This document shows, in pieces, positions 1-64,000 of a stretch of 64,000 nucleotides of DNA. The DNA is taken from sequence record LC494302.1; one strand, written 5' to 3'. This DNA comes from Escherichia phage SP27. Under the pieces are notes generated by a model that searched no databases, was not told where the DNA came from, and saw only the letters and a program-made list of their open reading frames with translations. Within the stretch, counting starts at the first letter, position 1, and the number at the start of each line of letters is the position of its first letter. The position numbers were made by a program, and so were the translations under genes.

Positions 1-46
1 CAGGTACAATATTTCCGTACTTAACCATTCTTGTAAAAGGTAACAT
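1..46 (-). CDS. 5' end of a leftward gene (partial, continues beyond window start)
   Basis: Minus-strand ATG (rc of 44-46) 7 nt after strong SD AAGGAGGG (rc of 51-58); reads MLPFTRMVKYGNIVP; divergent from the + strand array. Confidence 0.5.
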   Translation of the reverse strand, partial: MLPFTRMVKYGNIVP

Positions 47-94
47 AAATCCCTCCTTATTCATTATATCATATTTACCCCATAAAGAAAACCC

Positions 95-123
95 TTGACA
101 TCCTTTCAGTACTGGTGTACTAT
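95..123 (+). promoter_or_regulatory. sigma70-like promoter of Fam-A array
   Basis: TTGACA 95-100 /17 nt/ TACTAT 118-123; SD AAGGAG 134-139; ATG 149. Confidence 0.65.
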
Positions 124-148
124 AGAAGGAATATAAGGAGAACTACAC

Positions 149-376
149 ATGACAAATACTCTTAAGTACTACCTCAATACTCTAAATGAACTAGAGTACG
201 GGGAATTTCTCGCGGATAGTTCGTGGCTAATTGAGCTAAAAAATTATAATAGTCCAGGATGCACCCTTATGATGAACAATGCAATTGATACCCTCATTGT
301 GAGTATTTTACACAGCAACATCTGCGGGGATAGCAATAAACAATTATCAAAAATCTTAGTACTGCTATCTATATGA
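149..376 (+). CDS. Fam-A mini-protein (divergent first member)
   Basis: 75 aa; SD AAGGAG; LKYYLNTL near N-term, ILVLLSI at C-term. Confidence 0.75.
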   Translation: MTNTLKYYLNTLNELEYGEFLADSSWLIELKNYNSPGCTLMMNNAIDTLIVSILHSNICGDSNKQLSKILVLLSI

Positions 377-576
377 ATATCGAACAGTACTACATCGATG
401 CACTACCAACAAAAGGTCTACGTGAAAGCCTACTGCATACACAAACTAATTTCAAACACCTCAAACGTAGCCCTAAACTCCTGAACTCGTACAGGAATAA
501 TAACATAAGAAATGCTTTACAAGGGGTAGAATGTATGCAATACTATTACATCCTTACCCTATTAATTGAGTACTAA
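373..576 (+). CDS. Fam-A mini-protein
   Basis: 67 aa; ATGA overlap with upstream stop; EQYYIDALP ... YYILTLLIEY. Confidence 0.8.
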   Translation: MNIEQYYIDALPTKGLRESLLHTQTNFKHLKRSPKLLNSYRNNNIRNALQGVECMQYYYILTLLIEY

Positions 577-577
577 T

Positions 578-787
578 ATGAATACTGAACATAAAGAATT
601 CTACACCAAATACCTTAGCAACGAAGAACAATTGTTTCTAAGGAGTGTATCACCTGTAAGTACCAATACTCAATTCGGTAGAGATTGCTTTAATAATTGT
701 ATACGTAGTACTCTAGAAGCAATCGAATGCAATAACAAAAATATTATGTACTCAGGTTTAATAGGACTAATATATTTCTATGAATAA
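578..787 (+). CDS. Fam-A mini-protein
   Basis: ATG in conserved TAATATG junction (track start 566 is TTG, rejected); MNTEHKEFYTKYL ... LIGLIYFYE. Confidence 0.75.
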   Translation: MNTEHKEFYTKYLSNEEQLFLRSVSPVSTNTQFGRDCFNNCIRSTLEAIECNNKNIMYSGLIGLIYFYE

Positions 788-974
788 TCATAAAGATTTC
801 TATTGTAGTAAACTACCCAAACAAGAACAGCTATCATTCTCTTTAGCACCACCTATGAGAAAGGATAATCTGTATTATAATTACGATTTCAGGATGGTGA
901 CACGTTATGCAATAGAACATCAGTTCCCTGAAACTAAGTACCGCTCTATCCTGAACCTCATCTTTAAGTTCTAA
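780..974 (+). CDS. Fam-A mini-protein
   Basis: 64 aa; MNNHKDFYCSKLP ... ILNLIFKF. Confidence 0.8.
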   Translation: MNNHKDFYCSKLPKQEQLSFSLAPPMRKDNLYYNYDFRMVTRYAIEHQFPETKYRSILNLIFKF

Positions 975-1026
975 AAGGTACACCAGGGACCGAGTACTTT
1001 AATATAGTAAGGCTAATTACATTATA

Positions 1027-1212
1027 ATGAATCATATAAGCTACTACTACCAACAACTATCCGACAGAGACAAGTACAGTCACAACTCCCATGTGTGGTA
1101 CTACAAACGCGGCAGTATAAGAGACAAACAACATTACTTCTGTATTTCTATTAAAGAAGCACTGACAACTAAGTACACGTACCGAGCAGTACTTAAACTT
1201 ATTGAAATGTAA
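1027..1212 (+). CDS. Fam-A mini-protein (LKLI subtype)
   Basis: 61 aa; ISYYYQQL ... KYTYRAVLKLIEM. Confidence 0.8.
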   Translation: MNHISYYYQQLSDRDKYSHNSHVWYYKRGSIRDKQHYFCISIKEALTTKYTYRAVLKLIEM

Positions 1213-1222
1213 AGAGAATACT

Positions 1223-1405
1223 ATGAACATTGAATTGTACTTAAGTAAATTACAGCCTGGCGATAGATTCATCTACAATAAGTTCGAATTCAACTACAAG
1301 AACGGGAGCAACAAATATCGTCGAGGATACCTATATACAAGCACAAGAGATGCACAAAACGAAAAGTACACATACAGAGAAGTACTTAAACTAATCTCTA
1401 TTTGA
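1223..1405 (+). CDS. Fam-A mini-protein (LKLI subtype)
   Basis: ATG 1223 (track start 1202 is TTG); MNIELYLSKL ... KYTYREVLKLISI. Confidence 0.75.
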   Translation: MNIELYLSKLQPGDRFIYNKFEFNYKNGSNKYRRGYLYTSTRDAQNEKYTYREVLKLISI

Positions 1406-1413
1406 GGTAATAT

Positions 1414-1599
1414 ATGAATACATTTGAGTACTATACCAATAAACTATCTATGCCTGAAAGATCTCATCTCTATGTGTGGAGAAATGCGTATAAAAGCGGC
1501 AATAAACTTATACAAAGAAATTCCCTTACAGTGTGTACAAATTTAATTAAAGCAGAGTACCGCACATATATTGAAGTACTCAAACTGATAGCAATATAA
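1414..1599 (+). CDS. Fam-A mini-protein (LKLI subtype)
   Basis: 61 aa; MNTFEYYTNKL ... YIEVLKLIAI. Confidence 0.8.
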   Translation: MNTFEYYTNKLSMPERSHLYVWRNAYKSGNKLIQRNSLTVCTNLIKAEYRTYIEVLKLIAI

Positions 1600-1607
1600 G
1601 GTACTCT

Positions 1608-1787
1608 ATGCAAGAATTCTATATCTATAACCTCCAGCACAAAGATAGATACAACTATAATAAATTCCAAAGGTACTACACAGTCGGGAACAAAAGAGAT
1701 AAAAAACGTTATCTACTCTCGTGTACAGTAGAAGCACAAAACGAAAAGTACACGTACAGAGAAGTACTTAAACTAATCTCAATCTAA
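1608..1787 (+). CDS. Fam-A mini-protein (LKLI subtype)
   Basis: 59 aa, below ORF-track cutoff; hand-translated MQEFYIYNLQHKDRY...NEKYTYREVLKLISI; fills array gap. Confidence 0.7.
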   Translation: MQEFYIYNLQHKDRYNYNKFQRYYTVGNKRDKKRYLLSCTVEAQNEKYTYREVLKLISI

Positions 1788-1794
1788 GGTAGAC

Positions 1795-1983
1795 ATGAAC
1801 ACTTTTGAGTACTACTTCAATAAACTAAACCACATAGAACAAAGTATGCACAACTCATTTATTCAGCACCATCAATCATCTGCACATGGAATTAAAAATA
1901 TATCGATTGAGATTATCACTACCCGTGTACAGTCATCTGAACGTTATATGTATATTGATGTACTGAAACTCATCTCTATGTAA
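1795..1983 (+). CDS. Fam-A mini-protein (LKLI subtype)
   Basis: 62 aa; MNTFEYYFNKL ... YIDVLKLISM. Confidence 0.8.
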   Translation: MNTFEYYFNKLNHIEQSMHNSFIQHHQSSAHGIKNISIEIITTRVQSSERYMYIDVLKLISM

Positions 1984-1991
1984 GGAATAAT

Positions 1992-2171
1992 ATGCAAGAA
2001 TACTATATAGAACACATAAGCATTAAAGACCGTTTCATGTACGACACCTTCGTGAAGTACTACAACCTGGCAACTAACAGTACTAAAAATATTAATCTCA
2101 ATAGCTGCATTCATCACGCACTAACAAAAGATAATCCCTTCAGGGAAATCCTCGCACTAGCATCTGTATAA
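1992..2171 (+). CDS. Fam-A mini-protein
   Basis: 59 aa, below track cutoff; hand-translated MQEYYIEHISIKDRF...FREILALASV. Confidence 0.65.
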   Translation: MQEYYIEHISIKDRFMYDTFVKYYNLATNSTKNINLNSCIHHALTKDNPFREILALASV

Positions 2172-2181
2172 AGGAAACCAA

Positions 2182-2841
2182 ATGAAACTTAATGCACACA
2201 GCAAACAATACCTTAAGCACTTTAAGTACCTCAACAGTATTCAAGCAGAATCTATTACATCTGCATATACGTATCACCCAAATGTACTAAAGAAACGAAA
2301 TAAAAAGAAAAAATCCAGAAATGTTCTCGTATCTAAGAACCTCAAATCGTACTTGAAGAAAAATAATATAGCTCTTGCTTTTATTAATATCTATAATACT
2401 GATTTAAAAGTATTGAGTACTAATACCAGCACAAAAGCACTAAAGAATGCATCTATCTATATACACATGGATAATATCCCGTGCACTATAATTCTATCTT
2501 TCGGGAATGTATACTTCTTCGGGAATTGTAATAGCACCCATGATATCAGTACTGCACAATTCCAAATCGGCGATATGTACTGCATGGGTTCAGAAAAAAT
2601 ACACGATAACATGCACTTCTTCCAAAAGCAACGTACTAACGAAACTGATACAGTACTGCAATTCCTCAAAGAATTACAAGGCAAAGAATTATCAGAAGAA
2701 GATCTATTCATGTACAGTACTGTAATCGATAATCCAGAACTCTATAAAAACGCGTACAATCTAACAAAACATGTACAGGAACTTATCAGTACTGATAAGA
2801 AATTTCATCACCTCATTACGTATATTTCAAACTATGTATAA
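2182..2841 (+). CDS. Fam-C-like protein embedded in Fam-A array
   Basis: 219 aa; SD AAGGAA; carries LSEEDLFMYSTVID = Fam-C core with Q replaced by M; Lys-rich patch KKRNKKKKSR. Confidence 0.8.
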   Translation: MKLNAHSKQYLKHFKYLNSIQAESITSAYTYHPNVLKKRNKKKKSRNVLVSKNLKSYLKKNNIALAFINIYNTDLKVLSTNTSTKALKNASIYIHMDNIPCTIILSFGNVYFFGNCNSTHDISTAQFQIGDMYCMGSEKIHDNMHFFQKQRTNETDTVLQFLKELQGKELSEEDLFMYSTVIDNPELYKNAYNLTKHVQELISTDKKFHHLITYISNYV

Positions 2842-3016
2842 AGAATACTACAAAGATAAAATCCCAATGCATCTACAACACCATATACCAAACGTTGCAT
2901 TGGGTATCAAAGATCACGCAAAGATAATGTTCCAACAATGTACTAAGTACACGCTCATATACGATGATAATCCATATATGCTGTACTACGTAGTAATGCT
3001 AACATTCAGGTACTAA
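2834..3016 (+). CDS. Fam-A mini-protein
   Basis: ATG 2834 overlapping upstream stop (track start 2771 rejected); MYKEYYKDKIP ... VVMLTFRY. Confidence 0.75.
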   Translation: MYKEYYKDKIPMHLQHHIPNVALGIKDHAKIMFQQCTKYTLIYDDNPYMLYYVVMLTFRY

Positions 3017-3017
3017 T

Positions 3018-3197
3018 ATGAATACTTATAAAGAATTCTACCTCTCGTACCTTAATTCCGATATAGTAACATCCAATACATTCAGTACTAAAATTATCTA
3101 TAATGAATTAATGAAAGAATGTATTAAAGGTGCTATTAACCCTAAAGATACGTATGACTTGTACTATGCAGTACTAACCCTTGTTTTCACGAAATAA
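3018..3197 (+). CDS. Fam-A mini-protein
   Basis: 59 aa, below track cutoff; TAATATG junction; hand-translated MNTYKEFYLSYL...YYAVLTLVFTK. Confidence 0.7.
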   Translation: MNTYKEFYLSYLNSDIVTSNTFSTKIIYNELMKECIKGAINPKDTYDLYYAVLTLVFTK

Positions 3198-3205
3198 CAC
3201 ATAAT

Positions 3206-3397
3206 ATGAATAACCACAAAGAATACTACATAGAGAAACTCCCAATGTATCTCCAACACCTTGTACCAACAGAACCATTGGGTATAGAAAAAAACTACGA
3301 AAAAGACTACTTCATTCAGTGCACTAAATCCTCGATATATATTGAAGACTATAATCGAGTACTGTATCACATCCTTTTACTAATATATAGGTACTAA
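3206..3397 (+). CDS. Fam-A mini-protein
   Basis: 63 aa; MNNHKEYYIEKLP ... ILLLIYRY. Confidence 0.85.
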   Translation: MNNHKEYYIEKLPMYLQHLVPTEPLGIEKNYEKDYFIQCTKSSIYIEDYNRVLYHILLLIYRY

Positions 3398-3398
3398 T

Positions 3399-3581
3399 AT
3401 GCACAAAGAATACTACACACAATTTCTCCCCAGCATTTTTGAACACTACGCCAGATACAAAGTCCCTATGGATAACGATTTGGCAGTACTGGGATTCAAT
3501 AACTGCATAGAACGAAGTATAGAAAATAGTAGTAGTTATGACCAGCTATATAACACTATCCTACTTATATTCAGGTACTAA
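3399..3581 (+). CDS. Fam-A mini-protein
   Basis: 60 aa; TAATATG junction; MHKEYYTQFLP ... ILLIFRY. Confidence 0.85.
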   Translation: MHKEYYTQFLPSIFEHYARYKVPMDNDLAVLGFNNCIERSIENSSSYDQLYNTILLIFRY

Positions 3582-3582
3582 C

Positions 3583-3771
3583 ATGCATAAAGAATACTAC
3601 ACAAAATATTTCCCAATGTACCTCAGAACTAATCTATTAGATAAACCTCGCGGTATCAATGCACAAAATGATAAAGTGTATTTTACTATGTGCACTAAAG
3701 CATGTATACTAGATTTTGACAGCTACCATCGAGTACTGTATCATACCCTGTACCTAGCTTTCGTATTCTAA
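3583..3771 (+). CDS. Fam-A mini-protein
   Basis: ATG 3583 right after upstream stop (track start 3538 rejected); MHKEYYTKYFP ... LYLAFVF. Confidence 0.8.
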   Translation: MHKEYYTKYFPMYLRTNLLDKPRGINAQNDKVYFTMCTKACILDFDSYHRVLYHTLYLAFVF

Positions 3772-3780
3772 GAGAACAAT

Positions 3781-3966
3781 ATGCATAAAGAATTCTACTT
3801 AAGCCATCTGGATCTAAACTCCCAAATGCTTATACCACTAATCCCAATAGATATCAAGGATAAGAAAAATACCGAACAATTCATTTACCATACACAGTGT
3901 GCGATCACCCCAAATTACATTCCATATGAATTGTACTACATTATCGCCCTAATATATAGGTACTAA
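3781..3966 (+). CDS. Fam-A mini-protein
   Basis: 61 aa; MHKEFYLSHL ... IIALIYRY. Confidence 0.85.
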   Translation: MHKEFYLSHLDLNSQMLIPLIPIDIKDKKNTEQFIYHTQCAITPNYIPYELYYIIALIYRY

Positions 3967-3967
3967 T

Positions 3968-4153
3968 ATGCATAGAGAATACTACACACAATTTGTTAAA
4001 GGGAACTACAAACATGCCGTACCCAGAACCCCTTTAAATTCTCATGACCCAAGTACTATATTCTTGTTTAATGACGCAATACGTACAGTACTCAATACTA
4101 AAGATGAAGATGTGCAGTACGTATTCTTACTATTACTTATATACAGACACTAA
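3968..4153 (+). CDS. Fam-A mini-protein
   Basis: 61 aa; TAATATG junction; MHREYYTQFV ... LLLLIYRH. Confidence 0.85.
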   Translation: MHREYYTQFVKGNYKHAVPRTPLNSHDPSTIFLFNDAIRTVLNTKDEDVQYVFLLLLIYRH

Positions 4154-4158
4154 CTAAT

Positions 4159-4341
4159 ATGAATAAAGAACATAAAGAATTCTATATACGAAAACTAACA
4201 TTCGTCCCCGTAAGAATATATAAAGAATGCGACCCAAGATTATACCTATGGCACTTCAATGAGTGCATAAAAGATTCTATATACCATAAGAACTATAAAG
4301 AACAATTGTGCTCAGTACTAACACTAGTACTATCATATTAA
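4159..4341 (+). CDS. Fam-A mini-protein
   Basis: 60 aa; MNKEHKEFYIRKL ... LTLVLSY. Confidence 0.85.
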   Translation: MNKEHKEFYIRKLTFVPVRIYKECDPRLYLWHFNECIKDSIYHKNYKEQLCSVLTLVLSY

Positions 4342-4356
4342 TTAATAGAGAATACT

Positions 4357-4548
4357 ATGTATAAAAACTTCTATATAAGTAAACTAAAAGAAAATGAACA
4401 AGTATGGATTAGATCTATAATTCCACTGGCATTTAATAGATATGCATTTAACAGATGTACCGAGATTGCTATAGACCCTTATAATATTAAAGAGAATGTA
4501 CAGTATAATCAGTACTACTATATCTTAATGCTTATATATAGAAAGTAA
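4357..4548 (+). CDS. Fam-A mini-protein (last member)
   Basis: 63 aa; MYKNFYISKL ... YILMLIYRK. Confidence 0.8.
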   Translation: MYKNFYISKLKENEQVWIRSIIPLAFNRYAFNRCTEIAIDPYNIKENVQYNQYYYILMLIYRK

Positions 4549-4564
4549 TTAAACACATAGAGAC

Positions 4565-4649
4565 AGGGGAAGCTCCTAGTGAACAACCTTTATGTACAGG
4601 CGAATTGTTAAAATTCAGCCTGGACAAATGCGATCACTAGGATTCTCCC
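4565..4649 (+). other. long imperfect hairpin right after Fam-A array
   Basis: GGGGA-agc-TCCTAGTGA 4565-4581 pairs with TCACTAGGA-t-TCTCCCC 4633-4649 (9 + 5 bp, 51-nt loop). Confidence 0.5.
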
Positions 4650-4659
4650 CAGGCTAAAC

Positions 4660-4935
4660 CCCGTAATCATAGGTAGTCATAAGTAATCATATATAAACAT
4701 TTATATGAGCACCGTAGAATCACAGAATGATTATATATGATTCAGTACTGATTAGTATAGACAAGAATGCTCAAGAATGCACGGGAAGGATTCAGAATGA
4801 TTCAGTACTGATATGCCACTAAGTAGGCAGAGGAAGTCTGCCGTACTTTGTAGTTTCCAAGCTCCTTTTCCATTTTGCAAATTACATCAAATGTAATCAA
4901 AAGTAATCACGCAATGATTAGTACTGAATTATTAC
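4660..4935. repeat. cluster of short iterated words (GTAATCA, GAATGATT, AAGAATGC)
   Basis: GTAATCA at 4662, 4682, 4893, 4903; GAATGATT(A/C) three or four times; no ORF. Confidence 0.6.
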
Positions 4936-5185
4936 TTTCACCTTAATTTCAATTACCCCTTTACCCTTCGGGGTAAAATTCAATTACCCCTTGAGGCTCC
5001 AGCAAAAAGTTGGTTAGTACTCCATCCTAAATCTGGATCGTAAAAAATTTGGAGTACCTATGAAATAAAAGTTGGATCTTCGAAAGTTGAAATTTACGTT
5101 GGGACATATAGGATTTGTGGGATATAATGAGTTTTGTAGCGATACAGATTATACGATTTCAGTACTGAATAATGAAAGAAAGCTA

Positions 5186-5318
5186 TTGACATTATGATTC
5201 AGTACTGTATAATGTTCTACATAGGGTGATGAGTTGCTGCGAACAATTCATTTACTCTACCTCCTGTCGTGAGACAGTACAGAAAAGATAGTTCCTCCTG
5301 TGGTGGTACATCTTTTTG
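5186..5318 (+). ncRNA. candidate promoter-driven short RNA (about 100 nt) with two CCUCCUGU motifs
   Basis: TTGACA 5186-5191 /16/ TATAAT 5208-5213; no ORF with SD; CTGTC-GTGA-GACAG hairpin; direct repeat CCTCCTGT(C/G)GTG; T-run 5312-5316. Confidence 0.4.
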
Positions 5319-5544
5319 AACCTCATATGAAAATCGTAATAACAGTACTGATATTAACAGAATGGTGTCAGTACTGATTTTAATCTAAAGCATTATGCCA
5401 CCAGCACAAGTTGGTGGATTCCCTCTAACAGTATTCAGTACTACATGATAGTCTTCATCCTCCTAGGGTAACATAGTGAGGGCTATGATGGCAGTACTGA
5501 ATACTCCCTTTCAAAAGATAGATCTATGGTATAGTACTGACGGA

Positions 5545-5730
5545 TTTTGGGTGTAGTTACCCTGGATGGATTTTGGACGTAGATATGTCTAGCCCTCCAG
5601 AAGTCTGGAAGTAAAGATGGCTATCCATCTAGACGGCTAAACGGATAGATTTCTGGATGGCTGGATGGCTAGACGTTTGGACGGCTAAACGGCTAGATGG
5701 TTACACGTCTGGAAGTATAGACGGCTAAAT
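5545..5730. repeat. iteron-like cluster
   Basis: GACGGCTAAA at 5632, 5680, 5720; CTGGATGG at 5562, 5653, 5661; GTCTGGAAGTA at 5603, 5707; ATTTTGG(G/A)CGT repeated. Confidence 0.7.
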
Positions 5731-5884
5731 CAAAATTTTATTTTGTTTTTTCCAATAGTTCCCCTACCGCGTGGGGATAGTTTCCCCGCAGTATCTGGAG
5801 TTAGATTTTTCTGAATCTGGAATCATTATCTTATAAACTGGGGGCAATGTCAACGGCCTGGACGGATATTTTTAAAAATTTTTT

Positions 5885-5978
5885 CAGTACTGAATTTTGG
5901 GCGTAACTATGCACCCGGTGGGCTTGAGTCTTTCTCGACTTGATGGAACTATTATACAGTACTGAAAAAATAAAGCAA
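5885..5978 (-). ncRNA. short promoter-driven noncoding unit, CCCAYMGGGTGC core (unit a)
   Basis: Minus strand TTGCTT (rc 5973-5978) /16/ TATAAT (rc 5951-5956); reads ...CAAGCCCACCGGGTGCATAGTTACGCCCAAAATT; no ORF. Confidence 0.4.
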
Positions 5979-6008
5979 TACCCTGGAAGCAAAAAAGTTT
6001 TAATTAAT

Positions 6009-6091
6009 TTGCTTGCTATCCTGGGCCGGACTATGGTACTATATTTCAGTACTGAGAAAGTGCGTTTACCTGCTAGGGTGCGGGAGTGTAT
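6009..6091 (+). ncRNA. short promoter-driven noncoding unit (unit b)
   Basis: TTGCTT 6009-6014 /17/ TATGGT 6032-6037; ...CTGCTAGGGTGCGGGAGTGTATCC then T-run 6084-6090. Confidence 0.35.
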
Positions 6092-6194
6092 CCTTTTTTT
6101 ATATCTTGAATTTTGGGCGTAATTCCGCACCCTCTGGGGTTTCCGCTTTCTCGCGTCTATGTAGTAATTATACGCTTTTTCAGGATCAAGTCAA
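6092..6194 (-). ncRNA. short promoter-driven noncoding unit (unit c), convergent with unit b
   Basis: Minus strand TTGACT (rc 6189-6194) /16/ TATAAT (rc 6167-6172); reads ...AACCCCAGAGGGTGCGGAATTACGCCCAAAATT. Confidence 0.4.
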
Positions 6195-6352
6195 TACCTA
6201 AAAACAAAATAATTGAAAATAATTTAACGCGTTTAAACGGCCCGTAACGCCCTGGAATGATTAGAATGGTGCAAATGTATAGCTTAGGTGTATTAATGCG
6301 TTAGAATGCGTCTGAGGCCGTTTTATGGGGTGTAGTAGTGATTTGGTTGATT

Positions 6353-6439
6353 CAGTACTGAATAATAGTACTCCTATATAGAAAGATAGTTCCCCTGGAT
6401 GGTTGCAGTACTGAATAATAGTACTCCTATATAGAAAGA
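6353..6439 (+). repeat. 34-bp direct repeat x2
   Basis: CAGTACTGAATAATAGTACTCCTATATAGAAAGA at 6353-6386 and 6406-6439, 19-bp spacer. Confidence 0.85.
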
Positions 6440-6470
6440 AAACTATTTTAAAAGTATTTGTAGAAAGTAC

Positions 6471-6530
6471 TTGCACCGTACTGATAAAAGCGTATAATGT
6501 TTTACATCGAGAGCGGGAACACTTCCCGCT
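6471..6530 (+). promoter_or_regulatory. early promoter + 5' hairpin cassette
   Basis: TTGCAC 6471-6476 /16/ TATAAT 6493-6498; hairpin AGCGGGAA-CAC-TTCCCGCT 6512-6530. Confidence 0.75.
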
Positions 6531-6553
6531 ACACATTAAGAGAGATTAAAACG

Positions 6554-6916
6554 ATGGCGACTCAAATCAATAAAATCATGCTTAACCTGGTAAACTTCCG
6601 CGATGAGATGAAAGGTCTTCCGGCTGAAACTGTAAAAATTCACATTGCAGCTTATCGGGAACTTATTGCAATGTTGCCGCTTAAGCGTGAACAATACGCC
6701 GCTACTTTGATGCTGGATTCAATGATCCATATAATGATCTCAAATGATTTAACGATGGTTTATCAGTACATGGGCGAAAATTTCGCGGTGTGTAGTAAGC
6801 CAGTACCAGGGATGGCAACAACTGAGGAATTGCACGGCTTAAACTTAAAACAAGATGCATGGGATAATATGCCTCGTTTCCTGGTATGGGCTGACAGTGG
6901 CAAAATTTACAAATAA
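6554..6916 (+). CDS. hypothetical protein
   Basis: 120 aa from MATQINKIM; track start 6497 lies inside promoter/hairpin so rejected; SD AAGAGAG. Confidence 0.8.
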   Translation: MATQINKIMLNLVNFRDEMKGLPAETVKIHIAAYRELIAMLPLKREQYAATLMLDSMIHIMISNDLTMVYQYMGENFAVCSKPVPGMATTEELHGLNLKQDAWDNMPRFLVWADSGKIYK

Positions 6917-6930
6917 GTTTAATAAAGTAC

Positions 6931-6989
6931 TTGCAAACTATGTTTAATGGCGTATAATGTTTTACATCAGGTGGGGAATAGTTCCCCAC
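6931..6989 (+). promoter_or_regulatory. early promoter + 5' hairpin cassette
   Basis: TTGCAA 6931-6936 /16/ TATAAT 6953-6958; hairpin GTGGGGAA-TAG-TTCCCCAC 6971-6989. Confidence 0.75.
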
Positions 6990-7008
6990 TATATAAGAGG
7001 ATTAAAAA

Positions 7009-7248
7009 ATGGCTAAATCAAAAATGTTCTTAGGTCACAAAAACAAAACTCATTGGAATGTAAGCCTGTGGATTAATAACGATGAGGGATTGTATCGGTT
7101 GGCCCTGGACTTTATTGCCGCCAATACTAATCGCAATGATGCGGCCCGTCATATGATGTTATTTTTAGAACAGACTGGACAAGATAAAACACCGGACGGA
7201 TTCAAATATAGCACTACTGCGATCCGTGCGGCGATGGTTGGAATGTAA
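7009..7248 (+). CDS. hypothetical protein (paralog of 9050..9289)
   Basis: 79 aa; shared HKNKTHWNVSLWINN...TPDGFKYSTTAIRAAMVGM. Confidence 0.85.
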   Translation: MAKSKMFLGHKNKTHWNVSLWINNDEGLYRLALDFIAANTNRNDAARHMMLFLEQTGQDKTPDGFKYSTTAIRAAMVGM

Positions 7249-7262
7249 TAGAATTTATTTAA

Positions 7263-7297
7263 AGTACTATCATTTTTTTGCGATAGTACTTTATAAT
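7263..7297 (+). promoter_or_regulatory. promoter with AGTACT inverted repeat (weak -35)
   Basis: AGTACTATC 7263-7271 / GATAGTACT 7282-7290, TATAAT 7292-7297; sister copy at 20303-20331 has TTGACA. Confidence 0.5.
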
Positions 7298-7334
7298 AGT
7301 GTTTTATTCATACACCAACGATAAGGGCAACAGC

Positions 7335-7601
7335 ATGAATATTAAGTATTTTGCGACGCGTGAACAAGCTCGGATCGCCGCACGCCAGGACGGGGCAACG
7401 TTTAAAGATATGGGAGCGGGATCGGCAAGTGGTGAACGTTGGGCCATTGTAAAGCGTAGTACGGCCAGATCTTTACAGTACTGGTTAGCGGCCTTAAAAA
7501 GTCCCGATAGTGTATCGCGTCGAGTGGTAGAAATAAAGCTCGACCGAAAGGGCAACCGCGTGACCGTGTACCGTACTAAAAAGATTGCAGTACTTGAATA
7601 A
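7335..7601 (+). CDS. hypothetical protein (paralog of 20376..20771)
   Basis: 88 aa from MNIKYFATREQARIAARQDGATFKDMG; C-term DRKGNRVTVYRTKK shared with paralog. Confidence 0.8.
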   Translation: MNIKYFATREQARIAARQDGATFKDMGAGSASGERWAIVKRSTARSLQYWLAALKSPDSVSRRVVEIKLDRKGNRVTVYRTKKIAVLE

Positions 7602-7608
7602 AAAGTAC

Positions 7609-7667
7609 TTGCAAACTATGTTTAATGGCGTATAATGTTTTACATCGAGAGCGGGAACACTTCCCGC
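7609..7667 (+). promoter_or_regulatory. early promoter + 5' hairpin cassette
   Basis: TTGCAA 7609-7614 /16/ TATAAT 7631-7636; hairpin GCGGGAA-CAC-TTCCCGC 7651-7667. Confidence 0.75.
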
Positions 7668-7688
7668 CTATAACCTGGAGTAATAAAA

Positions 7689-7919
7689 ATGACTAATATG
7701 TATATGACTGAAGTTAAAACCGTAAAAGATACTACCACGAATAAAACTACTTACTTACAGCGGATCTGTGGTGTATGGCAACGTATCAGCAAATCAAAGT
7801 ACTTTAAATTAACATCATATGCAAATCGTTCGGATTCATTCAGTACTGAAATAAAAGGTAATAAAGTACACCAATACGGCACTTATTATTATTATAGCCT
7901 GGACGCGATTGCAGTATAA
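7689..7919 (+). CDS. hypothetical protein
   Basis: 76 aa; SD GGAG 7677-7680; MTNMYMTEVKT. Confidence 0.8.
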   Translation: MTNMYMTEVKTVKDTTTNKTTYLQRICGVWQRISKSKYFKLTSYANRSDSFSTEIKGNKVHQYGTYYYYSLDAIAV

Positions 7920-7949
7920 GCAGTTTACAAATCTTTACAATTGCCGGTA

Positions 7950-8040
7950 TTGACTTATTTTGTCAGTACTGGCATAATGTATTCATTGGCAGATAAGCCG
8001 TAGCCCATAGGGTGCGGGAGTGTATCTATAGAAAAAGTAG
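7950..8040 (+). ncRNA. short promoter-driven noncoding unit (unit d)
   Basis: TTGACT 7950-7955 /17/ CATAAT 7973-7978; ...AGATAAGCCGTAGCCCATAGGGTGCGGGAGTGTATCTATAG; no ORF. Confidence 0.45.
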
Positions 8041-8122
8041 TTTAGTATAGTTACAATTGTGCACCCGGTGGGTTAGCTGTTGTCATGGGGTATATTATGC
8101 CAGTACTTGATAATGCTGTCAA
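8041..8122 (-). ncRNA. short promoter-driven noncoding unit (unit e), convergent with unit d
   Basis: Minus strand TTGACA (rc 8117-8122) /17/ CATAAT (rc 8094-8099); reads ...GCTAACCCACCGGGTGCACAATTGTAACTATAC. Confidence 0.45.
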
Positions 8123-8169
8123 TACTTTTTTTTTAATATTCAGTACTGAAAACTATTTTTAAAAAGTAC

Positions 8170-8197
8170 TTGCAAACTATGTTTAAAGGCGTATAAT
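8170..8197 (+). promoter_or_regulatory. early promoter (upstream of conserved leader)
   Basis: TTGCAA 8170-8175 /16/ TATAAT 8192-8197. Confidence 0.7.
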
Positions 8198-8203
8198 GTT
8201 TTA

Positions 8204-8287
8204 CATCAGGACGGGGAACGAAATAAGTAACTTCCCGTTAAGTAGCCCAGGAGTAAGGCACACGAAAAACTCCCCTGATAAAATAGT
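8204..8287 (+). ncRNA. conserved leader or short RNA of about 80 nt between tandem promoters
   Basis: No ATG; hairpin ACGGGGAA...TTCCCGT; near-identical copy at 19180-19260 with a compensated stem. Confidence 0.45.
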
Positions 8288-8315
8288 TTGACAATTGTTT
8301 TTAAAAGCGTATAAT
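8288..8315 (+). promoter_or_regulatory. sigma70-like promoter
   Basis: TTGACA 8288-8293 /16/ TATAAT 8310-8315; ATG 8348. Confidence 0.7.
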
Positions 8316-8347
8316 ACTTACATCAACTACTGAATGAGGGTTACAAA

Positions 8348-8959
8348 ATGAAAACTATCACTACTACTACTTATGTTATGGCTTTTTCTGAATTGAACGC
8401 AGAACAACAAACGTCAGCTATCGAACTGGTTCGGGAACGTGAAAAAAACTTAAACGATGATTATTTTTCTGAAAGTGAAATTGAATACTATAAAGAAACA
8501 GTACTACCGGAATATGGCATTAATGACGCTGAAATACAATTCAGTGGCTTTTGGTCCCAGGGTGACGGTGCATCAATCAGTACTGACCACGTTGACGCAG
8601 TGAAGTTTTTACGCAAGGTAAGAGCATTAACTAAGTATCGCTCAATCCGTCACTTGCTGAATGAAGATGATTTGGCGATGAGTGTAAAGCGTTCGCACTC
8701 CCACTACTCGCATGAGAATACTGTAAGCGGGTACATTGAATCGGCTTACACTGATTTAACCGCAAAACAAGAAACGTTAGTTAATGAGCTTGAGGAACTA
8801 CTCACTGAAACTATTCGTGAATTATCCCGCAAGTTGTACCGTGATTTAGAGAATGCATATGAGGATCAATTCACTACTGAAAACATTACGGCACTGATTG
8901 AGGGTAACGAATATCAATTCAATGTTATTGATGGAGTAGTAGAATCAATCGAATATTAA
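8348..8959 (+). CDS. hypothetical protein
   Basis: 203 aa; SD GAGGG; acidic; contains FSGFWSQGDGA motif that I cannot assign to a named family. Confidence 0.85.
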   Translation: MKTITTTTYVMAFSELNAEQQTSAIELVREREKNLNDDYFSESEIEYYKETVLPEYGINDAEIQFSGFWSQGDGASISTDHVDAVKFLRKVRALTKYRSIRHLLNEDDLAMSVKRSHSHYSHENTVSGYIESAYTDLTAKQETLVNELEELLTETIRELSRKLYRDLENAYEDQFTTENITALIEGNEYQFNVIDGVVESIEY

Positions 8960-8971
8960 TTTAAAAAGTAC

Positions 8972-9031
8972 TTGCAAACTAAGTTTAAAAGCGTATAATA
9001 CTTTATATCGAGGCGGGGAGTGGTTCCCCGC
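8972..9031 (+). promoter_or_regulatory. early promoter + 5' hairpin cassette
   Basis: TTGCAA 8972-8977 /16/ TATAAT 8994-8999; hairpin GCGGGGA...TCCCCGC 9013-9031. Confidence 0.75.
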
Positions 9032-9049
9032 TCAAACGAGGATTTAAAA

Positions 9050-9289
9050 ATGGCTAGTACTAAAACTTACAACGGACACAAAAACAAAACTCATTGGAAT
9101 GTAAGCCTTTGGATTAATAACGGTGAGTCATTGTATCGGCTTGCTCAAAGTTGCATCGCACAAAGTAGAACTAAAGATATTGCTGCGGAATGTATGTACC
9201 GCAGATTAAAAGCCAACGGTACTACTACAACGCCGGACGGCTTTAAGTATAGCACTACTGCGATCCGTGCTGCAATGGTTGGAATGTAA
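9050..9289 (+). CDS. hypothetical protein (paralog of 7009..7248)
   Basis: 79 aa from MASTKTYNGHKNKTHWNVSLWINN; track start 9020 runs through hairpin. Confidence 0.85.
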   Translation: MASTKTYNGHKNKTHWNVSLWINNGESLYRLAQSCIAQSRTKDIAAECMYRRLKANGTTTTPDGFKYSTTAIRAAMVGM

Positions 9290-9328
9290 TATTCAGTACT
9301 GAGATAATGGCGGGAACTATTACCCGCC
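9279..9328 (+). promoter_or_regulatory. weak promoter + 5' hairpin
   Basis: TTGGAA 9279-9284 /18/ GATAAT 9303-9308; hairpin GGCGGG...CCCGCC 9309-9328. Confidence 0.45.
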
Positions 9329-9346
9329 TTTACTGAGGGTTATCTA

Positions 9347-9634
9347 ATGAGTAAAGTAATAAAGTACAATGTGTTAAGCAAATCATTGTCTATCAGTGAA
9401 TGCACCGATGGTTTTTGGATGTACGATGAAACGCGTGGCATGAATTTAGCTATGCGTGCAAAAACTGCTGAGGCGGCGTATATTCAAGCACTGGAATACT
9501 ACCAGGAACGTTTGAAGGAAGTAGAAGAAGATTATAAAAGCCTCAAAGCGAAAGTAGATCATTTCGTCGGTCAATTCGTGGAAGACAACGACGAGGACGG
9601 GCACTACTGCGACCGTTGCGGATCTTACAGTTAA
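9347..9634 (+). CDS. hypothetical protein
   Basis: 95 aa; SD GAGGG; coiled-coil-like middle; C-term HYCDRCGSYS. Confidence 0.8.
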   Translation: MSKVIKYNVLSKSLSISECTDGFWMYDETRGMNLAMRAKTAEAAYIQALEYYQERLKEVEEDYKSLKAKVDHFVGQFVEDNDEDGHYCDRCGSYS

Positions 9635-9651
9635 GTACTAAGGATTATATA

Positions 9652-9864
9652 ATGAGTGATTTAATTGAACGTATCAAAGAGCTTGAAGAAAAAGAATTGC
9701 AGTTGATCGGGTTACGGAATAAAGTATTCCATGATTTAGGTGGCTTTATTAATGCCTGGGATAGTGGCGATCCTGATGCGTTACCTGCTAACCGCCAGGC
9801 GATGATCAATGATGTGCGTGGTGTCTTTGATTATGTTTTAAAAGTACTAGACACTAAGCAATAA
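9652..9864 (+). CDS. hypothetical protein
   Basis: 70 aa from MSDLIERIKELEEKE; SD AAGGA; track start 9616 overlaps upstream gene. Confidence 0.75.
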   Translation: MSDLIERIKELEEKELQLIGLRNKVFHDLGGFINAWDSGDPDALPANRQAMINDVRGVFDYVLKVLDTKQ

Positions 9865-9875
9865 AGGCGTATAAT
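9848..9875 (+). promoter_or_regulatory. sigma70-like promoter
   Basis: TAGACA 9848-9853 /16/ TATAAT 9870-9875. Confidence 0.55.
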
Positions 9876-9925
9876 ACTTTATATTGGTACTGACAAACAT
9901 TATAAGCGATGCAGGAGCTTTAATC

Positions 9926-10111
9926 ATGACAACATTATCTGAGGTTATCCGCGATCAAGCTGCAAAGGCTGGAATGACTGTTATCAATGTAGGGATCAAG
10001 ATTGAGATCTCCCCTAACGAGTTGCAAGGGATTCCCGATCCTACTAGCTGGGATCGTGCTGGGCGAATGATGAGTAATGCTTCATTACTGGACGGTACAA
10101 AATTTAATTAA
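9926..10111 (+). CDS. hypothetical protein
   Basis: 61 aa from MTTLSEVIRDQAAKAG; SD GCAGGAG 8 nt upstream; track start 9884 would precede the likely TSS. Confidence 0.7.
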   Translation: MTTLSEVIRDQAAKAGMTVINVGIKIEISPNELQGIPDPTSWDRAGRMMSNASLLDGTKFN

Positions 10112-10118
10112 AAAGTAC

Positions 10119-10178
10119 TTGCAATTAGTTTTCAGTACTGTATAATGGTTTACATCAAAGGGAGAAATGGTTCTCCCT
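10119..10178 (+). promoter_or_regulatory. early promoter + 5' hairpin cassette
   Basis: TTGCAA 10119-10124 /16/ TATAAT 10141-10146; hairpin AGGGAGAA-ATGG-TTCTCCCT 10159-10178. Confidence 0.75.
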
Positions 10179-10196
10179 GGTAATGAGGAAAATACA

Positions 10197-10418
10197 ATGG
10201 CTAATATCACTACTCTTTCCCAACTGGAAGCACTGGTTAAATCTATGCGGGAACATGCCGACAAAATCGGCGTACAAGATCCAGCCGTTTGCTTCTGCGA
10301 CGAATTGAATGATGATACACTGGTAATAGCAGAAGTCCAGGACGTTTCTAACTATTCCTCGCGTTACACTGGCGGCGTAGCAAATAAAGGTGACTTCTGT
10401 TTATACCTTACAAAATAA
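10197..10418 (+). CDS. hypothetical protein
   Basis: 73 aa from MANITTLSQLEAL; SD GAGGAA. Confidence 0.8.
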   Translation: MANITTLSQLEALVKSMREHADKIGVQDPAVCFCDELNDDTLVIAEVQDVSNYSSRYTGGVANKGDFCLYLTK

Positions 10419-10421
10419 CAA

Positions 10422-10455
10422 CGCGGGGAGATAATAACTCCCCGTTACTTTTTCA
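10422..10455. terminator. intrinsic terminator (possibly bidirectional)
   Basis: CGGGGAG 10424-10430 / CTCCCCG 10438-10444 then TTACTTTTT; A/T-rich on both sides. Confidence 0.7.
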
Positions 10456-10464
10456 GTACTGAAT

Positions 10465-10553
10465 CATTTAATAGACGGATCTCGGCACCCGGTGGGTTAG
10501 TGACTGTTTCGTCTTGATGTAGTAATTATGCCAGTACTGGATGCACTTGTCAA
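10465..10553 (-). ncRNA. short promoter-driven noncoding unit (unit f)
   Basis: Minus strand TTGACA (rc 10548-10553) /17/ CATAAT (rc 10525-10530); reads CATCAAGACGAAACAGTCACTAACCCACCGGGTGCCGAG. Confidence 0.45.
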
Positions 10554-10586
10554 CAACTATTTTTCAAATACTTTTTATTAAAATAC

Positions 10587-10641
10587 TTGCAATTAGTTTT
10601 TAAACGCGTATAATGTTTTGCATAGGGGGAGCGGTTCCCCT
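10587..10641 (+). promoter_or_regulatory. early promoter + 5' hairpin cassette
   Basis: TTGCAA 10587-10592 /16/ TATAAT 10609-10614; hairpin AGGGGGA-GCGG-TTCCCCT 10624-10641. Confidence 0.75.
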
Positions 10642-10661
10642 GGTAACTAAGGAATAATAAA

Positions 10662-10898
10662 ATGCTTGAACAAATCAAATCAACGTCTGCGAATGTAACG
10701 GGAACGGTTGTACACTTTACTAGTGATGAATCGCGGGGCGTTCCCTATTGTGCTGTACATGTAAACACTGATGGCAACTACTGGTTTACGGTTTACGGAT
10801 CATATTCATTTGGACGGCCAGGGCATCAAAAAATTCTGGATAAAGTACAACCAACGGGTAAAAATATCACTGCCGAAATGTTTTATAAAAAATCATAA
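10662..10898 (+). CDS. hypothetical protein
   Basis: 78 aa; SD AAGGAA; MLEQIKSTSANVTG. Confidence 0.8.
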   Translation: MLEQIKSTSANVTGTVVHFTSDESRGVPYCAVHVNTDGNYWFTVYGSYSFGRPGHQKILDKVQPTGKNITAEMFYKKS

Positions 10899-10903
10899 AG
10901 TAC

Positions 10904-10963
10904 TTGCAATTAGTTTTTAGTACTGTATAATATTTTACATCGCAAGGGGAAACGGTTTCCCCT
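10904..10963 (+). promoter_or_regulatory. early promoter + 5' hairpin cassette
   Basis: TTGCAA 10904-10909 /16/ TATAAT 10926-10931; hairpin AGGGGAA-ACGGT-TTCCCCT 10945-10963. Confidence 0.75.
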
Positions 10964-10982
10964 GGTAACTAAGGATAATCAA

Positions 10983-11282
10983 ATGAAAATTGCAATCATC
11001 GCCCTGGCTTTATCTGTTTCCTCTTTCGCTGTTAATGCGTCGTTAGATGTAAGTAGTGAAAAATTCATTCAGTGCACTGTTGCAATGACCGATGAAAGAA
11101 CTGGCGAGATTGTATTAAAGGATTTAGAGATCCAGCCGGAAGCATTTAAAAACGGCCCGTTCCATGAAGAAGACGAAAACGGTAGCACGACAATTTATTA
11201 TGATGCCAGTTCCAAGCGTGGATCGGTCACTGTAATGGATACTGAGAAAGTAACACACACAGGCGTTATTAATTGCCGTTGA
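10983..11282 (+). CDS. secreted or periplasmic protein (Sec-type signal peptide)
   Basis: 99 aa; MKIAIIALALSVSSFAVNA then SLDV: basic N-term, hydrophobic core, A-x-A-like site. Confidence 0.8.
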   Translation: MKIAIIALALSVSSFAVNASLDVSSEKFIQCTVAMTDERTGEIVLKDLEIQPEAFKNGPFHEEDENGSTTIYYDASSKRGSVTVMDTEKVTHTGVINCR

Positions 11283-11303
11283 TAGATACTACGGGGTAAC
11301 ATC

Positions 11304-11534
11304 ATGACTAAGCGAATTGTTTTACTTAACGAAAGCAGTACTACACAACTACTTAACGCCGTGCATTATGATATTGAAACGAGCGTTAATCTTATCAGTA
11401 CTGTAGTACTGTTGGACACTGGAAAGGTCGCCAATGATAAAGCGATTGCAGGTATATTAACGGATCTTGAGCCTGGTAGCAGTGCACCCATAACGTTAAA
11501 TGGTAAAGTGTTTAATATTTTACTCACTGATTAA
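11304..11534 (+). CDS. hypothetical protein
   Basis: 76 aa; SD ACGGGG; MTKRIVLLNESS. Confidence 0.75.
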   Translation: MTKRIVLLNESSTTQLLNAVHYDIETSVNLISTVVLLDTGKVANDKAIAGILTDLEPGSSAPITLNGKVFNILLTD

Positions 11535-11540
11535 GTACAT

Positions 11541-11566
11541 AGCCCACCAGGTGGGCTTTTTTGTTT
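11541..11566 (+). terminator. intrinsic terminator
   Basis: AGCCCAC-CAG-GTGGGCT 11541-11557 followed by TTTTTTGTTTTT. Confidence 0.85.
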
Positions 11567-11616
11567 TTATAGTATCGTAGTACTGAGATACTTTGAAAAT
11601 AGTTTTAAGAAAGTAG

Positions 11617-11644
11617 TTGACATTACCACAGAAAAGCGTAGAAT
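11617..11644 (+). promoter_or_regulatory. sigma70-like promoter with long leader
   Basis: TTGACA 11617-11622 /16/ TAGAAT 11639-11644; leader of about 115 nt begins CATCAAGACGGGGAGCAC, loosely like the 8204 and 19180 leaders. Confidence 0.6.
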
Positions 11645-11767
11645 GTATTACATCAAGACGGGGAGCACTAAGTAGACCGCCAGTAAGTCGAACGAAAAAC
11701 TGGACACGTCGAGAAAACTTTGATACACTAATAAACGTAAACTAAACTTTAATTGAGGATTTATAAA

Positions 11768-12250
11768 ATGGCTAATGTAAAATCATTCATCAAAGCACTG
11801 GTAGCAAATGAAACTAACGTCGCGGCTGAGATCCTGGCTGAACTGGATAACGATACCATGAAAGCGGTACGCAATAATTTTAACATCGCGTACAGTACTG
11901 CGAAAGAACTACAAGCAAATAAAGCGGCAGAAATTGAAGCGGCAAAGGCGGCCCGTGAAGCAGAACTACAAGCAACAATCGAAAGTATCCAGGCGGCGGT
12001 GTCTGGATTGGATCTGGAAGTGGTTGTGGAAATGGCACATAAAGCCCTGGCGGTTAAGTATGGTGAAGATAAGCCAGAATCTAAACCTAAAAAATGGATT
12101 CAAGAACGTGTTACTGTAGTACTTGATAACGGGGAAGAACATATGATTCCTGTACGCGGTAACTGCATTGCGGTAGTACTGGACGCTATCAAAGAAAGCG
12201 GTATGACTCGCGAGGAATGGATCGAAGCTCATCGCAAAGTTGAAGCATAA
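11768..12250 (+). CDS. hypothetical protein (Ala/Glu-rich helical segment)
   Basis: 160 aa from MANVKSFIKALV; SD GAGGA; AAEIEAAKAAREAELQATIESIQAA. Confidence 0.8.
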   Translation: MANVKSFIKALVANETNVAAEILAELDNDTMKAVRNNFNIAYSTAKELQANKAAEIEAAKAAREAELQATIESIQAAVSGLDLEVVVEMAHKALAVKYGEDKPESKPKKWIQERVTVVLDNGEEHMIPVRGNCIAVVLDAIKESGMTREEWIEAHRKVEA

Positions 12251-12271
12251 CAATTAAAGTACTGAATCACT

Positions 12272-12299
12272 AGCCCACCTTAAACAGTGGGCTTTTTTG
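12272..12299 (+). terminator. intrinsic terminator
   Basis: AGCCCAC 12272-12278 / GTGGGCT 12287-12293 then TTTTTTG. Confidence 0.85.
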
Positions 12300-12452
12300 T
12301 GTCTGTAGTATTCCAGTCCACCAGCACCGCCTAGAATCGATTCTAACGCATTAAACTGATTATCTGATGCATTGCCCTAGCTGGTGGCGTGAAGGTCGTT
12401 AGAATGCGATTGAGAGCGTTTAAAGTATTTTGCAAAAAGTAATAAAAAGTAC

Positions 12453-12512
12453 TTGCACGATTAAGAGATTAGCGTATAATGTTTTACATCGAGAGGGGGA
12501 AACGGTTCTCCT
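12453..12512 (+). promoter_or_regulatory. early promoter + 5' hairpin cassette (wobble-rich stem)
   Basis: TTGCAC 12453-12458 /16/ TATAAT 12475-12480; AGGGGGA...TTCTCCT 12494-12512 with two G-U pairs. Confidence 0.65.
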
Positions 12513-12535
12513 TCCAAATCAAAGGAATCAAAACA

Positions 12536-12763
12536 ATGGCTATTATCATTACTCGCGTATCTGGTACTACTGGCAACGAACAAGTAGTTGCAGTCATTAC
12601 CAACAAGGAAGGTGCGGAATTGCAAAATGCAATGAATACCTGGGCCGTTAATGAGTTCGGTCAGTGGGCAAGTGTAGCATACATTGAAACCTATCAAGTG
12701 CCGTCGATTAGTTTAACTGATTTGGGCGTTGAGCGTATCCTTTGCCTGGATGAATTAAATTAA
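12536..12763 (+). CDS. hypothetical protein
   Basis: 75 aa from MAIIITRVSGTTGNEQ; SD AAAGGAA; track start 12479 lies in the -10 element. Confidence 0.8.
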   Translation: MAIIITRVSGTTGNEQVVAVITNKEGAELQNAMNTWAVNEFGQWASVAYIETYQVPSISLTDLGVERILCLDELN

Positions 12764-12771
12764 AAAAGTAC

Positions 12772-12831
12772 TTGCAAAGTAAATCGAATAAAGTATAATA
12801 CATTACATCAAGGGGAGAAATGGTTCTCCCC
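12772..12831 (+). promoter_or_regulatory. early promoter + 5' hairpin cassette
   Basis: TTGCAA 12772-12777 /16/ TATAAT 12794-12799; hairpin GGGGAGAA-ATGG-TTCTCCCC 12812-12831. Confidence 0.75.
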
Positions 12832-12848
12832 ACTACAAGGAAACTAAA

Positions 12849-12992
12849 ATGAAAACTTGTCAATGTGGTCAGAAATCTATTACGGGTTTAAAGCGGGGCG
12901 TTGCTCTTTGCCAGTACCATTATAATTTACAAGTATGGGGTAAAGAATGGGCCGACCAGGTGGAAGCAGCAAAGAAAGCAAAAAGTAAGTAA
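12849..12992 (+). CDS. small Cys-rich protein (possible zinc ribbon)
   Basis: 47 aa, below track cutoff; hand-translated MKTCQCGQKSITGLKRGVALCQYHYNLQVWGKEWADQVEAAKKAKSK; SD AAGGAA; own promoter cassette. Confidence 0.6.
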   Translation: MKTCQCGQKSITGLKRGVALCQYHYNLQVWGKEWADQVEAAKKAKSK

Positions 12993-13011
12993 AAATATTA
13001 TCACAGTACTA

Positions 13012-13040
13012 TTGACATAGTTTGATAGTACTGGCATAAT
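13012..13040 (+). promoter_or_regulatory. type-B promoter flanked by AGTACT inverted repeat
   Basis: CAGTACTA-TTGACA 13012-13017 /17/ CATAAT 13035-13040 preceded by GATAGTACTGG; no 5' hairpin. Confidence 0.7.
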
Positions 13041-13073
13041 AGATTTTATCAAGACAACTAAGAGGAAATTAAA

Positions 13074-13418
13074 ATGGCTAACATCAATACTATAGCAGCA
13101 CAAAATATCAACCTGTCTTCTGTTGAAGTTGTACACATTGCCGCCCGGCGTTGGTTCCAGGCGTCTTATGGTAATACTTATTTCTCTTTAACGGTAGATG
13201 TTGAAATCAATGGCGAATTTATTGAAGTAGTAAACGTGCCGTTCCAATATGGCTACGGGGATCATTTTGACACTGTAGCAATGGAAGAATTTAGCAAGGT
13301 TATTAATATGGAAGGTAAAGAGTTTTTACGCGGTTCTTATCTTTCCCGTTTTTGCCGTGATAATAATATCACTGTTTATAGTTCGGTAACTGATGTTAAA
13401 CGCAAAAAAGATCTTTAA
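13074..13418 (+). CDS. hypothetical protein (paralog of 19957..20280)
   Basis: 114 aa; shared GNTY[FH]S ... YGYG ... DVKRKKD[LM]. Confidence 0.85.
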   Translation: MANINTIAAQNINLSSVEVVHIAARRWFQASYGNTYFSLTVDVEINGEFIEVVNVPFQYGYGDHFDTVAMEEFSKVINMEGKEFLRGSYLSRFCRDNNITVYSSVTDVKRKKDL

Positions 13419-13498
13419 TTAGCTTTACTTTATGCAGATACTTTGATATAGTGTCTGCATAGGGGAAAGAAATTAAATTAACTTAAGAGGATAGTATA

Positions 13499-13768
13499 AT
13501 GAAAAATATCAGTACTTTAATCGATGCAGGTACACATGTTCGGCGGTCTATGGTTGCAACCAGTACTACAAAACAAGTAGCGAGCGGTTATCTTGTATTT
13601 GTGCACGATGGAAAACTCCTGGAACGTTCAATCAATTTTGATGTTAAAAACAATTGCCGTTTTATTATCTTTAAGCGTGAGCAATATAAAATTGATTTAC
13701 CAGCAAAGCCCATTAGTGGGGCGTACAACGTGCAATCAATGTTTGAACGTCAACCATACACCTATTAA
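13499..13768 (+). CDS. hypothetical protein
   Basis: 89 aa; SD AAGAGGA; MKNISTLIDAGTH. Confidence 0.8.
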   Translation: MKNISTLIDAGTHVRRSMVATSTTKQVASGYLVFVHDGKLLERSINFDVKNNCRFIIFKREQYKIDLPAKPISGAYNVQSMFERQPYTY

Positions 13769-13819
13769 TCAAAACATCGTTAGCGGTCGATTCAGGCCGC
13801 TTATATTGGGGATTATACC

Positions 13820-14092
13820 ATGAACGTTAATCAAGTACTGAATGAGATCGAAAGCATCATTAAACCGATGAAGCGTACTGATGCTATGTTAACACCGGAA
13901 GAATGCCGCCTTTATGAGCGTTACAGCGTCGAACAAGTCCAGGCAATGGCTATGGCTACCCCAGCCGTTAAACCGCCTGAGAATGCGTTACAGGACGTTA
14001 CAGGGGATTATATCATCAATCCAGTACTAGGGAAGATGGCTGCAATCACCGAAGATCAACAAGACTACTTAAGCCAGTACTTAAAAGGTTAA
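13820..14092 (+). CDS. hypothetical protein
   Basis: 90 aa; SD-like GGGGA; MNVNQVLNEIESI. Confidence 0.75.
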   Translation: MNVNQVLNEIESIIKPMKRTDAMLTPEECRLYERYSVEQVQAMAMATPAVKPPENALQDVTGDYIINPVLGKMAAITEDQQDYLSQYLKG

Positions 14093-14097
14093 TTAAT

Positions 14098-14307
14098 ATG
14101 CTTACTGTACAGGATAAGATCGACATCTTAAAGGTTAATATGTATGTGATTGATGCAGTACCTGGTAAAGTATTTGCATACGATGATAGTACTGTAAGCG
14201 ATTTCTACTATAGCCAGGCCGTGGGGGATCTTTCTGTACAGTCGGTTATTGAAAACGTAGTTAATGCAGCGTATGAGCATTTACTTTCAAATAGTACTTG
14301 CAATTAG
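14098..14307 (+). CDS. hypothetical protein
   Basis: 69 aa; starts 5 nt after upstream stop; 3' end overlaps next -35 element. Confidence 0.75.
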   Translation: MLTVQDKIDILKVNMYVIDAVPGKVFAYDDSTVSDFYYSQAVGDLSVQSVIENVVNAAYEHLLSNSTCN

Positions 14308-14357
14308 TTTTTAAACGCGTATAATGTTTTACATGAAGGGGAGAAATGATTCTCCCC
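14298..14357 (+). promoter_or_regulatory. early promoter + 5' hairpin cassette
   Basis: TTGCAA 14298-14303 /16/ TATAAT 14320-14325; hairpin GGGGAGAA-ATGA-TTCTCCCC 14338-14357. Confidence 0.75.
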
Positions 14358-14376
14358 ACTAATTAAGGAATATGAA

Positions 14377-14523
14377 ATGAAAGCATCAAAAAAGAGTACT
14401 AACAAGAAAGCACGTTCAACCTTAGATGGGGTATTCCCTTTACGTTTCGTTGATGAAGTGGTTTCCTACCCGCCTGGCCTTACTCCTGAGATGGTAGAAA
14501 GTTTGCGTAAATCTAAAAAATAG
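14377..14523 (+). CDS. small hypothetical protein
   Basis: 48 aa, below track cutoff; hand-translated MKASKKSTNKKARSTLDGVFPLRFVDEVVSYPPGLTPEMVESLRKSKK; SD AAGGAA; sole ORF behind its cassette. Confidence 0.6.
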   Translation: MKASKKSTNKKARSTLDGVFPLRFVDEVVSYPPGLTPEMVESLRKSKK

Positions 14524-14526
14524 TAC

Positions 14527-14586
14527 TTGCAATTAGTTTTTAGTACTGTATAATGTTTTACATAGAGGGGGGAAATGGTTCTCCCC
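14527..14586 (+). promoter_or_regulatory. early promoter + 5' hairpin cassette
   Basis: TTGCAA 14527-14532 /16/ TATAAT 14549-14554; hairpin GGGGGGAA-ATGG-TTCTCCCC 14567-14586 (one G-U). Confidence 0.75.
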
Positions 14587-14604
14587 AATAACAGGAGAAA
14601 CAAA

Positions 14605-14757
14605 ATGAAACAATACAACGCTCGGTTTGATGTTACTATCGGCAACGGTAAAGGTCAATTCTCTTTCAGTACTCGACGCAGTTATACAGAAAACTTCCTG
14701 CGTAATTGTGCACTGACCGCCGCACAAATTAAACATTACTTTCAGGCTAAAAAATGA
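14605..14757 (+). CDS. small hypothetical protein
   Basis: 50 aa from MKQYNARFDVTIG; SD CAGGAG; track start 14575 lies in hairpin. Confidence 0.7.
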   Translation: MKQYNARFDVTIGNGKGQFSFSTRRSYTENFLRNCALTAAQIKHYFQAKK

Positions 14758-14843
14758 GATCATTAGCTTATTACAGTTCGGCCCTGGTCGGTGCATTGAT
14801 CGCGGCGTTGTTAGTAACCTATCTATTCTTTATGGTGATTTAA
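14754..14843 (+). CDS. 29-aa hydrophobic peptide (single TM helix)
   Basis: ATGA overlap with upstream stop; hand-translated MRSLAYYSSALVGALIAALLVTYLFFMVI. Confidence 0.4.
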   Translation: MRSLAYYSSALVGALIAALLVTYLFFMVI

Positions 14844-14981
14844 ATGAATCCTAACGGTATAATTTACAGTACTCCTAAAACGAAAGCAGACAAGGTAAAC
14901 GCTAAAAAAGCGAAAGTAAAGGAGTACATCAAGCAAGGCATGACGCGAAAGGCGGCGATTCTAAAAGCTAAAAATAAATGA
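14844..14981 (+). CDS. small basic protein
   Basis: 45 aa; ATG abuts previous stop (TAAATG); MNPNGIIYSTPKTKADKVNAKKAKVKEYIKQGMTRKAAILKAKNK. Confidence 0.45.
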   Translation: MNPNGIIYSTPKTKADKVNAKKAKVKEYIKQGMTRKAAILKAKNK

Positions 14982-14983
14982 AA

Positions 14984-15075
14984 AAAGTGGTTGACTTCGG
15001 TCAGCCATTTTGCTATTATATATTCATTGAGAGATAGCTCACTAGCCCACAGGGTGCAGGAGTGTATCTATTGTA
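14984..15075 (+). ncRNA. short promoter-driven noncoding unit (unit g) with promoter embedded in a terminator-like hairpin
   Basis: Hairpin TGGTTGAC-TTCG-GTCAGCCA holds TTGACT 14991-14996 /17/ TATTAT 15014-15019; ...GAGATAGCTCACTAGCCCACAGGGTGCAGGAGTGTATCTATTG. Confidence 0.45.
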
Positions 15076-15112
15076 TAATGTTTGAGTACTTAAAACTATT
15101 TTTAAAAAAGTA

Positions 15113-15172
15113 CTTGCAAACTATCTCAATAAGCGTATAATGTTTTACATCGCAAGGGGAAACGGTTTCCCC
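15113..15172 (+). promoter_or_regulatory. early promoter + 5' hairpin cassette
   Basis: TTGCAA 15113-15118 /16/ TATAAT 15135-15140; hairpin AGGGGAA-ACGGT-TTCCCCT 15154-15172. Confidence 0.75.
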
Positions 15173-15192
15173 TAGTAATAAGGAAACAAATC

Positions 15193-15534
15193 ATGACTAT
15201 CTCAATTGCTCAATCTAACTTTGAAAACGAAATCATCGCCCAGGCACTGCGTTTAAATGATGGTCGGGCCGAAATCAATTACGGTTTCAATTCAGGCGGT
15301 TGTGAAAAATATCAGTACTTTATAACTGCTGATGGCTGTGTCCTGGGCATCAATACAGTTATTGTAAACATCCAAAAAATTAATTTCAATGATCCAGACG
15401 ATAGCCAGTTTTACATCACTGGCGTAGACGTGAACTATGAGGATGACTCACTAACTGATGATCACACTGGCGAGCGGTTAGAAAGTGCATACGGTGAAGA
15501 TGATTATCAGTCCGGTCCAGAAGATTTCGAATAA
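15193..15534 (+). CDS. hypothetical protein (acidic C-terminus)
   Basis: 113 aa; SD AAGGAA; MTISIAQSNFENE. Confidence 0.85.
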   Translation: MTISIAQSNFENEIIAQALRLNDGRAEINYGFNSGGCEKYQYFITADGCVLGINTVIVNIQKINFNDPDDSQFYITGVDVNYEDDSLTDDHTGERLESAYGEDDYQSGPEDFE

Positions 15535-15548
15535 TATAAAAAAATAGT

Positions 15549-15607
15549 TTGACAATAGATTATAGTACTGTATAATGTTTTACATGAAGGGGAGAATAGT
15601 TCTCCCC
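15549..15607 (+). promoter_or_regulatory. early promoter + 5' hairpin cassette
   Basis: TTGACA 15549-15554 /16/ TATAAT 15571-15576; hairpin GGGGAGAA-TAG-TTCTCCCC 15589-15607. Confidence 0.75.
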
Positions 15608-15627
15608 ACTAACAGAGAGAAAACAAA

Positions 15628-15840
15628 ATGGCTAATATCCGGTCGAAATTAAAAAATGCAAAACAAGTTTTATTTTCAGATCATGAATACTTTAATAAAG
15701 ATATTACAGGAGTTACAAGTATCAAGGAAGTAAAAGAAAAAACCGGCGTTTTGTGTGATGTGCGATTAGTTGGAACATTTGGGAATAACGTGCTATATCG
15801 CTGCGGTGATTACAATTTTACACTGACTATCATTAACTAA
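15628..15840 (+). CDS. hypothetical protein
   Basis: 70 aa; SD AGAGAGA; MANIRSKLKNAKQ. Confidence 0.8.
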   Translation: MANIRSKLKNAKQVLFSDHEYFNKDITGVTSIKEVKEKTGVLCDVRLVGTFGNNVLYRCGDYNFTLTIIN

Positions 15841-15868
15841 AAATATTATCACAGTACTATCAAAGCTA

Positions 15869-15897
15869 TTGACAATGATTGATAGTACTGGCATAAT
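15869..15897 (+). promoter_or_regulatory. type-B promoter flanked by AGTACT inverted repeat
   Basis: TTGACA 15869-15874 /17/ CATAAT 15892-15897; CAGTACTATC upstream, GATAGTACTGG in spacer. Confidence 0.7.
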
Positions 15898-15932
15898 AAC
15901 TTTTATCAACTACACTACTAAGGAATTAAAAA

Positions 15933-16112
15933 ATGGCTATCATCGCAAAAACTGAAATCGTTGGTCTGGATTCTATCATCATGACGTTTGAAGATCAAAA
16001 AGGTATGTATGTAGTTTCCTATGGTGATTATGTTCGGGAGTATGAAACGGTAGACGAAGCCTTTGAAAGTTATATTCGCCAGGTGAATAAAGCATACGAC
16101 GACTACCGCTAA
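15933..16112 (+). CDS. small hypothetical protein
   Basis: 59 aa, below track cutoff; hand-translated MAIIAKTEIVGLDSIIMTFEDQKGMYVVSYGDYVREYETVDEAFESYIRQVNKAYDDYR; SD AAGGAA. Confidence 0.65.
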   Translation: MAIIAKTEIVGLDSIIMTFEDQKGMYVVSYGDYVREYETVDEAFESYIRQVNKAYDDYR

Positions 16113-16139
16113 AATATATTACCAGTACTATTAAATCTA

Positions 16140-16167
16140 TTGACAATGTTTGATAGTACTGTATAAT
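16140..16167 (+). promoter_or_regulatory. type-B promoter flanked by AGTACT inverted repeat
   Basis: TTGACA 16140-16145 /16/ TATAAT 16162-16167. Confidence 0.7.
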
Positions 16168-16211
16168 AAGTTTTATAAACAGTAGTTAACTTAACCTAAG
16201 AGAGAAATAAA

Positions 16212-16355
16212 ATGATCGCACTGGATTCATTCATCGACGCAGTACTGGCAAAAACTGGCGAGGATCTGACCGCAGAACAATACGCGATGATCGAACAATG
16301 TCAACAGGACGGTAAATCGGTGAAAGATACTGTTAAGATTATCCGCAAGATGTAA
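16212..16355 (+). CDS. small hypothetical protein
   Basis: 47 aa, below track cutoff; hand-translated MIALDSFIDAVLAKTGEDLTAEQYAMIEQCQQDGKSVKDTVKIIRKM; SD AAGAGAGA. Confidence 0.6.
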   Translation: MIALDSFIDAVLAKTGEDLTAEQYAMIEQCQQDGKSVKDTVKIIRKM

Positions 16356-16361
16356 GATTAT

Positions 16362-16390
16362 AGCCCACTGGTTAACGCTGGTGGGCTTTA
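16362..16390 (+). terminator. terminator-like hairpin (short T tract)
   Basis: AGCCCAC 16362-16368 / GTGGGCT 16381-16387 then TTTAATT. Confidence 0.55.
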
Positions 16391-16460
16391 ATTCATCACC
16401 CTATACAATGCCAGTACTCAACCGTTTATCTCGTTAGAATGCGTTACAGGACGTTTAACA

Positions 16461-16658
16461 ATGATTAGCATGAAATCAGTACAAAAACAAATAGAAACAT
16501 TATCAAAAATTAAACGTAAACAGTACTCCTTAGAATATACAATCAATGGTAACTATCATCTAATGAAAGAGAATAATTTTATAGTCATTGATGAATCATT
16601 GCAAATCATTAGTATAGTACTGAAAGCATTAATCAATGACAGAAAAAAATTAAAATAA
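16461..16658 (+). CDS. hypothetical protein
   Basis: 65 aa; AT-rich; weak SD; preceded by CGTTAGAATGCG motif. Confidence 0.5.
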   Translation: MISMKSVQKQIETLSKIKRKQYSLEYTINGNYHLMKENNFIVIDESLQIISIVLKALINDRKKLK

Positions 16659-16662
16659 TCTA

Positions 16663-16750
16663 TTGACAATATCATCCAGTACTGGCATAATACTTACACC
16701 AAGACGAGAACGTCACTAACCCATAGGGTGCACAAATGTAACTGTATAAT
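16663..16750 (+). ncRNA. short promoter-driven noncoding unit (unit h)
   Basis: TTGACA 16663-16668 /17/ CATAAT 16686-16691; CACCAAGACGAGAACGTCACTAACCCATAGGGTGCACAAATGTAACTG. Confidence 0.45.
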
Positions 16751-16753
16751 ATT

Positions 16754-16784
16754 GATCAAAAAATGATCTGATCAATACTTGATC
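16754..16784. repeat. GATC / TGATCA cluster
   Basis: GATC at 16754, 16765, 16770, 16781 (three as TGATCA) within 31 bp. Confidence 0.8.
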
Positions 16785-16989
16785 AATTTGCGTAAAGTAG
16801 TATAATTCTATGCAGTTGGTTAGACGAAAGGTTATGATTAGTAGTGCAAGTGTATAAAAATTTTCATGGTGTATCGTTCCGCACATATGGGGATGAATAT
16901 GTGGTATCATGTGGATTGGAAAAAGTAAGAACAAGTAATATTATTGTCGCATTACAGTACTATAGTATTTTTATAATGAGGTTAAAATA

Positions 16990-17247
16990 ATGGCTGTAGG
17001 ATTCGCGAAAGATGGGGCCGAACAAGACGAGATTAACGCAGTGATTCAGGCTGCCGTTAACCACGCTAGAAAGCAAATTAACGCACAAATAGAATCACTG
17101 ATACATTGCCTCGACTGCGGCGATATAATCCCTGAGAAACGACGCCAGGCCGTTAAGGGATGTAAGTACTGCATAACTTGCCAGGAGGATCATGATAGTA
17201 CTTTTAAACGTCCCCCGCGTAATTGTTGGCATAGATCTATGAGATAA
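16990..17247 (+). CDS. TraR/DksA-family C4 zinc-finger protein
   Basis: 85 aa; CLDCGDIIPEKRRQAVKGCKYCITCQE matches the C-x2-C-G-x2-IP-x2-RR ... C-x2-CQ pattern of TraR/DksA-type proteins; SD GAGG. Confidence 0.8.
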   Translation: MAVGFAKDGAEQDEINAVIQAAVNHARKQINAQIESLIHCLDCGDIIPEKRRQAVKGCKYCITCQEDHDSTFKRPPRNCWHRSMR

Positions 17248-17253
17248 AAAGTA

Positions 17254-17281
17254 TTGACAGTACTGAAAGATAGTTTATAAT
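17254..17281 (+). promoter_or_regulatory. sigma70-like promoter
   Basis: TTGACA 17254-17259 /16/ TATAAT 17276-17281. Confidence 0.7.
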
Positions 17282-17310
17282 ATTTTATATCTTAACTGAG
17301 GATTGAAATC

Positions 17311-17667
17311 ATGGGAATACAACATATCACGCGTACTACTGACAATGGCGAGATCACTGGCTATCAAGTACAGGGCAAAGTAGCACAATTGCAGTACTGG
17401 TTTGTTAAACGTGGAATCATTGCACCGGATCTTGATTATGACCGTGTAGCGTTTATTGATTCTCTTTATGTTGATCCTGATAGTCGGGGCAATGGTGAAG
17501 GTAACGAATTAATGAATGCCTTTATTGATGCCGCCGATGATTCAGATTGTATCATCTTAGAATGCGATACGGGAGAAGATAACGCCTTTAATCTTAAAGA
17601 ATGGTACGAAGGTTTCGGATTCGAGGTATTGATAGATAGTGAATATCCTATCATGATTTTATCATAG
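17311..17667 (+). CDS. small GNAT-like N-acetyltransferase (putative)
   Basis: 118 aa; LYVDPDSRGNGEGNELMNAF resembles GNAT motif A (R-G-x-G-x-G), WYEGFGFE resembles the C-terminal FYxxxGF element. Confidence 0.6.
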   Translation: MGIQHITRTTDNGEITGYQVQGKVAQLQYWFVKRGIIAPDLDYDRVAFIDSLYVDPDSRGNGEGNELMNAFIDAADDSDCIILECDTGEDNAFNLKEWYEGFGFEVLIDSEYPIMILS

Positions 17668-17670
17668 TAC

Positions 17671-17728
17671 TTGCATTTAGTTTTCAGTACTGTTATAGTA
17701 CTTACATCAAGGGGAAACATCTTCCCCT
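17671..17728 (+). promoter_or_regulatory. early promoter + 5' hairpin cassette
   Basis: TTGCAT 17671-17676 /17/ TATAGT 17694-17699; hairpin AGGGGAA-ACATC-TTCCCCT 17710-17728. Confidence 0.7.
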
Positions 17729-17745
17729 ACTAAGAGGAAATGAAA

Positions 17746-17934
17746 ATGGAAAACTTATCAAGTATTTTAGTACAAGATGATTTCGGTAATCCTGGAAGTG
17801 CTATCATTGTTCGGGGCAATAAAGCAACGTTTGTTATTGCTGGTGGACCCGTACAGCGTAGCATTAAAAATAATGCTGTTACCATTAATAATGTACGCTA
17901 TCGCTTAGATAAAGAATTAATTCATAAACTGTAA
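17746..17934 (+). CDS. hypothetical protein
   Basis: 62 aa from MENLSSILVQDD; SD GAGG 17734-17737 is 8 nt from ATG 17746 and only 2 nt from ATG 17740. Confidence 0.7.
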   Translation: MENLSSILVQDDFGNPGSAIIVRGNKATFVIAGGPVQRSIKNNAVTINNVRYRLDKELIHKL

Positions 17935-17961
17935 TATTAATTTAATAGAGGATAACAATAA

Positions 17962-18285
17962 ATGTACATTCATACTACTATCACAAAGGAAGTCCGTTGC
18001 CAGTTCGAAAGTATTCCGGGCGTATGTTTCATCACTGGTACGTTTTCCCCTGGTGATCGTGATAATCCAGTACTGTTACAATTACGCCATCCATCATGGG
18101 ATAAAGCATTTGATCTACCGTTGAATGAATTCGCAACTACTGCTGAAAAGTACATTAAAAATATTCGCGAGAATGATCGACTATTCATTAATGCTTTTAG
18201 TGATTCCGCGTTAAGCGAGATCCACGGCGTATTGGTTGCAATCATGGAATCAATGCAGAAAACTAAATTCAAACAAGGTGAATAA
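17962..18285 (+). CDS. hypothetical protein
   Basis: 107 aa; SD AGAGGA; MYIHTTITKEVRCQ. Confidence 0.8.
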   Translation: MYIHTTITKEVRCQFESIPGVCFITGTFSPGDRDNPVLLQLRHPSWDKAFDLPLNEFATTAEKYIKNIRENDRLFINAFSDSALSEIHGVLVAIMESMQKTKFKQGE

Positions 18286-18291
18286 AAACTA

Positions 18292-18351
18292 TTGACAATA
18301 GATTATAGTACTGTATAATAAGTTACATGAAGGGGAGAAATGATTCTCCCC
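18292..18351 (+). promoter_or_regulatory. early promoter + 5' hairpin cassette
   Basis: TTGACA 18292-18297 /16/ TATAAT 18314-18319; hairpin GGGGAGAA-ATGA-TTCTCCCC 18332-18351. Confidence 0.75.
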
Positions 18352-18368
18352 ACTGAGAGGAAAGAAAA

Positions 18369-18581
18369 ATGCAAGGTCAACTAATCGTTCGTAAATGGTC
18401 TGATACTAACGAAAAACCGTGGGATGTACAATACATCGGACCGGATGGGGTATCACGTTATCAGCCTGGCGTAACGCATAGTACTGAGCAATATGCCGCC
18501 GCTCACCGCGAACGCCTGTTAGAATCCATGAAACAGGGATTCTGTGAAAAATTCATTCAAGATCATTGGCTGAAAGATTAA
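18369..18581 (+). CDS. hypothetical protein
   Basis: 70 aa; SD GAGAGGAAA; MQGQLIVRKWSDT. Confidence 0.8.
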   Translation: MQGQLIVRKWSDTNEKPWDVQYIGPDGVSRYQPGVTHSTEQYAAAHRERLLESMKQGFCEKFIQDHWLKD

Positions 18582-18598
18582 TAGAAGGAGTACAGCTT

Positions 18599-18691
18599 AT
18601 GCAAATGAATCCGATGATTATTGTTTTAGCTGTACTTATGATCATTCATGCAATTGTAGAAGTATTAACGCAATCAGGAGTAATAAAATGA
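18599..18691 (+). CDS. 30-aa hydrophobic peptide (single TM helix)
   Basis: SD GAAGGAG 18584-18590; hand-translated MQMNPMIIVLAVLMIIHAIVEVLTQSGVIK. Confidence 0.5.
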   Translation: MQMNPMIIVLAVLMIIHAIVEVLTQSGVIK

Positions 18692-18861
18692 TTCAAGTAG
18701 AATTATCAGTACTGAAAGATCTGTTTTATCGGTTAGGTACTACTGGAGAGTATCCTAAAAGTGATACCGCAAAACTTTTTGTATCACTCGATTTATGGCA
18801 ACGCGAACAATTAGTAATGTCCTGGCGTAAAGGTAAAGCAGATAGCGAGGTGAAAGCATGA
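18688..18861 (+). CDS. small hypothetical protein
   Basis: 57 aa, below track cutoff; ATGA overlap; MIQVELSVLKDLFYRLGTTGEYPKSD... Confidence 0.55.
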   Translation: MIQVELSVLKDLFYRLGTTGEYPKSDTAKLFVSLDLWQREQLVMSWRKGKADSEVKA

Positions 18862-19007
18862 AAGAATTCTTATTCGAAGTAGTGTTTCAAGGTGTCGGTA
18901 GTAATCAATTGATTCGCTCAAGTGGTTACAATGTTAACCAGGCATGGAATAACATTAAACAAATGTACCCGAACGCTATCACATATCGCAACCCAAAAGA
19001 AGTTTAA
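18858..19007 (+). CDS. small hypothetical protein
   Basis: 49 aa, below track cutoff; ATGA overlap; MKEFLFEVVFQGVGSNQLIRSSGYNVNQAWNNIKQMYPNAITYRNPKEV. Confidence 0.55.
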   Translation: MKEFLFEVVFQGVGSNQLIRSSGYNVNQAWNNIKQMYPNAITYRNPKEV

Positions 19008-19015
19008 AAATAATT

Positions 19016-19105
19016 GAAAAAGGGATTGACTCCGGTCAGTCCCTTTGCTATTATATACGCATAGAAACAAATCAGCCCACCGGGTGCATAAATGTATCTA
19101 TTGTT
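19016..19105 (+). ncRNA. short promoter-driven noncoding unit (unit i), promoter embedded in terminator-like hairpin
   Basis: GGGATTGAC-TCCG-GTCAGTCCC holds TTGACT 19026-19031 /17/ TATTAT 19049-19054; CATAGAAACAAATCAGCCCACCGGGTGCATAAATGTATCTATTG. Confidence 0.45.
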
Positions 19106-19145
19106 TGCTGGTGGCTAGTACTGAAAACTATTTTTAAAAAAGTAC

Positions 19146-19173
19146 TTGCATTGTACTTAGAATCAAGTATAAT
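19146..19173 (+). promoter_or_regulatory. early promoter (upstream of conserved leader)
   Basis: TTGCAT 19146-19151 /16/ TATAAT 19168-19173. Confidence 0.7.
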
Positions 19174-19179
19174 GTTTTA

Positions 19180-19260
19180 CATCAGGACGGGGAACGAAAC
19201 AAGTAACCCCGTTAAGTAGTCCAGGAGTAAGACATACGAAAAACTCCCCTGATAAAATAG
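19180..19260 (+). ncRNA. conserved leader or short RNA of about 80 nt between tandem promoters (copy 2)
   Basis: Near-identical to 8204-8287; stem ACGGGG...CCCCGT; no ATG. Confidence 0.45.
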
Positions 19261-19261
19261 T

Positions 19262-19289
19262 TTGACAATAGAAAGTAAACGAGTATAAT
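19262..19289 (+). promoter_or_regulatory. sigma70-like promoter
   Basis: TTGACA 19262-19267 /16/ TATAAT 19284-19289. Confidence 0.7.
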
Positions 19290-19322
19290 ACTTACATCAA
19301 CCACTGATAAGGAAACATAAAA

Positions 19323-19598
19323 ATGCGGATTCTACTGACAGCTAACGAAATCGAACAAGTACTGACTACTAACCTGGAAGACTGGAAACGTGAAGCAGAT
19401 ATCCAGGCGGTTCAATGGTTAAATGATAAGTTAACGCCGGATGACTTAAGCAAGATTGTAGATCCTCAATTCTACGAAGATATCCACGACACCGCGTTAA
19501 GCGTCGAGGATGTACTAGATAAGCACTTTATTGATACTGATTTGCAGGTTTACGGTCGTAAAAACTTTATCACTATTCACGACATTTACAATAATTAA
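19323..19598 (+). CDS. hypothetical protein
   Basis: 91 aa; SD AAGGAA; acidic; MRILLTANEIEQVL. Confidence 0.8.
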   Translation: MRILLTANEIEQVLTTNLEDWKREADIQAVQWLNDKLTPDDLSKIVDPQFYEDIHDTALSVEDVLDKHFIDTDLQVYGRKNFITIHDIYNN

Positions 19599-19601
19599 GT
19601 A

Positions 19602-19663
19602 TTGACAAAGTATCTTAGTACTGTATAATAGTTTACATCGAGTGAGGGGAAACGGTTCCCCTC
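19602..19663 (+). promoter_or_regulatory. early promoter + 5' hairpin cassette
   Basis: TTGACA 19602-19607 /16/ TATAAT 19624-19629; hairpin GAGGGGAA-ACGG-TTCCCCTC 19644-19663. Confidence 0.75.
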
Positions 19664-19686
19664 CTAACAAAGAGAGAGAAATAAAA

Positions 19687-19869
19687 ATGGCTAAGTGCAC
19701 TATCTGCAAGAAAGAAATAGTATTAGTTCCAAGTGCCCGTGAACGTGCCGCTCGGTTCGGTGGCAAAGCGTCAGACTATACAAAAATGTTTACTGCCCAT
19801 ACAGCTTGCCAGGTAGCAAAACGTTCACAAGAAAGCGTAGAATTAATGCGTAAACTTTCCAAAAAATAA
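19687..19869 (+). CDS. small protein with C-x2-C ... H-x2-C pattern
   Basis: 60 aa from MAKCTICKKEIVLVPS ... FTAHTACQVAK; SD AGAGAGAGA; track start 19642 lies in hairpin. Confidence 0.75.
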   Translation: MAKCTICKKEIVLVPSARERAARFGGKASDYTKMFTAHTACQVAKRSQESVELMRKLSKK

Positions 19870-19872
19870 GTA

Positions 19873-19933
19873 TTGACAAAGTATCTTAGTACTGTATAAT
19901 AGTTTACATCAAGTGAGGGGAATGGTTCCCCTC
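19873..19933 (+). promoter_or_regulatory. early promoter + 5' hairpin cassette (near-duplicate of 19602-19663)
   Basis: TTGACA 19873-19878 /16/ TATAAT 19895-19900; hairpin GAGGGGAA-TGG-TTCCCCTC 19915-19933. Confidence 0.75.
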
Positions 19934-19956
19934 CTAACTAAAAGAGAGAAATAAAA

Positions 19957-20280
19957 ATGGCTATGATCCTTGCCCAGAAAGTAGAATTGAAAATTGTAAC
20001 CTCCTTTGACATTAACGTTAATCGGTGGACTGATTCACACGGCAATACTTACCACTCTTGCTACGTGTCTGCGTTAATTGGCGACCGCTGGGAAGACCTG
20101 GGACACGAAACCTTTACATACGGTTACGGTACACAAGGCGAATACACGGGCTTGGAGATCATTAAAGAAACCGTTATAGGTTTCAACCCGAAAGAAAAAG
20201 TTATTCACCGCATCGAGGAAGAGATCAACAAAGAAATAACAGTTCGCTACCACGATGTAAAACGTAAGAAAGACATGTAA
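19957..20280 (+). CDS. hypothetical protein (paralog of 13074..13418)
   Basis: 107 aa; GNTYHS ... YGYG ... DVKRKKDM. Confidence 0.85.
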   Translation: MAMILAQKVELKIVTSFDINVNRWTDSHGNTYHSCYVSALIGDRWEDLGHETFTYGYGTQGEYTGLEIIKETVIGFNPKEKVIHRIEEEINKEITVRYHDVKRKKDM

Positions 20281-20302
20281 TAGAATCCATTTAAAGTACT
20301 AT

Positions 20303-20331
20303 TTGACATTGCCCAGATAGTACTTTATAAT
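20303..20331 (+). promoter_or_regulatory. promoter with AGTACT inverted repeat
   Basis: AGTACTA-TTGACA 20303-20308 /17/ TATAAT 20326-20331, GATAGTACT in spacer. Confidence 0.7.
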
Positions 20332-20375
20332 AGACTCTAACTTGTAGTACTAACTCAACTAATAGGATGTATACC

Positions 20376-20771
20376 ATGATTACTAAATTCTACGCTACCC
20401 GTGAAGCTGCCCGTATTGTTGCACGCGAGGAAGGCGAAACATTTAAAGACATGGGCAAAGATGCACCGAAAGGTCAACGCTGGGCCGTACAGTTCAAAGA
20501 GATCTCTGATATTGTGAATTCACCGGAGCCAGTACTAACAGCAGCAGAACTAAAACGAGCGGATTTACTGGCGTCAATACTTGATGCACAAGATGAGTTT
20601 ATCGCTGATTCTGATATCAAAGTACAGACAAACCACACCGCTTGGACTCACGCGGATCACCTGGCAAACCTTAAGCGTCCAAGTGAACTGATTCGCAACC
20701 AGAAAGAGATCCGACACGACCGTAAGGGTAATCGTGTAACAGTATACAGTAAACGCCGCCAGGTTATCTAA
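20376..20771 (+). CDS. hypothetical protein (paralog of 7335..7601)
   Basis: 131 aa from MITKFYATREAARIVAREEGETFKDMG; SD AGGA 7 nt upstream; alternative ATG at 20367. Confidence 0.8.
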   Translation: MITKFYATREAARIVAREEGETFKDMGKDAPKGQRWAVQFKEISDIVNSPEPVLTAAELKRADLLASILDAQDEFIADSDIKVQTNHTAWTHADHLANLKRPSELIRNQKEIRHDRKGNRVTVYSKRRQVI

Positions 20772-20793
20772 TAACTTGCAGTACTAACAACAC

Positions 20794-20818
20794 GGCGGGA
20801 TCAGTTCCCGCCTTTTTT
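20794..20818 (+). terminator. intrinsic terminator
   Basis: GGCGGGA 20794-20800 / TCCCGCC 20806-20812 then TTTTTT. Confidence 0.85.
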
Positions 20819-20832
20819 ATAGGACAAACAAA

Positions 20833-21087
20833 ATGATTAAGGTTCAACTATATAAAGATAACATCTTACGGGTACACTATAAAGCACCTCAGAGAATCAT
20901 CACAAAGGCCGTACAGCTTGCAAATGAGTTTATTAATGGTAACCTATTACCTAGGAAGTTAAGCAACGGGAAACTGCGTGTAATCGACGTGGACACTAAC
21001 AACAGGATAGTAATCGAGAACACAGGAAAGATAAACCTTTATGAGCATCAACAATACAATAAGAAAATAAAACTAATATCACGTTGA
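20833..21087 (+). CDS. hypothetical protein
   Basis: 84 aa; SD AGGA; MIKVQLYKDNILRV. Confidence 0.75.
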   Translation: MIKVQLYKDNILRVHYKAPQRIITKAVQLANEFINGNLLPRKLSNGKLRVIDVDTNNRIVIENTGKINLYEHQQYNKKIKLISR

Positions 21088-21112
21088 CAGTACTCAAATG
21101 TTTTAGTACTAT
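21084..21112 (+). promoter_or_regulatory. sigma70-like promoter
   Basis: TTGACA 21084-21089 /17/ TACTAT 21107-21112. Confidence 0.6.
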
Positions 21113-21140
21113 ATGTACATACCAACACGGGGGAAACAAA

Positions 21141-21383
21141 ATGATTACTTTAGAAAAACGTATCAAAGAAACTACATCGCTGGTGGAACTGTTAACAGTA
21201 CTCAAATGTAAAACAACACCATTCAGCACGCCGGACTTTATTAATATGGTTGATGTTAATGGTCGCTATCGTATCACGGTCGAACAAGGAGCGGCGAAAG
21301 TATTCAGTACTAAAAACACGAAGGAAGTGATCCACGCCGTTAATGTTAAAAAAGTAGTTGCCATTGATAGTAAAGTACTGTAA
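21141..21383 (+). CDS. hypothetical protein
   Basis: 80 aa from MITLEKRIKETTS; SD GGGGGAA; track start 21084 coincides with the -35 element. Confidence 0.75.
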   Translation: MITLEKRIKETTSLVELLTVLKCKTTPFSTPDFINMVDVNGRYRITVEQGAAKVFSTKNTKEVIHAVNVKKVVAIDSKVL

Positions 21384-21414
21384 GATAGTTACATTAACTC
21401 AAGGAGAACATGCA

Positions 21415-21999
21415 ATGCGTAATTATACTAAATTCATCCGTACACTGTCAGAAATGGAAACCAACAAAGAGATCCTTTCAGCTTGTCGGTTAGCTGGCCT
21501 GGAGATCATCGGTGCTGGTTCTTCCCGTATAGTTTTCGCTTTAAATGATCGGTTAGTGATTAAGGTCGCGAATTGTGATGCGGGTGTAGAACAAAATGAA
21601 ACTGAATGTAAGGTATGGAATTTTTTAGACTATGACCGCCCTCAGTTGAAACAGTACTTTGCAAAGGTGCATATGCATTTATGCGATCCTGATAATATGT
21701 TTATCGTTATGGATCGGTTGAGTACTGCAAGTAAAGGCAGTGTGAAGCACGTAAACGCGTGCAATGAATTAAAGTACAATATTAAACGTAATGCAATCGA
21801 CCGCCAGCACCGCTTTGCTGATGCACTACAACACGTTGATGATACATTATCAACACTAACGATAAGAGATATCAGAAAACAGAATATCGGCCAGGATCGT
21901 AATGGACTTATTAAAGTACTTGATTACGGTTTAACCAGCAATATCTGGAATCAGTACTATAAAAAGCGTGATGTGGCAGCAAGTAAGGTAACACGATAA
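21415..21999 (+). CDS. protein-kinase-like protein (putative Ser/Thr kinase fold)
   Basis: 194 aa from MRNYTKF; SD AAGGAG; IGAGSSRIVF (Gly loop), VIKVA (Lys), DIRKQNIG (D-x-K-x-x-N catalytic loop), VLDYG (DFG-like). Confidence 0.65.
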   Translation: MRNYTKFIRTLSEMETNKEILSACRLAGLEIIGAGSSRIVFALNDRLVIKVANCDAGVEQNETECKVWNFLDYDRPQLKQYFAKVHMHLCDPDNMFIVMDRLSTASKGSVKHVNACNELKYNIKRNAIDRQHRFADALQHVDDTLSTLTIRDIRKQNIGQDRNGLIKVLDYGLTSNIWNQYYKKRDVAASKVTR

Positions 22000-22007
22000 A
22001 AAAGATT

Positions 22008-22100
22008 AAAAAAGGGATTGACTCCGGTCAGTCCCTTTGCTATTATATATCCATTGAGAGATAACTCACTGACCCATAGGGTGCGGAAGTGTATCTATTA
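22008..22100 (+). ncRNA. short promoter-driven noncoding unit (unit j), promoter embedded in terminator-like hairpin
   Basis: GGGATTGAC-TCCG-GTCAGTCCC; TTGACT 22018-22023 /17/ TATTAT 22041-22046; ...GAGATAACTCACTGACCCATAGGGTGCGGAAGTGTATCTATTA. Confidence 0.45.
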
Positions 22101-22140
22101 TATAAGTATTCAGTACTGAAAACTATTTTTAAAAAAGTAC

Positions 22141-22200
22141 TTGCATTGTACTTAGAATCAAGTATAATGTTTTATATCGAGAGGGGAAATGGTTCTCCCT
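22141..22200 (+). promoter_or_regulatory. early promoter + degenerate 5' hairpin
   Basis: TTGCAT 22141-22146 /16/ TATAAT 22163-22168; AGGGGAAA...TTCTCCCT 22182-22200 with one mismatch. Confidence 0.65.
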
Positions 22201-22219
22201 GGCAATAAGGAATAAAATC

Positions 22220-22441
22220 ATGACTACAATGACTTGCATTTACGCTTCCAATCTACTGAATGATGCGGCCTTTAATGTTGATTCAGAATATCAATGTTAT
22301 CGGGATGAAAATAAAAAAGTTTTTGTAGTTGATAATAATGGTTTCCATATTGAATTACAATCCGGCTTCACTGGTGTTGATGGTAAATCAGTATGGGGCG
22401 TACAGGATGATAAAGGCACATATCATTTTAAACGTAATTAA
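22220..22441 (+). CDS. hypothetical protein
   Basis: 73 aa; SD AAGGAA; MTTMTCIYASNLL. Confidence 0.8.
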   Translation: MTTMTCIYASNLLNDAAFNVDSEYQCYRDENKKVFVVDNNGFHIELQSGFTGVDGKSVWGVQDDKGTYHFKRN

Positions 22442-22444
22442 GTA

Positions 22445-22503
22445 TTGACAAAGTATACCAGTACTGTATAATAGTTTACATCAAGGGGAGAATAGTTCTC
22501 CCC
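22445..22503 (+). promoter_or_regulatory. early promoter + 5' hairpin cassette
   Basis: TTGACA 22445-22450 /16/ TATAAT 22467-22472; hairpin GGGGAGAA-TAG-TTCTCCCC 22485-22503. Confidence 0.75.
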
Positions 22504-22525
22504 GATACTAAAAGGAAACAAAATT

Positions 22526-22798
22526 ATGTCCAGCTACTCCGCTACTATGATCATTAAAGATATGAACGGTAATCCTACTTCTGCTGGTGGATCATTTGGA
22601 AACATTAATTTAGATGGTCGGTTATCCATGCAATCAGCAATCGATGCAGCGAAAGAAGTTTTTAAGAATGAATGTACTGTTAGTAAGCTGGATTATATGG
22701 GATTTGCTATCGAAAAAACTAATCGTTTTGTGGACTACAAAAAACCACTGATGATTGATACTAACCTGAAAGCAAACGAAGTGGAGTACTTATTATGA
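22526..22798 (+). CDS. hypothetical protein
   Basis: 90 aa; SD AAAGGAA; MSSYSATMIIKDMNG. Confidence 0.8.
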   Translation: MSSYSATMIIKDMNGNPTSAGGSFGNINLDGRLSMQSAIDAAKEVFKNECTVSKLDYMGFAIEKTNRFVDYKKPLMIDTNLKANEVEYLL

Positions 22799-22986
22799 CA
22801 GTTGAAGAAGTTAAAAAAGTACTGGCAGTACTACGCTATCATAATCATTGTAAGGTGAAGAATGATCCTGATTATCTTGATTCATCCCTGGAAGAGGATA
22901 CACTACAAGCAATAAGCCATATGCAAACATTAGCAAAGCGTATGACCGAAAAGAATAGACCGGACTATATCGGAAATAAAATTTAA
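22795..22986 (+). CDS. hypothetical protein
   Basis: 63 aa; ATGA overlap; MTVEEVKKVLAVL. Confidence 0.75.
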   Translation: MTVEEVKKVLAVLRYHNHCKVKNDPDYLDSSLEEDTLQAISHMQTLAKRMTEKNRPDYIGNKI

Positions 22987-22993
22987 AAAGTAC

Positions 22994-23054
22994 TTGCATT
23001 GTAGTTAGATTAACGTATAATGTTTTACATAGAGCGGGGGAATAGTTCTCCCGC
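22994..23054 (+). promoter_or_regulatory. early promoter + 5' hairpin cassette
   Basis: TTGCAT 22994-22999 /16/ TATAAT 23016-23021; hairpin GCGGGGGAA-TAG-TTCTCCCGC 23034-23054 (one G-U). Confidence 0.75.
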
Positions 23055-23072
23055 CAGTCCAGGAGATACACC

Positions 23073-23336
23073 ATGAACACTATCGAAATCACTATCAATG
23101 CACACGTATACGACAACGTAATCATGCAAACTACTATGACCGCTAATGATACCAGTACTTTGCGGAATACTGTTATTAGTGCCGTATGTGCCGCTATCGG
23201 TGATGTCGCCCTGGAAAATGCAGAACATATCAACAACGGTTTCACTATGTGCAAGCGTGATAACGCAAAACATATCATCGTAGAAGGTTACGGCGGTGTA
23301 GAATTTAATGTTTATATGAAAAAAGTACTTGCATAA
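23073..23336 (+). CDS. hypothetical protein
   Basis: 87 aa; SD CAGGAG; MNTIEITINAHVYDN; 3' end overlaps next promoter. Confidence 0.8.
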   Translation: MNTIEITINAHVYDNVIMQTTMTANDTSTLRNTVISAVCAAIGDVALENAEHINNGFTMCKRDNAKHIIVEGYGGVEFNVYMKKVLA

Positions 23337-23385
23337 TAACTAAAACAAAGTATAATGTTTTGCATAGGGGGAGATATCCTCCCCC
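23329..23385 (+). promoter_or_regulatory. early promoter + 5' hairpin cassette
   Basis: TTGCAT 23329-23334 /16/ TATAAT 23351-23356; hairpin GGGGGAG...CTCCCCC 23367-23385. Confidence 0.7.
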
Positions 23386-23403
23386 ACTAAAAGGAGTAAT
23401 AAA

Positions 23404-23628
23404 ATGGCTAACTTTGATGAACTGATGCGGGAAGTAGCTAACCTGGCAGAAGAGAAGAAATCATTCGATTCTATCTATAACACCGCTCATCGTGATTCAG
23501 TACTGGCATGTACTCAGGATCAAAAAGATGAACTAATCGCCACCTATCATGAAGCATGGAAGTACTACCGACAATGGGAGAAAGAAGAAAGAGAGTCTAC
23601 CATTGACGGCCTCAACAATCTAATCTAA
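23404..23628 (+). CDS. hypothetical protein
   Basis: 74 aa; SD AAGGAG; MANFDELMREVANL. Confidence 0.85.
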   Translation: MANFDELMREVANLAEEKKSFDSIYNTAHRDSVLACTQDQKDELIATYHEAWKYYRQWEKEERESTIDGLNNLI

Positions 23629-23647
23629 AAGTTTTATTTCAGTACTA

Positions 23648-23676
23648 TTGACATAGCTTGATAGTACTGATGTAAT
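23648..23676 (+). promoter_or_regulatory. type-B promoter flanked by AGTACT inverted repeat
   Basis: CAGTACTA-TTGACA 23648-23653 /17/ TGTAAT 23671-23676. Confidence 0.6.
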
Positions 23677-23704
23677 AACTTTACTAACTACAAGGGGAAA
23701 CATA

Positions 23705-23962
23705 ATGGAACAGTTCACACAATATCGGGTAAATCCTCAAGCTATGGCCTACGTAGAAGACCATAAAACATTACCAGTACTAACACCAATTAAAGGCCAT
23801 ATCTATCGTGCAATGTCATGGAATACCGCCCAGGATGGATATACTACCGCTGGCGTGGGTATGTATTGCGGGAATGGTGAATGGTTTGATCCAAATAATC
23901 CGGTAGCCATTGACAGTACTGAAAAAATGAAATGGGCCGACTACATCGAAGATATTTCATAA
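23705..23962 (+). CDS. hypothetical protein
   Basis: 85 aa; SD AAGGGGAA; MEQFTQYRVNPQ. Confidence 0.8.
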   Translation: MEQFTQYRVNPQAMAYVEDHKTLPVLTPIKGHIYRAMSWNTAQDGYTTAGVGMYCGNGEWFDPNNPVAIDSTEKMKWADYIEDIS

Positions 23963-23968
23963 AACTAT

Positions 23969-24029
23969 TTGACAGTACTAACCAGTAATGTATAATGTTT
24001 TACATAGAGCGGGGGAATAGTTCTCCCGC
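23969..24029 (+). promoter_or_regulatory. early promoter + 5' hairpin cassette
   Basis: TTGACA 23969-23974 /16/ TATAAT 23991-23996; hairpin GCGGGGGAA-TAG-TTCTCCCGC 24009-24029. Confidence 0.75.
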
Positions 24030-24051
24030 CAATAGTTTGGAGTAAAACATT

Positions 24052-24252
24052 ATGTCTATCGCTATCGCCCTGGTTGAAGTACTGAAAGAAGCTAAAGCCA
24101 ACCAGATCGACGTAAAGATCCAGGAACTACAAAACGGCGTAATCGGCTGTACTTGTACCGCTGGTGGAGCGGCAGACTATCGAGAACACGAATCACTCGA
24201 ATCACTGGTTCGGTATCTTACCATGATCGTTGATGATTGGAGAATCATCTAA
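24052..24252 (+). CDS. hypothetical protein
   Basis: 66 aa; SD TGGAG; MSIAIALVEVLKEAK. Confidence 0.8.
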   Translation: MSIAIALVEVLKEAKANQIDVKIQELQNGVIGCTCTAGGAADYREHESLESLVRYLTMIVDDWRII

Positions 24253-24264
24253 CAAAAAAGAATA

Positions 24265-24352
24265 AAAAAGGGATTGACTCCGGTCAGTCCCTTTGCTATT
24301 ATATACGCATAGACAAAAACTAGCCCACAGGGTGCATAGGTGTATCTAAAAT
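24265..24352 (+). ncRNA. short promoter-driven noncoding unit (unit k), promoter embedded in terminator-like hairpin
   Basis: GGGATTGAC-TCCG-GTCAGTCCC; TTGACT 24275-24280 /16/ TATTAT 24297-24302; CATAGACAAAAACTAGCCCACAGGGTGCATAGGTGTATCTAAA. Confidence 0.45.
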
Positions 24353-24414
24353 ATATGGTTAATAACGGTGAGTAACTATCTGCTGGTGGAGTGAAAACTA
24401 TTAATAAAAAAGTA

Positions 24415-24443
24415 TTGACAAAGTATATCAGTACTGCGATAAT
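24415..24443 (+). promoter_or_regulatory. sigma70-like promoter
   Basis: TTGACA 24415-24420 /17/ GATAAT 24438-24443; leader differs from cassette type. Confidence 0.65.
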
Positions 24444-24496
24444 GTATCTCGTAGGGCGGCAATGGTGCGACGGCCCACAAAGTTAGGAGATTCAAA

Positions 24497-24829
24497 ATGA
24501 GTACTTCAATCGCTATCGTTAAAGCTTTCATCCGTACCAATGTTTCATCTGTATTCATCGACGGTATGGATCGGGAAGTAGAATACTCAATCATTATCGC
24601 ACAGACTGCAAACGGTGCTCGGTATATCCTCAATGATAGTGAAGCAAATCACTACTACTTCACTAAAGCTACTGGCTTTAAACGCATCGATGCCGATGTA
24701 GTATACGCTAAGATGAATAAGCTGGTAGACAAGATTAACGCTAAAGGCACTATTGATTTACAGTACTGGACCGAAACCGATCCAGAATATGGATCTCACC
24801 GCTACCTGAATCCAGGTATTAAAATGTAA
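24497..24829 (+). CDS. hypothetical protein
   Basis: 110 aa; SD TAGGAG; MSTSIAIVKAFIRT. Confidence 0.85.
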   Translation: MSTSIAIVKAFIRTNVSSVFIDGMDREVEYSIIIAQTANGARYILNDSEANHYYFTKATGFKRIDADVVYAKMNKLVDKINAKGTIDLQYWTETDPEYGSHRYLNPGIKM

Positions 24830-24836
24830 AAAGTAC

Positions 24837-24898
24837 TTGCATAGTACTTAGATTCATGTATAATGTTTTACATAGAGAGGGGGAAATGGTTCTCCCTC
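24837..24898 (+). promoter_or_regulatory. early promoter + 5' hairpin cassette
   Basis: TTGCAT 24837-24842 /16/ TATAAT 24859-24864; hairpin GAGGGGGAA-ATGG-TTCTCCCTC 24877-24898 (one G-U). Confidence 0.75.
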
Positions 24899-24918
24899 CT
24901 AAATTAAGGAGTTTTATC

Positions 24919-25320
24919 ATGACCTTCTCAATCACTTCCTTCGCTGACGTTTTAGTACTGGCTCGGACTTTTGGTAAAGATGCACTGGAGTACGCTGTAA
25001 GTAATGGCACTATCCAACCGGAACAGTGCCGCATCATTGGAAACTGCAAACGTTGGGCGGTATCCAATACTATTGCACTGGAAAACTTCCACGATGGCAA
25101 CAATGAATATTCTGTTGATGTAGTATTCGAAGCCGTTGATCTCGGCGGTATCTATAATACTAACCTGAATGATGTGCGTATCGTTCGCACGGGGTTCGGT
25201 GCTTATGATGTATCTATCCGTGAAGCTATGAACACCGGATACATTAGCAAGGACTTACTTGCTCACATCATGCAGCTGTGTACGGAACGTAACGAAGCAC
25301 GTACTATCTTAGGGCTGTAA
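24919..25320 (+). CDS. hypothetical protein
   Basis: 133 aa from MTFSITSFADVLVL; SD AAGGAG; track start 24856 lies in the -10 element. Confidence 0.8.
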   Translation: MTFSITSFADVLVLARTFGKDALEYAVSNGTIQPEQCRIIGNCKRWAVSNTIALENFHDGNNEYSVDVVFEAVDLGGIYNTNLNDVRIVRTGFGAYDVSIREAMNTGYISKDLLAHIMQLCTERNEARTILGL

Positions 25321-25344
25321 GCAATACACATCACCAAACATCAT

Positions 25345-25364
25345 AGGCCGCTCTCTAGCGGCCT
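25345..25364 (+). other. GC-rich stem-loop without T tract
   Basis: AGGCCGC 25345-25351 / GCGGCCT 25358-25364. Confidence 0.5.
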
Positions 25365-25388
25365 TAACTATATCAGGAGTACATACAC

Positions 25389-25598
25389 ATGATCTATACA
25401 GTATACAGCGTCCTAGGCACTATTGCAGGCGTACATGATAACGTCGATAGTGCTATGCGTACAGTACTGCAACAGGTTCCACTAAAGCCTAAGACCATTA
25501 AGCAGATGACAGCACGACTAACCAGGGCGACCGATGGCGTGGAAGTATGGCAGGACTACGGGGATACACAGATAATCGTTAGCGTAACGAAGGATTAA
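25389..25598 (+). CDS. hypothetical protein
   Basis: 69 aa; SD CAGGAG; MIYTVYSVLGTIAG. Confidence 0.8.
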   Translation: MIYTVYSVLGTIAGVHDNVDSAMRTVLQQVPLKPKTIKQMTARLTRATDGVEVWQDYGDTQIIVSVTKD

Positions 25599-25626
25599 TG
25601 CGTAAAGGGATCTAGTACTGATTCAG

Positions 25627-25692
25627 AAAAAAGTCAAGGCGTTTTTAAAATTATGCGTTAAAAAAATGCATAGGTAATCCCTTGACTTTTTT
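25627..25692 (+). terminator. long-loop hairpin with flanking A and T tracts (possible bidirectional terminator)
   Basis: AAAAAAGTCAAGG 25627-25639 is the perfect complement of CCTTGACTTTTTT 25680-25692. Confidence 0.5.
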
Positions 25693-25789
25693 GAAATAAA
25701 AGGGATTGGACTATGGCAAAATGCGTAGGGGGCTAAAGGGCGGGTAACCTTAGCGACTTCGATAAAGGGGTATTACGAATAAAATGTTA

Positions 25790-25817
25790 TTGATTTTTTA
25801 TACGAATCGTATATTAT
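25790..25817 (+). promoter_or_regulatory. sigma70-like promoter of Fam-B array
   Basis: TTGATT 25790-25795 /16/ TATTAT 25812-25817; SD GGAG 25839-25842; ATG 25848. Confidence 0.55.
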
Positions 25818-25847
25818 AGGATTGATATTATTTTTAATGGAGTCCCT

Positions 25848-26045
25848 ATGCGTATTTTAACTAAAGAACAGCACCACGAAAGACTTATCAATAACATGGC
25901 TATGATAATGTATAAGTCCCATGACCGTGGTATTGCCTATAAGCGTGAATTAATTATGGCACTATTCATTGGAACTAACTTTCAGGAAAGGTATGTCAAC
26001 GATTGGATTTGGTATTTAATTGAAGATATAACGAGTAAACTATGA
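25848..26045 (+). CDS. Fam-B protein
   Basis: 65 aa; FIGTNFQERYVNDWIWYLIEDITSKL. Confidence 0.85.
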   Translation: MRILTKEQHHERLINNMAMIMYKSHDRGIAYKRELIMALFIGTNFQERYVNDWIWYLIEDITSKL

Positions 26046-26242
26046 AAATGCGTATTTTAAATAAAGAAGAATATCAATCACTGTTACGTAAAAACTTCAC
26101 AAAGATTTATAATACAGACACACACGTAGAACGAATGGAGTTATACCTTTTGATTACTTTGGGAACTAACTATCAGGAAAGATGGGTGATTCAATATATG
26201 GATACATTGAAAAATAAAATATTGTCCACGAGGAAACAATGA
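26042..26242 (+). CDS. Fam-B protein
   Basis: 66 aa; ATGA overlap; LGTNYQERWVIQYMDTLKNKI. Confidence 0.85.
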   Translation: MKMRILNKEEYQSLLRKNFTKIYNTDTHVERMELYLLITLGTNYQERWVIQYMDTLKNKILSTRKQ

Positions 26243-26448
26243 AAACTATAACACGAACCCAATCATACGGTCTTATCTTGAAATACATGGACTTAATGGT
26301 GGATATCAGCAAAGACCTTCCTAAAACTGAAATTGAAGTTGCAAGAGCAGAGATCCGCATGTTGGCTGTACTGAACACAAACCATCAGGAAGATTATGTT
26401 GAAGAATGGATTCGATTTTTAATTCAAGATATAAAGAGTAAATTATGA
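26239..26448 (+). CDS. Fam-B protein
   Basis: 69 aa; ATGA overlap; LNTNHQEDYVEEWIRFLIQDIKSKL. Confidence 0.85.
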   Translation: MKTITRTQSYGLILKYMDLMVDISKDLPKTEIEVARAEIRMLAVLNTNHQEDYVEEWIRFLIQDIKSKL

Positions 26449-26657
26449 TTTTTTTAACACCAGAAGAATATAAGAAACGTTTCAATTCCGCACAGGGTGA
26501 AATCTTACTTATATACCTTTCAAATGCAGACCTTAACTTATCAAGGGTATTAGAAAAAGATTTACTTATGGGTGCATTCCTTGATACAGACTTTCAGGTG
26601 TATTATGTAGGGGAATACTTAATTGCACTCCAGAATTACATTAAGAGTAAACTATGA
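26445..26657 (+). CDS. Fam-B protein
   Basis: 70 aa; ATGA overlap; LDTDFQVYYVGEYLIALQNYIKSKL. Confidence 0.85.
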   Translation: MIFLTPEEYKKRFNSAQGEILLIYLSNADLNLSRVLEKDLLMGAFLDTDFQVYYVGEYLIALQNYIKSKL

Positions 26658-26866
26658 ATAGCATTAACTCAAATCTATATACCGAACGCGTCGCGGCCAG
26701 ACAACTTGAAATTCTCATAGTATATGAAGAGACTGATGATTTAAACTTAGCATTAGTATTGGAAAATGATATACTATTGGGTGCATTCCTCGGCACAGAC
26801 TATCAGGAGCACTTCTTGAATGAGTATATAATTGCACTCCAGAAATACATTAAGAGCAAACTATGA
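26654..26866 (+). CDS. Fam-B protein
   Basis: 70 aa; ATGA overlap; LGTDYQEHFLNEYIIALQKYIKSKL. Confidence 0.85.
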   Translation: MNSINSNLYTERVAARQLEILIVYEETDDLNLALVLENDILLGAFLGTDYQEHFLNEYIIALQKYIKSKL

Positions 26867-27081
26867 AACATTTAAGTAATTACGAGAAGAATAAAATTAT
26901 CGTTGCTGCAATAAACAAATATTTTACACTTCCTCACACAGAAGGTTTATGTGTAAGGGAACACAGGATAAACACCACCGATATACGCATGATGGCTGTA
27001 CTGGGGACGAACTTTCAGGAAGAGTATGTTGTTGCACACATAGTTGCCCTCACTGATCTAATAAGGGACAAATGTAAATGA
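26863..27081 (+). CDS. Fam-B protein
   Basis: 72 aa; ATGA overlap; LGTNFQEEYVVAHIVALTDLIRDKCK. Confidence 0.85.
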   Translation: MKHLSNYEKNKIIVAAINKYFTLPHTEGLCVREHRINTTDIRMMAVLGTNFQEEYVVAHIVALTDLIRDKCK

Positions 27082-27335
27082 AACACTTAACTGATGATGA
27101 ATTTGAAACTATAATTCGTAAACTAACCCCCATCACAAGGATAGTCTACGGTGACCCCAGCCTTACATGGAACCAAATGCGAGCTAAAGTTAATGAGCTA
27201 TGGTTGCTGTACTTTATGGGGACTCAATATCAAGATAAGTTTTGCACAGAATATATCGAACAATTAACGAATGTTATACAGGATAAACTAGATGATTATT
27301 TGCTCACAAAACATGAAGACTTTATCAGGAGTTGA
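27078..27335 (+). CDS. Fam-B protein (C-terminally extended)
   Basis: 85 aa; MGTQYQDKFCTEYIEQLTNVIQDKL plus a 14-aa tail beyond the usual stop position. Confidence 0.8.
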   Translation: MKHLTDDEFETIIRKLTPITRIVYGDPSLTWNQMRAKVNELWLLYFMGTQYQDKFCTEYIEQLTNVIQDKLDDYLLTKHEDFIRS

Positions 27336-27564
27336 GTATCAAACTGCCCTATTCTCTTTAATCCATGCCCTTAGAAAAAACAATGCCTTATATGGTGCAC
27401 CTGAAGTGGATGTTATCAACGGTGAACTTTATCTTATGAAATTCATTGGAACAAACTATCAAGATCTGTTCATTCAACGATACTTATCAGCATTAAGAAA
27501 CCAAATCCAATATAAAACCATCAAGGCCAAAAAAGAATGGAATAAACAATGCGACACAGACTAA
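27313..27564 (+). CDS. Fam-B protein
   Basis: Start MKTLSGVEY fits the family N-terminus (alternative ATG 27292); IGTNYQDLFIQRYLSALRNQI. Confidence 0.75.
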   Translation: MKTLSGVEYQTALFSLIHALRKNNALYGAPEVDVINGELYLMKFIGTNYQDLFIQRYLSALRNQIQYKTIKAKKEWNKQCDTD

Positions 27565-27797
27565 ATCACAAAATGTATTGTAAACTATTGCAGACATTGG
27601 CACAGAAACACTATGACACGGTATCTGGAATATTACCCTATGATATCATGCGTTTACTTCACTGTGAGGCCGAGATGCTTGTACTGATGACAGGCACTGA
27701 TAAAAACGCAATTGCCAAATCAATAGATATGTTCATCGAAGCACACTGCCAACACATGAGAACCGAAATCTGGAGGAAAGAGAATGATAATCCTTAA
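27549..27797 (+). CDS. Fam-B protein (divergent)
   Basis: 82 aa; MTGTDKNAIAKSIDMFIEAH. Confidence 0.75.
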   Translation: MRHRLNHKMYCKLLQTLAQKHYDTVSGILPYDIMRLLHCEAEMLVLMTGTDKNAIAKSIDMFIEAHCQHMRTEIWRKENDNP

Positions 27798-27999
27798 TGA
27801 GTATCAGTATCATTGGAGGTTACAAACTATCAAATCAAAAGTGTATAGTATTGTGTTAAACAAATCTATTGCACAAGAGGACAAATGTGTTATAATAGCT
27901 GAAATGAAGTTGGGTGTATTCGTAGGGACAAACTATCAAAACATCTACACTGACGTATTGTTAAGTGCCTTACGTAACAAGGTGGTATCCAAAATATGA
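27784..27999 (+). CDS. Fam-B protein
   Basis: 71 aa; VGTNYQNIYTDVLLSALRNKVVSKI. Confidence 0.85.
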   Translation: MIILNEYQYHWRLQTIKSKVYSIVLNKSIAQEDKCVIIAEMKLGVFVGTNYQNIYTDVLLSALRNKVVSKI

Positions 28000-28214
28000 G
28001 AAATTTACAAGGCTTTGAATACATCAGACTCCTGAAAACATGTGGAAGCAGAAGGAGAATGATATCAAGCGATAAGAGCATCCAAGCTAACCTTAAGCAC
28101 GCACTAGTAACTGAACTCTATGTAGGTGCACTCTTAGGCACAAACTATCAACAAATGTATGTAGATCTATGGATTGACGCTCTACAGAAAGAGGTTAAAA
28201 GTAAATGCAAATGA
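27996..28214 (+). CDS. Fam-B protein
   Basis: 72 aa; ATGA overlap; LGTNYQQMYVDLWIDALQKEVKSKCK. Confidence 0.85.
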   Translation: MRNLQGFEYIRLLKTCGSRRRMISSDKSIQANLKHALVTELYVGALLGTNYQQMYVDLWIDALQKEVKSKCK

Positions 28215-28423
28215 TTAATTTAAGTAAAGACGAATTTTATGTTATACTGGCGAAAACTTATCCAGCACGTAAGGCCGTTTATGATAGTCACATTATTGAA
28301 CCCTCAAAGAAGTTGATTTTAGTAAATGAGATAAAGATGCTTTCAGTCTTAGGAACAAACTATCAAGAGAATGCTGTACTGATGTTAATTGATGCCCTCC
28401 AGAGAGAGGTTAAACGTAAATGA
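28205..28423 (+). CDS. Fam-B protein
   Basis: 72 aa; MQMINLSKDEF; LGTNYQENAVLMLIDALQREVKRK. Confidence 0.85.
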   Translation: MQMINLSKDEFYVILAKTYPARKAVYDSHIIEPSKKLILVNEIKMLSVLGTNYQENAVLMLIDALQREVKRK

Positions 28424-28650
28424 AAATGATTAATTTAACTTACCATGAATATCAAAAACGTTTAAATGCATCCAGAGATATAAGGATTCAAATATTCAAT
28501 AACAAAAAATTGAAACCTGATACCAGAAGAATCAAAATCATAGAAGCCGTGTTGTGTAACTTCCTAGGGACTAACTATCAGGAAGGTAAGGTAGAAAACT
28601 ATCTTATAGAACTCATGAATAGTATTGAAAATAAATGTAAGGGTAATTAA
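28420..28650 (+). CDS. Fam-B protein
   Basis: 76 aa; ATGA overlap; LGTNYQEGKVENYLIELMNSIENKCKGN. Confidence 0.85.
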   Translation: MKMINLTYHEYQKRLNASRDIRIQIFNNKKLKPDTRRIKIIEAVLCNFLGTNYQEGKVENYLIELMNSIENKCKGN

Positions 28651-28654
28651 CATG
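28621..28654 (+). repeat. 34-nt direct repeat, copy 1 (3' end of 28420..28650 plus next start)
   Basis: AGTATTGAAAATAAATGTAAGGGTAATTAACATG, identical to 28890-28923. Confidence 0.9.
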
Positions 28655-28891
28655 AAAATGATTAAATTATCTCAAGCAAAATATAAAGAACGCCTGGTAA
28701 AAATTGCACCTGGACTTAATGAAATCCATCACGGAGAAGTCATTAAACACGGAAATAAGATGATTATGAAACTTGAGTTAAAGGTGGGTGCATTCATAGG
28801 AACAAACTATCAGGAGTATTATGTAGATGAATACATAATCGCACTTAAGAGATACATTGGAAGAAAACTATATCTACAAACTAAAGAATAG
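28652..28891 (+). CDS. Fam-B protein
   Basis: ATG 28652 (track start 28625 is TTG); MKMIKLSQAKY; IGTNYQEYYVDEYIIALKRYI. Confidence 0.8.
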   Translation: MKMIKLSQAKYKERLVKIAPGLNEIHHGEVIKHGNKMIMKLELKVGAFIGTNYQEYYVDEYIIALKRYIGRKLYLQTKE

Positions 28892-28923
28892 TATTGAAAA
28901 TAAATGTAAGGGTAATTAACATG
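28890..28923 (+). repeat. 34-nt direct repeat, copy 2 (noncoding remnant of a gene 3' end plus next start)
   Basis: Identical to 28621-28654 but here it lies downstream of a different stop codon. Confidence 0.9.
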
Positions 28924-29184
28924 CAAATGATCAATTTAAGTAAAGATGAATATACCGAGCGTATGACAAAAATTACGCACAAACGTAATACAATCTATCA
29001 CAACCCAGAAATTCAACACAGTAAGAAAATGATTATGATGCGTGAGTTAAAGATGGGTGTATTCTTAGGAACAAACTATCAAGATACAGAAGTAAATCGC
29101 TTAATCGCGGAGTTACTACTGGAAATCAGAGGTAAGCTGTACTTTCATCAAATGACCCAACCACTGAGGTGTACTGATCGATGA
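28921..29184 (+). CDS. Fam-B protein
   Basis: ATG 28921 (track start 28894 lies in the repeated remnant); MQMINLSKDEY; LGTNYQDTEVNRLIAELLLEI. Confidence 0.8.
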   Translation: MQMINLSKDEYTERMTKITHKRNTIYHNPEIQHSKKMIMMRELKMGVFLGTNYQDTEVNRLIAELLLEIRGKLYFHQMTQPLRCTDR

Positions 29185-29432
29185 ATGCGATGAATATTGT
29201 GAATAACATCAGATTAGCAGAAAGATTTGATAGAATTGGGGAAGCACTGAGAAGATACGATAAAGAATATGGTCATTTGAGCTTTTCTATAGAAAAGAGA
29301 TATGAACTTGAAGCAGAGTTTAAAATGCAGAGTCTCTTAGGCACACAGTATCAAAACCAATATATTCAAACTTGGATTGATTGTTTAATCCAGACAATTT
29401 ACGTAAGAAACATTAAATGCAAAATGAAATGA
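29181..29432 (+). CDS. Fam-B protein
   Basis: 83 aa; ATGA overlap; LGTQYQNQYIQTWIDCLIQTI. Confidence 0.85.
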   Translation: MNAMNIVNNIRLAERFDRIGEALRRYDKEYGHLSFSIEKRYELEAEFKMQSLLGTQYQNQYIQTWIDCLIQTIYVRNIKCKMK

Positions 29433-29671
29433 TATACTTAACACATGATGAGTTAACAGAAAGACTAGATAAATCCAAAAGACTTACAAATAAACTTCCT
29501 CACAACACAAATCAAACCCCAGCAGAAAGGAGTGCAGAAGTTTTATTCCAAAGATTACCATACCTTCTTGGAACTGATAGGCAAGAGTATCACATTGAAC
29601 GTATAATTAAATATCTCAAAATTACTATTAAGGAAAAAGTAAATGCAAATGAAATACTTAACAGACGATGA
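29417..29671 (+). CDS. Fam-B protein
   Basis: 84 aa (alternative ATG 29429); LGTDRQEYHIERIIKYLKITIKEK. Confidence 0.8.
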   Translation: MQNEMIYLTHDELTERLDKSKRLTNKLPHNTNQTPAERSAEVLFQRLPYLLGTDRQEYHIERIIKYLKITIKEKVNANEILNRR

Positions 29672-29894
29672 GTTAAAAGAACGACTAATTAAATCCAGAA
29701 AACTTACAAATCAACTTCCAAACGACACAAACAAGTCACATGCCGAAAGGAGTGCAGAAGTTTTATACATTCAACTCATGTACTTTCTTGGCACTGACAG
29801 ACAAGAGTATTACATTGAAAGTATGCTTCGATATCTTAAATTCTCTATAAAGGAAAAGATACATGCTCAAGAATTTAAAAATCCTAACAGTTAA
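29643..29894 (+). CDS. Fam-B protein (close paralog of 29417..29671)
   Basis: 83 aa; LTDDELKERL; LGTDRQEYYIESMLRYLKFSIKEK. Confidence 0.8.
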   Translation: MQMKYLTDDELKERLIKSRKLTNQLPNDTNKSHAERSAEVLYIQLMYFLGTDRQEYYIESMLRYLKFSIKEKIHAQEFKNPNS

Positions 29895-30105
29895 TGAATA
29901 TCATACGATTGTAATGAAAACTAATAGTGCAATTTCTAAAAAATCAAACCCCAAGTACATACTGGAACACACATTTGAAGAACGTCAATTAGCTTTAGTT
30001 GAAGCAAAACTTCTTGCACTCCTAGGGACTAACTATCAAGAAGAATACATCAGAAAACTAATATACCTTTTAACTAAACATATAAGAAAAAGAAAAAATG
30101 CATGA
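29863..30105 (+). CDS. Fam-B protein
   Basis: 80 aa; LGTNYQEEYIRKLIYLLTKHI. Confidence 0.85.
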   Translation: MLKNLKILTVNEYHTIVMKTNSAISKKSNPKYILEHTFEERQLALVEAKLLALLGTNYQEEYIRKLIYLLTKHIRKRKNA

Positions 30106-30332
30106 AACACTTGACAGATGATGAACATGGGCTTATAGTAATGGATGTAATCAACATCGAATACAAAAAGTTGATACGCTACCGTTGTTATGAAGATAAG
30201 CAACTCGTTCTAGCAGAACAGAAGTTGTTTCGACTCTTAAACACAAACTTCCAAGCACAATACGAAGAATCGTATATGTACCTTTTGGCGAGGAAAGCAA
30301 AAAGAGATTATGAAAATTTTAAGCAAAGGTGA
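30102..30332 (+). CDS. Fam-B protein
   Basis: 76 aa; ATGA overlap; LNTNFQAQYEESYMYLLARKA. Confidence 0.8.
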   Translation: MKHLTDDEHGLIVMDVINIEYKKLIRYRCYEDKQLVLAEQKLFRLLNTNFQAQYEESYMYLLARKAKRDYENFKQR

Positions 30333-30525
30333 TTCAGTAATATTACTTATAGAGAGTTCAAGTAAATTCTTAAACATAACACTGTCTGATATAGATGAAG
30401 ATGACAAAGAAGTACTGAGAGCAGATTTAAGAGTACTGTTACATATCGGAACAAACCTACAAGAAGAATATGTAGAATGCTACATCAATGAACTTAAAGA
30501 ATCAGTACTGAGAAAATGCAAATGA
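30310..30525 (+). CDS. Fam-B protein
   Basis: 71 aa; IGTNLQEEYVECYINELKESVLRKCK. Confidence 0.85.
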   Translation: MKILSKGDSVILLIESSSKFLNITLSDIDEDDKEVLRADLRVLLHIGTNLQEEYVECYINELKESVLRKCK

Positions 30526-30743
30526 AAATCATTACCGATGCAGAATACCTAACAATCATAAATGGACTGTTTTTGAAGCTCTTCGTCATTAACACATCAG
30601 ATATACCAGATATGGATAAAATTATTAAGAGAAATGAAGTCTATGTTCTAGCTACCCTTGGAACGAACTATCAAGAACACGACATTAAAGATTATATTAA
30701 TACACTTAAACGAGCGATTGAACTAAAATGCCAAAACCACTAG
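30516..30743 (+). CDS. Fam-B protein
   Basis: 75 aa; LGTNYQEHDIKDYINTLKRAIELKC. Confidence 0.85.
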   Translation: MQMKIITDAEYLTIINGLFLKLFVINTSDIPDMDKIIKRNEVYVLATLGTNYQEHDIKDYINTLKRAIELKCQNH

Positions 30744-30943
30744 GAACAGCAGAATACATTGAACTAATGGCATTACACTTCTCATCCTTTCAGAAACTTA
30801 GGCGAGAATCAAAGAATGATTTAGAATATACCATCAGAGGTTCCGATTTAAGAATGCTTCTCACCCTAGACACAGATTCCCAAGAGCGATTTGTCAATGA
30901 GCATATTAGAGCACTTTTAATGGAAATTCAAAGTAAACTATGA
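30728..30943 (+). CDS. Fam-B protein
   Basis: 71 aa; LDTDSQERFVNEHIRALLMEIQSKL. Confidence 0.85.
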   Translation: MPKPLGTAEYIELMALHFSSFQKLRRESKNDLEYTIRGSDLRMLLTLDTDSQERFVNEHIRALLMEIQSKL

Positions 30944-31155
30944 AGATAATATCAAACCAAGAGTACTTGGCACTATTCAGGAAGAATAATCACAAATATA
31001 TGGCACTTGATTCAAGAACTGATATAAGTGAACTTGAAAAAAATCTTTTGCGTTCAGAGATGATAGTACTGACACTCTTAGGAACACAGCATCAAGAGAG
31101 AACTGTTAATTCACACATAGGTATTCTTATACAGATTGTACTGGAAAAGATATGA
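30940..31155 (+). CDS. Fam-B protein
   Basis: 71 aa; ATGA overlap; LGTQHQERTVNSHIGILIQIV. Confidence 0.85.
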   Translation: MKIISNQEYLALFRKNNHKYMALDSRTDISELEKNLLRSEMIVLTLLGTQHQERTVNSHIGILIQIVLEKI

Positions 31156-31373
31156 GAATCATAACACAACAAGATATTCTTAAGTTCACAAGGGTTCATG
31201 CATCTGAATTTGATGCTATATTATCAAAAAGTTACAACAACCCTTATACAGAAGATGTACATTACAGTGAATTATGGATGTATATACTTTTAGGTACAAA
31301 TAAACAAGAGCAAGCAGTACAGAAGTATTTGACAGCTTTACGTGATGCTACTGCTAATGGAGTATGTGTTTAA
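31152..31373 (+). CDS. Fam-B protein
   Basis: 73 aa; ATGA overlap; LGTNKQEQAVQKYLTALRDA. Confidence 0.85.
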   Translation: MRIITQQDILKFTRVHASEFDAILSKSYNNPYTEDVHYSELWMYILLGTNKQEQAVQKYLTALRDATANGVCV

Positions 31374-31374
31374 T

Positions 31375-31617
31375 ATGAAAGTACTGACAGAACTAGAAAT
31401 GTATCATAGATTTAATAAGTACTATCATTTACTTAAGCCTATACAGAGGATTAAATGTCCATTTGAAGAGAAACAGGTTTTAATCTATGAGCACAAGTTC
31501 TTTGTATCATTAGGTACAGATCAACAAGAGTACTATTTGACGTTGTACTTGATTACATTAATAGATTTAATTCACTATAAAACAAAACAAGCTAATAAAG
31601 AGAAATATGAAAACTAA
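31375..31617 (+). CDS. Fam-B protein (last of contiguous array)
   Basis: ATG 31375 after TAAT junction (track start 31342 is GTG); MKVLTELEMY; LGTDQQEYYLTLYLITLIDLI. Confidence 0.8.
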   Translation: MKVLTELEMYHRFNKYYHLLKPIQRIKCPFEEKQVLIYEHKFFVSLGTDQQEYYLTLYLITLIDLIHYKTKQANKEKYEN

Positions 31618-31951
31618 TATACAACTCAAGGTATATAAATCATTTGAACATACATATATCAAAAGTAGTCTATGTAGAGATGTAATGGATTACAAGGGTA
31701 AGCCATTCACAATTACCTATGATTCTTATGTTAGTGATTTATATATATCATTTGTTAATTACGAAAATAAAATATACAAGCACGTTGATATTAAAGATTT
31801 AAGTACTTTATCTGAAGAGGAATACTTTCAGGAATCATTAGTATGGGATTTAGAGTTTCCTATGCCATTAGTACATAAGATGATAGTACTAATGAAAGAA
31901 TCTAAACAGGAGCCTAATGGTGATTATGAAGAACACACAGTTGAGTATTAA
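31607..31951 (+). CDS. Fam-C protein
   Basis: 114 aa; core LSEEEYFQESLVWD. Confidence 0.85.
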   Translation: MKTNIQLKVYKSFEHTYIKSSLCRDVMDYKGKPFTITYDSYVSDLYISFVNYENKIYKHVDIKDLSTLSEEEYFQESLVWDLEFPMPLVHKMIVLMKESKQEPNGDYEEHTVEY

Positions 31952-32321
31952 AAGTACTGATAATATTAAGAGTTATACAAGCTCAAGTACTGTGACAATC
32001 GAAGTGAATTCTCTTAATGCTGGTAATACAGTAGATAAGTTCTTTATTGCTCAAGGGTACAGGAAAGATATTCATCAATATTGTTCAGTATATGGGGAGT
32101 ACAATAGTACTGAAGATATAATTTATTGGTCAACACATCAAGATTATCTAACTAAAATTGGCGTTCCAGATGTTAGTACTTTATCTGAAGAAGAATACTT
32201 TCAGTACAGCTTAGTACATGATTTACATATACCTTTAGGGTTAATCAAGGGTATGCAGGAAGAGGTTCATAAGCTTAAATCCATGAGTAAAGGTACTTTC
32301 ATTAGAACAGTGCAATACTAG
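31917..32321 (+). CDS. Fam-C protein
   Basis: 134 aa (alternative ATG 31926); core LSEEEYFQYSLVHD. Confidence 0.8.
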   Translation: MVIMKNTQLSIKSTDNIKSYTSSSTVTIEVNSLNAGNTVDKFFIAQGYRKDIHQYCSVYGEYNSTEDIIYWSTHQDYLTKIGVPDVSTLSEEEYFQYSLVHDLHIPLGLIKGMQEEVHKLKSMSKGTFIRTVQY

Positions 32322-32322
32322 C

Positions 32323-32351
32323 TTGACAGTACTTTTCTTTAGTGCTATAGT
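32323..32351 (+). promoter_or_regulatory. sigma70-like promoter inside Fam-C array
   Basis: TTGACA 32323-32328 /17/ TATAGT 32346-32351. Confidence 0.7.
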
Positions 32352-32380
32352 ACCTGTACGTTAATCATAGGGTAGAAATT

Positions 32381-32626
32381 ATGTTAAATTTTTTAAATTT
32401 TCTTATCGTCTTGTGTATTGTTCTTGGGATTGCACCATTTGTATTGTATTTCATGGATTCAGATGAAATGCAGAAGATGAATTGCACAAGGACAGGACAG
32501 AGTAGAGTAGAGACGATTCTTATGCCTGTTACGGTTATTGTTAACAACATGCCCATTACGAACATGGTCCCTACCCTAACGACAACGTACCAGTACTCTT
32601 GTACAGACGGAGAGAGGTGGAGATGA
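32381..32626 (+). CDS. small membrane protein (N-terminal TM helix), not Fam-C
   Basis: 81 aa; MLNFLNFLIVLCIVLGIAPFVLYF hydrophobic N-terminus; own promoter. Confidence 0.75.
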   Translation: MLNFLNFLIVLCIVLGIAPFVLYFMDSDEMQKMNCTRTGQSRVETILMPVTVIVNNMPITNMVPTLTTTYQYSCTDGERWR

Positions 32627-32943
32627 AATTTAATATAGCAAAAACATCGAGTATATGTATTTTTGGTTATGCAGAAGAGTTAGGTGATATTGACATTCTT
32701 TTGTACAAAAAGGATGGTGTTATGCATTTCAAGTACCAGGATGAAGAGGCAGACAATTATCTTTTACCTAATTTAGTACAAATGCAGGAAGAGGAATTAT
32801 TCCAGTACAGCTTAATATACGACATTGTTATTTGCACGATGCCAGTACTAATTAGTATTCAAAAAGTGATGCTCGATATGTATGATAAGCTAATACAAGG
32901 TACATCAGGGAGAATCATTGAAATCGATATACAAGACAATTAA
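32623..32943 (+). CDS. Fam-C protein
   Basis: ATG 32623 in ATGA overlap, SD GAGGTGGAG (track start 32599 rejected); core QEEELFQYSLIYD. Confidence 0.8.
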   Translation: MKFNIAKTSSICIFGYAEELGDIDILLYKKDGVMHFKYQDEEADNYLLPNLVQMQEEELFQYSLIYDIVICTMPVLISIQKVMLDMYDKLIQGTSGRIIEIDIQDN

Positions 32944-33136
32944 TCAAGAATGGAAGACCCAAAAGTACAGGGAATTCAACAGGAATTTTACAAAAGATGC
33001 ATTGAATTTAAAAACAACAGAGTTTGATATGTTTATTTTTCTTGGAACACGTTCACAAGAACAATTTGTTCATTATTATATAAATTCGTTGCGAACGGAG
33101 ATAGTATGCAAAACACAGGGTATTATAAAAAGGTAA
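32918..33136 (+). CDS. Fam-B-like protein (stray copy, TTG start)
   Basis: 72 aa; no in-frame ATG near 5' end, TTG at 32918; FLGTRSQEQFVHYYINSLRTEI. Confidence 0.55.
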   Translation: MKSIYKTINQEWKTQKYREFNRNFTKDALNLKTTEFDMFIFLGTRSQEQFVHYYINSLRTEIVCKTQGIIKR

Positions 33137-33372
33137 ACCAATATTTGTACGCTACAAAGTACAGGGATTTTTGTTTAAAGGGTGGTGATGAAGATTTTTC
33201 TTTGCGATTATCAGAATTTAATCTGTTATTTTATCTTGGTACAAAAGAACAAGAAGAAATGGCACAGAAATTTATCAAGCACCTTTTACAAAAAATTAAT
33301 ATGCAAATTTTGATGCTTAAGTTACAGAATGAGATAAATGAATATGAATCCAGAAATAGTTCAGGATCTTAA
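33106..33372 (+). CDS. Fam-B-like protein (stray copy)
   Basis: 88 aa; SD ACGGAG; YLGTKEQEEMAQKFIKHLLQKI. Confidence 0.75.
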   Translation: MQNTGYYKKVNQYLYATKYRDFCLKGGDEDFSLRLSEFNLLFYLGTKEQEEMAQKFIKHLLQKINMQILMLKLQNEINEYESRNSSGS

Positions 33373-33730
33373 AAAAGTAATATTTCTTTTGAATACCAGA
33401 AGTGAATTGTATACAGAGTTAAAAGAGATTAATGCATTTTATCAGAATTTTGTAATCCAAGAGATCAGTGATTTAATTACAGATGCATTATTTGAATTCT
33501 CGGAGAAATACAAAGGTTCAGAGTTCAGTGTTAAGAATGTTATTCGTCCAAGTGCAAGGAAAATTATATTATCACATTTTACATTTGACAATAAAGATTT
33601 ATTCAGTCATAATCCAAGTACAGCTTTATATTTTATTCCTGATTCAGACAAAAATCATCCTATTCATTACGGATGGATTTTGTCATATATAGTACAAGGA
33701 AAGGAGTATCCTATTAAATGGAAAGATTAG
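33338..33730 (+). CDS. hypothetical protein (array-embedded; motif doubtful)
   Basis: 130 aa; only a weak DALFEFSEKY resemblance to the core. Confidence 0.7.
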   Translation: MNMNPEIVQDLKKVIFLLNTRSELYTELKEINAFYQNFVIQEISDLITDALFEFSEKYKGSEFSVKNVIRPSARKIILSHFTFDNKDLFSHNPSTALYFIPDSDKNHPIHYGWILSYIVQGKEYPIKWKD

Positions 33731-33879
33731 GGCGATTAGATTATTACACAATTAATACAAATTATTTGTTGCGTAATATAAAATCCGATTACAAAATATG
33801 GATAAAGAACAGAGATAGCATGTGTTATGAATTTTATTTAGATTATGCTATCAAACGATTTTTAAGAGAAGAACATTAA
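33718..33879 (+). CDS. small hypothetical protein
   Basis: 53 aa, below track cutoff; hand-translated MERLGRLDYYTINTNYLLRNIKSDYKIWIKNRDSMCYEFYLDYAIKRFLREEH; TAATG junction to next gene. Confidence 0.5.
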   Translation: MERLGRLDYYTINTNYLLRNIKSDYKIWIKNRDSMCYEFYLDYAIKRFLREEH

Positions 33880-34082
33880 TGCAAAAGATTAATACGATAA
33901 CATTAAATGCATTACAGGATTCATTATTAGATAGTATTAAGATGTATTACAATATACATTTGAAGGGTGGTATTGATAATTACGATTATTATTTGAGTTT
34001 AATTACATTTGAGCACCTTTCAGTACAGGACAGGATTTTACATCCTACAAATCCTAGGTATCCATCGATAGGTAAATTATGA
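33879..34082 (+). CDS. hypothetical protein (array-embedded)
   Basis: 67 aa; N-terminal NALQDSLLDSI loosely core-like. Confidence 0.65.
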   Translation: MQKINTITLNALQDSLLDSIKMYYNIHLKGGIDNYDYYLSLITFEHLSVQDRILHPTNPRYPSIGKL

Positions 34083-34627
34083 ATGAGATAAAGTTATTAG
34101 CACACAAGATAAGTACAATAATGCTTATCCTCAATAACAACCATCCTATATCGCATATAGATGGAATCCTGAGTCAGAGGACAGGTGGTAGTTTATATTT
34201 GTCCATAAACGCGGATATCGCAAGGAAATACATTGATATTGATGTTGAAATCGAATATGATACAACGGGGATTGTTGATGTAGGTGCATTAATCAGTTCA
34301 AATCCAGTATCAGCATCCCCATTGACCAAAGATGTTAGTACAGGATTCGAAGGATATTTGTGGTACAATACCAATGATGATTATTTTATATATCAGCATT
34401 CCAATACAAATTATGATGAAGACAAATTTCAGTTCATAGACCCTTATGATGAAGCTGAAGTATTTCAAAAATCATTAATCACAAAACCGCATGAGATGAT
34501 GTATCTAATGTTATTCAGTACAATGCATTTGAATCCATTAATTAAAGGTTTAAAATTTTATATTCAATTAAATTTAGTCCATGTAGTTTATGATTTATTA
34601 ATGCAAGGATATAGTTATGAAGTATAA
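34079..34627 (+). CDS. Fam-C protein
   Basis: 182 aa; ATGA overlap; core DEAEVFQKSLITK. Confidence 0.85.
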   Translation: MNEIKLLAHKISTIMLILNNNHPISHIDGILSQRTGGSLYLSINADIARKYIDIDVEIEYDTTGIVDVGALISSNPVSASPLTKDVSTGFEGYLWYNTNDDYFIYQHSNTNYDEDKFQFIDPYDEAEVFQKSLITKPHEMMYLMLFSTMHLNPLIKGLKFYIQLNLVHVVYDLLMQGYSYEV

Positions 34628-34928
34628 AATGATGTATACCCCAGATATGATTTATGTTGAATTAGAAGATGATGACGATGGGTGGAATTTGATTTATTCA
34701 AGAAGTTCAGGTTGGTACATGGCACATTTAAATGATTCGATAGTTACAGATTATTTTGTAGATTTCAATACATTATCCGATGAAGAATTGTTCCAACAGC
34801 AATTAGTGATTGACACGGGTGGTTATGATGTCTTATTATTAAAAAAGATACAGAAAGCTGTTATTGATTTTAAGCCCATGATATGGCAAAGGAAATATTA
34901 TGACCTCGAAGTACCATACCAGCAATGA
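34617..34928 (+). CDS. Fam-C protein
   Basis: 103 aa; core SDEELFQQQLVID. Confidence 0.85.
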   Translation: MKYKMMYTPDMIYVELEDDDDGWNLIYSRSSGWYMAHLNDSIVTDYFVDFNTLSDEELFQQQLVIDTGGYDVLLLKKIQKAVIDFKPMIWQRKYYDLEVPYQQ

Positions 34929-35466
34929 AATTCAGTACACCTACGCTAATGCAATCCTTATGGGACAAAAGTTAGCTTGTATTGTTGCAGCCTTATATAA
35001 TGCCCAGAAATATCACAAGCGTCATTTCCACAAATGTATTGGTATTATTCCATCGAAGTACAATACATATATTGCGTGCACGAGTCATTTTGATAAACGA
35101 TTCAATACACCAGATATACCAAATGCCCGTAGTGTTATTGGTCTTTTGGATTTCGCACCTGGTGCTGTTATTGGAAAGAATGATTTAGAGTACGCATGGT
35201 ATAATAAAAATGCCCCGTTAGTAATGGTAACATATGATAAAGAAACGAACAACGCAATAGAGTACAATACATATAAATCAGAGGAAGAATTTTTTCAAGG
35301 TTCAATGCTTGTACCAGTGCGTTTGTTATTTTATAATGTCATAATGAGTACAGTACACAATAGTCCATTACACAAGAATCACAAAATTAATTTCAATTTT
35401 TGTGCTTATGCGATTGATGGTGTGTATGAGTGTTTAATGGAGGTATTGAGTTATGAAGCTGAATAA
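34900..35466 (+). CDS. Fam-C protein
   Basis: 188 aa; core SEEEFFQGSMLVP. Confidence 0.85.
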   Translation: MTSKYHTSNEIQYTYANAILMGQKLACIVAALYNAQKYHKRHFHKCIGIIPSKYNTYIACTSHFDKRFNTPDIPNARSVIGLLDFAPGAVIGKNDLEYAWYNKNAPLVMVTYDKETNNAIEYNTYKSEEEFFQGSMLVPVRLLFYNVIMSTVHNSPLHKNHKINFNFCAYAIDGVYECLMEVLSYEAE

Positions 35467-35794
35467 TACATTTGATATTAATAAGTTAAGAGAATGGTTT
35501 TATAGTATTGAAATTGAAGCCATCCCGTATCATAGATATGAACAATATAATTTAACCAGTATTGATATCAGTGAGTTGTACGCGTATTATCAAAGTGCAT
35601 TAGAGATGCATAAGTTATTTTTGAGTACAGATTTTGTTCTAAATTACAATTTTGAGGAATTTAAAAATTATAATTTAGTACAGAAATATGTAGTAGCAAA
35701 GTACATGTACCTTCAAGGAATTACAAGTATAGTGGAATTCAATACAGTCCTTGCTTTAGTTGAGGTAATTTTATGCAGTACATGTATGATTTAG
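35453..35794 (+). CDS. hypothetical protein (array-embedded; degenerate core?)
   Basis: 113 aa; SELYAYYQSALEMH weakly core-like. Confidence 0.7.
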   Translation: MKLNNTFDINKLREWFYSIEIEAIPYHRYEQYNLTSIDISELYAYYQSALEMHKLFLSTDFVLNYNFEEFKNYNLVQKYVVAKYMYLQGITSIVEFNTVLALVEVILCSTCMI

Positions 35795-36279
35795 AGTTCA
35801 GCTTAGATGCTGCATTTAAATATGTTCACAAGATAGAAACAATATACAGTACATTATGTGCAATAAAATCAGTAACAGAAGAGCTTGATGTTGGTGAAAA
35901 ATATCAGGTATGGAATAATACATTTTTAAATAAAGAACGTTGCTCTACGGGGTTTAATATTTTAACATTTAATCCCAGCAATTGTTACCCAGAGAAGCAT
36001 GAACGTTATCCGAATGACGACATGTGGTTTGAGTACAAAGAAGATTGTGATATGTCGTTCATTGAAGTTCCTGATGATTTTAATGCACAAGATTTAACAG
36101 ACGAGTGGTGGTTCCAGCAGAATTTAGTCCACGATGATATTGATTTATTTTTTTATGTAGTATTTAAAATGCTTTATCACAACAATATAGTACAAGATAG
36201 TGTATTTTTTTCATGTCTATATATTGATGATTTGTACAATGAAATTCAAATCAACATGCCCAGAACGCCTGTATCGTAA
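35773..36279 (+). CDS. Fam-C protein
   Basis: 168 aa; core TDEWWFQQNLVHD. Confidence 0.85.
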   Translation: MQYMYDLEFSLDAAFKYVHKIETIYSTLCAIKSVTEELDVGEKYQVWNNTFLNKERCSTGFNILTFNPSNCYPEKHERYPNDDMWFEYKEDCDMSFIEVPDDFNAQDLTDEWWFQQNLVHDDIDLFFYVVFKMLYHNNIVQDSVFFSCLYIDDLYNEIQINMPRTPVS

Positions 36280-36295
36280 GATATGGGCTTTTTTC
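36258..36295 (+). terminator. weak terminator-like hairpin
   Basis: GCCCA 36258-36262 / TGGGC 36284-36288 (21-nt loop) then TTTTTT. Confidence 0.4.
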
Positions 36296-36304
36296 GTTTT
36301 GGTA

Positions 36305-36333
36305 TTGACATAGAAGACCAAAGCTGTTATCAT
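36305..36333 (+). promoter_or_regulatory. sigma70-like promoter inside Fam-C array
   Basis: TTGACA 36305-36310 /17/ TATCAT 36328-36333. Confidence 0.65.
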
Positions 36334-36361
36334 GTGTATTCATTTTAAAGGAGAATATATA

Positions 36362-36874
36362 GTGAGTTTCATAATCCCAAGTACATACGAAGATGCATCA
36401 AGTGCAGTTCATAAGATTCATTATATTTTTAATTTAATTATTAGATCTGCAAAAATTAAAATGTATGCACCTCTTGTGACAAATAATCGAAATGAAGAAA
36501 TTTTTATTAGCACAGACAAAATTATTTTTCCATATTTCAATGAAGATAGATTGTGGTTCATACATTTAGCTGCATTACAAAAATATAAGATGTCAATTCG
36601 TAATAATTTGGTTATACCGTTATATCATCCCGATATTGGAGAGGATGAGTATTTTCAGTACAGCACAGTACACCGCCATGAAGATATCTTTGCTGCTATG
36701 CTTATTGCTAAATTGAACACCGTTGATTTGGAGCAGTACAAATACAATAATAAATCATGTAAGATCATAATCCCTGCATTCATAGCTCTTTATGATTATG
36801 TGGTGCATAACAAAAAAGATGATACATATGCTTTCAATGAAGAGTATTTGGATTTTTTTAAGGATAACATATGA
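36362..36874 (+). CDS. Fam-C protein (GTG start)
   Basis: GTG 36362, 8 nt after SD AAAGGAG; track ATG 36332 lies in the -10 element; core GEDEYFQYSTVHR. Confidence 0.75.
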   Translation: MSFIIPSTYEDASSAVHKIHYIFNLIIRSAKIKMYAPLVTNNRNEEIFISTDKIIFPYFNEDRLWFIHLAALQKYKMSIRNNLVIPLYHPDIGEDEYFQYSTVHRHEDIFAAMLIAKLNTVDLEQYKYNNKSCKIIIPAFIALYDYVVHNKKDDTYAFNEEYLDFFKDNI

Positions 36875-37410
36875 GCAGTACAACAGTATCAAAAGTACAG
36901 AAAGCAATGTCATTCAATGAAATTGGTACATTTAAAGATAAGATCATTGATTGCCTTGAATACATGATTTGTAGTAATATCGAAAGTATCGAGATATTTA
37001 ACAAGACAAATCGCTCTTACCATATGATGTACATTGCAAACAATAATGGTATCATTCCATTTATTTCGGATAGTACAATATGGTACGCATGTGATACGAA
37101 AAAAACCACAATAGGTTTACATTTATTTGAGACACATTATGATCTAATTATTCCTGAGCATTGTATGCAAGAAGAAGAATATTTTCAAATGCAATGTATA
37201 CATTCACCATTAGTGTTGTTTAGTTTATATATTATACCTTATATCACCAAATGTGTTCATGAGAATAAAGCTCCGTGGAATCATGAATTTGTATCGTTGA
37301 AGTTATTGTATAATGTATTAGTAGAATATTATGATTACAGGCACAATGGTACAATCAGTGATGTATGGGATTTTGAATCGCTAAGGGTGAAAACATACAC
37401 AGGTGAATGA
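36871..37410 (+). CDS. Fam-C protein
   Basis: 179 aa; ATGA overlap; core QEEEYFQMQCIHS. Confidence 0.85.
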   Translation: MSSTTVSKVQKAMSFNEIGTFKDKIIDCLEYMICSNIESIEIFNKTNRSYHMMYIANNNGIIPFISDSTIWYACDTKKTTIGLHLFETHYDLIIPEHCMQEEEYFQMQCIHSPLVLFSLYIIPYITKCVHENKAPWNHEFVSLKLLYNVLVEYYDYRHNGTISDVWDFESLRVKTYTGE

Positions 37411-37411
37411 T

Positions 37412-38026
37412 ATGACCAGAATTAAAATGTATGATTTGATGCAGTACAGTAAAATTGCCATTCCAGTGCTTAATAAAGTGCTGGATGCATTCATTGCCAA
37501 ATACCCTGAGAATTCAGTGTTATGTATTCCATTTAGTGTTCCAGATAAAGATGATATATTCCAAGTGAATGTCAGTACACGTGGTATTACATTACAGCAG
37601 AAATACATGGATACGGAATATTATGGAATAAAGTTGGATTCAGTACAGGGTTCAAAATCAGCCTATGATTTTTTTGTTCCTAATAATATAGAGTCATGGG
37701 AAACAAACATTTCAAAGAAAGATGAAAATGATGTTCCTATTAGTGGTGTGTTCAACAATAAAGTTTTTTATTATTACGAAACCGACAAATTCCCTGAAGA
37801 GTTATATTACAATTCAGAAATGAATGAAGATGTAGATGCATTCATGTTTCAATTATCTTTAGTACATGATATCATTGATGTTAAAGAGTTAAGAGCAGAA
37901 ATCAATTTAGCTAAAGAGTTATCGGACATGCTGCCACCGTTTAGTATGCTTTTTTGTGAAGGTGGTTATTTTTCAAAAGAAGTGTTTGAACATTTCGTAG
38001 ATGTTGTAAAAGGGTTGGATATATAG
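37412..38026 (+). CDS. Fam-C protein
   Basis: ATG 37412 (track start 37403 is GTG); MTRIKMYDL; core VDAFMFQLSLVHD. Confidence 0.8.
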   Translation: MTRIKMYDLMQYSKIAIPVLNKVLDAFIAKYPENSVLCIPFSVPDKDDIFQVNVSTRGITLQQKYMDTEYYGIKLDSVQGSKSAYDFFVPNNIESWETNISKKDENDVPISGVFNNKVFYYYETDKFPEELYYNSEMNEDVDAFMFQLSLVHDIIDVKELRAEINLAKELSDMLPPFSMLFCEGGYFSKEVFEHFVDVVKGLDI

Positions 38027-38027
38027 T

Positions 38028-38222
38028 ATGCTTACAGTTGATGTTAAACAAAAATACCGTAAGTTTGATTGGTTCACCGACAGTTTCCAGCTTGAATTAT
38101 TACATTTGAATATCTGTGAAACATTATGTGCAGAAACACAAGATGAATTTGATGATAGAGTGATGAACATAGTAATGCTTTCTTGCTTTAAACATTTTGG
38201 TTATTTTTTCGGACAGAATTGA
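38028..38222 (+). CDS. hypothetical protein (array-embedded)
   Basis: 64 aa; DSFQLELLHL weakly core-like. Confidence 0.65.
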   Translation: MLTVDVKQKYRKFDWFTDSFQLELLHLNICETLCAETQDEFDDRVMNIVMLSCFKHFGYFFGQN

Positions 38223-38230
38223 GGTAAAAA

Positions 38231-38749
38231 ATGCATCAACACAAGCATCATTCATATGATTTTGCAATTAACATTATGAAGTTCATTCGAGCGTTGGAGG
38301 ATGGGAAGCTTAGTCATAAGTACAGAAAAGAGGGTAACAATTGGTTCAGAAATGATGATGATGAGTTCAGAAGTCATAAGATTGTTTACAGCAATAATTA
38401 CAGTGCCAATTACCTACAAGATGTAGTGATGTGTTTTGAATACGTGTTGCAGTTCAGGGGTTCAATCCAGGATGAGTTGATGGAGCACATGTACATCAGA
38501 TACCTTCCAATGCTCAAAGATGAAAATGTATTATTAAATTCAATATACCAACGAGTTCGTGAAATTGAGTGCAGGGATATATTAGATACAGAAGAATCGT
38601 ATTTCCAGCAATCCCTGATTTATGCACCTGATTTATTACAGGTACATAATTTGTTTAATACATTACGTCAAAACATCAGTACAGACATATTTTTGTCATT
38701 ATCGGATTATGATACATTTGTCAAAGATTTAGAGGAAATAGGTTTATGA
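38231..38749 (+). CDS. Fam-C protein
   Basis: 172 aa; SD GAGG; core TEESYFQQSLIYA. Confidence 0.85.
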   Translation: MHQHKHHSYDFAINIMKFIRALEDGKLSHKYRKEGNNWFRNDDDEFRSHKIVYSNNYSANYLQDVVMCFEYVLQFRGSIQDELMEHMYIRYLPMLKDENVLLNSIYQRVREIECRDILDTEESYFQQSLIYAPDLLQVHNLFNTLRQNISTDIFLSLSDYDTFVKDLEEIGL

Positions 38750-39090
38750 GTATATTTTCGGTTTATATAGTAAACGTCAGTAAAGATGGTAGTTTAATTG
38801 AATTTGATGTAGTTGATAACAATGATAATTCATATGGTATTAAGGTACAGGACAATGATGTACAGTTCAGTACAAGGACAAATTTTGAGAATCCAGTCCA
38901 AGTTCCGAATTTCATAGAAGATGAAGCTGCACGATTCCAATACGAAACGGCATATGACAATGTACATATGCATATTATTATGCAAACGAGTTTAGTTCAA
39001 TTAGTTCCTTTGTTCAGACAAAATATATATGTACATGAAGTGTCGATTAATGGCATTCAAAGTTCCGTTTTGTTCGGTACAAATATGTAA
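38746..39090 (+). CDS. Fam-C protein
   Basis: 114 aa; ATGA overlap; core DEAARFQYETAYD. Confidence 0.8.
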   Translation: MSIFSVYIVNVSKDGSLIEFDVVDNNDNSYGIKVQDNDVQFSTRTNFENPVQVPNFIEDEAARFQYETAYDNVHMHIIMQTSLVQLVPLFRQNIYVHEVSINGIQSSVLFGTNM

Positions 39091-39100
39091 GGAAAGTACA

Positions 39101-39652
39101 ATGAGTTCAATGAGTTTATTAGATACATTAGAAAAAGACAGAAGTGCAATTAAGCGTTTAAAAGAGCAAGTACAAAAGATTGTATACAACGTTGATAAGT
39201 TTGAAGTCCCAGGAAGATTTGGTGATATTTCCCATACGGAGATCAAATCCCTTAAGTCAGATTTGTTGATTAAAAATAAAAATGGGTTGATTTTAGTTTT
39301 GAGTTCAGATATGATGGGGGCAACACATAGTTATAATGCAGTATCGGTGCGTTCAGAGTGTGAAGGTATATATCTATCACAGGGTTTCAATAGCGAGACA
39401 CAGGTTTGTTTTTGTGATGCAGTACATGACCCTATGAAGTTCACGAGAAGTGAAGCCCAAGCGTTATTAGAGCTATCAGACGAGAGTTTGTTTCAGTACA
39501 GTACAATGTATGACAATGATAAGCTTCGTTGTATGTACGCTGTAAAGCATTATACACATGAGTTCTCTGGATTTGCATACCTTTTAGTTAGAACCAATAC
39601 CAGATATATTGATATGTTAGAAGATTACATCGATAAAGTTGTTAATGTATGA
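39101..39652 (+). CDS. Fam-C protein
   Basis: 183 aa from MSSMSLLDTLEKD; SD AAGGAA (track start 39029 overlaps upstream gene); core SDESLFQYSTMYD. Confidence 0.8.
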   Translation: MSSMSLLDTLEKDRSAIKRLKEQVQKIVYNVDKFEVPGRFGDISHTEIKSLKSDLLIKNKNGLILVLSSDMMGATHSYNAVSVRSECEGIYLSQGFNSETQVCFCDAVHDPMKFTRSEAQALLELSDESLFQYSTMYDNDKLRCMYAVKHYTHEFSGFAYLLVRTNTRYIDMLEDYIDKVVNV

Positions 39653-39674
39653 TGTATGATTATGTGATGGGATA

Positions 39675-39842
39675 ATGCTGATGAAAGAGTTATTTGAAGA
39701 TCAGTTCAATGCATATGTGGATAATATTCTTTATTCCAGTCGTGCCAGTCAACGAGGAAATCGTGCTTACAACATAGATTACCTATTAACGGTGCTGAGT
39801 TCACAGTACACCTACGCTGTACAGAGGACATATTATGAATAA
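39675..39842 (+). CDS. small hypothetical protein
   Basis: 55 aa, below track cutoff; hand-translated MLMKELFEDQFNAYVDNILYSSRASQRGNRAYNIDYLLTVLSSQYTYAVQRTYYE; 8-nt overlap with next gene. Confidence 0.5.
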   Translation: MLMKELFEDQFNAYVDNILYSSRASQRGNRAYNIDYLLTVLSSQYTYAVQRTYYE

Positions 39843-40038
39843 TTTTAGAGATGTTGCTAAGGAGAAGTTCAAGTGCAGTTTAGATTACGGTTTAAATGAT
39901 TTTCTTACATGCACAATGTACAGGAATGATGATTATGAGCAATCCGTAATTTCGTTGCACAGATATTTCGAAATAATTTACGCAAGATATCTTAGAAGGT
40001 TAGATGGGATAGGGGATTGGAATTATGATTACGTTTGA
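39835..40038 (+). CDS. hypothetical protein (array-embedded, no core)
   Basis: 67 aa; MNNFRDVAKEKFK. Confidence 0.7.
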   Translation: MNNFRDVAKEKFKCSLDYGLNDFLTCTMYRNDDYEQSVISLHRYFEIIYARYLRRLDGIGDWNYDYV

Positions 40039-40234
40039 AGAGCCGGAAGTGTTAAGTTCGCATAGTATTAAGGGTTTTGAATACATGATGGATTTGATTT
40101 TGAAGGATACATATTTGGTTCAGAGTGTAGATAATACGGTACACCGAGTATTGAATTTATACGAGATGACGAGTCGAAGGCTTTGTGCTATGAAAAGGAT
40201 TGAAGAAATCAAGCTTTCTAGGCTGAATAAATAG
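40025..40234 (+). CDS. hypothetical protein (array-embedded, no core)
   Basis: 69 aa; MITFEEPEVLSSH. Confidence 0.7.
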   Translation: MITFEEPEVLSSHSIKGFEYMMDLILKDTYLVQSVDNTVHRVLNLYEMTSRRLCAMKRIEEIKLSRLNK

Positions 40235-40254
40235 AGACGTTTCATTTTTACAGG

Positions 40255-40382
40255 CCGCTGGGGGGGGTCAAAAAAATTTCCGCTGAAAAACATGCTAAGG
40301 TATATGTTTAATATAAAGTTTTATATTGTGTTTTTCAGAGTACAGTTCATGTTTCCTGAAACAAAAAATACCCCGCCCCCGC
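40255..40382 (+). other. G-run and C-rich tracts able to pair across about 100 nt of AT-rich spacer
   Basis: GCCGCTGGGGGGGGTC about 40255-40270 versus CCCCGCCCCCGC 40371-40382; only GC-rich islands in the array. Confidence 0.4.
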
Positions 40383-40433
40383 AACGTGCTCCTTATATTG
40401 GAGTTTACCTTATTAATTATAGTAGAGATTAAG

Positions 40434-40811
40434 ATGGAAATAAAATATAATGAATTTTGTGCAAGGACATGGATGTACACTGGTGAGTTAGTTACGCACT
40501 CTAACTTATACAAGGGTGATTTAAACTACGCTAGGGACAAGATTTTAAAGTACTGGAATGCTGACTTTTATTTGATGGATTTTAGTACTGGGTTTCATGG
40601 GATATCTATCGAGATGCCGGACTATACAGTACTTGATGATGCTGCACTGTTCCAGGAGGCATTAGTATTTGATAAGAAGTACATCTGTACATTAGAAGAG
40701 ATGATTGAATTACAGCGTAGAATTAAATGTATTCACAGGGAATGTATAGATATCTGGTGCAGTACTGGTGAGGCCGATTTCTGGAAATTTTTTAATCTAG
40801 GAGAAGAGTGA
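40434..40811 (+). CDS. Fam-C protein (PDYT subgroup)
   Basis: 125 aa from MEIKYNEF (track start 40326 is TTG, in the noncoding gap); core MPDYTVLDDAALFQEALVFDKKY. Confidence 0.75.
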   Translation: MEIKYNEFCARTWMYTGELVTHSNLYKGDLNYARDKILKYWNADFYLMDFSTGFHGISIEMPDYTVLDDAALFQEALVFDKKYICTLEEMIELQRRIKCIHRECIDIWCSTGEADFWKFFNLGEE

Positions 40812-41167
40812 TGGAATTTGATTTTTTAATATCAGTACATACTTTCAAGCACAGTTATCAGTACTTTTGTAATTTAAACAAAGGTGATTTAATGCACAGT
40901 GCGAATGAGTATATTCATTACACTCAGGGTAAATTTACATTCATTGATTACAGTTCATTACAGTATCCACACCAAGATATGCCGGACTATACATTAATGG
41001 ATACCGCAGAACTATTCCAAGAATCATTAGTATTTGATAAGAAGTACTTGTGTACATTTGAAGAAGTTATTGCAATACAAAATGAAATGAAAGAGTATGC
41101 TGCTTTGCATAAACCCAATTCAAGTATTAATCAAGAATACAAATTCAATTTAGGAATTCAAGAATGA
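40811..41167 (+). CDS. Fam-C protein (PDYT subgroup)
   Basis: ATG 40811 overlapping the upstream TGA by 1 nt (track GTG 40808); core MPDYTLMDTAELFQESLVFDKKY. Confidence 0.8.
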   Translation: MEFDFLISVHTFKHSYQYFCNLNKGDLMHSANEYIHYTQGKFTFIDYSSLQYPHQDMPDYTLMDTAELFQESLVFDKKYLCTFEEVIAIQNEMKEYAALHKPNSSINQEYKFNLGIQE

Positions 41168-41523
41168 CATATGATTATTCTATGTACTATTATAAGTTAC
41201 CTAAAGGATGGGACTTGTGCTGTAATCTTATTAAGGGCGACTCGGAACATGAGTTGAGTTTATATATGCATTACAAAGATTCTTGTTTTAAATTTATTCA
41301 TGTATCACATGACGACTATGACTATGAATCTGAGAGTCTTATAGATTATACAGTACTGGACGATGGCGAACTATTTCAGGCTGCATTAGTGTTTGATAAG
41401 AATAAGTACTCCTGTACATTTGAAGAAATGGTTTCTTTGCAAAATGAAATGAAGAGATTTGAAAAAGAAAACGTATTTAATCCATCCCCATCAAGAACGA
41501 ATAATTATTATTTCAATATATGA
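41164..41523 (+). CDS. Fam-C protein (PDYT subgroup)
   Basis: 119 aa; ATGA overlap; core LIDYTVLDDGELFQAALVFDKNKY. Confidence 0.85.
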   Translation: MTYDYSMYYYKLPKGWDLCCNLIKGDSEHELSLYMHYKDSCFKFIHVSHDDYDYESESLIDYTVLDDGELFQAALVFDKNKYSCTFEEMVSLQNEMKRFEKENVFNPSPSRTNNYYFNI

Positions 41524-41532
41524 GATTATAAA

Positions 41533-42024
41533 ATGACATTACAGAGTTCATTGGAAAAAGCAAAGAAGATTCATGAGTACATGAATATGGCAAAAGAAGG
41601 TTCAGTTTACGGTGTTTTCAAAGACACAAGTACTCAATATTATGTACCGGATAACCTCCTTTATAATGACTGCTCAGATACAGAAACGTGCGTACTGGAT
41701 ACAGAAACGTGTGTACTGGATACCGACCCTAATGATTATGAATGCTACATTAATATGCATAATGAGTACATGGTCTATATTAATGATACAGATACCATCA
41801 ACAGTACTGACAGCGATTCCAATGACATTATAATTCCGAGTGAAGTACTGGAAGGTCCGTGGGATAGTGAAGAGTATTACTTCCAACAAAGTACTGTATA
41901 TGATAATGAAGTACTTGATGTTATTATAATTATGTGGTACTTTAAAAGTATTGGTTCTGGGAACTTCTATTTCGATTACAAATACGTAAAGAAAACTGTA
42001 GATAACGGTATTAACAGGGGTTGA
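41533..42024 (+). CDS. Fam-C protein (GPW subgroup)
   Basis: 163 aa; MTLQSSLEKAKKIHEY; core GPWDSEEYYFQQSTVYD; contains the DTETCVL x2 duplication. Confidence 0.85.
   Translation: MTLQSSLEKAKKIHEYMNMAKEGSVYGVFKDTSTQYYVPDNLLYNDCSDTETCVLDTETCVLDTDPNDYECYINMHNEYMVYINDTDTINSTDSDSNDIIIPSEVLEGPWDSEEYYFQQSTVYDNEVLDVIIIMWYFKSIGSGNFYFDYKYVKKTVDNGINRG
41677..41718 (+). repeat. in-frame 21-nt tandem duplication
   Basis: GATACAGAAACGTG(C/T)GTACTG x2 (41677-41697, 41698-41718) encoding DTETCVL DTETCVL. Confidence 0.9.
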
Positions 42025-42025
42025 A

Positions 42026-42496
42026 ATGAGTTTAGAAAGAGCATTAGAGATTGCGAAGTTAATTGATTTATGCAGCAAAGAAATTGTAGCAAATTGTCTT
42101 AATGGATATCTATTCAAGGAAGGTAAATCTTATTGTCGAATGAGATACGATGACAGTAGTGAGTACATTCACATGTATGAAGAAAACTTAGATTCTTCTG
42201 AAACAACACTCAATGGGTGTGATGTTAATTTGGAAGATAATTACATGTACTTCTGTCGTGATGCTGATATTTTAATACAAGATTCTGACATTATATCTGG
42301 TGCAGCAGAGAAACATCTTCCGTATTCAGTACTGGATAATGACTGGGGAAGTGAAGAGTTCTACTTCCAGCAGAATACTATCTACGAGGAATATGTGCTT
42401 GACAAGCTTGTCATTCTGTGGTACTTTAATAATACCGATTGTCCTAGCTTCTATCTGGACTTGGATCTACTACGAGTTATTAAAGAGGATATATGA
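42026..42496 (+). CDS. Fam-C protein (GPW subgroup)
   Basis: 156 aa; MSLERALEIAKLIDL; core DNDWGSEEFYFQQNTIYE. Confidence 0.85.
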   Translation: MSLERALEIAKLIDLCSKEIVANCLNGYLFKEGKSYCRMRYDDSSEYIHMYEENLDSSETTLNGCDVNLEDNYMYFCRDADILIQDSDIISGAAEKHLPYSVLDNDWGSEEFYFQQNTIYEEYVLDKLVILWYFNNTDCPSFYLDLDLLRVIKEDI

Positions 42497-42936
42497 GTTT
42501 AGCAAGTGCACTTAAACTGGCACACAAAATACATCACTTCCACGATAACATAAAAAGTGGTTTCTATGGTGATAAAGTAAGTGCATTTGGTAATGAGTAT
42601 TATCTATCAGGTATAAAGACATACTCTGATGATATTTTACTTATGGGCCATGATAAAGACAATACTATACAGTACTCTTCATGTAGTCAATATACTAGTT
42701 TTTTTGTATATATTCCAGGTACTAAGATTACGTTTGACACATCAAATACACCTGTTGACTTCGGGGTACTTGATGGCCCGTGGGGTACTGAAGAGTATTA
42801 CTTCCAACAGAGTCTTATTTTTAACCAAGAAATGCTTGATTCCTTGGTTGTTTTGTGGTACTTTAAGGAATTGAAGTTTGAACCATTTTTTCTTGACTGG
42901 GGAGCATGTGAATATTTAAGTACAGGGGATTTGTAA
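42493..42936 (+). CDS. Fam-C protein (GPW subgroup)
   Basis: 147 aa; ATGA overlap; MSLASALKLAHKIHHF; core GPWGTEEYYFQQSLIFN. Confidence 0.85.
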   Translation: MSLASALKLAHKIHHFHDNIKSGFYGDKVSAFGNEYYLSGIKTYSDDILLMGHDKDNTIQYSSCSQYTSFFVYIPGTKITFDTSNTPVDFGVLDGPWGTEEYYFQQSLIFNQEMLDSLVVLWYFKELKFEPFFLDWGACEYLSTGDL

Positions 42937-43427
42937 TGTCGTTACAAAGTGCATTGAAAGAAGCAAAGAAGATTCATGAGTACATGATTATGGTACAGGA
43001 AGGTTCAGTACCTGGGGTGTATAAAACATCTGATACTGAATTTTTTGTAAAAGACCGTGACGATTATGACGAGTCCGAGATATGTGCAGAAACATTAGTA
43101 CTGCACACTGATACTGGTGACAGTGATAACTGTGAATATCATATGTACAATCAGTACATTAGTTATTGCCGTAATGAAGATATTACCATCTACAACACAG
43201 ATAGTGATGCTGATGACACTATCATTCCTTATTCAGTACTGGAAGGACCGTGGGATAGTGAAGAATATTACTTCCAGAATAGTACGTTGTACAATGAAGA
43301 AGAACTGGATGTTATTGTGATTATGTGGTACTTTAAAAGTATTGGTTCTGATAGTTTCTATTTCGATTATGAATACGTAGAGAATACTGTAGGGGAAGAT
43401 AATGTCATTACAAAGTGCACTGGATAA
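42936..43427 (+). CDS. Fam-C protein (GPW subgroup; close paralog of 41533..42024)
   Basis: 163 aa; MSLQSALKEAKKIHEY; core GPWDSEEYYFQNSTLYN. Confidence 0.85.
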   Translation: MSLQSALKEAKKIHEYMIMVQEGSVPGVYKTSDTEFFVKDRDDYDESEICAETLVLHTDTGDSDNCEYHMYNQYISYCRNEDITIYNTDSDADDTIIPYSVLEGPWDSEEYYFQNSTLYNEEELDVIVIMWYFKSIGSDSFYFDYEYVENTVGEDNVITKCTG

Positions 43428-43845
43428 AGCAAAAGAACTACAGGTATATATTGAAGATATCAAGGCTGGGAAGTTCGAAGAAGTATACAAAGCCGAGAAT
43501 GGTAACTACTACAAGGATAGTGATTTTACCACAACTACAGTTATTCTTGGGCTGAATTCCAAAAGTCCCGCAGATTTTTCACAATACAATCCAGATGCAG
43601 AATTTATCAGTTATGCTTATGGTGGTGAAATCCGTTTTTATAATCGCAGCAGACCTTTAAAATTGAACTTTGAAGTACTGAAAGGTCCGTGGGATAGTGA
43701 AGAGTATTACTTTCAGAATAGTACTTTGTATGATGATGAAGTACTAGATACTTTAGTTATTATGTGGTACTTTAAAAGTATTGATAGTACAAGATTTTAT
43801 TTGGATTATGAATATGTACGTGAAGCATATAAGGGCAAACGATGA
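43402..43845 (+). CDS. Fam-C protein (GPW subgroup)
   Basis: 147 aa; MSLQSALDKAKELQVY; core GPWDSEEYYFQNSTLYD. Confidence 0.85.
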   Translation: MSLQSALDKAKELQVYIEDIKAGKFEEVYKAENGNYYKDSDFTTTTVILGLNSKSPADFSQYNPDAEFISYAYGGEIRFYNRSRPLKLNFEVLKGPWDSEEYYFQNSTLYDDEVLDTLVIMWYFKSIDSTRFYLDYEYVREAYKGKR

Positions 43846-44156
43846 AATTCTTATACAGTATTCAGTACATTCCTGGTACAATTAGTTTAATGTATTTCTT
43901 CGATCATGATAATTTCCAGCACCTTGCCGTTAGAAGATGTAATGAATCTTTAATGATTGAATATCTTCACGATTGTGATTATATTCCTGACTTCCTTGAA
44001 TGTGATTACAGAGATGATCATGAAACATTTCTTTTTCAGGAATCACTTGTATGGGATAAGAGAATTAATTTTTATGCTTTACTTGAGATACAAAAACAAG
44101 TGAAGTACTACTGGGATTACTTAATTACCCAAGAATATATAGAGATTGAAATATAA
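43842..44156 (+). CDS. Fam-C protein
   Basis: 104 aa; ATGA overlap; core DHETFLFQESLVWD. Confidence 0.85.
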   Translation: MKFLYSIQYIPGTISLMYFFDHDNFQHLAVRRCNESLMIEYLHDCDYIPDFLECDYRDDHETFLFQESLVWDKRINFYALLEIQKQVKYYWDYLITQEYIEIEI

Positions 44157-44629
44157 TGTACGAAAGTGATCTTAAGCACGCTGAGGAATTAGTTAATATA
44201 GTAAAGTTCTTTCAAAATAATGTAAAGTACTTAGACGACAAAGGGGCATATATTAGTACTATAAGTGTTGGTACAGATATTCTAGGATTAGGTAATGAAT
44301 ATAAGTACGAGTCCCATGATTATGATTTGGAATTCAAGTACTTCGAATGGAATCCTGGAACTTTCTATTCAATCGATGAAAGTGGGAAATATTTTGAATT
44401 CACCGAAGAAGACGTACTATTCTTAAATTCAGAAGATGCTTACTTCCAGTACAGTACTATATACCCAAATAGTGCATTAAGAGCTTTAGTAGTTTTTAAT
44501 GCATTTCTGAAAGAGAACTTTAATAATTCTATATTCATTGATTTAAATTATGTATATGAACTAAATCAGGTGATATATATGGAGTCCAGAAAAAATGAGT
44601 TACGAAAGTGCAATCAAGAAAGCAAATGA
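44156..44629 (+). CDS. Fam-C protein
   Basis: 157 aa; TAATG junction; core NSEDAYFQYSTIYP. Confidence 0.85.
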   Translation: MYESDLKHAEELVNIVKFFQNNVKYLDDKGAYISTISVGTDILGLGNEYKYESHDYDLEFKYFEWNPGTFYSIDESGKYFEFTEEDVLFLNSEDAYFQYSTIYPNSALRALVVFNAFLKENFNNSIFIDLNYVYELNQVIYMESRKNELRKCNQESK

Positions 44630-45041
44630 TATTCTAAAAGTTGTTAAGTTCTTCAAAGAAAATCCTGAATACGTAGATGATGAACGAAGAGAAGTTTCTA
44701 ATGGCACGAAGATTACAATTGATTCTTTATTTGACACTAGCAACAACAACTGTAGTACTATTGAATTAGCATACGATTATATTTCATTGAACAGAAAATA
44801 TGATGAAGTTACGATAGAGCGTCATGAGAATGAAGAATCTTTTAAAATTTCTGATATTTTATCTCTGAGTACAGAAGAAGGGTACTTCCAGGGAAGTACT
44901 GTTTATAATGAAGGAACACTAGACAATCTATGTACATTTAGTGTACTATATCAGAAGTCAGTACTGGATATATTTTATCTAGACACTGAAAAACTTGATA
45001 GGTTAGTTGATTTCGTTACTATAGAAGAGGCATCCGTTTGA
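44595..45041 (+). CDS. Fam-C protein
   Basis: 148 aa; MSYESAIKKANDILKVVKFF; core STEEGYFQGSTVYN. Confidence 0.85.
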   Translation: MSYESAIKKANDILKVVKFFKENPEYVDDERREVSNGTKITIDSLFDTSNNNCSTIELAYDYISLNRKYDEVTIERHENEESFKISDILSLSTEEGYFQGSTVYNEGTLDNLCTFSVLYQKSVLDIFYLDTEKLDRLVDFVTIEEASV

Positions 45042-45574
45042 GAAAAATTAACATTAATGATTATGATGCATTACAAGATTTATCAAAAAAGATTCGCACT
45101 ATCGTACCAGTACTGAAGAAATGCAGTACTGGATTAATCGATCCTAGTACTGTTGTTAATGAGAAGTACAATTTTCATTATGTATTACAGGGTACTGGGG
45201 CATTCCAGAAGTGTGAGGTGCGTGAGAAACACGTAATTGATACATCATTGTTTTCTATTGGTGCACCTATGTCGAATAATACTATTTTCCTGGATGACGC
45301 AGGAAATATTCAACAATTAACATTTAAGAAAAGGAAAAAGAACAATAACATTGGTGTGTACGCGATGAAGTGGGGTCAACCTGATTTGAAGCGTGAAATT
45401 CACATCCCTAAGTACAATTACAATTCATTTGAAGAACAGTGCTTTCAACTATCGTGTACTGACCCTGACTATGCTATCATTCAGTTCTATATGGAATTGC
45501 AGATAGCATTTAACAGTAATTTGTATATTAACTTATTGGCGATTAACATTGATGAAGTATTCAAAAACATTTAA
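45038..45574 (+). CDS. Fam-C protein (TTG start)
   Basis: 178 aa; TTGA overlap, no nearby in-frame ATG; core SFEEQCFQLSCTDP. Confidence 0.65.
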   Translation: MRKININDYDALQDLSKKIRTIVPVLKKCSTGLIDPSTVVNEKYNFHYVLQGTGAFQKCEVREKHVIDTSLFSIGAPMSNNTIFLDDAGNIQQLTFKKRKKNNNIGVYAMKWGQPDLKREIHIPKYNYNSFEEQCFQLSCTDPDYAIIQFYMELQIAFNSNLYINLLAINIDEVFKNI

Positions 45575-45770
45575 TCGAATTGAATACATGAGAACTGTGA
45601 GTGCAGTGTGGGACATATGGTTCACTACTAAACCAAAAATGGATTACCATGACTTTAAGCTCTTGTTCTTCGTTGGCTCTAACAAACAGGATGTTGCAAT
45701 GAAGGGTTATATTCAGCACTTACAGGAACTAATCCAGAAGAGAATATATGAAAATAATAGACCAAAATGA
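45552..45770 (+). CDS. Fam-B-like protein (stray copy)
   Basis: ATG 45552 (track TTG 45549); FVGSNKQDVAMKGYIQHLQELIQKRI. Confidence 0.7.
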   Translation: MKYSKTFNRIEYMRTVSAVWDIWFTTKPKMDYHDFKLLFFVGSNKQDVAMKGYIQHLQELIQKRIYENNRPK

Positions 45771-45939
45771 CATTGCTAAACTATTCAATATATATTCTAC
45801 TAGAATGATGCAAACAGACTCATATAGTACTGAATTCAAAGAGTTGAAAGTACTGATGTACTTAGGAACCCAATACCAAGAACAAGTTATTTTAGAATAT
45901 ATTAATTCGTTGAAGAAGGATATCCGTTATGTACGATGA
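45748..45939 (+). CDS. Fam-B-like protein (stray copy)
   Basis: 63 aa; LGTQYQEQVILEYINSLKKDI. Confidence 0.8.
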   Translation: MKIIDQNDIAKLFNIYSTRMMQTDSYSTEFKELKVLMYLGTQYQEQVILEYINSLKKDIRYVR

Positions 45940-46489
45940 TTTAGATCTTGCGTTTGAACGTATGGTAATTTTAATGCAATGCAATGAAATGCATGAAACA
46001 ATCCGTCGCACCAAAGGGATTGAATATACAAGTAAACTATTCTCATACGAAAGTCGTCGAGGGATGGATCATTTTTACTGCACTGATTGTTCAAAGTTTT
46101 CAGTACTGAAATATTATCATCCTACTGTTTCCAATAATAGTTTAATATCCACATATGACGGTGATCTGTTTAGTGTAATGTATGACACATTACATCCATC
46201 AATTTCAATCTATAAAGATTGCGATAGTAGTTTATCGTATATAATTGAAGATTACTTATCTCCTAATACTGAAGAGAATATTTTTCAGAACAGTGTGTTG
46301 CATGATGAATTAAGTATAAAATGCATCTATATGTTCAATAAGTTAAAAGAGTACGCCGATAATAATTACTTCATTGATGATTTAGCGGTATTGTCTGTTT
46401 CCGTTTTTAATACAAATGATATTGATATGAAATACTATAATGAGATTTGTAAAGTACATAATATGTATAAGGAACTATTATGCCAATAA
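45929..46489 (+). CDS. Fam-C protein
   Basis: 186 aa; core NTEENIFQNSVLHD. Confidence 0.85.
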   Translation: MYDDLDLAFERMVILMQCNEMHETIRRTKGIEYTSKLFSYESRRGMDHFYCTDCSKFSVLKYYHPTVSNNSLISTYDGDLFSVMYDTLHPSISIYKDCDSSLSYIIEDYLSPNTEENIFQNSVLHDELSIKCIYMFNKLKEYADNNYFIDDLAVLSVSVFNTNDIDMKYYNEICKVHNMYKELLCQ

Positions 46490-47082
46490 ATGCAAATAAA
46501 TGTTGTAGTGCAGATGTGCATTTGTTTTTTAAGAAATTAGTAAATGATATTATCTATATGCAAGAAATCATTTATCACAAAAGAATGGACTTAGAAAAAG
46601 CATTAGTTCAGTTCTCTTTTATGCTGGATGGGATTATTACTCTAGATGGTGATGGATTGCGTATAGCATTTGACGGTAATTCAAATAGGGTTTTCTATTG
46701 GATGAATAATAAATTATGTTCCTCAATTTGCCGCACTTTTTATAACCCTATTTCGGACTTATATCAATTGGTGTATTCTAAAGGTGCAGTAGAAGCATCA
46801 TATGGTGATAGTTATGCCCTAGGAAAGAGTATTCCATATATGCAATCATTTGATATTGAATTAGTCAGTACTGATGAAGATGCAATGTTCACAAATGATT
46901 TAACGATGGAACGTGAATCTGCAATGAGATATATTACAAATTCTATGCATACATTCTTTCAACGAGTAGAATTTGATAATGTATATATAGCAAATGTAAA
47001 TATTTTTACTGACCTGTGTCAGTACTTGAGAAGTGTTTGTGATTTTGATGAAAGCTATTGTAAGCTTTATACTGAGGTATAA
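46480..47082 (+). CDS. Fam-C-like protein (degenerate core)
   Basis: 200 aa; TDEDAMFTNDLTME at the expected position (Q replaced by T). Confidence 0.75.
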   Translation: MPINANKCCSADVHLFFKKLVNDIIYMQEIIYHKRMDLEKALVQFSFMLDGIITLDGDGLRIAFDGNSNRVFYWMNNKLCSSICRTFYNPISDLYQLVYSKGAVEASYGDSYALGKSIPYMQSFDIELVSTDEDAMFTNDLTMERESAMRYITNSMHTFFQRVEFDNVYIANVNIFTDLCQYLRSVCDFDESYCKLYTEV

Positions 47083-47087
47083 AACAA

Positions 47088-47450
47088 ATGAACACATTAA
47101 GTATTACATACTATACAACTAAAAAATTAGTTACTTGTTTAATATCATTGAAGACAAACCATGATGATATGTTTGATATGGCTGCATATGAATTAGAATT
47201 ATCAGAAGATGGCTTCAAGAGCTATGAAGTATATAGCTATGTTCGTGAAGATGTAATTGACACTACACTAATGCAAGAGGATGAGTTATTCCAAGAAAGT
47301 TTAGTATGGGATAATAAGTACGATTGTAACTTTGATTTCTTATGTTTAATCCAGAAAGAAATGAAAAGAATCTTTGATAATTATCCAGTGAAGAGATTGA
47401 GTACTGGACCGGAGCAGTACAGGAGAATTTTATTCCGTTATGAAGACTGA
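47088..47450 (+). CDS. Fam-C protein
   Basis: 120 aa; core QEDELFQESLVWDNKYD. Confidence 0.85.
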   Translation: MNTLSITYYTTKKLVTCLISLKTNHDDMFDMAAYELELSEDGFKSYEVYSYVREDVIDTTLMQEDELFQESLVWDNKYDCNFDFLCLIQKEMKRIFDNYPVKRLSTGPEQYRRILFRYED

Positions 47451-47775
47451 ATTAGTGAAAGTAATGTACGCTACTCATATTAAACTACTACTTGTGAAAT
47501 TTGATTATAATAAAAAACATAATGATTTCTATACTTTAATTCGTGATGAAAATACATTCTCCTTGCGATGCAACAATATACCGTTGAAGATAAATGATTT
47601 TACTTCACTTGACGAGGGTGAATTATTTCAAGAATCATTAGTTTTTAATAGTAATATAAAAATTGATATAGAAGTTATTAAAAAATACCAGATTTTATTG
47701 AACAAAATTATGAATTGTTATCCATGTGAAATAGGTGGTCATATGCAGTTCAAATCAAAAATGTATGAATTATGA
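47440..47775 (+). CDS. Fam-C protein
   Basis: 111 aa; core DEGELFQESLVFN. Confidence 0.85.
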   Translation: MKTELVKVMYATHIKLLLVKFDYNKKHNDFYTLIRDENTFSLRCNNIPLKINDFTSLDEGELFQESLVFNSNIKIDIEVIKKYQILLNKIMNCYPCEIGGHMQFKSKMYEL

Positions 47776-47782
47776 GGTTTAT

Positions 47783-48319
47783 ATGTTAGATGAAAAAATG
47801 AACAATGGAACACAATATAATCATCTTAAGTTAGATACATTCGAATCAGCTATCAGTACTGCACAAGATATAATTGATATTATCAAGTTCATTAAAGAAA
47901 ATAAGTTCAAATGTTTGAAAATACTAAATCGTTCAATGTACCGTGATAACAATATTCATGTATCAGTACGTAGACCGAAAGATAAAGAAAGTGGGAGAGA
48001 TTTCTATAACAACAGTGAGCAGTTCGAATGTGAATATGATCCAGAATTCAGAGGCGGTTTCATGTGTTACAGTATAAAGGATACCTCACACATTGAGATA
48101 CGTTCATCGAAAGGTGGCATACGTACATTAGAGTTCATTGATATAGTTTTAAATCAGGAATACTACTTTCAACTATCATTATTGTTTCCTGCATACGATT
48201 TAGGAGTTCTATTCATGTATAAGTACTTTTATGAGCACTGGAATGAAGACTTCTATCTGGACTTAGAAGATTACCAATTAGTTTGGAAAGAAATGGTAGA
48301 ACTTCGCAATCCCTCTTGA
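47783..48319 (+). CDS. Fam-C protein
   Basis: 178 aa from MLDEKMNNG; SD GAGG 5 nt upstream (track start 47735 is GTG inside upstream gene); core LNQEYYFQLSLLFP. Confidence 0.8.
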   Translation: MLDEKMNNGTQYNHLKLDTFESAISTAQDIIDIIKFIKENKFKCLKILNRSMYRDNNIHVSVRRPKDKESGRDFYNNSEQFECEYDPEFRGGFMCYSIKDTSHIEIRSSKGGIRTLEFIDIVLNQEYYFQLSLLFPAYDLGVLFMYKYFYEHWNEDFYLDLEDYQLVWKEMVELRNPS

Positions 48320-48368
48320 CACCCACCGATTCTTTGTGATATAATCCCTTTATATTAATTGTAAAGGG
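48316..48368 (+). promoter_or_regulatory. extended -10 promoter + 5' hairpin inside Fam-C array
   Basis: TTGACA 48316-48321 /18/ TGaTATAAT (TATAAT 48340-48345); hairpin CCCTTTA...TAAAGGG 48346-48368. Confidence 0.65.
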
Positions 48369-48378
48369 TTATAACACA

Positions 48379-48855
48379 ATGTCCAAAGACCTATCATTTA
48401 GCAATGCACAAAAAATAGCAAAAGACATTATCAGGGTTTATAAATTCCTTGCGAATGTTACTGAAGATTTTTCCGTGGGGGAACATAAAGTTATTAAACG
48501 AAATGGATACCTTTCATTTATGGATGGGTTACTCTATAGTTCAGATGAATCAACTTGTAGCATTAGAGTACTTGATGAAGTACCAAGTGGTGATTTTATT
48601 TCATACCATTTTCCAAGTTCAGATAATTTCAAATACTACAATCATCTTCTTATAAATGAAGCATTTAATACGATTGTAATTAACACTGAAGAAGAGTTCT
48701 TCCAGTACAGTACTGTGTATCCAGAGAGGATTGTTTTCAGTTCAGTGATTTTAACAGCCCTTAAAAATGAACTAAATTCCGATAGTGATCATTTCTACTT
48801 GGACCTGAACAATGTCGATTGTATTATTGAGTACCTGGAGAAAAATGGTTTATGA
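48379..48855 (+). CDS. Fam-C protein
   Basis: 158 aa; core NTEEEFFQYSTVYP. Confidence 0.85.
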   Translation: MSKDLSFSNAQKIAKDIIRVYKFLANVTEDFSVGEHKVIKRNGYLSFMDGLLYSSDESTCSIRVLDEVPSGDFISYHFPSSDNFKYYNHLLINEAFNTIVINTEEEFFQYSTVYPERIVFSSVILTALKNELNSDSDHFYLDLNNVDCIIEYLEKNGL

Positions 48856-49337
48856 TTACTACAGAATATGATTACTATGGTGTTTTAGAATTTACAGAAA
48901 ATATCTATCGCATTGCAAAGGAGTTCAGAAGTCCTAAGCCTTTTGGTGGAATGCCTTTTGGTGGTATGTTTCAATACGATGAGTTCAGTTCATCTAAAGG
49001 AAGACTAGCATTTACTAATGGTAGAGGTAATCAAATCTACGCGGAGTACTTTGATGATAATGACTTTCATTACAAAGCCGAATACATTTCATATTGCCCT
49101 GGGTCTGATTTGAAGATTAATATTGATACATTTAGAGAAGCAGTATTTGTTCCGTATAATGATTTAGTCTTCATGTCAGAGGAAATGTACTTTCAGGGTT
49201 CTTGTATTCATGATGTAAAAGTACTTAATGCTATGTTATTTTATGGTGCACTACTTAATCATTACAAATACAATCAACGATTCTTTTTAGATTTAGCAGT
49301 CTACTATAAATGCGTGGATTATTTGAATGCAAAATAA
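48852..49337 (+). CDS. Fam-C protein
   Basis: 161 aa; ATGA overlap; core MSEEMYFQGSCIHD; contains the PFGGM x2 duplication. Confidence 0.85.
   Translation: MITTEYDYYGVLEFTENIYRIAKEFRSPKPFGGMPFGGMFQYDEFSSSKGRLAFTNGRGNQIYAEYFDDNDFHYKAEYISYCPGSDLKINIDTFREAVFVPYNDLVFMSEEMYFQGSCIHDVKVLNAMLFYGALLNHYKYNQRFFLDLAVYYKCVDYLNAK
48939..48968 (+). repeat. in-frame 15-nt tandem duplication
   Basis: CCTTTTGGTGG(A/T)ATG x2 encoding PFGGM PFGGM. Confidence 0.9.
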
Positions 49338-49689
49338 GAAAACAATTCAGTACATGACGGATGGCAATGAATGCTTTGCTTCAAGATATGAATTCAACAA
49401 GAACCATTTCGTAACCTATATCCCTGAATATAATCAGTTTTATCTACAGATTTACCAAAATGATTCATATATGAATGAGATATATTCTGAAATAAAAATC
49501 CCGGATTATAGTACTTTATCAGAAGAGGAATTGTTTCAGCAGAGCACTATCAGTACTGAAGATGTGTATGAAATAATGGAATACCAGAAGGTACTTAAAT
49601 ATTTCCATGAAGTTCAGGATATACAAATGGATAGTGTTAAAGCGTGGAATTATAACACATACGAGGTAAATTATGTTCGAAATGATTAA
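49327..49689 (+). CDS. Fam-C protein
   Basis: 120 aa; core LSEEELFQQSTIST. Confidence 0.85.
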   Translation: MQNKKTIQYMTDGNECFASRYEFNKNHFVTYIPEYNQFYLQIYQNDSYMNEIYSEIKIPDYSTLSEEELFQQSTISTEDVYEIMEYQKVLKYFHEVQDIQMDSVKAWNYNTYEVNYVRND

Positions 49690-50086
49690 AATTATGCAAC
49701 GATGTATTGTAGACCAACACGGGATATATGGATATCGTTTAAGTGCTCCTATTGACAAAAATAAAACAACCTATGTAAGCTATAATGCTGTACAAGGATT
49801 TGATATATTCATTGATGCCAACAATAAAATCAAACAAGCTAAGGATGTGTCTATAATGACCCCTGATGAGTTATTTCAGTACAGCTTAGTCTTTCCTACA
49901 TGTATCGATTTACAACGTCTAGGAGCGATACAGAAGGTTTTACGCGAACATAAAGTACAACCCAATAAAGTCACACACATTCCAGAAACAATCTTCAAAA
50001 CCATAGAAGTAGAAACTCCTGATTATATGTTAAGTGATGATGAGTACTACGAGAAACACTTCCCTGGTAAAGTTTGGAGAGACTAA
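49673..50086 (+). CDS. Fam-C protein
   Basis: 137 aa; core TPDELFQYSLVFP. Confidence 0.85.
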   Translation: MFEMIKIMQRCIVDQHGIYGYRLSAPIDKNKTTYVSYNAVQGFDIFIDANNKIKQAKDVSIMTPDELFQYSLVFPTCIDLQRLGAIQKVLREHKVQPNKVTHIPETIFKTIEVETPDYMLSDDEYYEKHFPGKVWRD

Positions 50087-50568
50087 TGAACCGAAAGTAC
50101 AGAGAAACTATGAAGTTCGCTAAGGAGTGTTTAGAGACATTTGATTTCATTTTCGATAACAAAGACTCACTGGGTCATCACTTCGTAATTACAAAGAAAG
50201 AAGATAAGAGATACAAGTGTGAAAGATTAGGATACAGTATTGAGTTCTCCTTAATGATTGATGGAATGATAAACTCCTTATATGAATGTGGTAAGACTGA
50301 TTACCTTTCATTTAGATCATGGAGTGAAGGTATCATGTTCTTGAGAACAAATGGAGTTTTATATCCGTTTCTTGATGATTTATCAGAAGAAAGTTACTTT
50401 CAAAATAGTTTAATTTACACAGAAAAAGAACTCAAGATGCTATTCATTATGTCGTACTTTAAAAAGTACTGCAATTTTAAATCATTATCTTTTGAGATCT
50501 CTGCAATGAAAGTATTCATTAAAAATGTAAAAGAATTAAAGAGGATTTACGATGTACATAGAAAATGA
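50086..50568 (+). CDS. Fam-C protein
   Basis: ATG 50086 in TAATG junction (track start 50074 is TTG); MNRKYRETMKFAKECL; core LSEESYFQNSLIYT. Confidence 0.8.
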   Translation: MNRKYRETMKFAKECLETFDFIFDNKDSLGHHFVITKKEDKRYKCERLGYSIEFSLMIDGMINSLYECGKTDYLSFRSWSEGIMFLRTNGVLYPFLDDLSEESYFQNSLIYTEKELKMLFIMSYFKKYCNFKSLSFEISAMKVFIKNVKELKRIYDVHRK

Positions 50569-51094
50569 TAATGTAAAATGCATTGCCGACATTTGTATAA
50601 AATTAATGAAAATTTTCATTAACCCAAAATACAAGACTCGTTCTTTACGTCATAATATTGATGAGCATTGTACCATTAATATACTAGGTAGTATTCTTGA
50701 TGTAAAATATGATGGTAAAATGTTATTCGGTATAAGAGAAGAGAAGATAGATGATGCATTCTTTTCTTCTAAAGATAAATTTGAACCTTCTGATTATAAA
50801 GTGATTATTCGTGATGATAGCATCTATATTAGTAGTGATTATTCAAATTACTTCGATAAAATATACACTGAAAACGTTGACTACCATTATGAAATGATTG
50901 ATTTACCAGTAACAGACATTGATATGGAGAGAATCAAATTTTCATTATCAGATAATGAGTACTTAGGTATACAAACATATTATTCACTACAAGGAAAGAT
51001 TCCACCTGCTATGTATATAAGGATTGAGATTGGTAATGTATTCAATGATAAGGTTATATCAATTGCTGATAAAATATTGAGGGTTGAATTATGA
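50552..51094 (+). CDS. Fam-C-like protein (degenerate core)
   Basis: 180 aa; MERIKFSLSDNEY at the expected position. Confidence 0.7.
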   Translation: MYIENDNVKCIADICIKLMKIFINPKYKTRSLRHNIDEHCTINILGSILDVKYDGKMLFGIREEKIDDAFFSSKDKFEPSDYKVIIRDDSIYISSDYSNYFDKIYTENVDYHYEMIDLPVTDIDMERIKFSLSDNEYLGIQTYYSLQGKIPPAMYIRIEIGNVFNDKVISIADKILRVEL

Positions 51095-51654
51095 ATATCA
51101 ATGATTACCAATTTCATAGGCTTGAATTTCGTCATTGTGTTGCATTTGCAAAAACATTGATGTGCATCATTGACACTCTTTCATCCAAACAATTTCGTAA
51201 GGATAATGATTTATTTCTGAAAAAAGGTCGTGTAACATCATCCGATATCAGTGTTGAACTATTTGTTGATATCAGTGTTGATACCGGAGACAGTACAAGG
51301 GTTGGTTGTATAGGTCATATTGGTACACATTGCTTCACATGGAATCCAAATACAAGTCAAGTACGAATTGATTATAGAAATTCACGTTGGGTTGATCTTA
51401 GTACTGAATCCGATTTAGAATCAGCTATGTTCCAGCTAAGTTTAATTCACAATCCTAATGAACTTCTTTACATTATTACTTTCAGTTATCTGTTACAAAA
51501 CTACGATAATCCATCAGGGTTTTTCATAGAATCGGATATAGAAGAAATTATGGAAGAGTTTCCTAGTTTAAAGGATATTCTGGTAGAAAAAGATTTCTAT
51601 GAAGACTTCAGAGATTTATACGACATGCACTTGGAGTTATTTAAGAATGGATAA
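51091..51654 (+). CDS. Fam-C protein
   Basis: 187 aa; ATGA overlap; core DLESAMFQLSLIHN. Confidence 0.85.
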   Translation: MNINDYQFHRLEFRHCVAFAKTLMCIIDTLSSKQFRKDNDLFLKKGRVTSSDISVELFVDISVDTGDSTRVGCIGHIGTHCFTWNPNTSQVRIDYRNSRWVDLSTESDLESAMFQLSLIHNPNELLYIITFSYLLQNYDNPSGFFIESDIEEIMEEFPSLKDILVEKDFYEDFRDLYDMHLELFKNG

Positions 51655-52165
51655 AGATGATATTCTAATTAGACTAATTAAGAGTTTAATAAAGTTCTCA
51701 AATAATGATGTCGATACATACAAAGTAGGGGATATTGAATTCAAATCATTTGGTATGTACGGTGAGGACAAAACATATTATGCGTCAATGAAATTTCAAG
51801 ATTTTCACGAGATGTTAATATCGTTATCATATGAAGATGTTGATCCAAGATGGAGTTCCAGTATTTCACTATCGAGAATGGTAATTCGTAGTAAGCATCG
51901 TTACATTTCGTCAAAGAATACTCCTAACTTGATTAATATTGTGTTGAATGAAAATACCAATCCTATATCTAAACTTGATATCGTACCGTTAACCGATGAA
52001 GTACTTTTTCAATTGAGTACCATTTGTGATGAAGATGTGATATCATGTATGAAAATTTATGAGACGGTTGGGAGTGATATTCACATGAACTATTACCTAA
52101 CGATAGATGGAACATACCTCAGAGATGAAGCTCTAGCGTACATTGACAGTGTTTTACCAAAATAA
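51647..52165 (+). CDS. Fam-C protein
   Basis: 172 aa from MDKDDILIRL (8-nt overlap; alternative ATG 51599 would overlap by 56 nt); core LTDEVLFQLSTICD. Confidence 0.7.
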   Translation: MDKDDILIRLIKSLIKFSNNDVDTYKVGDIEFKSFGMYGEDKTYYASMKFQDFHEMLISLSYEDVDPRWSSSISLSRMVIRSKHRYISSKNTPNLINIVLNENTNPISKLDIVPLTDEVLFQLSTICDEDVISCMKIYETVGSDIHMNYYLTIDGTYLRDEALAYIDSVLPK

Positions 52166-52186
52166 AGACCCTTATGGGTCTTTTTG
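52166..52186 (+). terminator. intrinsic terminator
   Basis: AGACCC-TTAT-GGGTCT 52166-52181 then TTTTT. Confidence 0.8.
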
Positions 52187-52196
52187 TGTTTATGTC

Positions 52197-52225
52197 TTTA
52201 CAGTAGCATTCAGATGTGTTATAAT
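52197..52225 (+). promoter_or_regulatory. extended -10 promoter inside Fam-C array
   Basis: TTTACA 52197-52202 /17/ TGtTATAAT (TATAAT 52220-52225). Confidence 0.65.
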
Positions 52226-52252
52226 CACTTTTAATAGAGGATAGGAGAAGAT

Positions 52253-52819
52253 ATGAGTACTGAATTAATTAAAGAAGTTACCTTACTTCTGAAGCATTGT
52301 TTTAAGTTCATTCCTGATACTGGTTCACGCCAGTACATTAAAGTTAATGAGAAATATAACATCAATATCCTTGTATCTGAAACTGCGAGCAGTTATGCTA
52401 ACATTGAGTTGGATTCTGAAGAAAAATATACAGTATTACAAATCATAGCAGATGTACAACGTAAACAAGATTACCGTTCTTCATTTTACAACGATTATCT
52501 GTGTGTTTGCTCAAACTTCAGTGAGAATAAAATTGTGTATAAGAATTTATACACACATGAAGTGATTGATACATATAATTATAAAATTTCATCTGATGAA
52601 TACAATGTGCTAATGTTCAACGCAAACCTTTTGTATGATGCCAGTACTGTACGCTGTTTAGAGTTAGCATATAAAATTCCAAAGATCATGGAAAGAAAAG
52701 ATTTGATTCACTTTAAAACTATTTTAAAATACAGTACAAAAGAATTAGAGGATTTAGTACAGGCTCTTAAGAATTTCATTAATGAACATGTACCTGTTAA
52801 ATTCGAGGATGCACAATGA
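52253..52819 (+). CDS. Fam-C-like protein (degenerate core)
   Basis: 188 aa; SD AGGAGAAG; EYNVLMFNANLLYD (Q replaced by N). Confidence 0.8.
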   Translation: MSTELIKEVTLLLKHCFKFIPDTGSRQYIKVNEKYNINILVSETASSYANIELDSEEKYTVLQIIADVQRKQDYRSSFYNDYLCVCSNFSENKIVYKNLYTHEVIDTYNYKISSDEYNVLMFNANLLYDASTVRCLELAYKIPKIMERKDLIHFKTILKYSTKELEDLVQALKNFINEHVPVKFEDAQ

Positions 52820-53400
52820 ACCATATCAGAACTAAAATTTTGAGACTCATGCATGACATTGCAGAACTTTCAGAGATTCATGACATTACAGAAATTGTTG
52901 AATTTGATGATTATCGACTGAAAATTGAAAACAAATCCAAACATCGTTTTGGATCAGTTCAGTTGGATGTATATAAAACTTATGAATTTTCTAAAAAAAT
53001 TAAAAGTTCATGGGATACGATTACTATGTACATTCGCACATCCAGAAATCGTGAACGTATTGGTTCTATTTCTTCTAATATGGTATTTGCGAATGCATTA
53101 CATGAAAAAATGAATAAAATTGTAGAATCTGATTTCAGTGAAGATGATGGTTTTATTGGGTTGGATGTTCCACCAGAATTAGACCAAAGTGAAGATATTC
53201 GAGATGCATTCATTTTCCAGAAATCATTGTTGGACAATTACAAAGAATTCGAGTACTTAATGCTTTGTTACGATACTGCAAAAGTTCTTGATTGTGGTGA
53301 ACTAGTTATGTACAATGATTTTATCAATTACAAGACTGATGTTCTGAATACACTACTTCAAAATATAGAATCGGTTAAGGAAAAATATGAACGCTTATAG
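52816..53400 (+). CDS. Fam-C protein
   Basis: 194 aa; ATGA overlap; core IRDAFIFQKSLLDN. Confidence 0.85.
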   Translation: MNHIRTKILRLMHDIAELSEIHDITEIVEFDDYRLKIENKSKHRFGSVQLDVYKTYEFSKKIKSSWDTITMYIRTSRNRERIGSISSNMVFANALHEKMNKIVESDFSEDDGFIGLDVPPELDQSEDIRDAFIFQKSLLDNYKEFEYLMLCYDTAKVLDCGELVMYNDFINYKTDVLNTLLQNIESVKEKYERL

Positions 53401-53965
53401 TTATATGACAGAACGCCATCAGTTATTATATGATATCAGTACAAAAATGTTATCAATTGTTAGTAGTGCAAAAGAAATTGAAAAACAATACCTCATCCGT
53501 GATGTAGCAATTTCATCTAAATGTTGGTCCAATGAATATTACGATCACGGTATTCTTACTATTTCTGGGGCTAGAAATATTTGTATTGTAAAAAATAAAA
53601 ATAAAAGTAATGAAGAGTGTGAGATTATAACCGATATACAAATTAAGGATGATGGAAGTTTTTCACACCACCCATTCCATATTAGTACTATTGGTGTTTT
53701 ATATAATATTAAAGTACTATTCGGTGATGAAGAGTATGTGTTAAAATCTATCAATCCAGAATCAAGTACAGTTGAAGAAGAACTGTTCCAGATGAGCACT
53801 GTTATACCTGAAGAGGTTCTTAGTACTGTTATTTTTTGTAGTTTAATTTATCATGAATACAAAAAGTACCAGTTCGATTTCCACATGTTAGGAACATACA
53901 TCTTCAATAATTTGAATGTAGATCGTTTAACAGCATTAAATGCAGCAATGGATAAGGTGCTATAA
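53387..53965 (+). CDS. Fam-C protein
   Basis: 192 aa; core TVEEELFQMSTVIP. Confidence 0.85.
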   Translation: MNAYSYMTERHQLLYDISTKMLSIVSSAKEIEKQYLIRDVAISSKCWSNEYYDHGILTISGARNICIVKNKNKSNEECEIITDIQIKDDGSFSHHPFHISTIGVLYNIKVLFGDEEYVLKSINPESSTVEEELFQMSTVIPEEVLSTVIFCSLIYHEYKKYQFDFHMLGTYIFNNLNVDRLTALNAAMDKVL

Positions 53966-54393
53966 TGACAAGAGATGATTGTTTGTACATATGGGATATA
54001 ATTGAAACTACACTTTCAAATCCAGAAAATTATAAAACAAAAAAAAGACAACGACACAAAATATGGATAGATTTGTTCGTTGAGGGCATACACGCAGTGA
54101 CTATTTGGGATTCACCGAGGGCATCATCATCTACTCTGTTGGACAATGAATGCATTGATTGCATTAATTCCACTTTTCATCTCTACGGTACTACAATTTT
54201 TGGTACATTTCTGGATATTGAAAGTAAAGATGATATTGATTCACTTGCGTTACAATACCAAGTACTATATAATACTAAATTAATTTACGATTTAGTACTA
54301 GCTTCTTATGTGTATAAATTAATGATGAAATATAATCATATTTCTGTTTCAGTTTATACTAAGGATATTCTTTCATTAAGAGACAAAACATGA
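53965..54393 (+). CDS. Fam-C-like protein (degenerate core)
   Basis: 142 aa; TAATG junction; IDSLALQYQVLYN. Confidence 0.75.
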   Translation: MTRDDCLYIWDIIETTLSNPENYKTKKRQRHKIWIDLFVEGIHAVTIWDSPRASSSTLLDNECIDCINSTFHLYGTTIFGTFLDIESKDDIDSLALQYQVLYNTKLIYDLVLASYVYKLMMKYNHISVSVYTKDILSLRDKT

Positions 54394-54899
54394 GTTTATT
54401 AAATGCACGCGAATTGGTTGAGATGTATGAGATTTTGTCTTCATATAAAAATTCTCCAAAAGATGTAATTCTAAACAAAAAGTTCCATGTCAGTGTTGAA
54501 CATATAACAAATATAGATATGATTTCTTTGGTGGAAAGTAATAAGTCAGGTCTGGAGCGTGATATCATGCGTTTGATTTATATTCCTAAACCATCATATA
54601 CTAATGATAGTACTATTAGCAATGAGACATTCATGTATAGTCCTGGTACGGATTCTACTATAGTATCGCTGTCCAATAAATCAATGGATACTTTCCAATT
54701 CATCTATACCAGTACTGATAACATTGAAGAAATTGAATTTCAAAACAATACATTAAGTCCATGTAGTAGTGTTATAACCTTTATGTCATATCTATGGTCA
54801 ACTAAAACAAGTGCTGTTGTATATAGTTCAAATTATACACAAGATAGTATTGTTGAATCATATAAAGTTCTAAAGGAATACTATGAAAATAACAAATGA
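54390..54899 (+). CDS. Fam-C protein
   Basis: 169 aa; ATGA overlap; core NIEEIEFQNNTLSP. Confidence 0.8.
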   Translation: MSLLNARELVEMYEILSSYKNSPKDVILNKKFHVSVEHITNIDMISLVESNKSGLERDIMRLIYIPKPSYTNDSTISNETFMYSPGTDSTIVSLSNKSMDTFQFIYTSTDNIEEIEFQNNTLSPCSSVITFMSYLWSTKTSAVVYSSNYTQDSIVESYKVLKEYYENNK

Positions 54900-55464
54900 T
54901 TTTATTAAAAGTGTAGTACACCCTATGCTTAGTATTATGAAAAAAATACAGAATCTACCGGAAGATAACGATTACAAGTTTAATCGTTTTGATTCAGATG
55001 TGTTTTGTATTGAAATTGAAATTAATAACAATCGTAATTTACATTTAAAATTCAAAGAATCTTCGAGTCCGTACTACAACTTTGATATGAATTTTAAAAT
55101 AGATACTGACATTGAAGAAAACGTAATATCAAATCATACTAGCAAAAATGGTTTTATGCATAGAACTACTATGTACAATAATAAAAATAGTATTATATCT
55201 AAATGGAATCAACAATTCACTAAAATTTGTGAAATTGAATATAATGATTTTGGTAAAGAACATTACTTTCAGTTAAGTACAATTCATGAACTTCCACCAT
55301 ATGATTATGTTAAAACATGGTTTGATATTCATAATATAATTGATGATGCAATCAAACTTCCATTTGGTGTGTCAATATCATATACTGCTCCTAAAACATT
55401 TGTTTTTACTGAAGATATGATTATGAAAAAGATATGGGCAATCATCCCACTTATGATGGATTAA
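54883..55464 (+). CDS. Fam-C protein
   Basis: 193 aa; core GKEHYFQLSTIHE. Confidence 0.85.
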   Translation: MKITNDFIKSVVHPMLSIMKKIQNLPEDNDYKFNRFDSDVFCIEIEINNNRNLHLKFKESSSPYYNFDMNFKIDTDIEENVISNHTSKNGFMHRTTMYNNKNSIISKWNQQFTKICEIEYNDFGKEHYFQLSTIHELPPYDYVKTWFDIHNIIDDAIKLPFGVSISYTAPKTFVFTEDMIMKKIWAIIPLMMD

Positions 55465-55470
55465 ATTTGT

Positions 55471-55507
55471 ACCAGGGGTTGACTCTGGTTTTTTTGTATG
55501 ATACATT
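55471..55507 (+). promoter_or_regulatory. terminator-like hairpin with embedded promoter
   Basis: ACCAG 55471-55475 / CTGGT 55485-55489 + T-run; TTGACT 55479-55484 /17/ TGaTACATT (55502-55507). Confidence 0.5.
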
Positions 55508-55525
55508 GTTCTCAAGGAGAATTTT

Positions 55526-56077
55526 ATGAACTACAATCATGATCTTTTTACATTATGTGCATCCAAATGTGTTGAAGGATGGGCAGATAAAATCAATATC
55601 ATAATTCATCGATATCTCGTCTTTAGTTCCCGTGCACGAAGTGAGGGGGCTATGGATTTCAAATATACACTATCTATTGATGGTGTAACTATCCATGCAG
55701 ACGAAGAACGTCTGAACATTAATTTGTATGATTCCTGTGTATTTGCTATTCACCAAAAGATGGGGAAAGGATGGGGTTGTAATAACATTAACTCCAAAGC
55801 TATCTTTTGGGTTGGTCACCATCAGACAGTACTTGATCCTTCAATCAAATCTAATCTTTTATCCGATAATATGGTTTATGATTTATTGTACTCCGAAGAA
55901 CAACATTTTCAGTTAAGTACATTGCATGTTCTGGCACAGTACGAGGATTGTTACAAAACATTAGAACTATGCCATTCCCTTGAACTTAAAGATAAATTAA
56001 TACAAGTTTACCCTTCATTCTTTCATGAAGAAGTCCAAAGTACACTAGATCATATTTTATATGGATACGATAAATGA
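55526..56077 (+). CDS. Fam-C protein
   Basis: 183 aa; SD AAGGAGAA; core YSEEQHFQLSTLHV. Confidence 0.85.
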   Translation: MNYNHDLFTLCASKCVEGWADKINIIIHRYLVFSSRARSEGAMDFKYTLSIDGVTIHADEERLNINLYDSCVFAIHQKMGKGWGCNNINSKAIFWVGHHQTVLDPSIKSNLLSDNMVYDLLYSEEQHFQLSTLHVLAQYEDCYKTLELCHSLELKDKLIQVYPSFFHEEVQSTLDHILYGYDK

Positions 56078-56676
56078 GAAAAAGTTATCAAGAAGCTATT
56101 GACTTAATTCGTGAAGTTATCAAGGTGGCTCCTGCTGCTATTGAGTTCAAGAAGTCCATATACAAGAAGTATGGGTCAATGTCGAGTATGTGCTTTCAAA
56201 AGAAACGTAGAGCATTCACTACCCAGTACTGGAATGATTCTATCATCCTGAGCAATGAGACTCAGCGTATTTTAACACTAGAATCTGAACCTAATGAGTA
56301 CGGGGAAGGAAACATTTGTGTACCTGATTATGATGAAATTAACTTCAACTGCGGTGATTTTGAAACAACATTATTACTTCATGAGGGTTATCCAGAAGGT
56401 GATGTATTAGCTGAATACAATCCAAAAACTAAAATTCTCAAAAGAGGAATTCAGTTCACTATTAATAACAAAGATGATGTTGAAGCAGCACTGATGCAAC
56501 TGAGTACAAGTGAACCTATCACTATTAGTGTAGAAGAGTTATGGGGAATTATTTCAGTACTCAATGAGTGCTATAAAGTAAAATCATTGCGTAATCACAC
56601 CCTTATATTGCATACTAATATGGCAAATATAAAATGTAAGCACATTCAAGAAATGGTGGTTCCAGATGGACTTTAA
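56074..56676 (+). CDS. Fam-C-like protein (degenerate core)
   Basis: 200 aa; ATGA overlap; VEAALMQLSTSEP. Confidence 0.8.
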   Translation: MRKSYQEAIDLIREVIKVAPAAIEFKKSIYKKYGSMSSMCFQKKRRAFTTQYWNDSIILSNETQRILTLESEPNEYGEGNICVPDYDEINFNCGDFETTLLLHEGYPEGDVLAEYNPKTKILKRGIQFTINNKDDVEAALMQLSTSEPITISVEELWGIISVLNECYKVKSLRNHTLILHTNMANIKCKHIQEMVVPDGL

Positions 56677-57250
56677 AGAAATTGAAAGTAAATTAAAGTA
56701 CTTCAAAGATATCAAACTTCTTTGGGAAAAGTATAAAATTGATTACAATTTCAGTGATGATGAGACAATAAAATACATTGAGATTAATATCAAAATCAAG
56801 TTCAAGAATAATAATTATGGTGAAGTAAGCTTAAATCATGCTGGTATATCACTCAAGGACTATGATGGTTCAACACTCGCATATTTCGACTTCACACCAG
56901 AACCAGGTGAAACACTACTTAGTGAGATAAATTCCTATGACATGGAAGTGTTCGGCGGGAATCCGTTACTGTTCCGACTTTCTGAAGAGTGGAGTGAAGA
57001 ATACTACACTTACAAAGATGGTGTAGTACTTGACATTCATGGAGAAGTTGTGAATGACTTGGAAGAACGTTTGTTCCAAGAATTGTGTGTTTCAAATACT
57101 TCATATGCATACAATCATATCCTTGACATGTTTGATTTATATAGTAAAATAGATGCTGAAATGAATGCACATGGTATTCATTACCTTACAATTAACGACT
57201 ATGCTCAACTCGAAACCGCTGTGAAAGCATTGACTAAAGTACTGAAATAG
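56666..57250 (+). CDS. Fam-C protein
   Basis: 194 aa; core LEERLFQELCVSN. Confidence 0.85.
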   Translation: MDFKEIESKLKYFKDIKLLWEKYKIDYNFSDDETIKYIEINIKIKFKNNNYGEVSLNHAGISLKDYDGSTLAYFDFTPEPGETLLSEINSYDMEVFGGNPLLFRLSEEWSEEYYTYKDGVVLDIHGEVVNDLEERLFQELCVSNTSYAYNHILDMFDLYSKIDAEMNAHGIHYLTINDYAQLETAVKALTKVLK

Positions 57251-57259
57251 GAATGAAAT

Positions 57260-57673
57260 ATGAAACTGTATCATGCGAGTACTGTAAAAATTGATAACTT
57301 TTATATCCCGTATGGTGGCCTTCATATGGGAGGTAAACACAGTGCTTTAGAAGCTGCCTTACGCAAGCTGAGAAGCCCACTAAACGTTGTTGACGCATGT
57401 ACAGTATACTTGCATACCTTAGAAGTTGATGTTGATAACGTGCTTCTGTGTGAAGATTTAGGCAGTGATGATGAGTGGCGTTCACTTATTGAGAATTGCA
57501 CGGCTCAAGGTTATGATGCTGTTCAGTACAAAAATGATTACGAGCCAGACAATGTTCCTAGCTTTATGATTTGGGATACATCTAAAATTCGTATTATTGA
57601 AGTTGATGCGATGCATATGGATGAAGCTGAAATGATCATCGAAGATTTCCTTGATGAATATGAAGGTGTATAA
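57260..57673 (+). CDS. hypothetical protein, not Fam-C (array insert)
   Basis: 137 aa; MKLYHASTVKIDNFYIPYGGLHMGGKHSALEAA, acidic C-terminus; no core motif. Confidence 0.8.
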   Translation: MKLYHASTVKIDNFYIPYGGLHMGGKHSALEAALRKLRSPLNVVDACTVYLHTLEVDVDNVLLCEDLGSDDEWRSLIENCTAQGYDAVQYKNDYEPDNVPSFMIWDTSKIRIIEVDAMHMDEAEMIIEDFLDEYEGV

Positions 57674-58191
57674 TGATTGAACCTATGACAGTACTAGCAC
57701 GTACTAAATTATTATTGAAGATTGCTGAAATATTCACTGTTCTTATGTACAATAATCAAGACATAACTGACTTAGGTATTAAGCAACCGTGGCAAATTAC
57801 AAAGTTCACGGCGTTCCACCGATTGTCATATAATGGTGAAACTGTTCTTGATTTTAATCCAAAAGCCACGTTCGTGAATTACGCTGCATTATATGGATGT
57901 AATGGTGGATTAACAAATGACTTCACTGAAATAAAAGTACAATCAGAATCATTAGAATTTAATGACTTAATATATCCAGAATTTAAGTTAACAGAAGAAA
58001 CACTATTTCAGTACTCACTAATTATAAAAGATGTATATGATCTTGAGTACTACAAAGAGTTAGTAGATATTTTTAAGAATACTCGACTTTCAAAAGATAT
58101 TGTGATATTCTGGTATGTTGAGTATGTTACAGAGGAATTGCTAGAAGAATTTCTTCTAAATATGACAGCTATAAAGGAGAAGTTATGTTAG
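57673..58191 (+). CDS. Fam-C protein
   Basis: 172 aa; TAATG junction; core LTEETLFQYSLIIK. Confidence 0.85.
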   Translation: MIEPMTVLARTKLLLKIAEIFTVLMYNNQDITDLGIKQPWQITKFTAFHRLSYNGETVLDFNPKATFVNYAALYGCNGGLTNDFTEIKVQSESLEFNDLIYPEFKLTEETLFQYSLIIKDVYDLEYYKELVDIFKNTRLSKDIVIFWYVEYVTEELLEEFLLNMTAIKEKLC

Positions 58192-58658
58192 ATATTTTAG
58201 GAAACATCGACACTGCAAATTATTTTATTCAAGATGCATTGTTTAATACAGTACAACAAGGTTTAGAAGTTCACCACAATGTTTATCAGGGTGATGGATA
58301 TTTTGTTGATATTATCGAGACACGTAAAAATACATTTAATGTTAACATTACGACGCTTGGAAGACAGAACATTGCACGAATTTTAGTAAGTAAAGATGAA
58401 ATAGTACTGAGATACAGTGCTAAGTTTATGTTGACTTATAAGAAAAAAACTGATATGTTCAGTACTAATTTATTTGATGAGCCATTTGACCTTGAAGATA
58501 TTGAAGCTACTTTCTTTACTCAAAGTACTATGGTAAAATACACTGATGTTCAATTTTCTGCTGATGTAATGTCAGAAACATTACAAATGATCAAGGTATT
58601 ATTTTATGCATTTGAGCAATTTAGAGAAGAAAGAAACAAGGTTAACAACCACAGATGA
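58185..58658 (+). CDS. Fam-C-like protein (degenerate core)
   Basis: 157 aa; IEATFFTQSTMVK. Confidence 0.8.
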   Translation: MLDILGNIDTANYFIQDALFNTVQQGLEVHHNVYQGDGYFVDIIETRKNTFNVNITTLGRQNIARILVSKDEIVLRYSAKFMLTYKKKTDMFSTNLFDEPFDLEDIEATFFTQSTMVKYTDVQFSADVMSETLQMIKVLFYAFEQFREERNKVNNHR

Positions 58659-59019
58659 ACTAATAGAGGCGATCACTAAGGAGTCAAAATACCATAAAGG
58701 GATTCGTCTATACTTTATAGATACTGGTTCGATGGAAGGTACATACATTTATGGTTCACAATCGTTGTCTTATGATGCAATGCCAAATAAACATGTTAAA
58801 ATCTTTTTAGGTTCAAGTAATAAAACTTTCTTGACAATTAATGATAAAAACGTTATTATGAATTCGTTGGGTCATGATAAGGTGGAAATTGATCTAAACA
58901 CGCTGGAGGATATTGATTTTTTTCAATACGAGTGTTTAGGTGTTGACTTACATGGCATTAGTAGCGATATGATAAAATCATTAATCAAATATTTCGAAGG
59001 TGTTCATAAATGTATCTAA
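58606..59019 (+). CDS. Fam-C protein
   Basis: 137 aa (53-nt overlap, start uncertain); core LEDIDFFQYECLGV. Confidence 0.7.
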   Translation: MHLSNLEKKETRLTTTDELIEAITKESKYHKGIRLYFIDTGSMEGTYIYGSQSLSYDAMPNKHVKIFLGSSNKTFLTINDKNVIMNSLGHDKVEIDLNTLEDIDFFQYECLGVDLHGISSDMIKSLIKYFEGVHKCI

Positions 59020-59507
59020 CTAAATCAATGAAAAATTCATTTGATAAAATTAAGAGTTGTCTTGATGGAGAAAATATTACAAGTGTTACACAAACTGCTG
59101 ACCAAATTCAAAGCAGTTCAAGTGATTGCACTGTTATTTTTGGTTTACATAGTCTGCGTTTATCAATAGTAAATAATATTGACAACACTGCTATTGTAAT
59201 CACACCATGCAATATTCAAAATGAGAATGGTGTATATCTTCATCACATGGGAACAGTATTTCACATTTTCAATTCAAACGAAAACATTGTTAAGGAATAC
59301 AATACTCTTAATATTGATTCAGGTGAATTATTTCAAATGAGTACTTTGTACTCATGTAATTTTACAGATACTTCATGTATTTTGCCATTTTTCTTGGAAA
59401 TTATTAAGAAAATGGAAAATTTAAAACGTGAATACAATAAAGAAATGGTTCCTGAAGCTATATTAAATATTACTAATGCTATAGAGAAGTATAATGCAGT
59501 GACTTAA
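59010..59507 (+). CDS. Fam-C protein (last of contiguous array)
   Basis: 165 aa; core DSGELFQMSTLYS. Confidence 0.85.
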   Translation: MYLTKSMKNSFDKIKSCLDGENITSVTQTADQIQSSSSDCTVIFGLHSLRLSIVNNIDNTAIVITPCNIQNENGVYLHHMGTVFHIFNSNENIVKEYNTLNIDSGELFQMSTLYSCNFTDTSCILPFFLEIIKKMENLKREYNKEMVPEAILNITNAIEKYNAVT

Positions 59508-59549
59508 TAAAAACGCACATGGAGTGCATTAGAAGATCAAGGATAGATC

Positions 59550-60023
59550 ATGGAGATTAAAACTGTTGAAAATGGGAAAATTGATGACATTTTAGAGTTG
59601 GACGCATTCAAAGTTCATGATATAATGTTTAATGTGAAGGACATTATTCAATGTCTATTTTTGTGTAGCAAGACAATGCATGATTTTTTTCACAACCCAA
59701 ATACTAACGTTTTTATACTAACAATCAGTACTGAAAACTCGTTTATCATGGGTATGCCTATGAGTACAAATGAACAATATATTGATTGTGTTATTCGTAA
59801 TAACGATAGTATTACGCCACAATCTGAAGTACGTAAAAAGAAAAACACCTACACAATCAAAGATGATAAAATTATGATGTGCTGTAGTAAAGGGTTTATA
59901 TTAGATAATTTTATCGTAAAAGACAGTTATCACGACTTTAAAGTATCTGAAAATCAATCCAATGTAGTTCTTTATGCGAGTGACATAGAAAGTCTAACAG
60001 TTAAAGATCCTAGTTTGGAGTAA
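59550..60023 (+). CDS. hypothetical protein
   Basis: 157 aa; SD AAGGA; MEIKTVENGKIDD; no family motif. Confidence 0.8.
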   Translation: MEIKTVENGKIDDILELDAFKVHDIMFNVKDIIQCLFLCSKTMHDFFHNPNTNVFILTISTENSFIMGMPMSTNEQYIDCVIRNNDSITPQSEVRKKKNTYTIKDDKIMMCCSKGFILDNFIVKDSYHDFKVSENQSNVVLYASDIESLTVKDPSLE

Positions 60024-60025
60024 TT

Positions 60026-60157
60026 ATGTCGAAGAAAGTTAACAATTTCGTACAGAAACATATGAATGAGTTTAATAAACCTCAGACACATGTGGATCGT
60101 AAAAAAGAAATGAAAAATGGTAAAGTAAAACACAAGTCGAGATTTATTCTCGACTAA
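60026..60157 (+). CDS. small basic protein
   Basis: 43 aa, below track cutoff; SD GGAG 5 nt upstream; hand-translated MSKKVNNFVQKHMNEFNKPQTHVDRKKEMKNGKVKHKSRFILD. Confidence 0.55.
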   Translation: MSKKVNNFVQKHMNEFNKPQTHVDRKKEMKNGKVKHKSRFILD

Positions 60158-60167
60158 TTTTTTGTCT
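60136..60167 (+). terminator. intrinsic terminator overlapping the gene's 3' end
   Basis: GTCGAGA-TTTAT-TCTCGAC 60136-60154 then TAATTTTTTG. Confidence 0.65.
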
Positions 60168-60186
60168 AAATTTATGAGGATTGTAT

Positions 60187-61035
60187 ATGTTAGACATTTC
60201 AGATTTTCTTAATTTTAAAAAGTATTCAGTACTTGAACATATCAACGAATTTCTGAATTCTACTACACCATTTGGTATCAGTACATCAGATGCATACGAT
60301 GGATATACAATCTTCCCATACAATGACTTTCAAATTTCCGTCAAAAAAGGTTTTACAAAAGAAGTTGCAATTCGTGATGTAGTAATGTATAGCGATTCTT
60401 CTATTTCTTACTGTCATGATGTGAACAAGTTTGAATCTCTTGCAACACCTAATTGTTCATACTACAAATCACATGACACGATGATGTATAAAGAACAACA
60501 TATCAATGGTGTTTCGTTCTATAAAACTAGCAGTGATAAATCATATACATCTAGAGATGATTTTGGAAAATACACATGTACTATGCACACGGATAATGAA
60601 AAAACAAATTACACTCATTCATTCGAGTCCAAATTCCAAGAGAGTGAAGTTTCAAATATCACTATACAAGAACAGGTTTCAGAAGGCATTGTATATCGTA
60701 GCACTGCATTCTTTCGCATGAAAGATATTGCCACAGGCAGACCAATGATGTACAATATTGACATATACATGAAAGGTGATATATCCGAAGTAGTGATTAG
60801 TACTGGTTATCGTGAAAAATATACAGTTACAATGGAATCACCAGATGCATCATTAGTTCATCTCTTTAACAATTTATATACATTCCAATTCGAACTTAGT
60901 TTCGATCCAAATGAATATCAAATATTTGATATATTAAAAAGTAATATTATTAATAAGTTAGAATATTACTACAAGTTAGGTGGTAAGATGTGCATAGTTA
61001 ATACTATGTTACATAACATAAAAGAAACATTATAA
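60187..61035 (+). CDS. hypothetical protein
   Basis: 282 aa from MLDISDF; SD GAGGA 6 nt upstream (track start 60181 is TTG); ESKFQESEVS is only a faint core resemblance. Confidence 0.8.
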   Translation: MLDISDFLNFKKYSVLEHINEFLNSTTPFGISTSDAYDGYTIFPYNDFQISVKKGFTKEVAIRDVVMYSDSSISYCHDVNKFESLATPNCSYYKSHDTMMYKEQHINGVSFYKTSSDKSYTSRDDFGKYTCTMHTDNEKTNYTHSFESKFQESEVSNITIQEQVSEGIVYRSTAFFRMKDIATGRPMMYNIDIYMKGDISEVVISTGYREKYTVTMESPDASLVHLFNNLYTFQFELSFDPNEYQIFDILKSNIINKLEYYYKLGGKMCIVNTMLHNIKETL

Positions 61036-61051
61036 ATCTGGAGGATTTGGT

Positions 61052-61345
61052 ATGGATACTAAATTCAAAATTATTTTTAAAACTAAGCCGTATATTCCAC
61101 ATACAGCAGAACGTTTTATACCACATGGTGCTGAGGAAATTATTCACCAAGATGGTACTAAGTTATACCTTGTTCCTTGTTCTTATGAACGTGCAGTAGA
61201 AATGTTACTAATGAATGCTAGACTATGCAAAAACAAGTACATTAGTTACCTATACAATGAACATATTTTAGATTTCAATGATGAAAATATGTTCATTCTA
61301 GCAATTGAGGATTTTGATAACTGGTACAATATTATTAAAATCTAA
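61052..61345 (+). CDS. hypothetical protein
   Basis: 97 aa; SD TGGAGGA; MDTKFKIIFKTKPY. Confidence 0.8.
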   Translation: MDTKFKIIFKTKPYIPHTAERFIPHGAEEIIHQDGTKLYLVPCSYERAVEMLLMNARLCKNKYISYLYNEHILDFNDENMFILAIEDFDNWYNIIKI

Positions 61346-61353
61346 TGAAAATA

Positions 61354-61401
61354 ATGTGAACATATTAGATTCTTGTGATATAATGTTCACATCTTTTTTT
61401 T
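61354..61401 (+). terminator. intrinsic terminator with a TATAAT box in its loop
   Basis: ATGTGAACAT 61354-61363 / ATGTTCACAT 61383-61392 (10 bp) then T8; loop holds TGaTATAAT (61376-61384). Confidence 0.75.
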
Positions 61402-61417
61402 GATAACGGAGATATAG

Positions 61418-61804
61418 ATGAATACAAGTTCAATCCTAAAAGCAATTGGTGGTGTTTTACTCATTGAAGTAAAAGGTGAACCAAAGCTATGCTGTTTAGA
61501 AGATATGAAGAATACAAAACACTTCAGTACTGGTCAGATTTTCAATGCCATTCGTATTCTAAATGACAAATCCATTGCTGATTATGGAAAAGTTTGGCCT
61601 GTATATCAAAATGCTGATGGTGATATCAGTACTGATTGGAAAACAATTGAGGCGGTACGACAAAGTTGTGAGAGTGATTGGGACTTCATTGTTGAAGTTT
61701 GTGATCAACTACAAGAAGATGTTCCAGAAATTGTCGAACGAAAAGAAGTCCTAGCACGACTTGAAAAATTCCGTCACGGAACACTACAGTATGACACAAT
61801 CTAA
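61418..61804 (+). CDS. hypothetical protein
   Basis: 128 aa; SD ACGGAG; MNTSSILKAIGGV. Confidence 0.8.
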   Translation: MNTSSILKAIGGVLLIEVKGEPKLCCLEDMKNTKHFSTGQIFNAIRILNDKSIADYGKVWPVYQNADGDISTDWKTIEAVRQSCESDWDFIVEVCDQLQEDVPEIVERKEVLARLEKFRHGTLQYDTI

Positions 61805-61853
61805 TCTGCTTATTAAAAATATCTAATTAACATTATATAAAAGGAATTTAAAA

Positions 61854-62159
61854 ATGGAAGACAATGGAATGAAATTTGATATGTTTGAAGGTGTACCAGA
61901 GTTCGATTTCAATAAACTTGAAAATGGTGAAGAATCAGAACTAGTAAGTGTTACACTAAAATCAGATACCAAAAAGAAATATTCCCCATCAGTTCGTTCA
62001 CGTTCTCAAGAAGAATATGAAACCTTCATTGAGAGTATTCATTACGAAACGTTCCATCATGCAGATGGTACTCCGTATGAAGTTCGTGTTACAGTACTGA
62101 AGCCTGAAGTAAACCCAATGGAAAATCTACGTCCTGTTTACTGCTGGGCAAGCCACTAA
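61854..62159 (+). CDS. hypothetical protein
   Basis: 101 aa; SD AAAGGAA; MEDNGMKFDMFEG. Confidence 0.8.
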   Translation: MEDNGMKFDMFEGVPEFDFNKLENGEESELVSVTLKSDTKKKYSPSVRSRSQEEYETFIESIHYETFHHADGTPYEVRVTVLKPEVNPMENLRPVYCWASH

Positions 62160-62169
62160 TAAACCAAAG

Positions 62170-62198
62170 GACGGGATATAATATCTCGTCTTTTTTTT
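62170..62198 (+). terminator. intrinsic terminator with TATAAT inside the stem-loop
   Basis: GACGGGATA 62170-62178 / TATCTCGTC 62182-62190 (one G-U) then T8; TATAAT 62177-62182. Confidence 0.75.
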
Positions 62199-62210
62199 GT
62201 CTGGAGATAT

Positions 62211-63059
62211 ATGAAACTTTATCTAATCGTTGACTACAGTAAGGGTTATTATGACTACGCAGAAGAATCTGAAGGGTATTGCTCGTCTACTAATGTCAAT
62301 GTACGCACCAGTAGTACACATGAGCATGAATCTATTACAAACCTAAAAGATTTCATCGCATATCGAGCATTTGAAAAGAATTTCTGTCGTAGTAGATATT
62401 CGAAGTTTGAGTACCCGTTAATTGATGTTCCTGATGAATTGATGTTCCAGTTAATGCTCACTGGAGTACAAGATTATGATTACATCGCGTACAATCACAT
62501 TACTAAGAAAATTTATATCGGTACGTCAACACATGACATTTCTATGTATGCATCATGCCCCGATGATCGAATGAATGATAGAAAATCATACTATAGTGGT
62601 TCAGTTGGTTCAAATGATTCATTAAATGAAAATTTATTCTTTGAGTACGAGTTTGATAATCATCGAGGGAAAAAAGACCGAGAAGATTATTGTACTGAAA
62701 TTGATAGTACCAATGGATATGAAGAAGTGAAAGAAGCGATAATGCCATATATCCTTGACAAGTACTACAAAGATTTTCAGTACTGTAGTAATTTTCTAAT
62801 CCGAAATTCTATCATAATCGGTCGTCAAAGTACTGCATTCTCTAAGTACTACAATGATTCCCCTGTTGCTGAAAATGAAAACTGTAATATTCTCTCAATC
62901 CCACGTGAAGATATGGTATTCATGTTCACATCTTTCATTGAAGATGATGAGTTGTATGTAAAAAACAAGCACAGGTTCATGCCAAGTAAGATTGAGGTTA
63001 TGAGAAGCTTAAGTGCAGATATCTTAACTAATTTCACTGAAAAAACAGAATACAACTGA
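62211..63059 (+). CDS. Fam-C-like protein (outlying copy)
   Basis: 282 aa; SD TGGAG; core VPDELMFQLMLTGV. Confidence 0.8.
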   Translation: MKLYLIVDYSKGYYDYAEESEGYCSSTNVNVRTSSTHEHESITNLKDFIAYRAFEKNFCRSRYSKFEYPLIDVPDELMFQLMLTGVQDYDYIAYNHITKKIYIGTSTHDISMYASCPDDRMNDRKSYYSGSVGSNDSLNENLFFEYEFDNHRGKKDREDYCTEIDSTNGYEEVKEAIMPYILDKYYKDFQYCSNFLIRNSIIIGRQSTAFSKYYNDSPVAENENCNILSIPREDMVFMFTSFIEDDELYVKNKHRFMPSKIEVMRSLSADILTNFTEKTEYN

Positions 63060-63088
63060 GACATACCATAAGTTTATGATATAATGTA

Positions 63089-63122
63089 AGGTGACAGCAG
63101 AATATGTTGTCGCCTTTTTTTT
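63089..63122 (+). terminator. intrinsic terminator preceded by GATATAAT
   Basis: AGGTGACA 63089-63096 / TGTCGCCT 63108-63115 (one G-U) then T8; TATAAT 63080-63085. Confidence 0.75.
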
Positions 63123-63734
63123 AATCCTGAAAGGTTCCATATGGAAATGATTAAAGCCTAATCCACTCGAAAAGTAGAGGGTAGATGAGTAGTCCTTTCA
63201 GTACGAACAGCAAATGAAACCCGTTAGATGATGGCATAGTTTGAACCACTCACGGCAATGCGGCTGTATAAAGAACTCCAATAGGATAAAGAGAGTTCCT
63301 CGATAGACATATAAGGATCGCACCTTACCAATTATCTAAGGGAGATTTCATGAGAAATTTGCGGTCGGAATTATACAATATAGTTGCGTCCAAATTTTGT
63401 GAAATCAAATACAAGTACTGGTCATATGGTATTTGTATTATGTGTCGGGATGTTTAAGACCGACGACCGTTGCTACAAGAACCGCGATAGAGAGAAACAG
63501 AGCAACCCGCTTTCGTCTCGTAAGAGAATTCGTGATATGAACTATGTGAAGGCCACCAGCGTCAAACTTTTTTGTTCTTTCCCCTGCGGGGGGATGAAAT
63601 ATGCTCAAGCAAACCCCGTCAATATTAATTAAAAGAAAATAGTACTTGTAGAATTAGACATGCGTAGCATGGTAATTCTACTGATGTTGATGAAATCAAC
63701 GTCACGTATATTCATTGATGTTTCCATAGGAATA

Positions 63735-64000
63735 ATGATGGCATTTATTAGAAAAGAAAAAACTGTTACTTATAAAACTTTGAATTTTGATGATTGCATT
63801 AATCAATCACAAGACGAAGATATCTTTACTGGATATGTGGTTATTAAAGAAAAAGGATGCATTTCTTATATAAAGGAATTGCAAAATGGAATTGAAGTGA
63901 CTTCAGTTAAATTACTTCCTACTCAAAAACCAACAATATCAAAAGCCCAGTATGGTAATTATTTTGAAGAAAGATATAGTAATAATTCAATAAGTGTTAA
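63735..64000 (+). CDS. hypothetical protein (partial, runs past window end)
   Basis: Not in track (no stop in window); ATGATG at 63735/63738 after AGGA; open for 88 codons: MMAFIRKEKTVTYKTLNFDDCINQSQDEDIF... Confidence 0.65.
   Translation, partial: MMAFIRKEKTVTYKTLNFDDCINQSQDEDIFTGYVVIKEKGCISYIKELQNGIEVTSVKLLPTQKPTISKAQYGNYFEERYSNNSISV

Follow-up and report, generated by a model that had tools for sequence, protein, structure and literature searches.

The hub, a region at positions 4549-6470 between the Fam-A gene array and the first early operon, was analysed within the window (the whole 64,000-nucleotide stretch of Escherichia phage SP27, LC494302.1). The window represents an Asteriusvirus, a jumbo coliphage of the PBECO4/121Q/G17 type, which belongs to the Rak2-like lineage and is distantly related to T4. 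The idea of a Goslar-like phage that forms a nucleus and encodes RNA polymerases of its own was rejected, since the records are those of Asteriusvirus and its relatives use the host polymerase. The earlier note had described the hub as ORF-free, and this description holds: the six hub ORFs (41-99 aa) lack a PHROG family and were rejected as genes, both flanking genes have one, and the curated G17 record annotates zero genes here. The claim that no hub ORF has a Shine-Dalgarno sequence (SD) stands with one exception, a conserved minus-strand SD and start codon heading a mini-ORF of five codons. The ORF listed as 6497-6916 begins within a promoter -10 element, and its real start is the ATG at 6554. 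By eye, the small peptide after promoter P1 shows no conservation between genera. PBECO4 and G17 seem to have an insertion of 1 kb, but it falls among the downstream genes and thus outside the hub. Rfam 15 gave no match at the gathering score in the whole window and chance-level matches only at E up to 5 in 4400-8400, and a tRNA scan found none. A scan of the hub for host-factor motifs returned one IHF-like match and no DnaA box, LexA box, SlmA site or matS. All repeats, hairpins and palindromes reported previously were found at or close to their positions. The features are as follows.

4549-4821, no strand: unique DNA, the last 273 bp before the direct terminal repeat (DTR); DTR-including records begin at 4822
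4561-4655, plus: long imperfect hairpin directly 3' of the last Fam-A gene, -21.2 kcal/mol
4794-4847, no strand: candidate terminase cut-site region, cut 4821/4822, with invariant GCAGTACTGATATGCCACTA before and AGTAGGCAG after the cut and a terminal hairpin
4822-25750, plus: DTR of 20,929 bp, opening with the 1.65 kb hub leader
5016-5060, no strand: inverted repeat AGTACTCCATCCTAAATC...TTTGGAGTACC, also at 87-135 in fENko-Kae01, at ~125 in pEa_SNUABM_12 (pEa12) and in GAP32
5186-5213, plus: predicted promoter P1, TTGACA, 16-bp spacer, TATAAT; 12 of 12 consensus positions, CAGTACTG in the spacer
5343-5376, plus: terminator-like hairpin of two CAGTACTG copies with a T-rich tail, z = -3.1
5398-5417, no strand: Chi-bearing hairpin CCACCAGC-acaa-GtTGGTGG, Chi on the minus strand
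5544-5570, plus: conserved motif ATTTTGGGTGTAGTTACCCTGGATGG, immediately preceding the array
5599-5726, no strand: period-8 tandem array, 15 boxes above the MetJ met-box threshold, including an unbroken run of 14 (5615-5726)
5738-5765, minus: SD AGGGGA (5765-5760) and mini-ORF TTG-GAA-AAA... (5755-5738), a conserved translation start with five codons
5772-5788, no strand: covarying hairpin, flanked by conserved CCGCG and GCAGTATC
5825-5853, minus: predicted leftward promoter, TTGACA, 17-bp spacer, GATAAT, reading into hairpin, mini-ORF and array
5889-5978, minus: unit a, TTGCTT, 16-bp spacer, TATAAT, hairpin GUC-GAGAAA-GAC and box CCCACCGGGTGC; covariance-model match
6013-6103, plus: unit b+, TTGCTA, 18-bp spacer, TACTAT, hairpin and box CCTGCTAGGGTGC; covariance-model match
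6105-6194, minus: unit b-, TTGACT, 16-bp spacer, TATAAT, hairpin CGC-GAGAAA-GCG and box CCCCAGAGGGTGC; convergent with b+
6353-6386 and 6406-6439, plus: 34-bp direct repeat in two identical copies, upstream of the promoter of the first gene
6466-6553, plus: predicted early promoter of the first DTR gene, AGTAC then TTGCAC, 16-bp spacer, TATAAT; canonical

Base 4822 is the first base of the CRJP21, fEgEco12, BF17, E9.1 and vB_Ec-M-J records and the last base of G17, and base 25750, where fEgEco12 ends and G17 starts, defines the right repeat boundary. Positions 1-20668 of G17 are identical to positions 350150-370817. The fEgEco12 termini were mapped by PhageTerm and restriction digests, giving a 20,993-bp DTR, and read coverage indicated a terminal redundancy of ~20 kb in G17; a terminus method is documented for these two records only, the DTR of vB_Ec-M-J being an annotation. 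Several records sharing the start at 4822 may just repeat an earlier start convention. As measured in close relatives that are 90-97% identical, and not in the SP27 isolate itself, the left physical end of the virion DNA is 4822, inside the hub, where the DTR starts. The hub consequently begins with 273 bp of unique DNA, crosses the cut site and ends 1.65 kb into the DTR, and in the virion 4549-4821 is present only beside the right-hand DTR copy. The position of this end is already on record for relatives and hence is not new.

The cut site coincides with a fixed virion DNA end at 4822 in six records of relatives. Positions 4549-4700 and the bases directly preceding the cut are invariant even in 121Q, the terminal hairpin at 4822-4847 has z = -4.9 against shuffles, and other genera start at homologous sequence containing GAAGTC..GTACTT. 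Terminase would be expected to cut concatemers at 4821/4822, beside the invariant sequence and the terminal hairpin. The left and right repeat boundaries share no terminase motif (the best common word is 8 nt), and local alignments between them are weak, at the level that AT-rich DNA would give by chance. The long hairpin, reported previously as an 85-nt structure at 4565-4649, extends over 4561-4655 with z = -5.6, and none of 200 shuffles folds equally well. Its sequence is invariant in G17 (where the 3' half only was recovered), JP4, PBECO4 and 121Q, and so shows no covariation.

The order of the leader elements is kept in the window, fENko-Kae01, pEa12, Yen9-03, GAP32, CBB, Kaldavass, XbC2 and RaK2. 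It runs from the terminal hairpin through the Chi/anti-Chi hairpin (+577) to sigma-70 promoters on both strands, and the conserved leader also includes the leftward covarying hairpin with its SD and mini-ORF, the three promoter-hairpin-box units and the array. This order is conserved across at least five Rak2-like lineages, between genera with ~23-30% genome-wide identity. We consider it likely (probability about 0.8) that the hub represents a conserved leader at the left end of the virion chromosome in a Rak2-type jumbo myovirus of the genus Asteriusvirus. The former proposal of a packaging or regulatory centre is upheld insofar as the hub holds a physical end at 4822 and conserved sigma-70 promoters on both strands.

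P1 has positional counterparts in fENko-Kae01 (331-360) and pEa12 (269-297). The leftward promoter takes the canonical form AAAGTAC|TTGCAT-N17-TAATAT in other genera. Downstream of it, the hairpin at 5772-5788 is paired in 89% of the cells of an 11-lineage alignment, with five of its six pairs changed on both sides and no match among 500 shuffles. The minus-strand SD, the ATG or TTG start and GAA-AA are kept in 13 lineages, in which the length of the ORF varies from 3 to 14 codons. The ATTTTGGGTGTAGTTACCCTGGATGG motif has counterparts at the same relative position in fENko-Kae01 (647), pEa12 (641) and GAP32 (3434). The 34-bp direct repeat was correctly described, its copies being 100% identical; by eye, a doubled TATAWAGRAARGAAA-like motif is visible in other genera. 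The last element, at 6466-6553, comprises a promoter, a 5'-UTR hairpin and an SD, followed by the ATG at 6554, and this module recurs at 6926, 7604 and 8165. A simple promoter scan found 8 sigma-70-like sites in the hub versus 9.7 in shuffles, which is no excess. In the related phage PA5oct, the DTR is transcribed early by a process dependent on host RNA polymerase and yields two abundant ncRNAs. Host RNA polymerase would similarly be predicted to start immediate-early transcription at the leader promoters and the downstream early modules.

Other repeated words proved less specific. The earlier note had counted at least 12 CAGTACTG-type palindromes, and there are exactly 12 in the hub, but they are not peculiar to it: the window contains 65 copies (0.65 expected), as well as 270 copies of AGTACT (18.6 expected), genes included, and the density of AGTACT in the hub is only ~2.3-fold the window average. 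The described word clusters are present, with four copies of GTAATCA, three of GAATGATT and two of AAGAATGC. A Fur-box scan of the hub allowing up to 5 mismatches found none, so the GAATGATT and AAGAATGC words are not Fur boxes; the scan revealed clear Fur-like repeats in RaK2, fENko-Kae01 and T5. TTCAATTACCCCT does occur twice (4948 and 4979) and nowhere else in the window, but the tetraloop hairpin TACCC-TTCG-GGGTA that it was said to surround folds no better than shuffles (z = -0.9). The 8-bp inverted repeat is present as GTACTCCA at 5017 and TGGAGTAC at 5050, the pair is kept in other genera, and 5016-5060 folds only slightly better than its shuffles (z = -1.5). In a 16-mer scan of IMG/VR for CCGCACCCTCTRGGGT, which is conserved, most hits were due to chance and only two known jumbo phages were real matches.

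The three promoter-hairpin-box units belong to a family confined to the terminal repeat: the covariance model has 11 matches in the window and 10 in fENko-Kae01, all within the DTR. Unit a matches at 5889-5952 (E = 1e-8, for a copy from the training alignment) and unit b+ at 6039-6103 (E = 0.06, for a copy outside the training set). The unit hairpin shows covariation, positions 6123-6174 share 94-96% identity with Salmonella phages 7t3 and Munch and Klebsiella phage fENko-Kae01, and ATTTTGGGYGTA occurs three times (5545, 5895 and 6111). No canonical terminator was found after the units, and solo units run into the promoter of the next gene. A long-range stem between 6075-6085 and 6125-6135 was dropped as an RNA helix, its arms being now read as two copies of the same box in convergent units; covariation of this stem may thus reflect concerted evolution of the box. 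The resemblance of the CCCTATAGGG box to T7/T3-like promoters was dismissed, as we know of no single-subunit polymerase gene in this phage group. The units resemble the lambda nut and HK022 put sites in combining a conserved linear box with a small hairpin whose G(A/C)GAAA loop is GNRA-like, within ~40 nt of the predicted start and upstream of terminator-rich early genes. In contrast to nut and put, they show no sequence similarity to these sites, no N- or Q-like protein was identified, and the convergent pairing of units has no counterpart.

These units bear on another reading, according to which clustered small non-coding RNA genes are the main content of the hub and its repeats are incidental to them. 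This is possible but doubtful. It agrees with three units and P1 within the hub, with the covariation of both hairpins and with the abundant ncRNAs expressed from the PA5oct DTR, whereas the lack of an Rfam match, the missing canonical terminators and the read-through of solo units argue against it. It also leaves the terminus, Chi and the array unexplained, and so complements the left-end leader interpretation rather than replacing it.

The minus strand carries an exact Chi site, 5'-GCTGGTGG-3', at 5398-5405, which is 577 bp from the left end. It forms a perfect Chi/anti-Chi palindrome in G17, JP4, PBECO4, CRJP21, fEgEco12, BF17 and E9.1, and fENko-Kae01 has such a palindrome at +484. The window contains 11 Chi copies against 0.35 expected (30-fold enriched), and 10 of the 11 are in the DTR: two on the minus strand (5398 and 12318) and eight on the plus strand at 12380-24382, which is 1.4-13.4 kb from the right DTR end. 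Similarly, G17 has 10 Chi in the DTR and none in ~24 kb of flanking unique DNA, and fENko-Kae01 has 14 in the DTR versus 2 in the next 30 kb. The plus-strand bias is partly expected from the G-richness of the coding strand, and by our estimate composition alone would place ~64% of copies on the plus strand. RecBCD coming from a DNA end must meet the 3' side of Chi, and the site at 5398, being on the minus strand, is correctly oriented for entry at the left end. After injection, free DNA ends would be entered by RecBCD, and the left Chi (+577) together with the eight opposite-facing Chi of the right end would be predicted to halt degradation and load RecA. By analogy with the proposal for phage P1, the repeat copies could then recombine, giving a circularised genome or primed replication. 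As summarised in PMC12315714 (citing Subramaniam and Smith 2022), P1 also has its Chi sites gathered within or close to the terminal redundancy of its linear virion chromosome, and the same summary presents Chi as proposed to drive RecBCD/RecA recombination between repeats. P1, however, is packaged by the headful from a pac site with permuted redundancy, whereas here the repeat is an exact 20.9 kb, Chi face both ends, and the left-most one is a Chi/anti-Chi hairpin.

The dense iteron block of the earlier note contains the words it named, including GACGGCTAAA at 5632, 5680 and 5720, two copies of GTCTGGAAGTA and four of CTGGATGG, but these are parts of one degenerate 8-bp tandem array. The autocorrelation of the array at lags 8, 16, 24 and 32 is 0.55-0.62, compared with 0.26 +/- 0.04 in shuffles. 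MetJ, the methionine repressor, recognizes tandem boxes with the consensus AGACGTCT and has a defined taxonomic range (PMC4239095, PMC3228920). The published matrix was applied with thresholds of at least one quarter of the consensus score per box (3.1 bits) and at least the consensus score for the site total (12.6 bits). Fifteen of the 17 in-register boxes passed, with 3.8-10.7 bits each. At the level of this matrix, the array holds a run of 14 contiguous boxes that satisfies the thresholds for a MetJ operator. The run scored 100.2 bits, or eightfold the site threshold. Shuffled windows reached at most 20.3 bits and unrelated control loci totalling 240 kb at most 16.5, while the E. coli metJ/metB operator, recovered as a positive control, scored 31.2.

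The array resembles E. coli MetJ operators in its tandem, in-register 8-bp boxes and in passing the thresholds. It differs from them in its number of boxes (14-15 versus 2-5 in natural operators), in the bias of its right half and in lying outside a methionine gene promoter: it overlaps no promoter of a methionine or SAM gene, no met gene is nearby, and it sits in the phage leader 100-230 bp downstream of the leftward promoter. The array may thus be operator-like or a decoy but not a member of the met regulon. The host has the repressor, E. coli metJ having been retrieved. Array-bearing phages infect Enterobacterales, Vibrio and Aeromonas, that is, MetJ-bearing orders, the exception being XbC2, which is labelled a Xanthomonas phage and has the array although Xanthomonadales lack MetJ. 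Based on these matches, the array would be expected to bind host MetJ-SAM. In sister genera, Fur-box-like repeats occupy the position of the array.

The boxes are asymmetric, about half having GGCT as the right half, and PGT2 and Pontus show the same bias. This asymmetry could point to another ribbon-helix-helix protein, and the array might be an operator of a phage protein of this fold, perhaps one of 60-100 aa encoded in the DTR, that is merely met-box-like. We regard this as unlikely. Ribbon-helix-helix proteins typically bind short tandem repeats, and the GGCT half is unusual for MetJ (G is found at position 6 in ~10% of natural half-boxes). On the other side, 15 of 17 boxes exceed the MetJ threshold, arrays occur in three phage groups of different virus families, and a search of 50,697 phage records found a MetJ homologue in no real phage genome, the only three matches resembling host DNA.

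The distribution of the array bears on its possible role in packaging as well. Five Rak2-like lineages have it between +670 and +950, counted from the end, and similar arrays are found ~0.1-4 kb from deposited record ends in T7-like PGT2 and KPV811 and T5-like Pontus and AhSzq-1. Both observations would suit a pac-like site wrapped by the ring-shaped terminase small subunit, with cutting ~0.8 kb away. However, fENko-Kae01, whose terminus of the same type was mapped by PhageTerm, and RaK2 lack the array and keep most leader elements, which weakens such a role. The right repeat boundary also has no array, the carriers have MetJ-possessing host taxa in common, and a terminase specificity shared by three groups from different virus families would be unexpected. 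We therefore rate a terminase site as quite improbable. In phiKT, pVp-1 and PSTCR5, the array is far from the record end.

The absence of the array from fENko-Kae01 and RaK2 is equally relevant to an iteron-type replication origin, in which the 8-11-mers would bind a phage initiator beside melting AT-rich DNA. AT-rich tracts do flank the array (5727-5760 and 5860-5885), a feature that is not origin-specific, and origins combining a promoter and an unwinding element are known in T4-type phages. The cumulative GC skew, a check proposed earlier, indeed has its minimum at ~4700-5100, but both the physical end and the Fam-A gene array, which is unusually rich in C, fall at this flip, so it is not diagnostic. 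Origin iterons are about 17-22 bp and helix-phased; here both unit and period are 8 bp, with autocorrelation peaks only at 8, 16, 24 and 32. TTWTNCACA (the DnaA box) is absent from the hub, no initiator gene is evident because the flanking genes match only PHROGs of unknown function, and the array fits the MetJ matrix. The origin proposed in the earlier note is therefore not supported, and we rate it as very improbable.

The left-end leader, with its putative host-protein sites, has partial parallels in phages T5 and T7. T5 has a 1.2 kb untranslated block (Repeat Region 3, the injection-stop region) that straddles a repeat/unique boundary by ~270 bp, contains dense direct and inverted repeats, palindromes and DnaA boxes, and is conserved better than adjacent genes (Davison, bioRxiv 10.1101/866236). 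Our own scans detected in this block a LexA-like box and Fur-box-like repeats. The T5 block differs in its position, which is the inner, right-hand end of the left repeat, in carrying DnaA rather than met boxes, in lacking a period-8 array and in its proposed role, which is stopping injection. The left end of T7 likewise has an untranslated, first-entering leader with short-repeat arrays followed by the inward host-polymerase promoters A1-A3, and the T7-like phages PGT2 (record positions 38-109) and phiKT have a 9-box array of the same kind. By contrast, the T7 repeat is 160 bp versus 20.9 kb and its short repeats are of the CCTAAAG type with irregular spacing.

A tentative generalization, which we hold to be possible rather than probable, is that phages with exact terminal repeats place oversized host-repressor operator arrays in the first-entering DNA as decoys or sensors. 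The host sites in this case would be those of MetJ here, in T5-like Vibrio and Aeromonas phages and in T7-like PGT2 and phiKT, Fur-like sites in RaK2 and fENko-Kae01, and DnaA (plus LexA-like and Fur-like) sites in T5. As a decoy, the array could titrate MetJ and derepress methionine and SAM synthesis as phage genomes multiply; more generally, repressor titration by replicating genomes would turn on the host methionine/SAM or iron-uptake regulons to the gain of the phage. Alternatively, the array could be a SAM-sensitive roadblock to the leftward transcript running into it, with early leftward transcription gated by the SAM status of the host. If true, this would be a protein-free takeover of host functions of a hitherto undescribed kind.

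In the literature searched, we found no description of the 1.3-1.7 kb leader as a deeply conserved non-coding module of Rak2-like jumbo phages, of iterons that score as a 14-box MetJ super-operator, also found in phages of other virus families on MetJ-bearing hosts, of a terminal repeat selectively loaded with Chi facing both ends, or of the private promoter-hairpin-box unit family of the repeat. These points would bear on how very large phages protect their DNA ends, begin to transcribe their genes and redirect the metabolism of the host during the first minutes after infection. For annotators, the terminal repeat is hidden in collapsed assemblies, and the GC-skew minimum at this locus marks a chromosome end, not necessarily an origin.

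Megablast searches with the region 4300-6800 returned 43 matching phage records at 80-99% identity, all from Asteriusvirus-type jumbo coliphages or Salmonella phages, for example PBECO4, 121Q, G17 and JP4. The Asteriusvirus-type phages are Rak2-like relatives of T4. The hub (4549-6470) contains no annotated gene in the curated G17 record, and PHROG families were matched by the genes flanking it but by none of its six ORFs (41-99 aa), so its earlier description as ORF-free was borne out. Every repeat listed by the earlier note was present at its position, and the long hairpin reported near 4565-4649 folds far better than shuffled sequences (4561-4655, z = -5.6); the TACCC-TTCG-GGGTA hairpin is there as sequence, but its fold is no better than that of shuffles. 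Scanning the window for Rfam families and tRNAs gave no hit. The observation was real, and its interpretation as a candidate origin, packaging or regulatory centre was correct in part: the evidence places a terminal or packaging junction and an early regulatory leader in the hub and makes an iteron origin improbable.

In the linear G17 record, the initial 20,668 bp are repeated at the right end, a terminal repeat deduced from read coverage. For fEgEco12, PhageTerm analysis confirmed by restriction digestion defined a 20,993-bp direct terminal repeat (fEgEco12 paper). Window position 4822 (AGTAGGCAGAGGAAGTCTGCC...) corresponds to the first base of the CRJP21, fEgEco12, BF17, E9.1 and vB_Ec-M-J records and to the last base of G17; at position 25750 the G17 record begins and the fEgEco12 record ends. 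Because the record ends of relatives map to these two positions, the window assembly has collapsed the repeat. The chromosome end is predicted to lie inside the hub, at 4822, and the direct terminal repeat (DTR) would span 4822-25750 (20,929 bp). The hub would then start with 273 bp of unique DNA and continue, beyond the cut site, with the initial 1.65 kb of the DTR. The terminus position is already known from relatives and is not new; for the conserved leader architecture, the array of MetJ type, the enrichment of Chi in the repeat and the unit family, no prior description was found in the papers searched.

The bases ahead of the cut (GCAGTACTGATATGCCACTA) are identical even in 121Q, and farther upstream the DNA has diverged. 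The repeat starts with a hairpin (z = -4.9). In the Klebsiella phage fENko-Kae01, pEa_SNUABM_12 (pEa12), Serratia BF, CBB and XbC2, TATCYKTTCCTGAAGTC forms the start of the record or of the PhageTerm-defined repeat; it has GAAGTC..GTACTT in common with the Asteriusvirus end, and the start sequences of these other genera are homologous to that end. Comparison of the left and right repeat boundaries revealed no shared motif. The right boundary (25750/25751) is located in a plain 250-bp intergenic spacer (25599-25847), directly 3' of a strong hairpin (AAAAAAGTCAAGG...CCCTTGACTTTTTT), in a region without repeats or arrays of the left-boundary type. Compared with G17, JP4, PBECO4 and 121Q, a word of the GGAAGGATTCA type is present here in one additional 10-bp copy, just upstream of the cut site at 4785-4795.

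The iteron-type origin proposed earlier is unlikely at the hub, because there are no DnaA boxes in it and no evident initiator gene, and the units are 8 bp long. GC skew changes sign across 4100-5100, but it is not diagnostic of an origin, since genes are on the plus strand on both sides and the flip falls at the chromosome end. Recombination-dependent initiation from the Chi-rich repeat is possible. In the Fam-A array (1-4548; genes of ~60 aa), GC skew is strongly negative (-0.2 to -0.3) despite plus-strand coding, the reverse of what is seen elsewhere in the window.

Distant blastn searches showed short-block matches of the hub in other Rak2-like genera, mostly 1-4 kb from the record start. 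In the regions fetched, the leader elements are kept in the same order and at similar distances from the end; overall identity of these genera to Asteriusvirus is only ~23-30% (table in the fEgEco12 paper). Within the hub, 6123-6174 nevertheless matches phages 7t3, Munch and fENko-Kae01 at 94-96% identity.

Leader elements in their conserved order
1, TTGGAGTAC inverted repeat
2, consensus promoter
3, Chi hairpin
4, ATTTTGGGYGTA
5, period-8 array
6, TTTTCCAWTAG..CCGCG, then a hairpin, then GCAGWATC
7, leftward promoter
8, convergent pair of small units
9, doubled TATAWAGRAARG motif, recognized by eye
10, first gene

According to the CRJP21 annotation, the first gene of the repeat really starts at 6554. 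The mechanical start of ORF 6497-6916, at 6497, is an ATG within a promoter -10 element (TATAATG).

Transcription signals of the leader
5186-5213, promoter P1, perfect TTGACA-16-TATAAT
5853..5825, minus strand, leftward promoter, with the canonical form AAAGTAC/TTGCAT-N17-TAATAT in other genera
5772-5788, hairpin after the leftward promoter, covarying across 11 lineages

It is conservation that argues for the hub promoters, since a simple scan found no excess of promoter-like sites in the hub over shuffles (8 vs 9.7). In the alignment of the 5772-5788 hairpin, 89% of cells are paired and five of the six pairs show double changes, a result reached by none of 500 shuffles. The hairpin is followed by a conserved SD and ATG/TTG-GAA-AA, with which a mini-ORF of 3-14 codons begins. 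The leftward transcript would run into the period-8 array, giving C-rich RNA there. For the relative CBB, early promoters of host type (RpoD-like) have been described along with long terminal repeats, and another relative, PA5oct, depends on host RNA polymerase and has an early-transcribed DTR of 39 kb with two abundant ncRNAs inside.

The palindrome CAGTACTG, for which at least 12 hub copies had been claimed, occurs there exactly 12 times; it is not specific to the hub but a property of the whole window, with 65 copies against 0.65 expected. Its core AGTACT is present 270 times in the window (18.6 expected, ~14-fold excess), with a density per kb of 3.4 in ORFs (all three frames), 7.5 in non-coding DNA and 9.9 in the hub, and is also enriched in the fENko repeat. 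The sites are spread over the window (e.g. 108, 2548, 4744 and 5161) and absent from 26001-30000 and 34001-40000. Thirty-two copies adjoin a -35 element (AGTAC/TTGnnn), and 30 lie 1-4 nt ahead of a -10 element. The hexamer is distinct from the SlmA site.

The dense iteron block of the earlier note proved to be an array of 17 in-register octamers (5599-5733) with the consensus RGAYGKCT. In MetJ operators, met boxes of 8 bp stand in tandem, and their consensus is AGACGTCT (PMC4239095, PMC3228920). Scored with the weight matrix that Augustus and Spicer published and with their thresholds, 15 of the 17 boxes passed, including 14 contiguous ones (5615-5726) with a total of 100.2 bits. The second-best site of the window scored 14.3 bits, the maximum in 20 window shuffles was 20.3 bits and that in unrelated control contigs (240 kb) 16.5 bits; the E. 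coli metJ/metB operator, a positive control, was recovered with four boxes and 31.2 bits. Arrays of 7-15 boxes occupy the same leader position in pEa12, Yen9-03, GAP32, CBB, Kaldavass and XbC2. Near their record starts, the T5-like Vibrio phage Pontus has 15 boxes (484-603, 111.7 bits) and the T7-like coliphage PGT2 nine (38-109), and BLAST revealed more cases in Aeromonas, Vibrio, Providencia and Klebsiella phages. In Pontus, DnaA boxes and LexA-like boxes come after the array.

Hosts of the array-bearing phages belong to MetJ-possessing orders, save that of XbC2, a Xanthomonas phage by label, and among 50,697 records no real phage genome encodes a MetJ homologue. On the strength of the matrix scores, the MetJ-bearing hosts and this lack of a phage homologue, the array reads as a putative MetJ super-operator. 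Another ribbon-helix-helix protein might bind it instead, consistent with the bias of the right half-boxes to GGCT; we consider this improbable. As Xanthomonadales are without MetJ (PMC4239095, PMC3228920), the array of XbC2 calls for a check of either its host label or the MetJ reading. The XbC2 leader (OP292654.1, 1-1100) closely resembles that of Erwinia phage Kaldavass, met-box array included.

The phages fENko-Kae01 and RaK2 are without the array and carry Fur-box-like repeats at its place, near-consensus with 3-5 mismatches to GATAATGATAATCATTATC. Clusters are found in the leaders of RaK2 (2632-3990; 11 repeats vs 0.6 in shuffles) and fENko (711-781, 1040, 2342 and 7309). In T5, whose terminal repeat region contains DnaA boxes (Davison, bioRxiv 10.1101/866236), Repeat Region 3 (475-522) has a cluster of Fur-like repeats, likewise with 3-5 mismatches, beside these known boxes.

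The hairpin at 5398-5417 (CCACCAGC-acaa-GtTGGTGG), labelled a terminator in the G17 annotation, is a perfect Chi/anti-Chi palindrome in seven relatives and fENko-Kae01. The window contains 11 copies of Chi (GCTGGTGG) where 0.35 would be expected (~30-fold), and 10 of the 11 are inside the DTR.

Chi sites by strand
5398, 12318; minus strand; active orientation for RecBCD entering the left end
12380, 16377, 17839, 19107, 21179, 22583, 24160, 24382; plus strand; active for right-end entry

The G17 repeat has 10 Chi sites, and ~24 kb of unique DNA flanking it contains no copy; the fENko repeat (1-19736) has 14, and the next 30 kb two. The strand bias is partly expected from coding-strand G-richness, but the density is not. 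Phage P1 provides a published precedent for such clustering: its Chi sites are clustered near terminally redundant DNA and are proposed to promote recombination through RecBCD/RecA and the priming of replication (PMC12315714). From the printed contexts, several Chi copies of the window apparently lie in terminator-like hairpins or promoter spacers.

The three core units noted earlier in the hub are confirmed as members of a family with a common layout, a sigma-70 promoter followed by a hairpin of 3-4 bp, its loop being G(A/C)GAAA or AGATAA, and then CCCAYAGGGTGC. The unit hairpin shows strong covariation (76 double changes; 0 of 500 shuffles reach this). The hits of a covariance model, 11 units in the window and 10 units in fENko, were confined to the repeat; nearly all copies found were training sequences, so the informative point is the lack of hits outside the repeat.

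Units of the family (the first three in the hub, the other eight beyond it and all inside the repeat)
5889-5952, minus
6039-6103, plus
6105-6168, minus
7975-8037, plus
8039-8102, minus
10463-10526, minus
15016-15079, plus
16690-16753, plus
19046-19109, plus
22043-22106, plus
24294-24357, plus

Convergent pairs are formed by 6039-6103(+)/6105-6168(-) and by 7975(+)/8039(-), the latter in a second gene-free block (7920-8347) with a pair like that of the hub. The units may resemble promoter-proximal RNA elements of the nut/put type, a likeness that is only a lead. A terminator-like hairpin such as AAAGGGATTGACTCCGGTCAGTCCCTTTG encloses many of the unit promoters (window ~15000-15040 and 22030-22070; fENko ~9100, 14060 and 17160), the unit -35 TTGACT contributing to the stem of the putative terminator of the gene upstream.

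Follow-up and report, generated by a model that had tools for sequence, protein, structure and literature searches.

The stretch of LC494302.1 analysed here (the window, 64,000 nucleotides) is part of an Asteriusvirus-type jumbo coliphage and contains eleven short units, a to k, each with its own promoter, which raise the question of what they encode. A preliminary description, made from the letters alone, had considered small regulatory RNAs, antisense pairs, protein-binding DNA sites and decayed terminator-promoter modules. The units belong to a family of conserved structured small RNAs that is carried by related giant phages of other enterobacteria too and absent from RNA databases.

Core and promoters of the eleven units

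All eleven units were present where they had been placed, and the conserved core, CCCAYMGGGTGC, is exact at nine of these positions and was found in none of 100 shuffles; nine copies of the 12-mer thus occur in the window with none expected. The variants of units c (CCCCAGAGGGTGC) and b (CCTGCTAGGGTGC) fold into the same hairpin, with four nucleotides in the loop. The good promoters ascribed to every unit are near-consensus in nine, which agree with TTGACA-N16/17-TATAAT at 10 to 11 of 12 positions and have a TGn extended -10 in eight of the nine cases, while unit a (TTGCTT-16-TATAAT) and unit b (TTGCTA-18-TACTAT) have weaker ones. A CA dinucleotide places an A at the seventh base past the -10 in 9 of 11 units, the exceptions being e and b. 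The promoter spacers and the sequence just past the units are also enriched in a second DNA palindrome, (C)AGTACT(G). No tRNAs were found, and the ORFs that overlap the units are mechanical TTG/GTG ones only. The claimed lack of an ATG and an SD holds for ten of the window units but not for unit e, which begins with AUG and 10 codons.

RNA architecture and selection on base pairing

The family motif spans 40 to 50 nt behind a near-consensus sigma-70 promoter, mostly with an extended -10, and a predicted 'CA' start site. It comprises, in this order, an A-rich strand that mostly forms the loop of the hairpin P2, a CUAR linker, the hairpin P3 and the GC behind it, a spacer of 5 to 6 nt rich in purines, and a pyrimidine-rich YRYCY tail. 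P2, located between the start site and the core, has 3 to 5 bp, a variable stem and a purine-rich (A-rich) loop, and is lost in short forms; it is the best-supported helix and was absent from the preliminary description. P3 is an invariant 4-bp hairpin, RCCC-AYA-GGGU. In an alternative helix, P3', which is mutually exclusive with P3, the tail pairs with GGGUG. As the tail can replace CCC as the partner of GGGUG, the core has two states of nearly equal energy (mean -3.05 kcal/mol for P3 and -3.66 kcal/mol for P3'). Where two tail types had been distinguished, three exist, UGUAWCUAU, UUACGCCCAAAAUU (units a and c) and CCGUCUAUU (unit f), all variants of the one YRYCY tail. The closing helices proposed earlier (AGATA/TATCT and CACT/AGTG) occur in the d/g/j subfamily only and are unsupported family-wide, where own-tail and other-tail duplex energies did not differ significantly (p = 0.32). 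A covariance model across the copies (R1) describes one structured family with covariation in P2 and P3, and at E ≤ 1 it recovers ten units in the window, all but unit b, and nothing else.

Unit a, anti-oriented to the local genes, lies on the minus strand (5898-5978; -35 TTGCTT at 5978-5973, -10 TATAAT at 5956-5951, predicted start ~5944) and has the P2 AGUC-GAGAAA-GACU, its core at 5922-5911 and a CGCCC tail giving a strong P3' (R1 score 47 bits). Units b and c converge. On the plus strand, b (6013-6101; -35 TTGCTA, -10 TACTAT at 6037-6042, predicted start ~6049) combines the P2 GUAC-UGAGAAA-GUGC with the core CCUGCUAGGGUGC at 6069-6081, and its P3' (GGGUGC/GUAUCC) followed by U7 resembles an intrinsic terminator (6075-6101). 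Unit c, on the minus strand (6114-6194; -35 TTGACT at 6194-6189, -10 TATAAT at 6172-6167, predicted start ~6160), has the P2 CGC-GAGAAA-GCG, the core CCCCAGAGGGUGC at 6139-6127 with its 4-nt loop and a CGCCC tail (25 bits). The other convergent pair consists of d, plus strand (7950-8028; -35 TTGACT at 7950-7955, TGn-CATAAT at 7973-7978, predicted start ~7985), with the P2 UGGC-AGAUAA-GCCG, core at 8004-8015 and tail UAUCU (46 bits), and e, minus strand (8048-8122; -35 TTGACA at 8122-8117, TGn-CATAAT at 8099-8094, predicted start ~8087), a short form without P2, with core at 8072-8061 and tail UAACU (31 bits). Unit f, minus strand (10472-10553; -35 TTGACA at 10553-10548, TGn-CATAAT at 10530-10525, predicted start ~10518), has the P2 GAC-GAAACA-GUC, core at 10496-10485 and tail CGUCU (56 bits), and faces a two-way terminator hairpin at 10444-10424.

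Units g to k are on the plus strand. In g (14984-15070; -35 TTGACT at 14991-14996, TGn-TATTAT at 15014-15019, predicted start ~15026; P2 UGAG-AGAUAG-CUCA, core at 15046-15057, 57 bits), a terminator-like upstream hairpin at 14984-15011 includes the -35. Unit h (16663-16744; -35 TTGACA at 16663-16668, TGn-CATAAT at 16686-16691, predicted start ~16698) carries the P2 GACG-AGAA-CGUC, core at 16720-16731 and tail UAACU (55 bits). Unit i (19019-19100; -35 at 19026-19031 within a hairpin at 19019-19046, TGn-TATTAT at 19049-19054, predicted start ~19061) is a short form with an A-rich 5' strand, no P2 and its core at 19076-19087 (36 bits), and a Chi site follows it at 19107. The best match to R1, at 62 bits, is unit j (22011-22097; -35 at 22018-22023 within a hairpin at 22011-22038, TGn-TATTAT at 22041-22046, predicted start ~22053; P2 UGAG-AGAUAA-CUCA, core at 22073-22084). 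Unit k (24267-24348; -35 at 24274-24279 within a hairpin at 24267-24294, TGn-TATTAT at 24297-24302, predicted start ~24309) is the short form UAG-ACAAAAA-CUA with its core at 24324-24335 (40 bits), followed by a Chi site at 24382.

Compensatory changes in P2 and P3 and pairing-preserving transitions in the tail indicate that selection acts at the RNA level. Among 79 distinct sequences, changes on both sides number 16, 35 and 24 at the three inner pairs of P2, which are unpaired in 1, 1 and 4 sequences, as counted in an alignment fitted to the model. The covariation score of P2 and P3 is 0.344, compared with 0.123 in shuffles (none of 500 reaches 0.344) and at most 0.044 with slid partners. In an alignment-free test, stems of at least 4 bp were found in 19 of 53 5' regions, compared with 3.9 in shuffles (maximum 9 in 300). 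P2 occurs as 22 distinct stems with compensatory changes and P3 as three compensated variants; C-G of P3 changed to U-A two independent times, and where unit b of the window has U.G in P3, 121Q has U-A. Transitions outnumber transversions by 85 to 9 in the tail, whereas the columns flanking it contain 150 and 163, respectively (Fisher p = 9e-15). Pairing of the tail with GGGUG(C) holds in 91% of cells, compared with ≤65% when the register is slid. As the 5' strand of P3' does not vary, all changes that support this helix are one-sided. The core is under stronger constraint than the neighbouring proteins encoded in the repeat: all 79 distinct copies agree at the CC/GG positions of the stem and nearly agree over the remaining core, while identity between these proteins from different genera is only 30-50%. 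The folding energies of single sequences do not stand out (z from -0.07 to -1.77).

Location in the terminal repeat and orientation

All eleven units lie inside a segment (window ~4813-25750, boundaries drawn by homology) that is homologous to the ~21-kb direct terminal repeat (DTR) of Asteriusvirus phages. Window 5700-9042 matches fEgEco12 888-4234, and window 24800-26800 matches both fEgEco12 20043-22043 and an annotated 'Direct Terminal Repeats' feature of vB_Ec-M-J. The fEgEco12 DTR is 20,993 bp long and was confirmed by restriction digests (PMC13070987). The GC content of the segment is 0.36-0.41, compared with 0.30-0.35 outside, and the covariance model finds no unit in the other ~43 kb of the window. 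Across 13 loci R1 gave 84 matches; all 10 in fENko-Kae01 and all 12 in CBB fall within the annotated DTRs (1-19736 and 1-22456, respectively), with none in the 4 kb directly past either DTR. A pattern scan of the whole 121Q genome returned matches confined to the terminal-repeat region. In phages of Klebsiella, Cronobacter, Pectobacterium and Yersinia the architecture recurs 10-12 times per terminal repeat, and therefore presumably at double that number per packaged genome. The family is encoded solely in the DTR, which is the early-gene region in these RaK2-like Enterobacterales jumbo phages. The units are dispersed there among small, shuffled early genes. No match to the family was found in bacterial genomes, the literature or Rfam 15.

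With respect to local genes, 45 of 73 units are co-oriented and 28 (38%) anti-oriented, the latter facing a convergent unit or a GC hairpin and U-rich run 25-35 nt past the tail. Where a co-oriented unit has a nearby downstream gene, a separate sigma-70-type promoter lies in between in 29 of 36 cases, 20-160 nt past the unit. The anti-oriented fraction and this separate promoter lead us to read the units as free-standing small RNAs. Most co-oriented units have no terminator ahead of the next gene, and their RNA might therefore be just the 5' end of a longer mRNA; the relative L015:12602 is a true 5' UTR, with an SD and ATG 21 nt past the unit. A U-run follows P3' in only about 6 of 69 units. 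The convergent pairs b/c and d/e are real, and the arrangement is conserved in every genus, with 1-3 pairs per repeat in 121Q, CBB, fENko-Kae01, the Yersinia phage, L005 and L015 and, in three genera, a first pair that sits ~1-1.3 kb away from the left end. At L015 6112, RNA that reads through from one unit folds with the antisense copy of the partner core.

Comparison with known systems and possible function

The units resemble phage small ncRNAs and the orphan structured motifs known from comparative genomics in being short, ORF-free, covarying in structure and driven by their own sigma-70 promoter, with a Rho-independent terminator ending some copies. They differ in forming 10-12 dispersed, repeat-restricted paralogues with an invariant 12-nt core and two competing helices, and in having no Rfam 15 match. 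The ncRNA001 and ncRNA002 of the Pseudomonas jumbo phage PA5oct measure 236 and 451 nt (PMC7318152). Both lack the core motif, and R1 has no match in that locus. RNA anti-CRISPRs (Racr) are solitary CRISPR-repeat-like phage units with a promoter; they are likewise small promoter-driven hairpin RNAs and possibly protein decoys. However, our units show no resemblance to the repeats of type I-E or I-F in E. coli (scores of 5-8 in local alignments), and their core is the same across phages of different hosts, which are expected to differ in CRISPR types.

An unlikely alternative is a cis-acting 5' leader that modifies its own polymerase or its carrier transcript, whether by put/nut-like processive antitermination, by pausing or by P3/P3' attenuation of read-through into the downstream early gene. 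Lambda nut (boxA plus boxB) and HK022 put are promoter-proximal RNAs that make RNA polymerase terminator-resistant. The units share with them a promoter-proximal small hairpin with a variable stem, a purine-rich, boxB-like loop, an adjoining conserved sequence and a region rich in intrinsic terminators, which an antiterminator could override. The motif begins at the +1 position of strong promoters, most co-oriented units lead to the next gene with no terminator in between, and L015:12602 is a genuine leader. The two exclusive hairpins formed by CCC, GGGUG and YRYCY follow the logic of attenuators and riboswitch platforms, with a U-run after the second in unit b and a few relatives. Against this, 38% of the units run counter to all local genes into a terminator or convergent unit, most downstream genes have their own promoters and many copies have no downstream gene. 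No boxA-like sequence lies near any unit, the P3 loop has 3-4 nt and is not a GNRA-like pentaloop, and no N-like protein was identified. At about -3.7 kcal/mol, P3' is weak; U's seldom follow it, and no ligand-binding or other Rfam cis-regulatory family matches.

We consider it improbable that the units are convergent-transcription devices, in which antisense or dsRNA, or polymerase collisions, would insulate or silence neighbouring early genes and the core of paired units would just form a long two-way hairpin. The conserved pairs, the position of the first one and the fold at L015 6112 suit this reading, but 7 of the 11 window units are unpaired, and the covarying P2 and the invariant non-palindromic core of unpaired units are left unexplained. 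The antisense arrangement proposed earlier is real and conserved, but only a minority of units have it, which excludes it as the way the family acts in general. Still more doubtful are mobile or duplicated regulatory cassettes, or decayed terminator-promoter modules, which would persist as recombination substrates or relics and not for an RNA product. The PeSLs (promoter-early stem-loops) of T4-type phages are reportedly defined by stem-loop and promoter only, and units g, i, j and k likewise fuse a terminator-like hairpin, overlapping the -35, to a sigma-70 early promoter in a plastic region of shuffled early genes. The core also resembles half of the AGCCCAC...GTGGGCT stems at 11541 and 12272; these terminators are real, but the likeness is superficial. 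In the units, however, the conserved, covarying part is transcribed RNA downstream of the start site, outside the terminator-promoter, and relics would keep neither pairing nor a nearly transition-only tail; decay is contradicted by a core near-invariant in 79 distinct copies amid compensated stem changes. Least probable of all is a DNA-level site, the core at +20 to +32 being an operator or roadblock for a DNA-binding protein, of phage or host, that shuts the strong promoters off. The invariance of the core, its fixed distance from the promoter and the (C)AGTACT(G) palindrome would fit, but the core is non-palindromic, and protein binding to DNA fails to explain compensated P2 and P3 stems and G.U-compatible tail transitions, which are signatures of RNA pairing.

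The small-RNA option of the preliminary description is supported in so far as the units have their own promoters and are under selection for RNA base pairing. That description had overlooked the position of the units within the terminal repeat, the occurrence of the family in several genera and the competition between P3 and P3'. No RNA-binding partner candidates were found among the repeat-encoded proteins, and ARN (Hfq-type) repeats are not enriched in the units past base composition. Our best explanation, which we hold tentatively, is that the eleven units are copies of one short structured RNA family, acting as free-standing immediate-early small RNAs read by a protein. Host sigma-70 RNA polymerase would start each copy at the first base of the unit, and the RNAs would be made abundantly. 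Depending on which of P3 and P3' forms, either the CCC strand or the tail may become accessible, and P3' would double as a terminator in a few copies, unit b among them. These small RNAs probably act through a phage or host protein, which would read the invariant core and the purine-rich loop, the RNA serving for example as a sponge or adaptor.

Distribution of the units in terminal repeats of related phages

The units form a conserved multi-copy element that is confined to the terminal repeat and selected for RNA pairing, and a strong promoter-like sequence of its own precedes every copy. About 200 phage records match positions 5700-10700 of the window, the best matches being Asteriusvirus phages, ~350-kb jumbo phages of Escherichia (SHEFM2K, phAPEC6, EC.P1, fEgEco12, G17, PBECO4 and 121Q; 86-98% identity). 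In the matching records this region carries 'hypothetical protein' genes only, and the units are without any annotation. Syntenic copies of the units are present in G17, 121Q and CMSTMSU. Scanning IMG/VR with a pattern of core plus tail returned further loci on 345-378-kb contigs. By BLAST, two of them are Yersinia phage fHe-Yen9-04 and Pectobacterium phage CBB, and a third is related to Klebsiella fENko-Kae01 and Salmonella SE_PL; Klebsiella RaK2 and Cronobacter GAP32 are also among the loci. Every one of these loci holds many copies with an identical layout.

A covariance model (R1) was built from 13 copies using only the helices P2, a small hairpin 5' of the core, and P3, the core hairpin RCCC-AYA-GGGU. 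R1 recovers 10 of the 11 units a-k (5885-24352) with 25-62 bits and leaves the rest of the 64 kb empty at E<=1; unit b shows every family feature on inspection. Across 13 loci the model finds 84 copies, 79 of them distinct. The preliminary description had proposed building such a model and had considered that the core might be a DNA-level relic lacking conservation in related phages; the copies prove to be one family, and the core is conserved in the relatives. The locus of PA5oct gave no R1 match, and a 27-nt pattern had no matches in 185,579 bacterial and archaeal species genomes, a pattern strict enough that diverged copies could be missed. The units are not described in the searchable papers, which comprised the literature on Sharanji, CBB, fEgEco12 and PA5oct and a full-text literature search.

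The family layout is a sigma-70 promoter, P2, CUAR, RCCC-AYA-GGGU-GC, a spacer and a YRYCY tail, located in the direct terminal repeat (DTR). Window positions 5700 and 24800 correspond to positions 888 and 20043 of fEgEco12, whose DTR of 20,993 bp was confirmed by restriction digests (PMC13070987), and by homology the repeat would therefore extend over ~4813-25750. This segment is the GC-richer part of the window and holds all 11 units. In the annotated repeats of fENko-Kae01 (10 copies) and CBB (12 copies) every copy lies within the repeat, and the 4 kb past it contain none.

Several features of the repeat itself were also recorded. In CBB, fENko-Kae01 and, by homology, the window phage, ~1.0-1.3 kb separate the left physical end from the first convergent unit pair (988-1096 in L019 and 981-1108 in L018, two loci from related phages; 6049-6160 in the window). 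The inferred left-terminal 1.6 kb (~4813-6470) is without a convincing ORF; short GGATGG, GACGG and CTGGA repeats occur at 5540-5730, an orphan promoter at ~5186-5216 (+) has a predicted RNA beginning with AUAGGGUGAUGAG, which is half a core, and a second orphan promoter lies at 5853-5825 (-). In 121Q, gene 270 (22250-22435 of its locus, L002) is annotated as a 61-codon 'hypothetical protein' over the d/e pair, an annotation that is probably spurious because the window has no ORF of at least 40 aa there.

The RecBCD Chi sequence GCTGGTGG is present in 11 copies (0.35 expected), one at 63553 and ten in the terminal-repeat segment between 5398 and 24389, eight on the plus and two on the minus strand (5398 and 12318). 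The inferred left end is ~0.6 kb away from the site at 5398; other sites lie 7 nt past unit i and 34 nt past unit k. Given the orientation rule of Chi toward RecBCD, this layout would face the enzyme at whichever physical end it enters. Convergent units of three relatives (L015, 6091-6109; L005, 912-1304; L006, 344-362) have Fur-box-like palindromes between them or next to them (GAGAATGATAATCATTTAC, matching the consensus at 16 of 19 positions), with five in 400 bp of L005 and 1.8 expected overall; none was found at a comparable place in the terminal-repeat segment of the window.

Promoters, core and alternative helices

The core CCCAYMGGGTGC has nine exact copies where the preliminary description had placed them and none in shuffles, while units c (CCCCAGAGGGTGC) and b (CCTGCTAGGGTGC) carry variants with the same hairpin and a 4-nt loop. 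The good promoter attributed to each unit was borne out in nine of them (10-11 of 12 consensus positions), eight of which have a TGn extended -10, but not in a and b, where it is weaker. In 9 of the 11 units a CA dinucleotide places an A at the seventh base after the -10, the predicted start site. NAD-capped RNAs seem unlikely: with C at -1 and U at +2, these sites probably do not fit the published NAD-capping promoter consensus. The only ORFs across the units are mechanical TTG/GTG ones.

The palindrome CAGTACTG occurs 65 times in the whole window against 0.65 expected (for example at 5885, 5957, 6047, 7964, 10532, 16677 and 22111). In 31 of 69 family members the spacer of the promoter contains AGTACT, probably a protein site, which gives the TG of the extended -10, and AGTAC(T) follows within 25 nt 3' of 43 of the 69 copies compared with ~17% expected, so that it may be involved in 3' end formation. 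Terminator-like hairpins of 12 bp, AAAGGGATTGAC-TCCG-GTCAGTCCCTTT, are found at 14984-15011, 19019-19046, 22011-22038 and 24267-24294, and the -35 hexamer of the following unit's promoter lies within their arms, a fused terminator-promoter design.

P2 is a hairpin of 3-5 bp between start site and core with a purine-rich loop (4-8 nt, 67% A and 21% G; most commonly GAGAAA, AGAUAA or GCGAAA), and its stem varies by copy, with 22 different stems. Double-sided changes number 16, 35 and 24 at the three inner P2 pairs of the model-fitted alignment, where 1, 1 and 4 cells are unpaired, and the covariation score of P2 plus P3 is 0.344 compared with 0.123 in shuffles (none of 500 reached 0.344) and at most 0.044 with slid partners. 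Since this alignment was fitted to the model, an alignment-free test was added, in which 19 of the 53 distinct 5' regions had stems of at least 4 bp versus 3.9 (maximum 9) in 300 shuffles. The short forms e, i and k have an A-rich strand instead of the P2 hairpin. The closing helices proposed previously appear in the minimum-energy folds of the d/g/j subfamily but do not hold family-wide, where a unit's 5' part pairs with its own tail no better than with the tails of other units (p=0.32). Folding energies of single units were not significant.

P3 is almost invariant. The first pair is divided evenly between G.U and A-U (38 copies each), the innermost is C-G in 76 copies, with U-A in two that are independent, and in unit b a U.G pair of the window is U-A in 121Q. 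The tail, 3' of a purine-rich spacer, shows 85 transitions versus 9 transversions, compared with 150 versus 163 in flanking columns (Fisher p=9e-15, the cells being non-independent). Every common tail variant keeps the pairing with GGGUG(C), in 91% of cells versus at most 65% in other registers. This alternative helix, P3', is mutually exclusive with P3 and of similar stability (-3.7 vs -3.05 kcal/mol); as its 5' strand is invariant, its support consists of one-sided changes only. The two-state core could be a compact natural RNA switch.

Comparison with known elements

The search of an RNA family database suggested earlier was negative: no Rfam 15 family reached its gathering threshold over the whole window, and at E<=10 positions 5800-8200 gave chance matches only, none centred on a unit. 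ARAGORN detected no tRNA or tmRNA gene in the 64 kb, and a tRNA-like or known family was rejected. A lambda-type nut site, defined as a boxA (CGCUCUUA-like) beside a boxB hairpin whose loop is a GNRA-like pentaloop, was rejected, as the only boxA-like strings, at 26857-52763, are distant from the units; unlike boxB, moreover, the P2 loops are not pentaloops. The 16S/23S/5S operon of the host is without the core or its complement at up to two mismatches, and rRNA pairing or mimicry was rejected; the motif is absent from the terminal-repeat ncRNAs of PA5oct, to which the units are unrelated. Of the features expected of an Hfq-dependent sRNA, (ARN)n or U-rich sites and a terminator with a U-tail, ARN runs were not enriched (1.82 vs 1.74 by composition), and anti-oriented units have an AU-rich stretch together with a terminator hairpin.

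An RNA anti-CRISPR of the solitary-repeat type, mimicking a host repeat, was likewise rejected, with best local scores of 5-8 against the 28-29-nt repeats that we take to be those of the E. coli I-E and I-F systems. Outside the units, AGTTCCCCTACCGCGTGGGGATA at 5757-5779 is identical in 17 of 23 positions to the presumed type I-E repeat, including both conserved flanks (AGTTCCCC and GGGGATA), a likeness that may be due to chance or to membership in a GGGGA..TCCCC hairpin family. Pfam and PHROGs searches of the repeat-encoded ORFs revealed no obvious RNA-binding partner; they returned a DksA/TraR C4 zinc finger (16990-17247), a GNAT acetyltransferase (17311-17667), a ParE-like toxin domain (20833-21087; PF24732, E=6e-11), which is also conserved in relatives (five loci), as well as DUF7247 and a weak match to a kinase.

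Proposed free-standing small RNAs and their possible role

Among 73 copies, 45 are co-oriented with the local genes and 28 point against all of them. The anti-oriented copies face either a convergent copy or, after an AU-rich stretch, a GC-rich terminator hairpin with a U-rich run, 25-35 nt 3' of the tail (10444-10424 for unit f). In 29 of the 36 cases in which a co-oriented copy is followed by an ORF with a Shine-Dalgarno sequence (SD) within 250 nt, a separate sigma-70-type promoter intervenes. Because of the anti-oriented copies and these separate promoters, independent small RNA genes are favoured. The 45 co-oriented copies would suit the placement of lambda nut and HK022 put sites, which precede the terminators and genes they serve in the same orientation; the 28 anti-oriented copies and the separate promoters would not. 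The foremost rival is a cis-acting leader working by antitermination or attenuation: co-oriented copies mostly have no terminator of their own, and in one relative the unit is a genuine 5' UTR. Within the window an intrinsic terminator (GC-rich hairpin with U-run) belongs to unit b only (6075-6094 followed by T7), and at least six U in the 9 nt past P3' occur in just 6 of 69 family members. The protein genes have their own promoters (TTGACA or TTGCAA, 16-nt spacer, TATAAT) followed by a second conserved leader (6470-6545, 6931-7010, 7609-7690, 8170-8250 and others), consisting of GTTTTACATC and a GGGGAA...TTCCCC or GCGGGAA...TTCCCGC hairpin directly before the SD, which probably forms a 5' stabilising hairpin.

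Less likely than a leader are convergent-transcription devices, which would account for the facing copies but not for the unpaired majority (7 of 11 units in the window). Promoter cassettes or relics rank third; units g, i, j and k have the stem-loop at a sigma-70 early promoter that marks a PeSL-type cassette, a-f and h differ, and the conserved transcribed motif is not covered by this definition. A DNA operator comes last, the near-invariance of the core being set against the double-sided changes in P2 and the pairing kept by the tail. Taken together, we infer that the copies are immediate-early small RNAs that are read by a protein and have a two-state core. Within the phage small RNAs, a known general kind, they make up a new RNA family that is unusual in its copy number, placement and bistable core. 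It is conceivable, though improbable, that they constitute an RNA-only immediate-early device for host takeover or counter-defence, in which a dozen strong promoters in the first-entering DNA, present twice per genome, would within seconds flood the cell with a single bistable RNA, titrating or reprogramming a conserved enterobacterial protein (nuclease, RNA chaperone or RNA polymerase) before any phage protein is made.

Several RaK2-like jumbo phages are candidates for phage therapy, and to our knowledge almost nothing is known about the start of infection by these ~350-kb phages. Their ~20-kb terminal repeats carry annotations of one hypothetical protein after another, and within them the family is an unannotated element. 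It is among the most strongly conserved features of the repeat, its core exceeds the compared neighbouring proteins in conservation, and the promoters that precede it include some of the strongest matches of the genome. One covariance model annotates it in every relative tested, covering phages of five host genera, and one probe, the anti-core oligonucleotide GCACCCUGUGGG, would detect all copies. If made as predicted, the RNAs would rank with the earliest and most abundant products of the phage in the cell and would offer a concrete handle on early host takeover.
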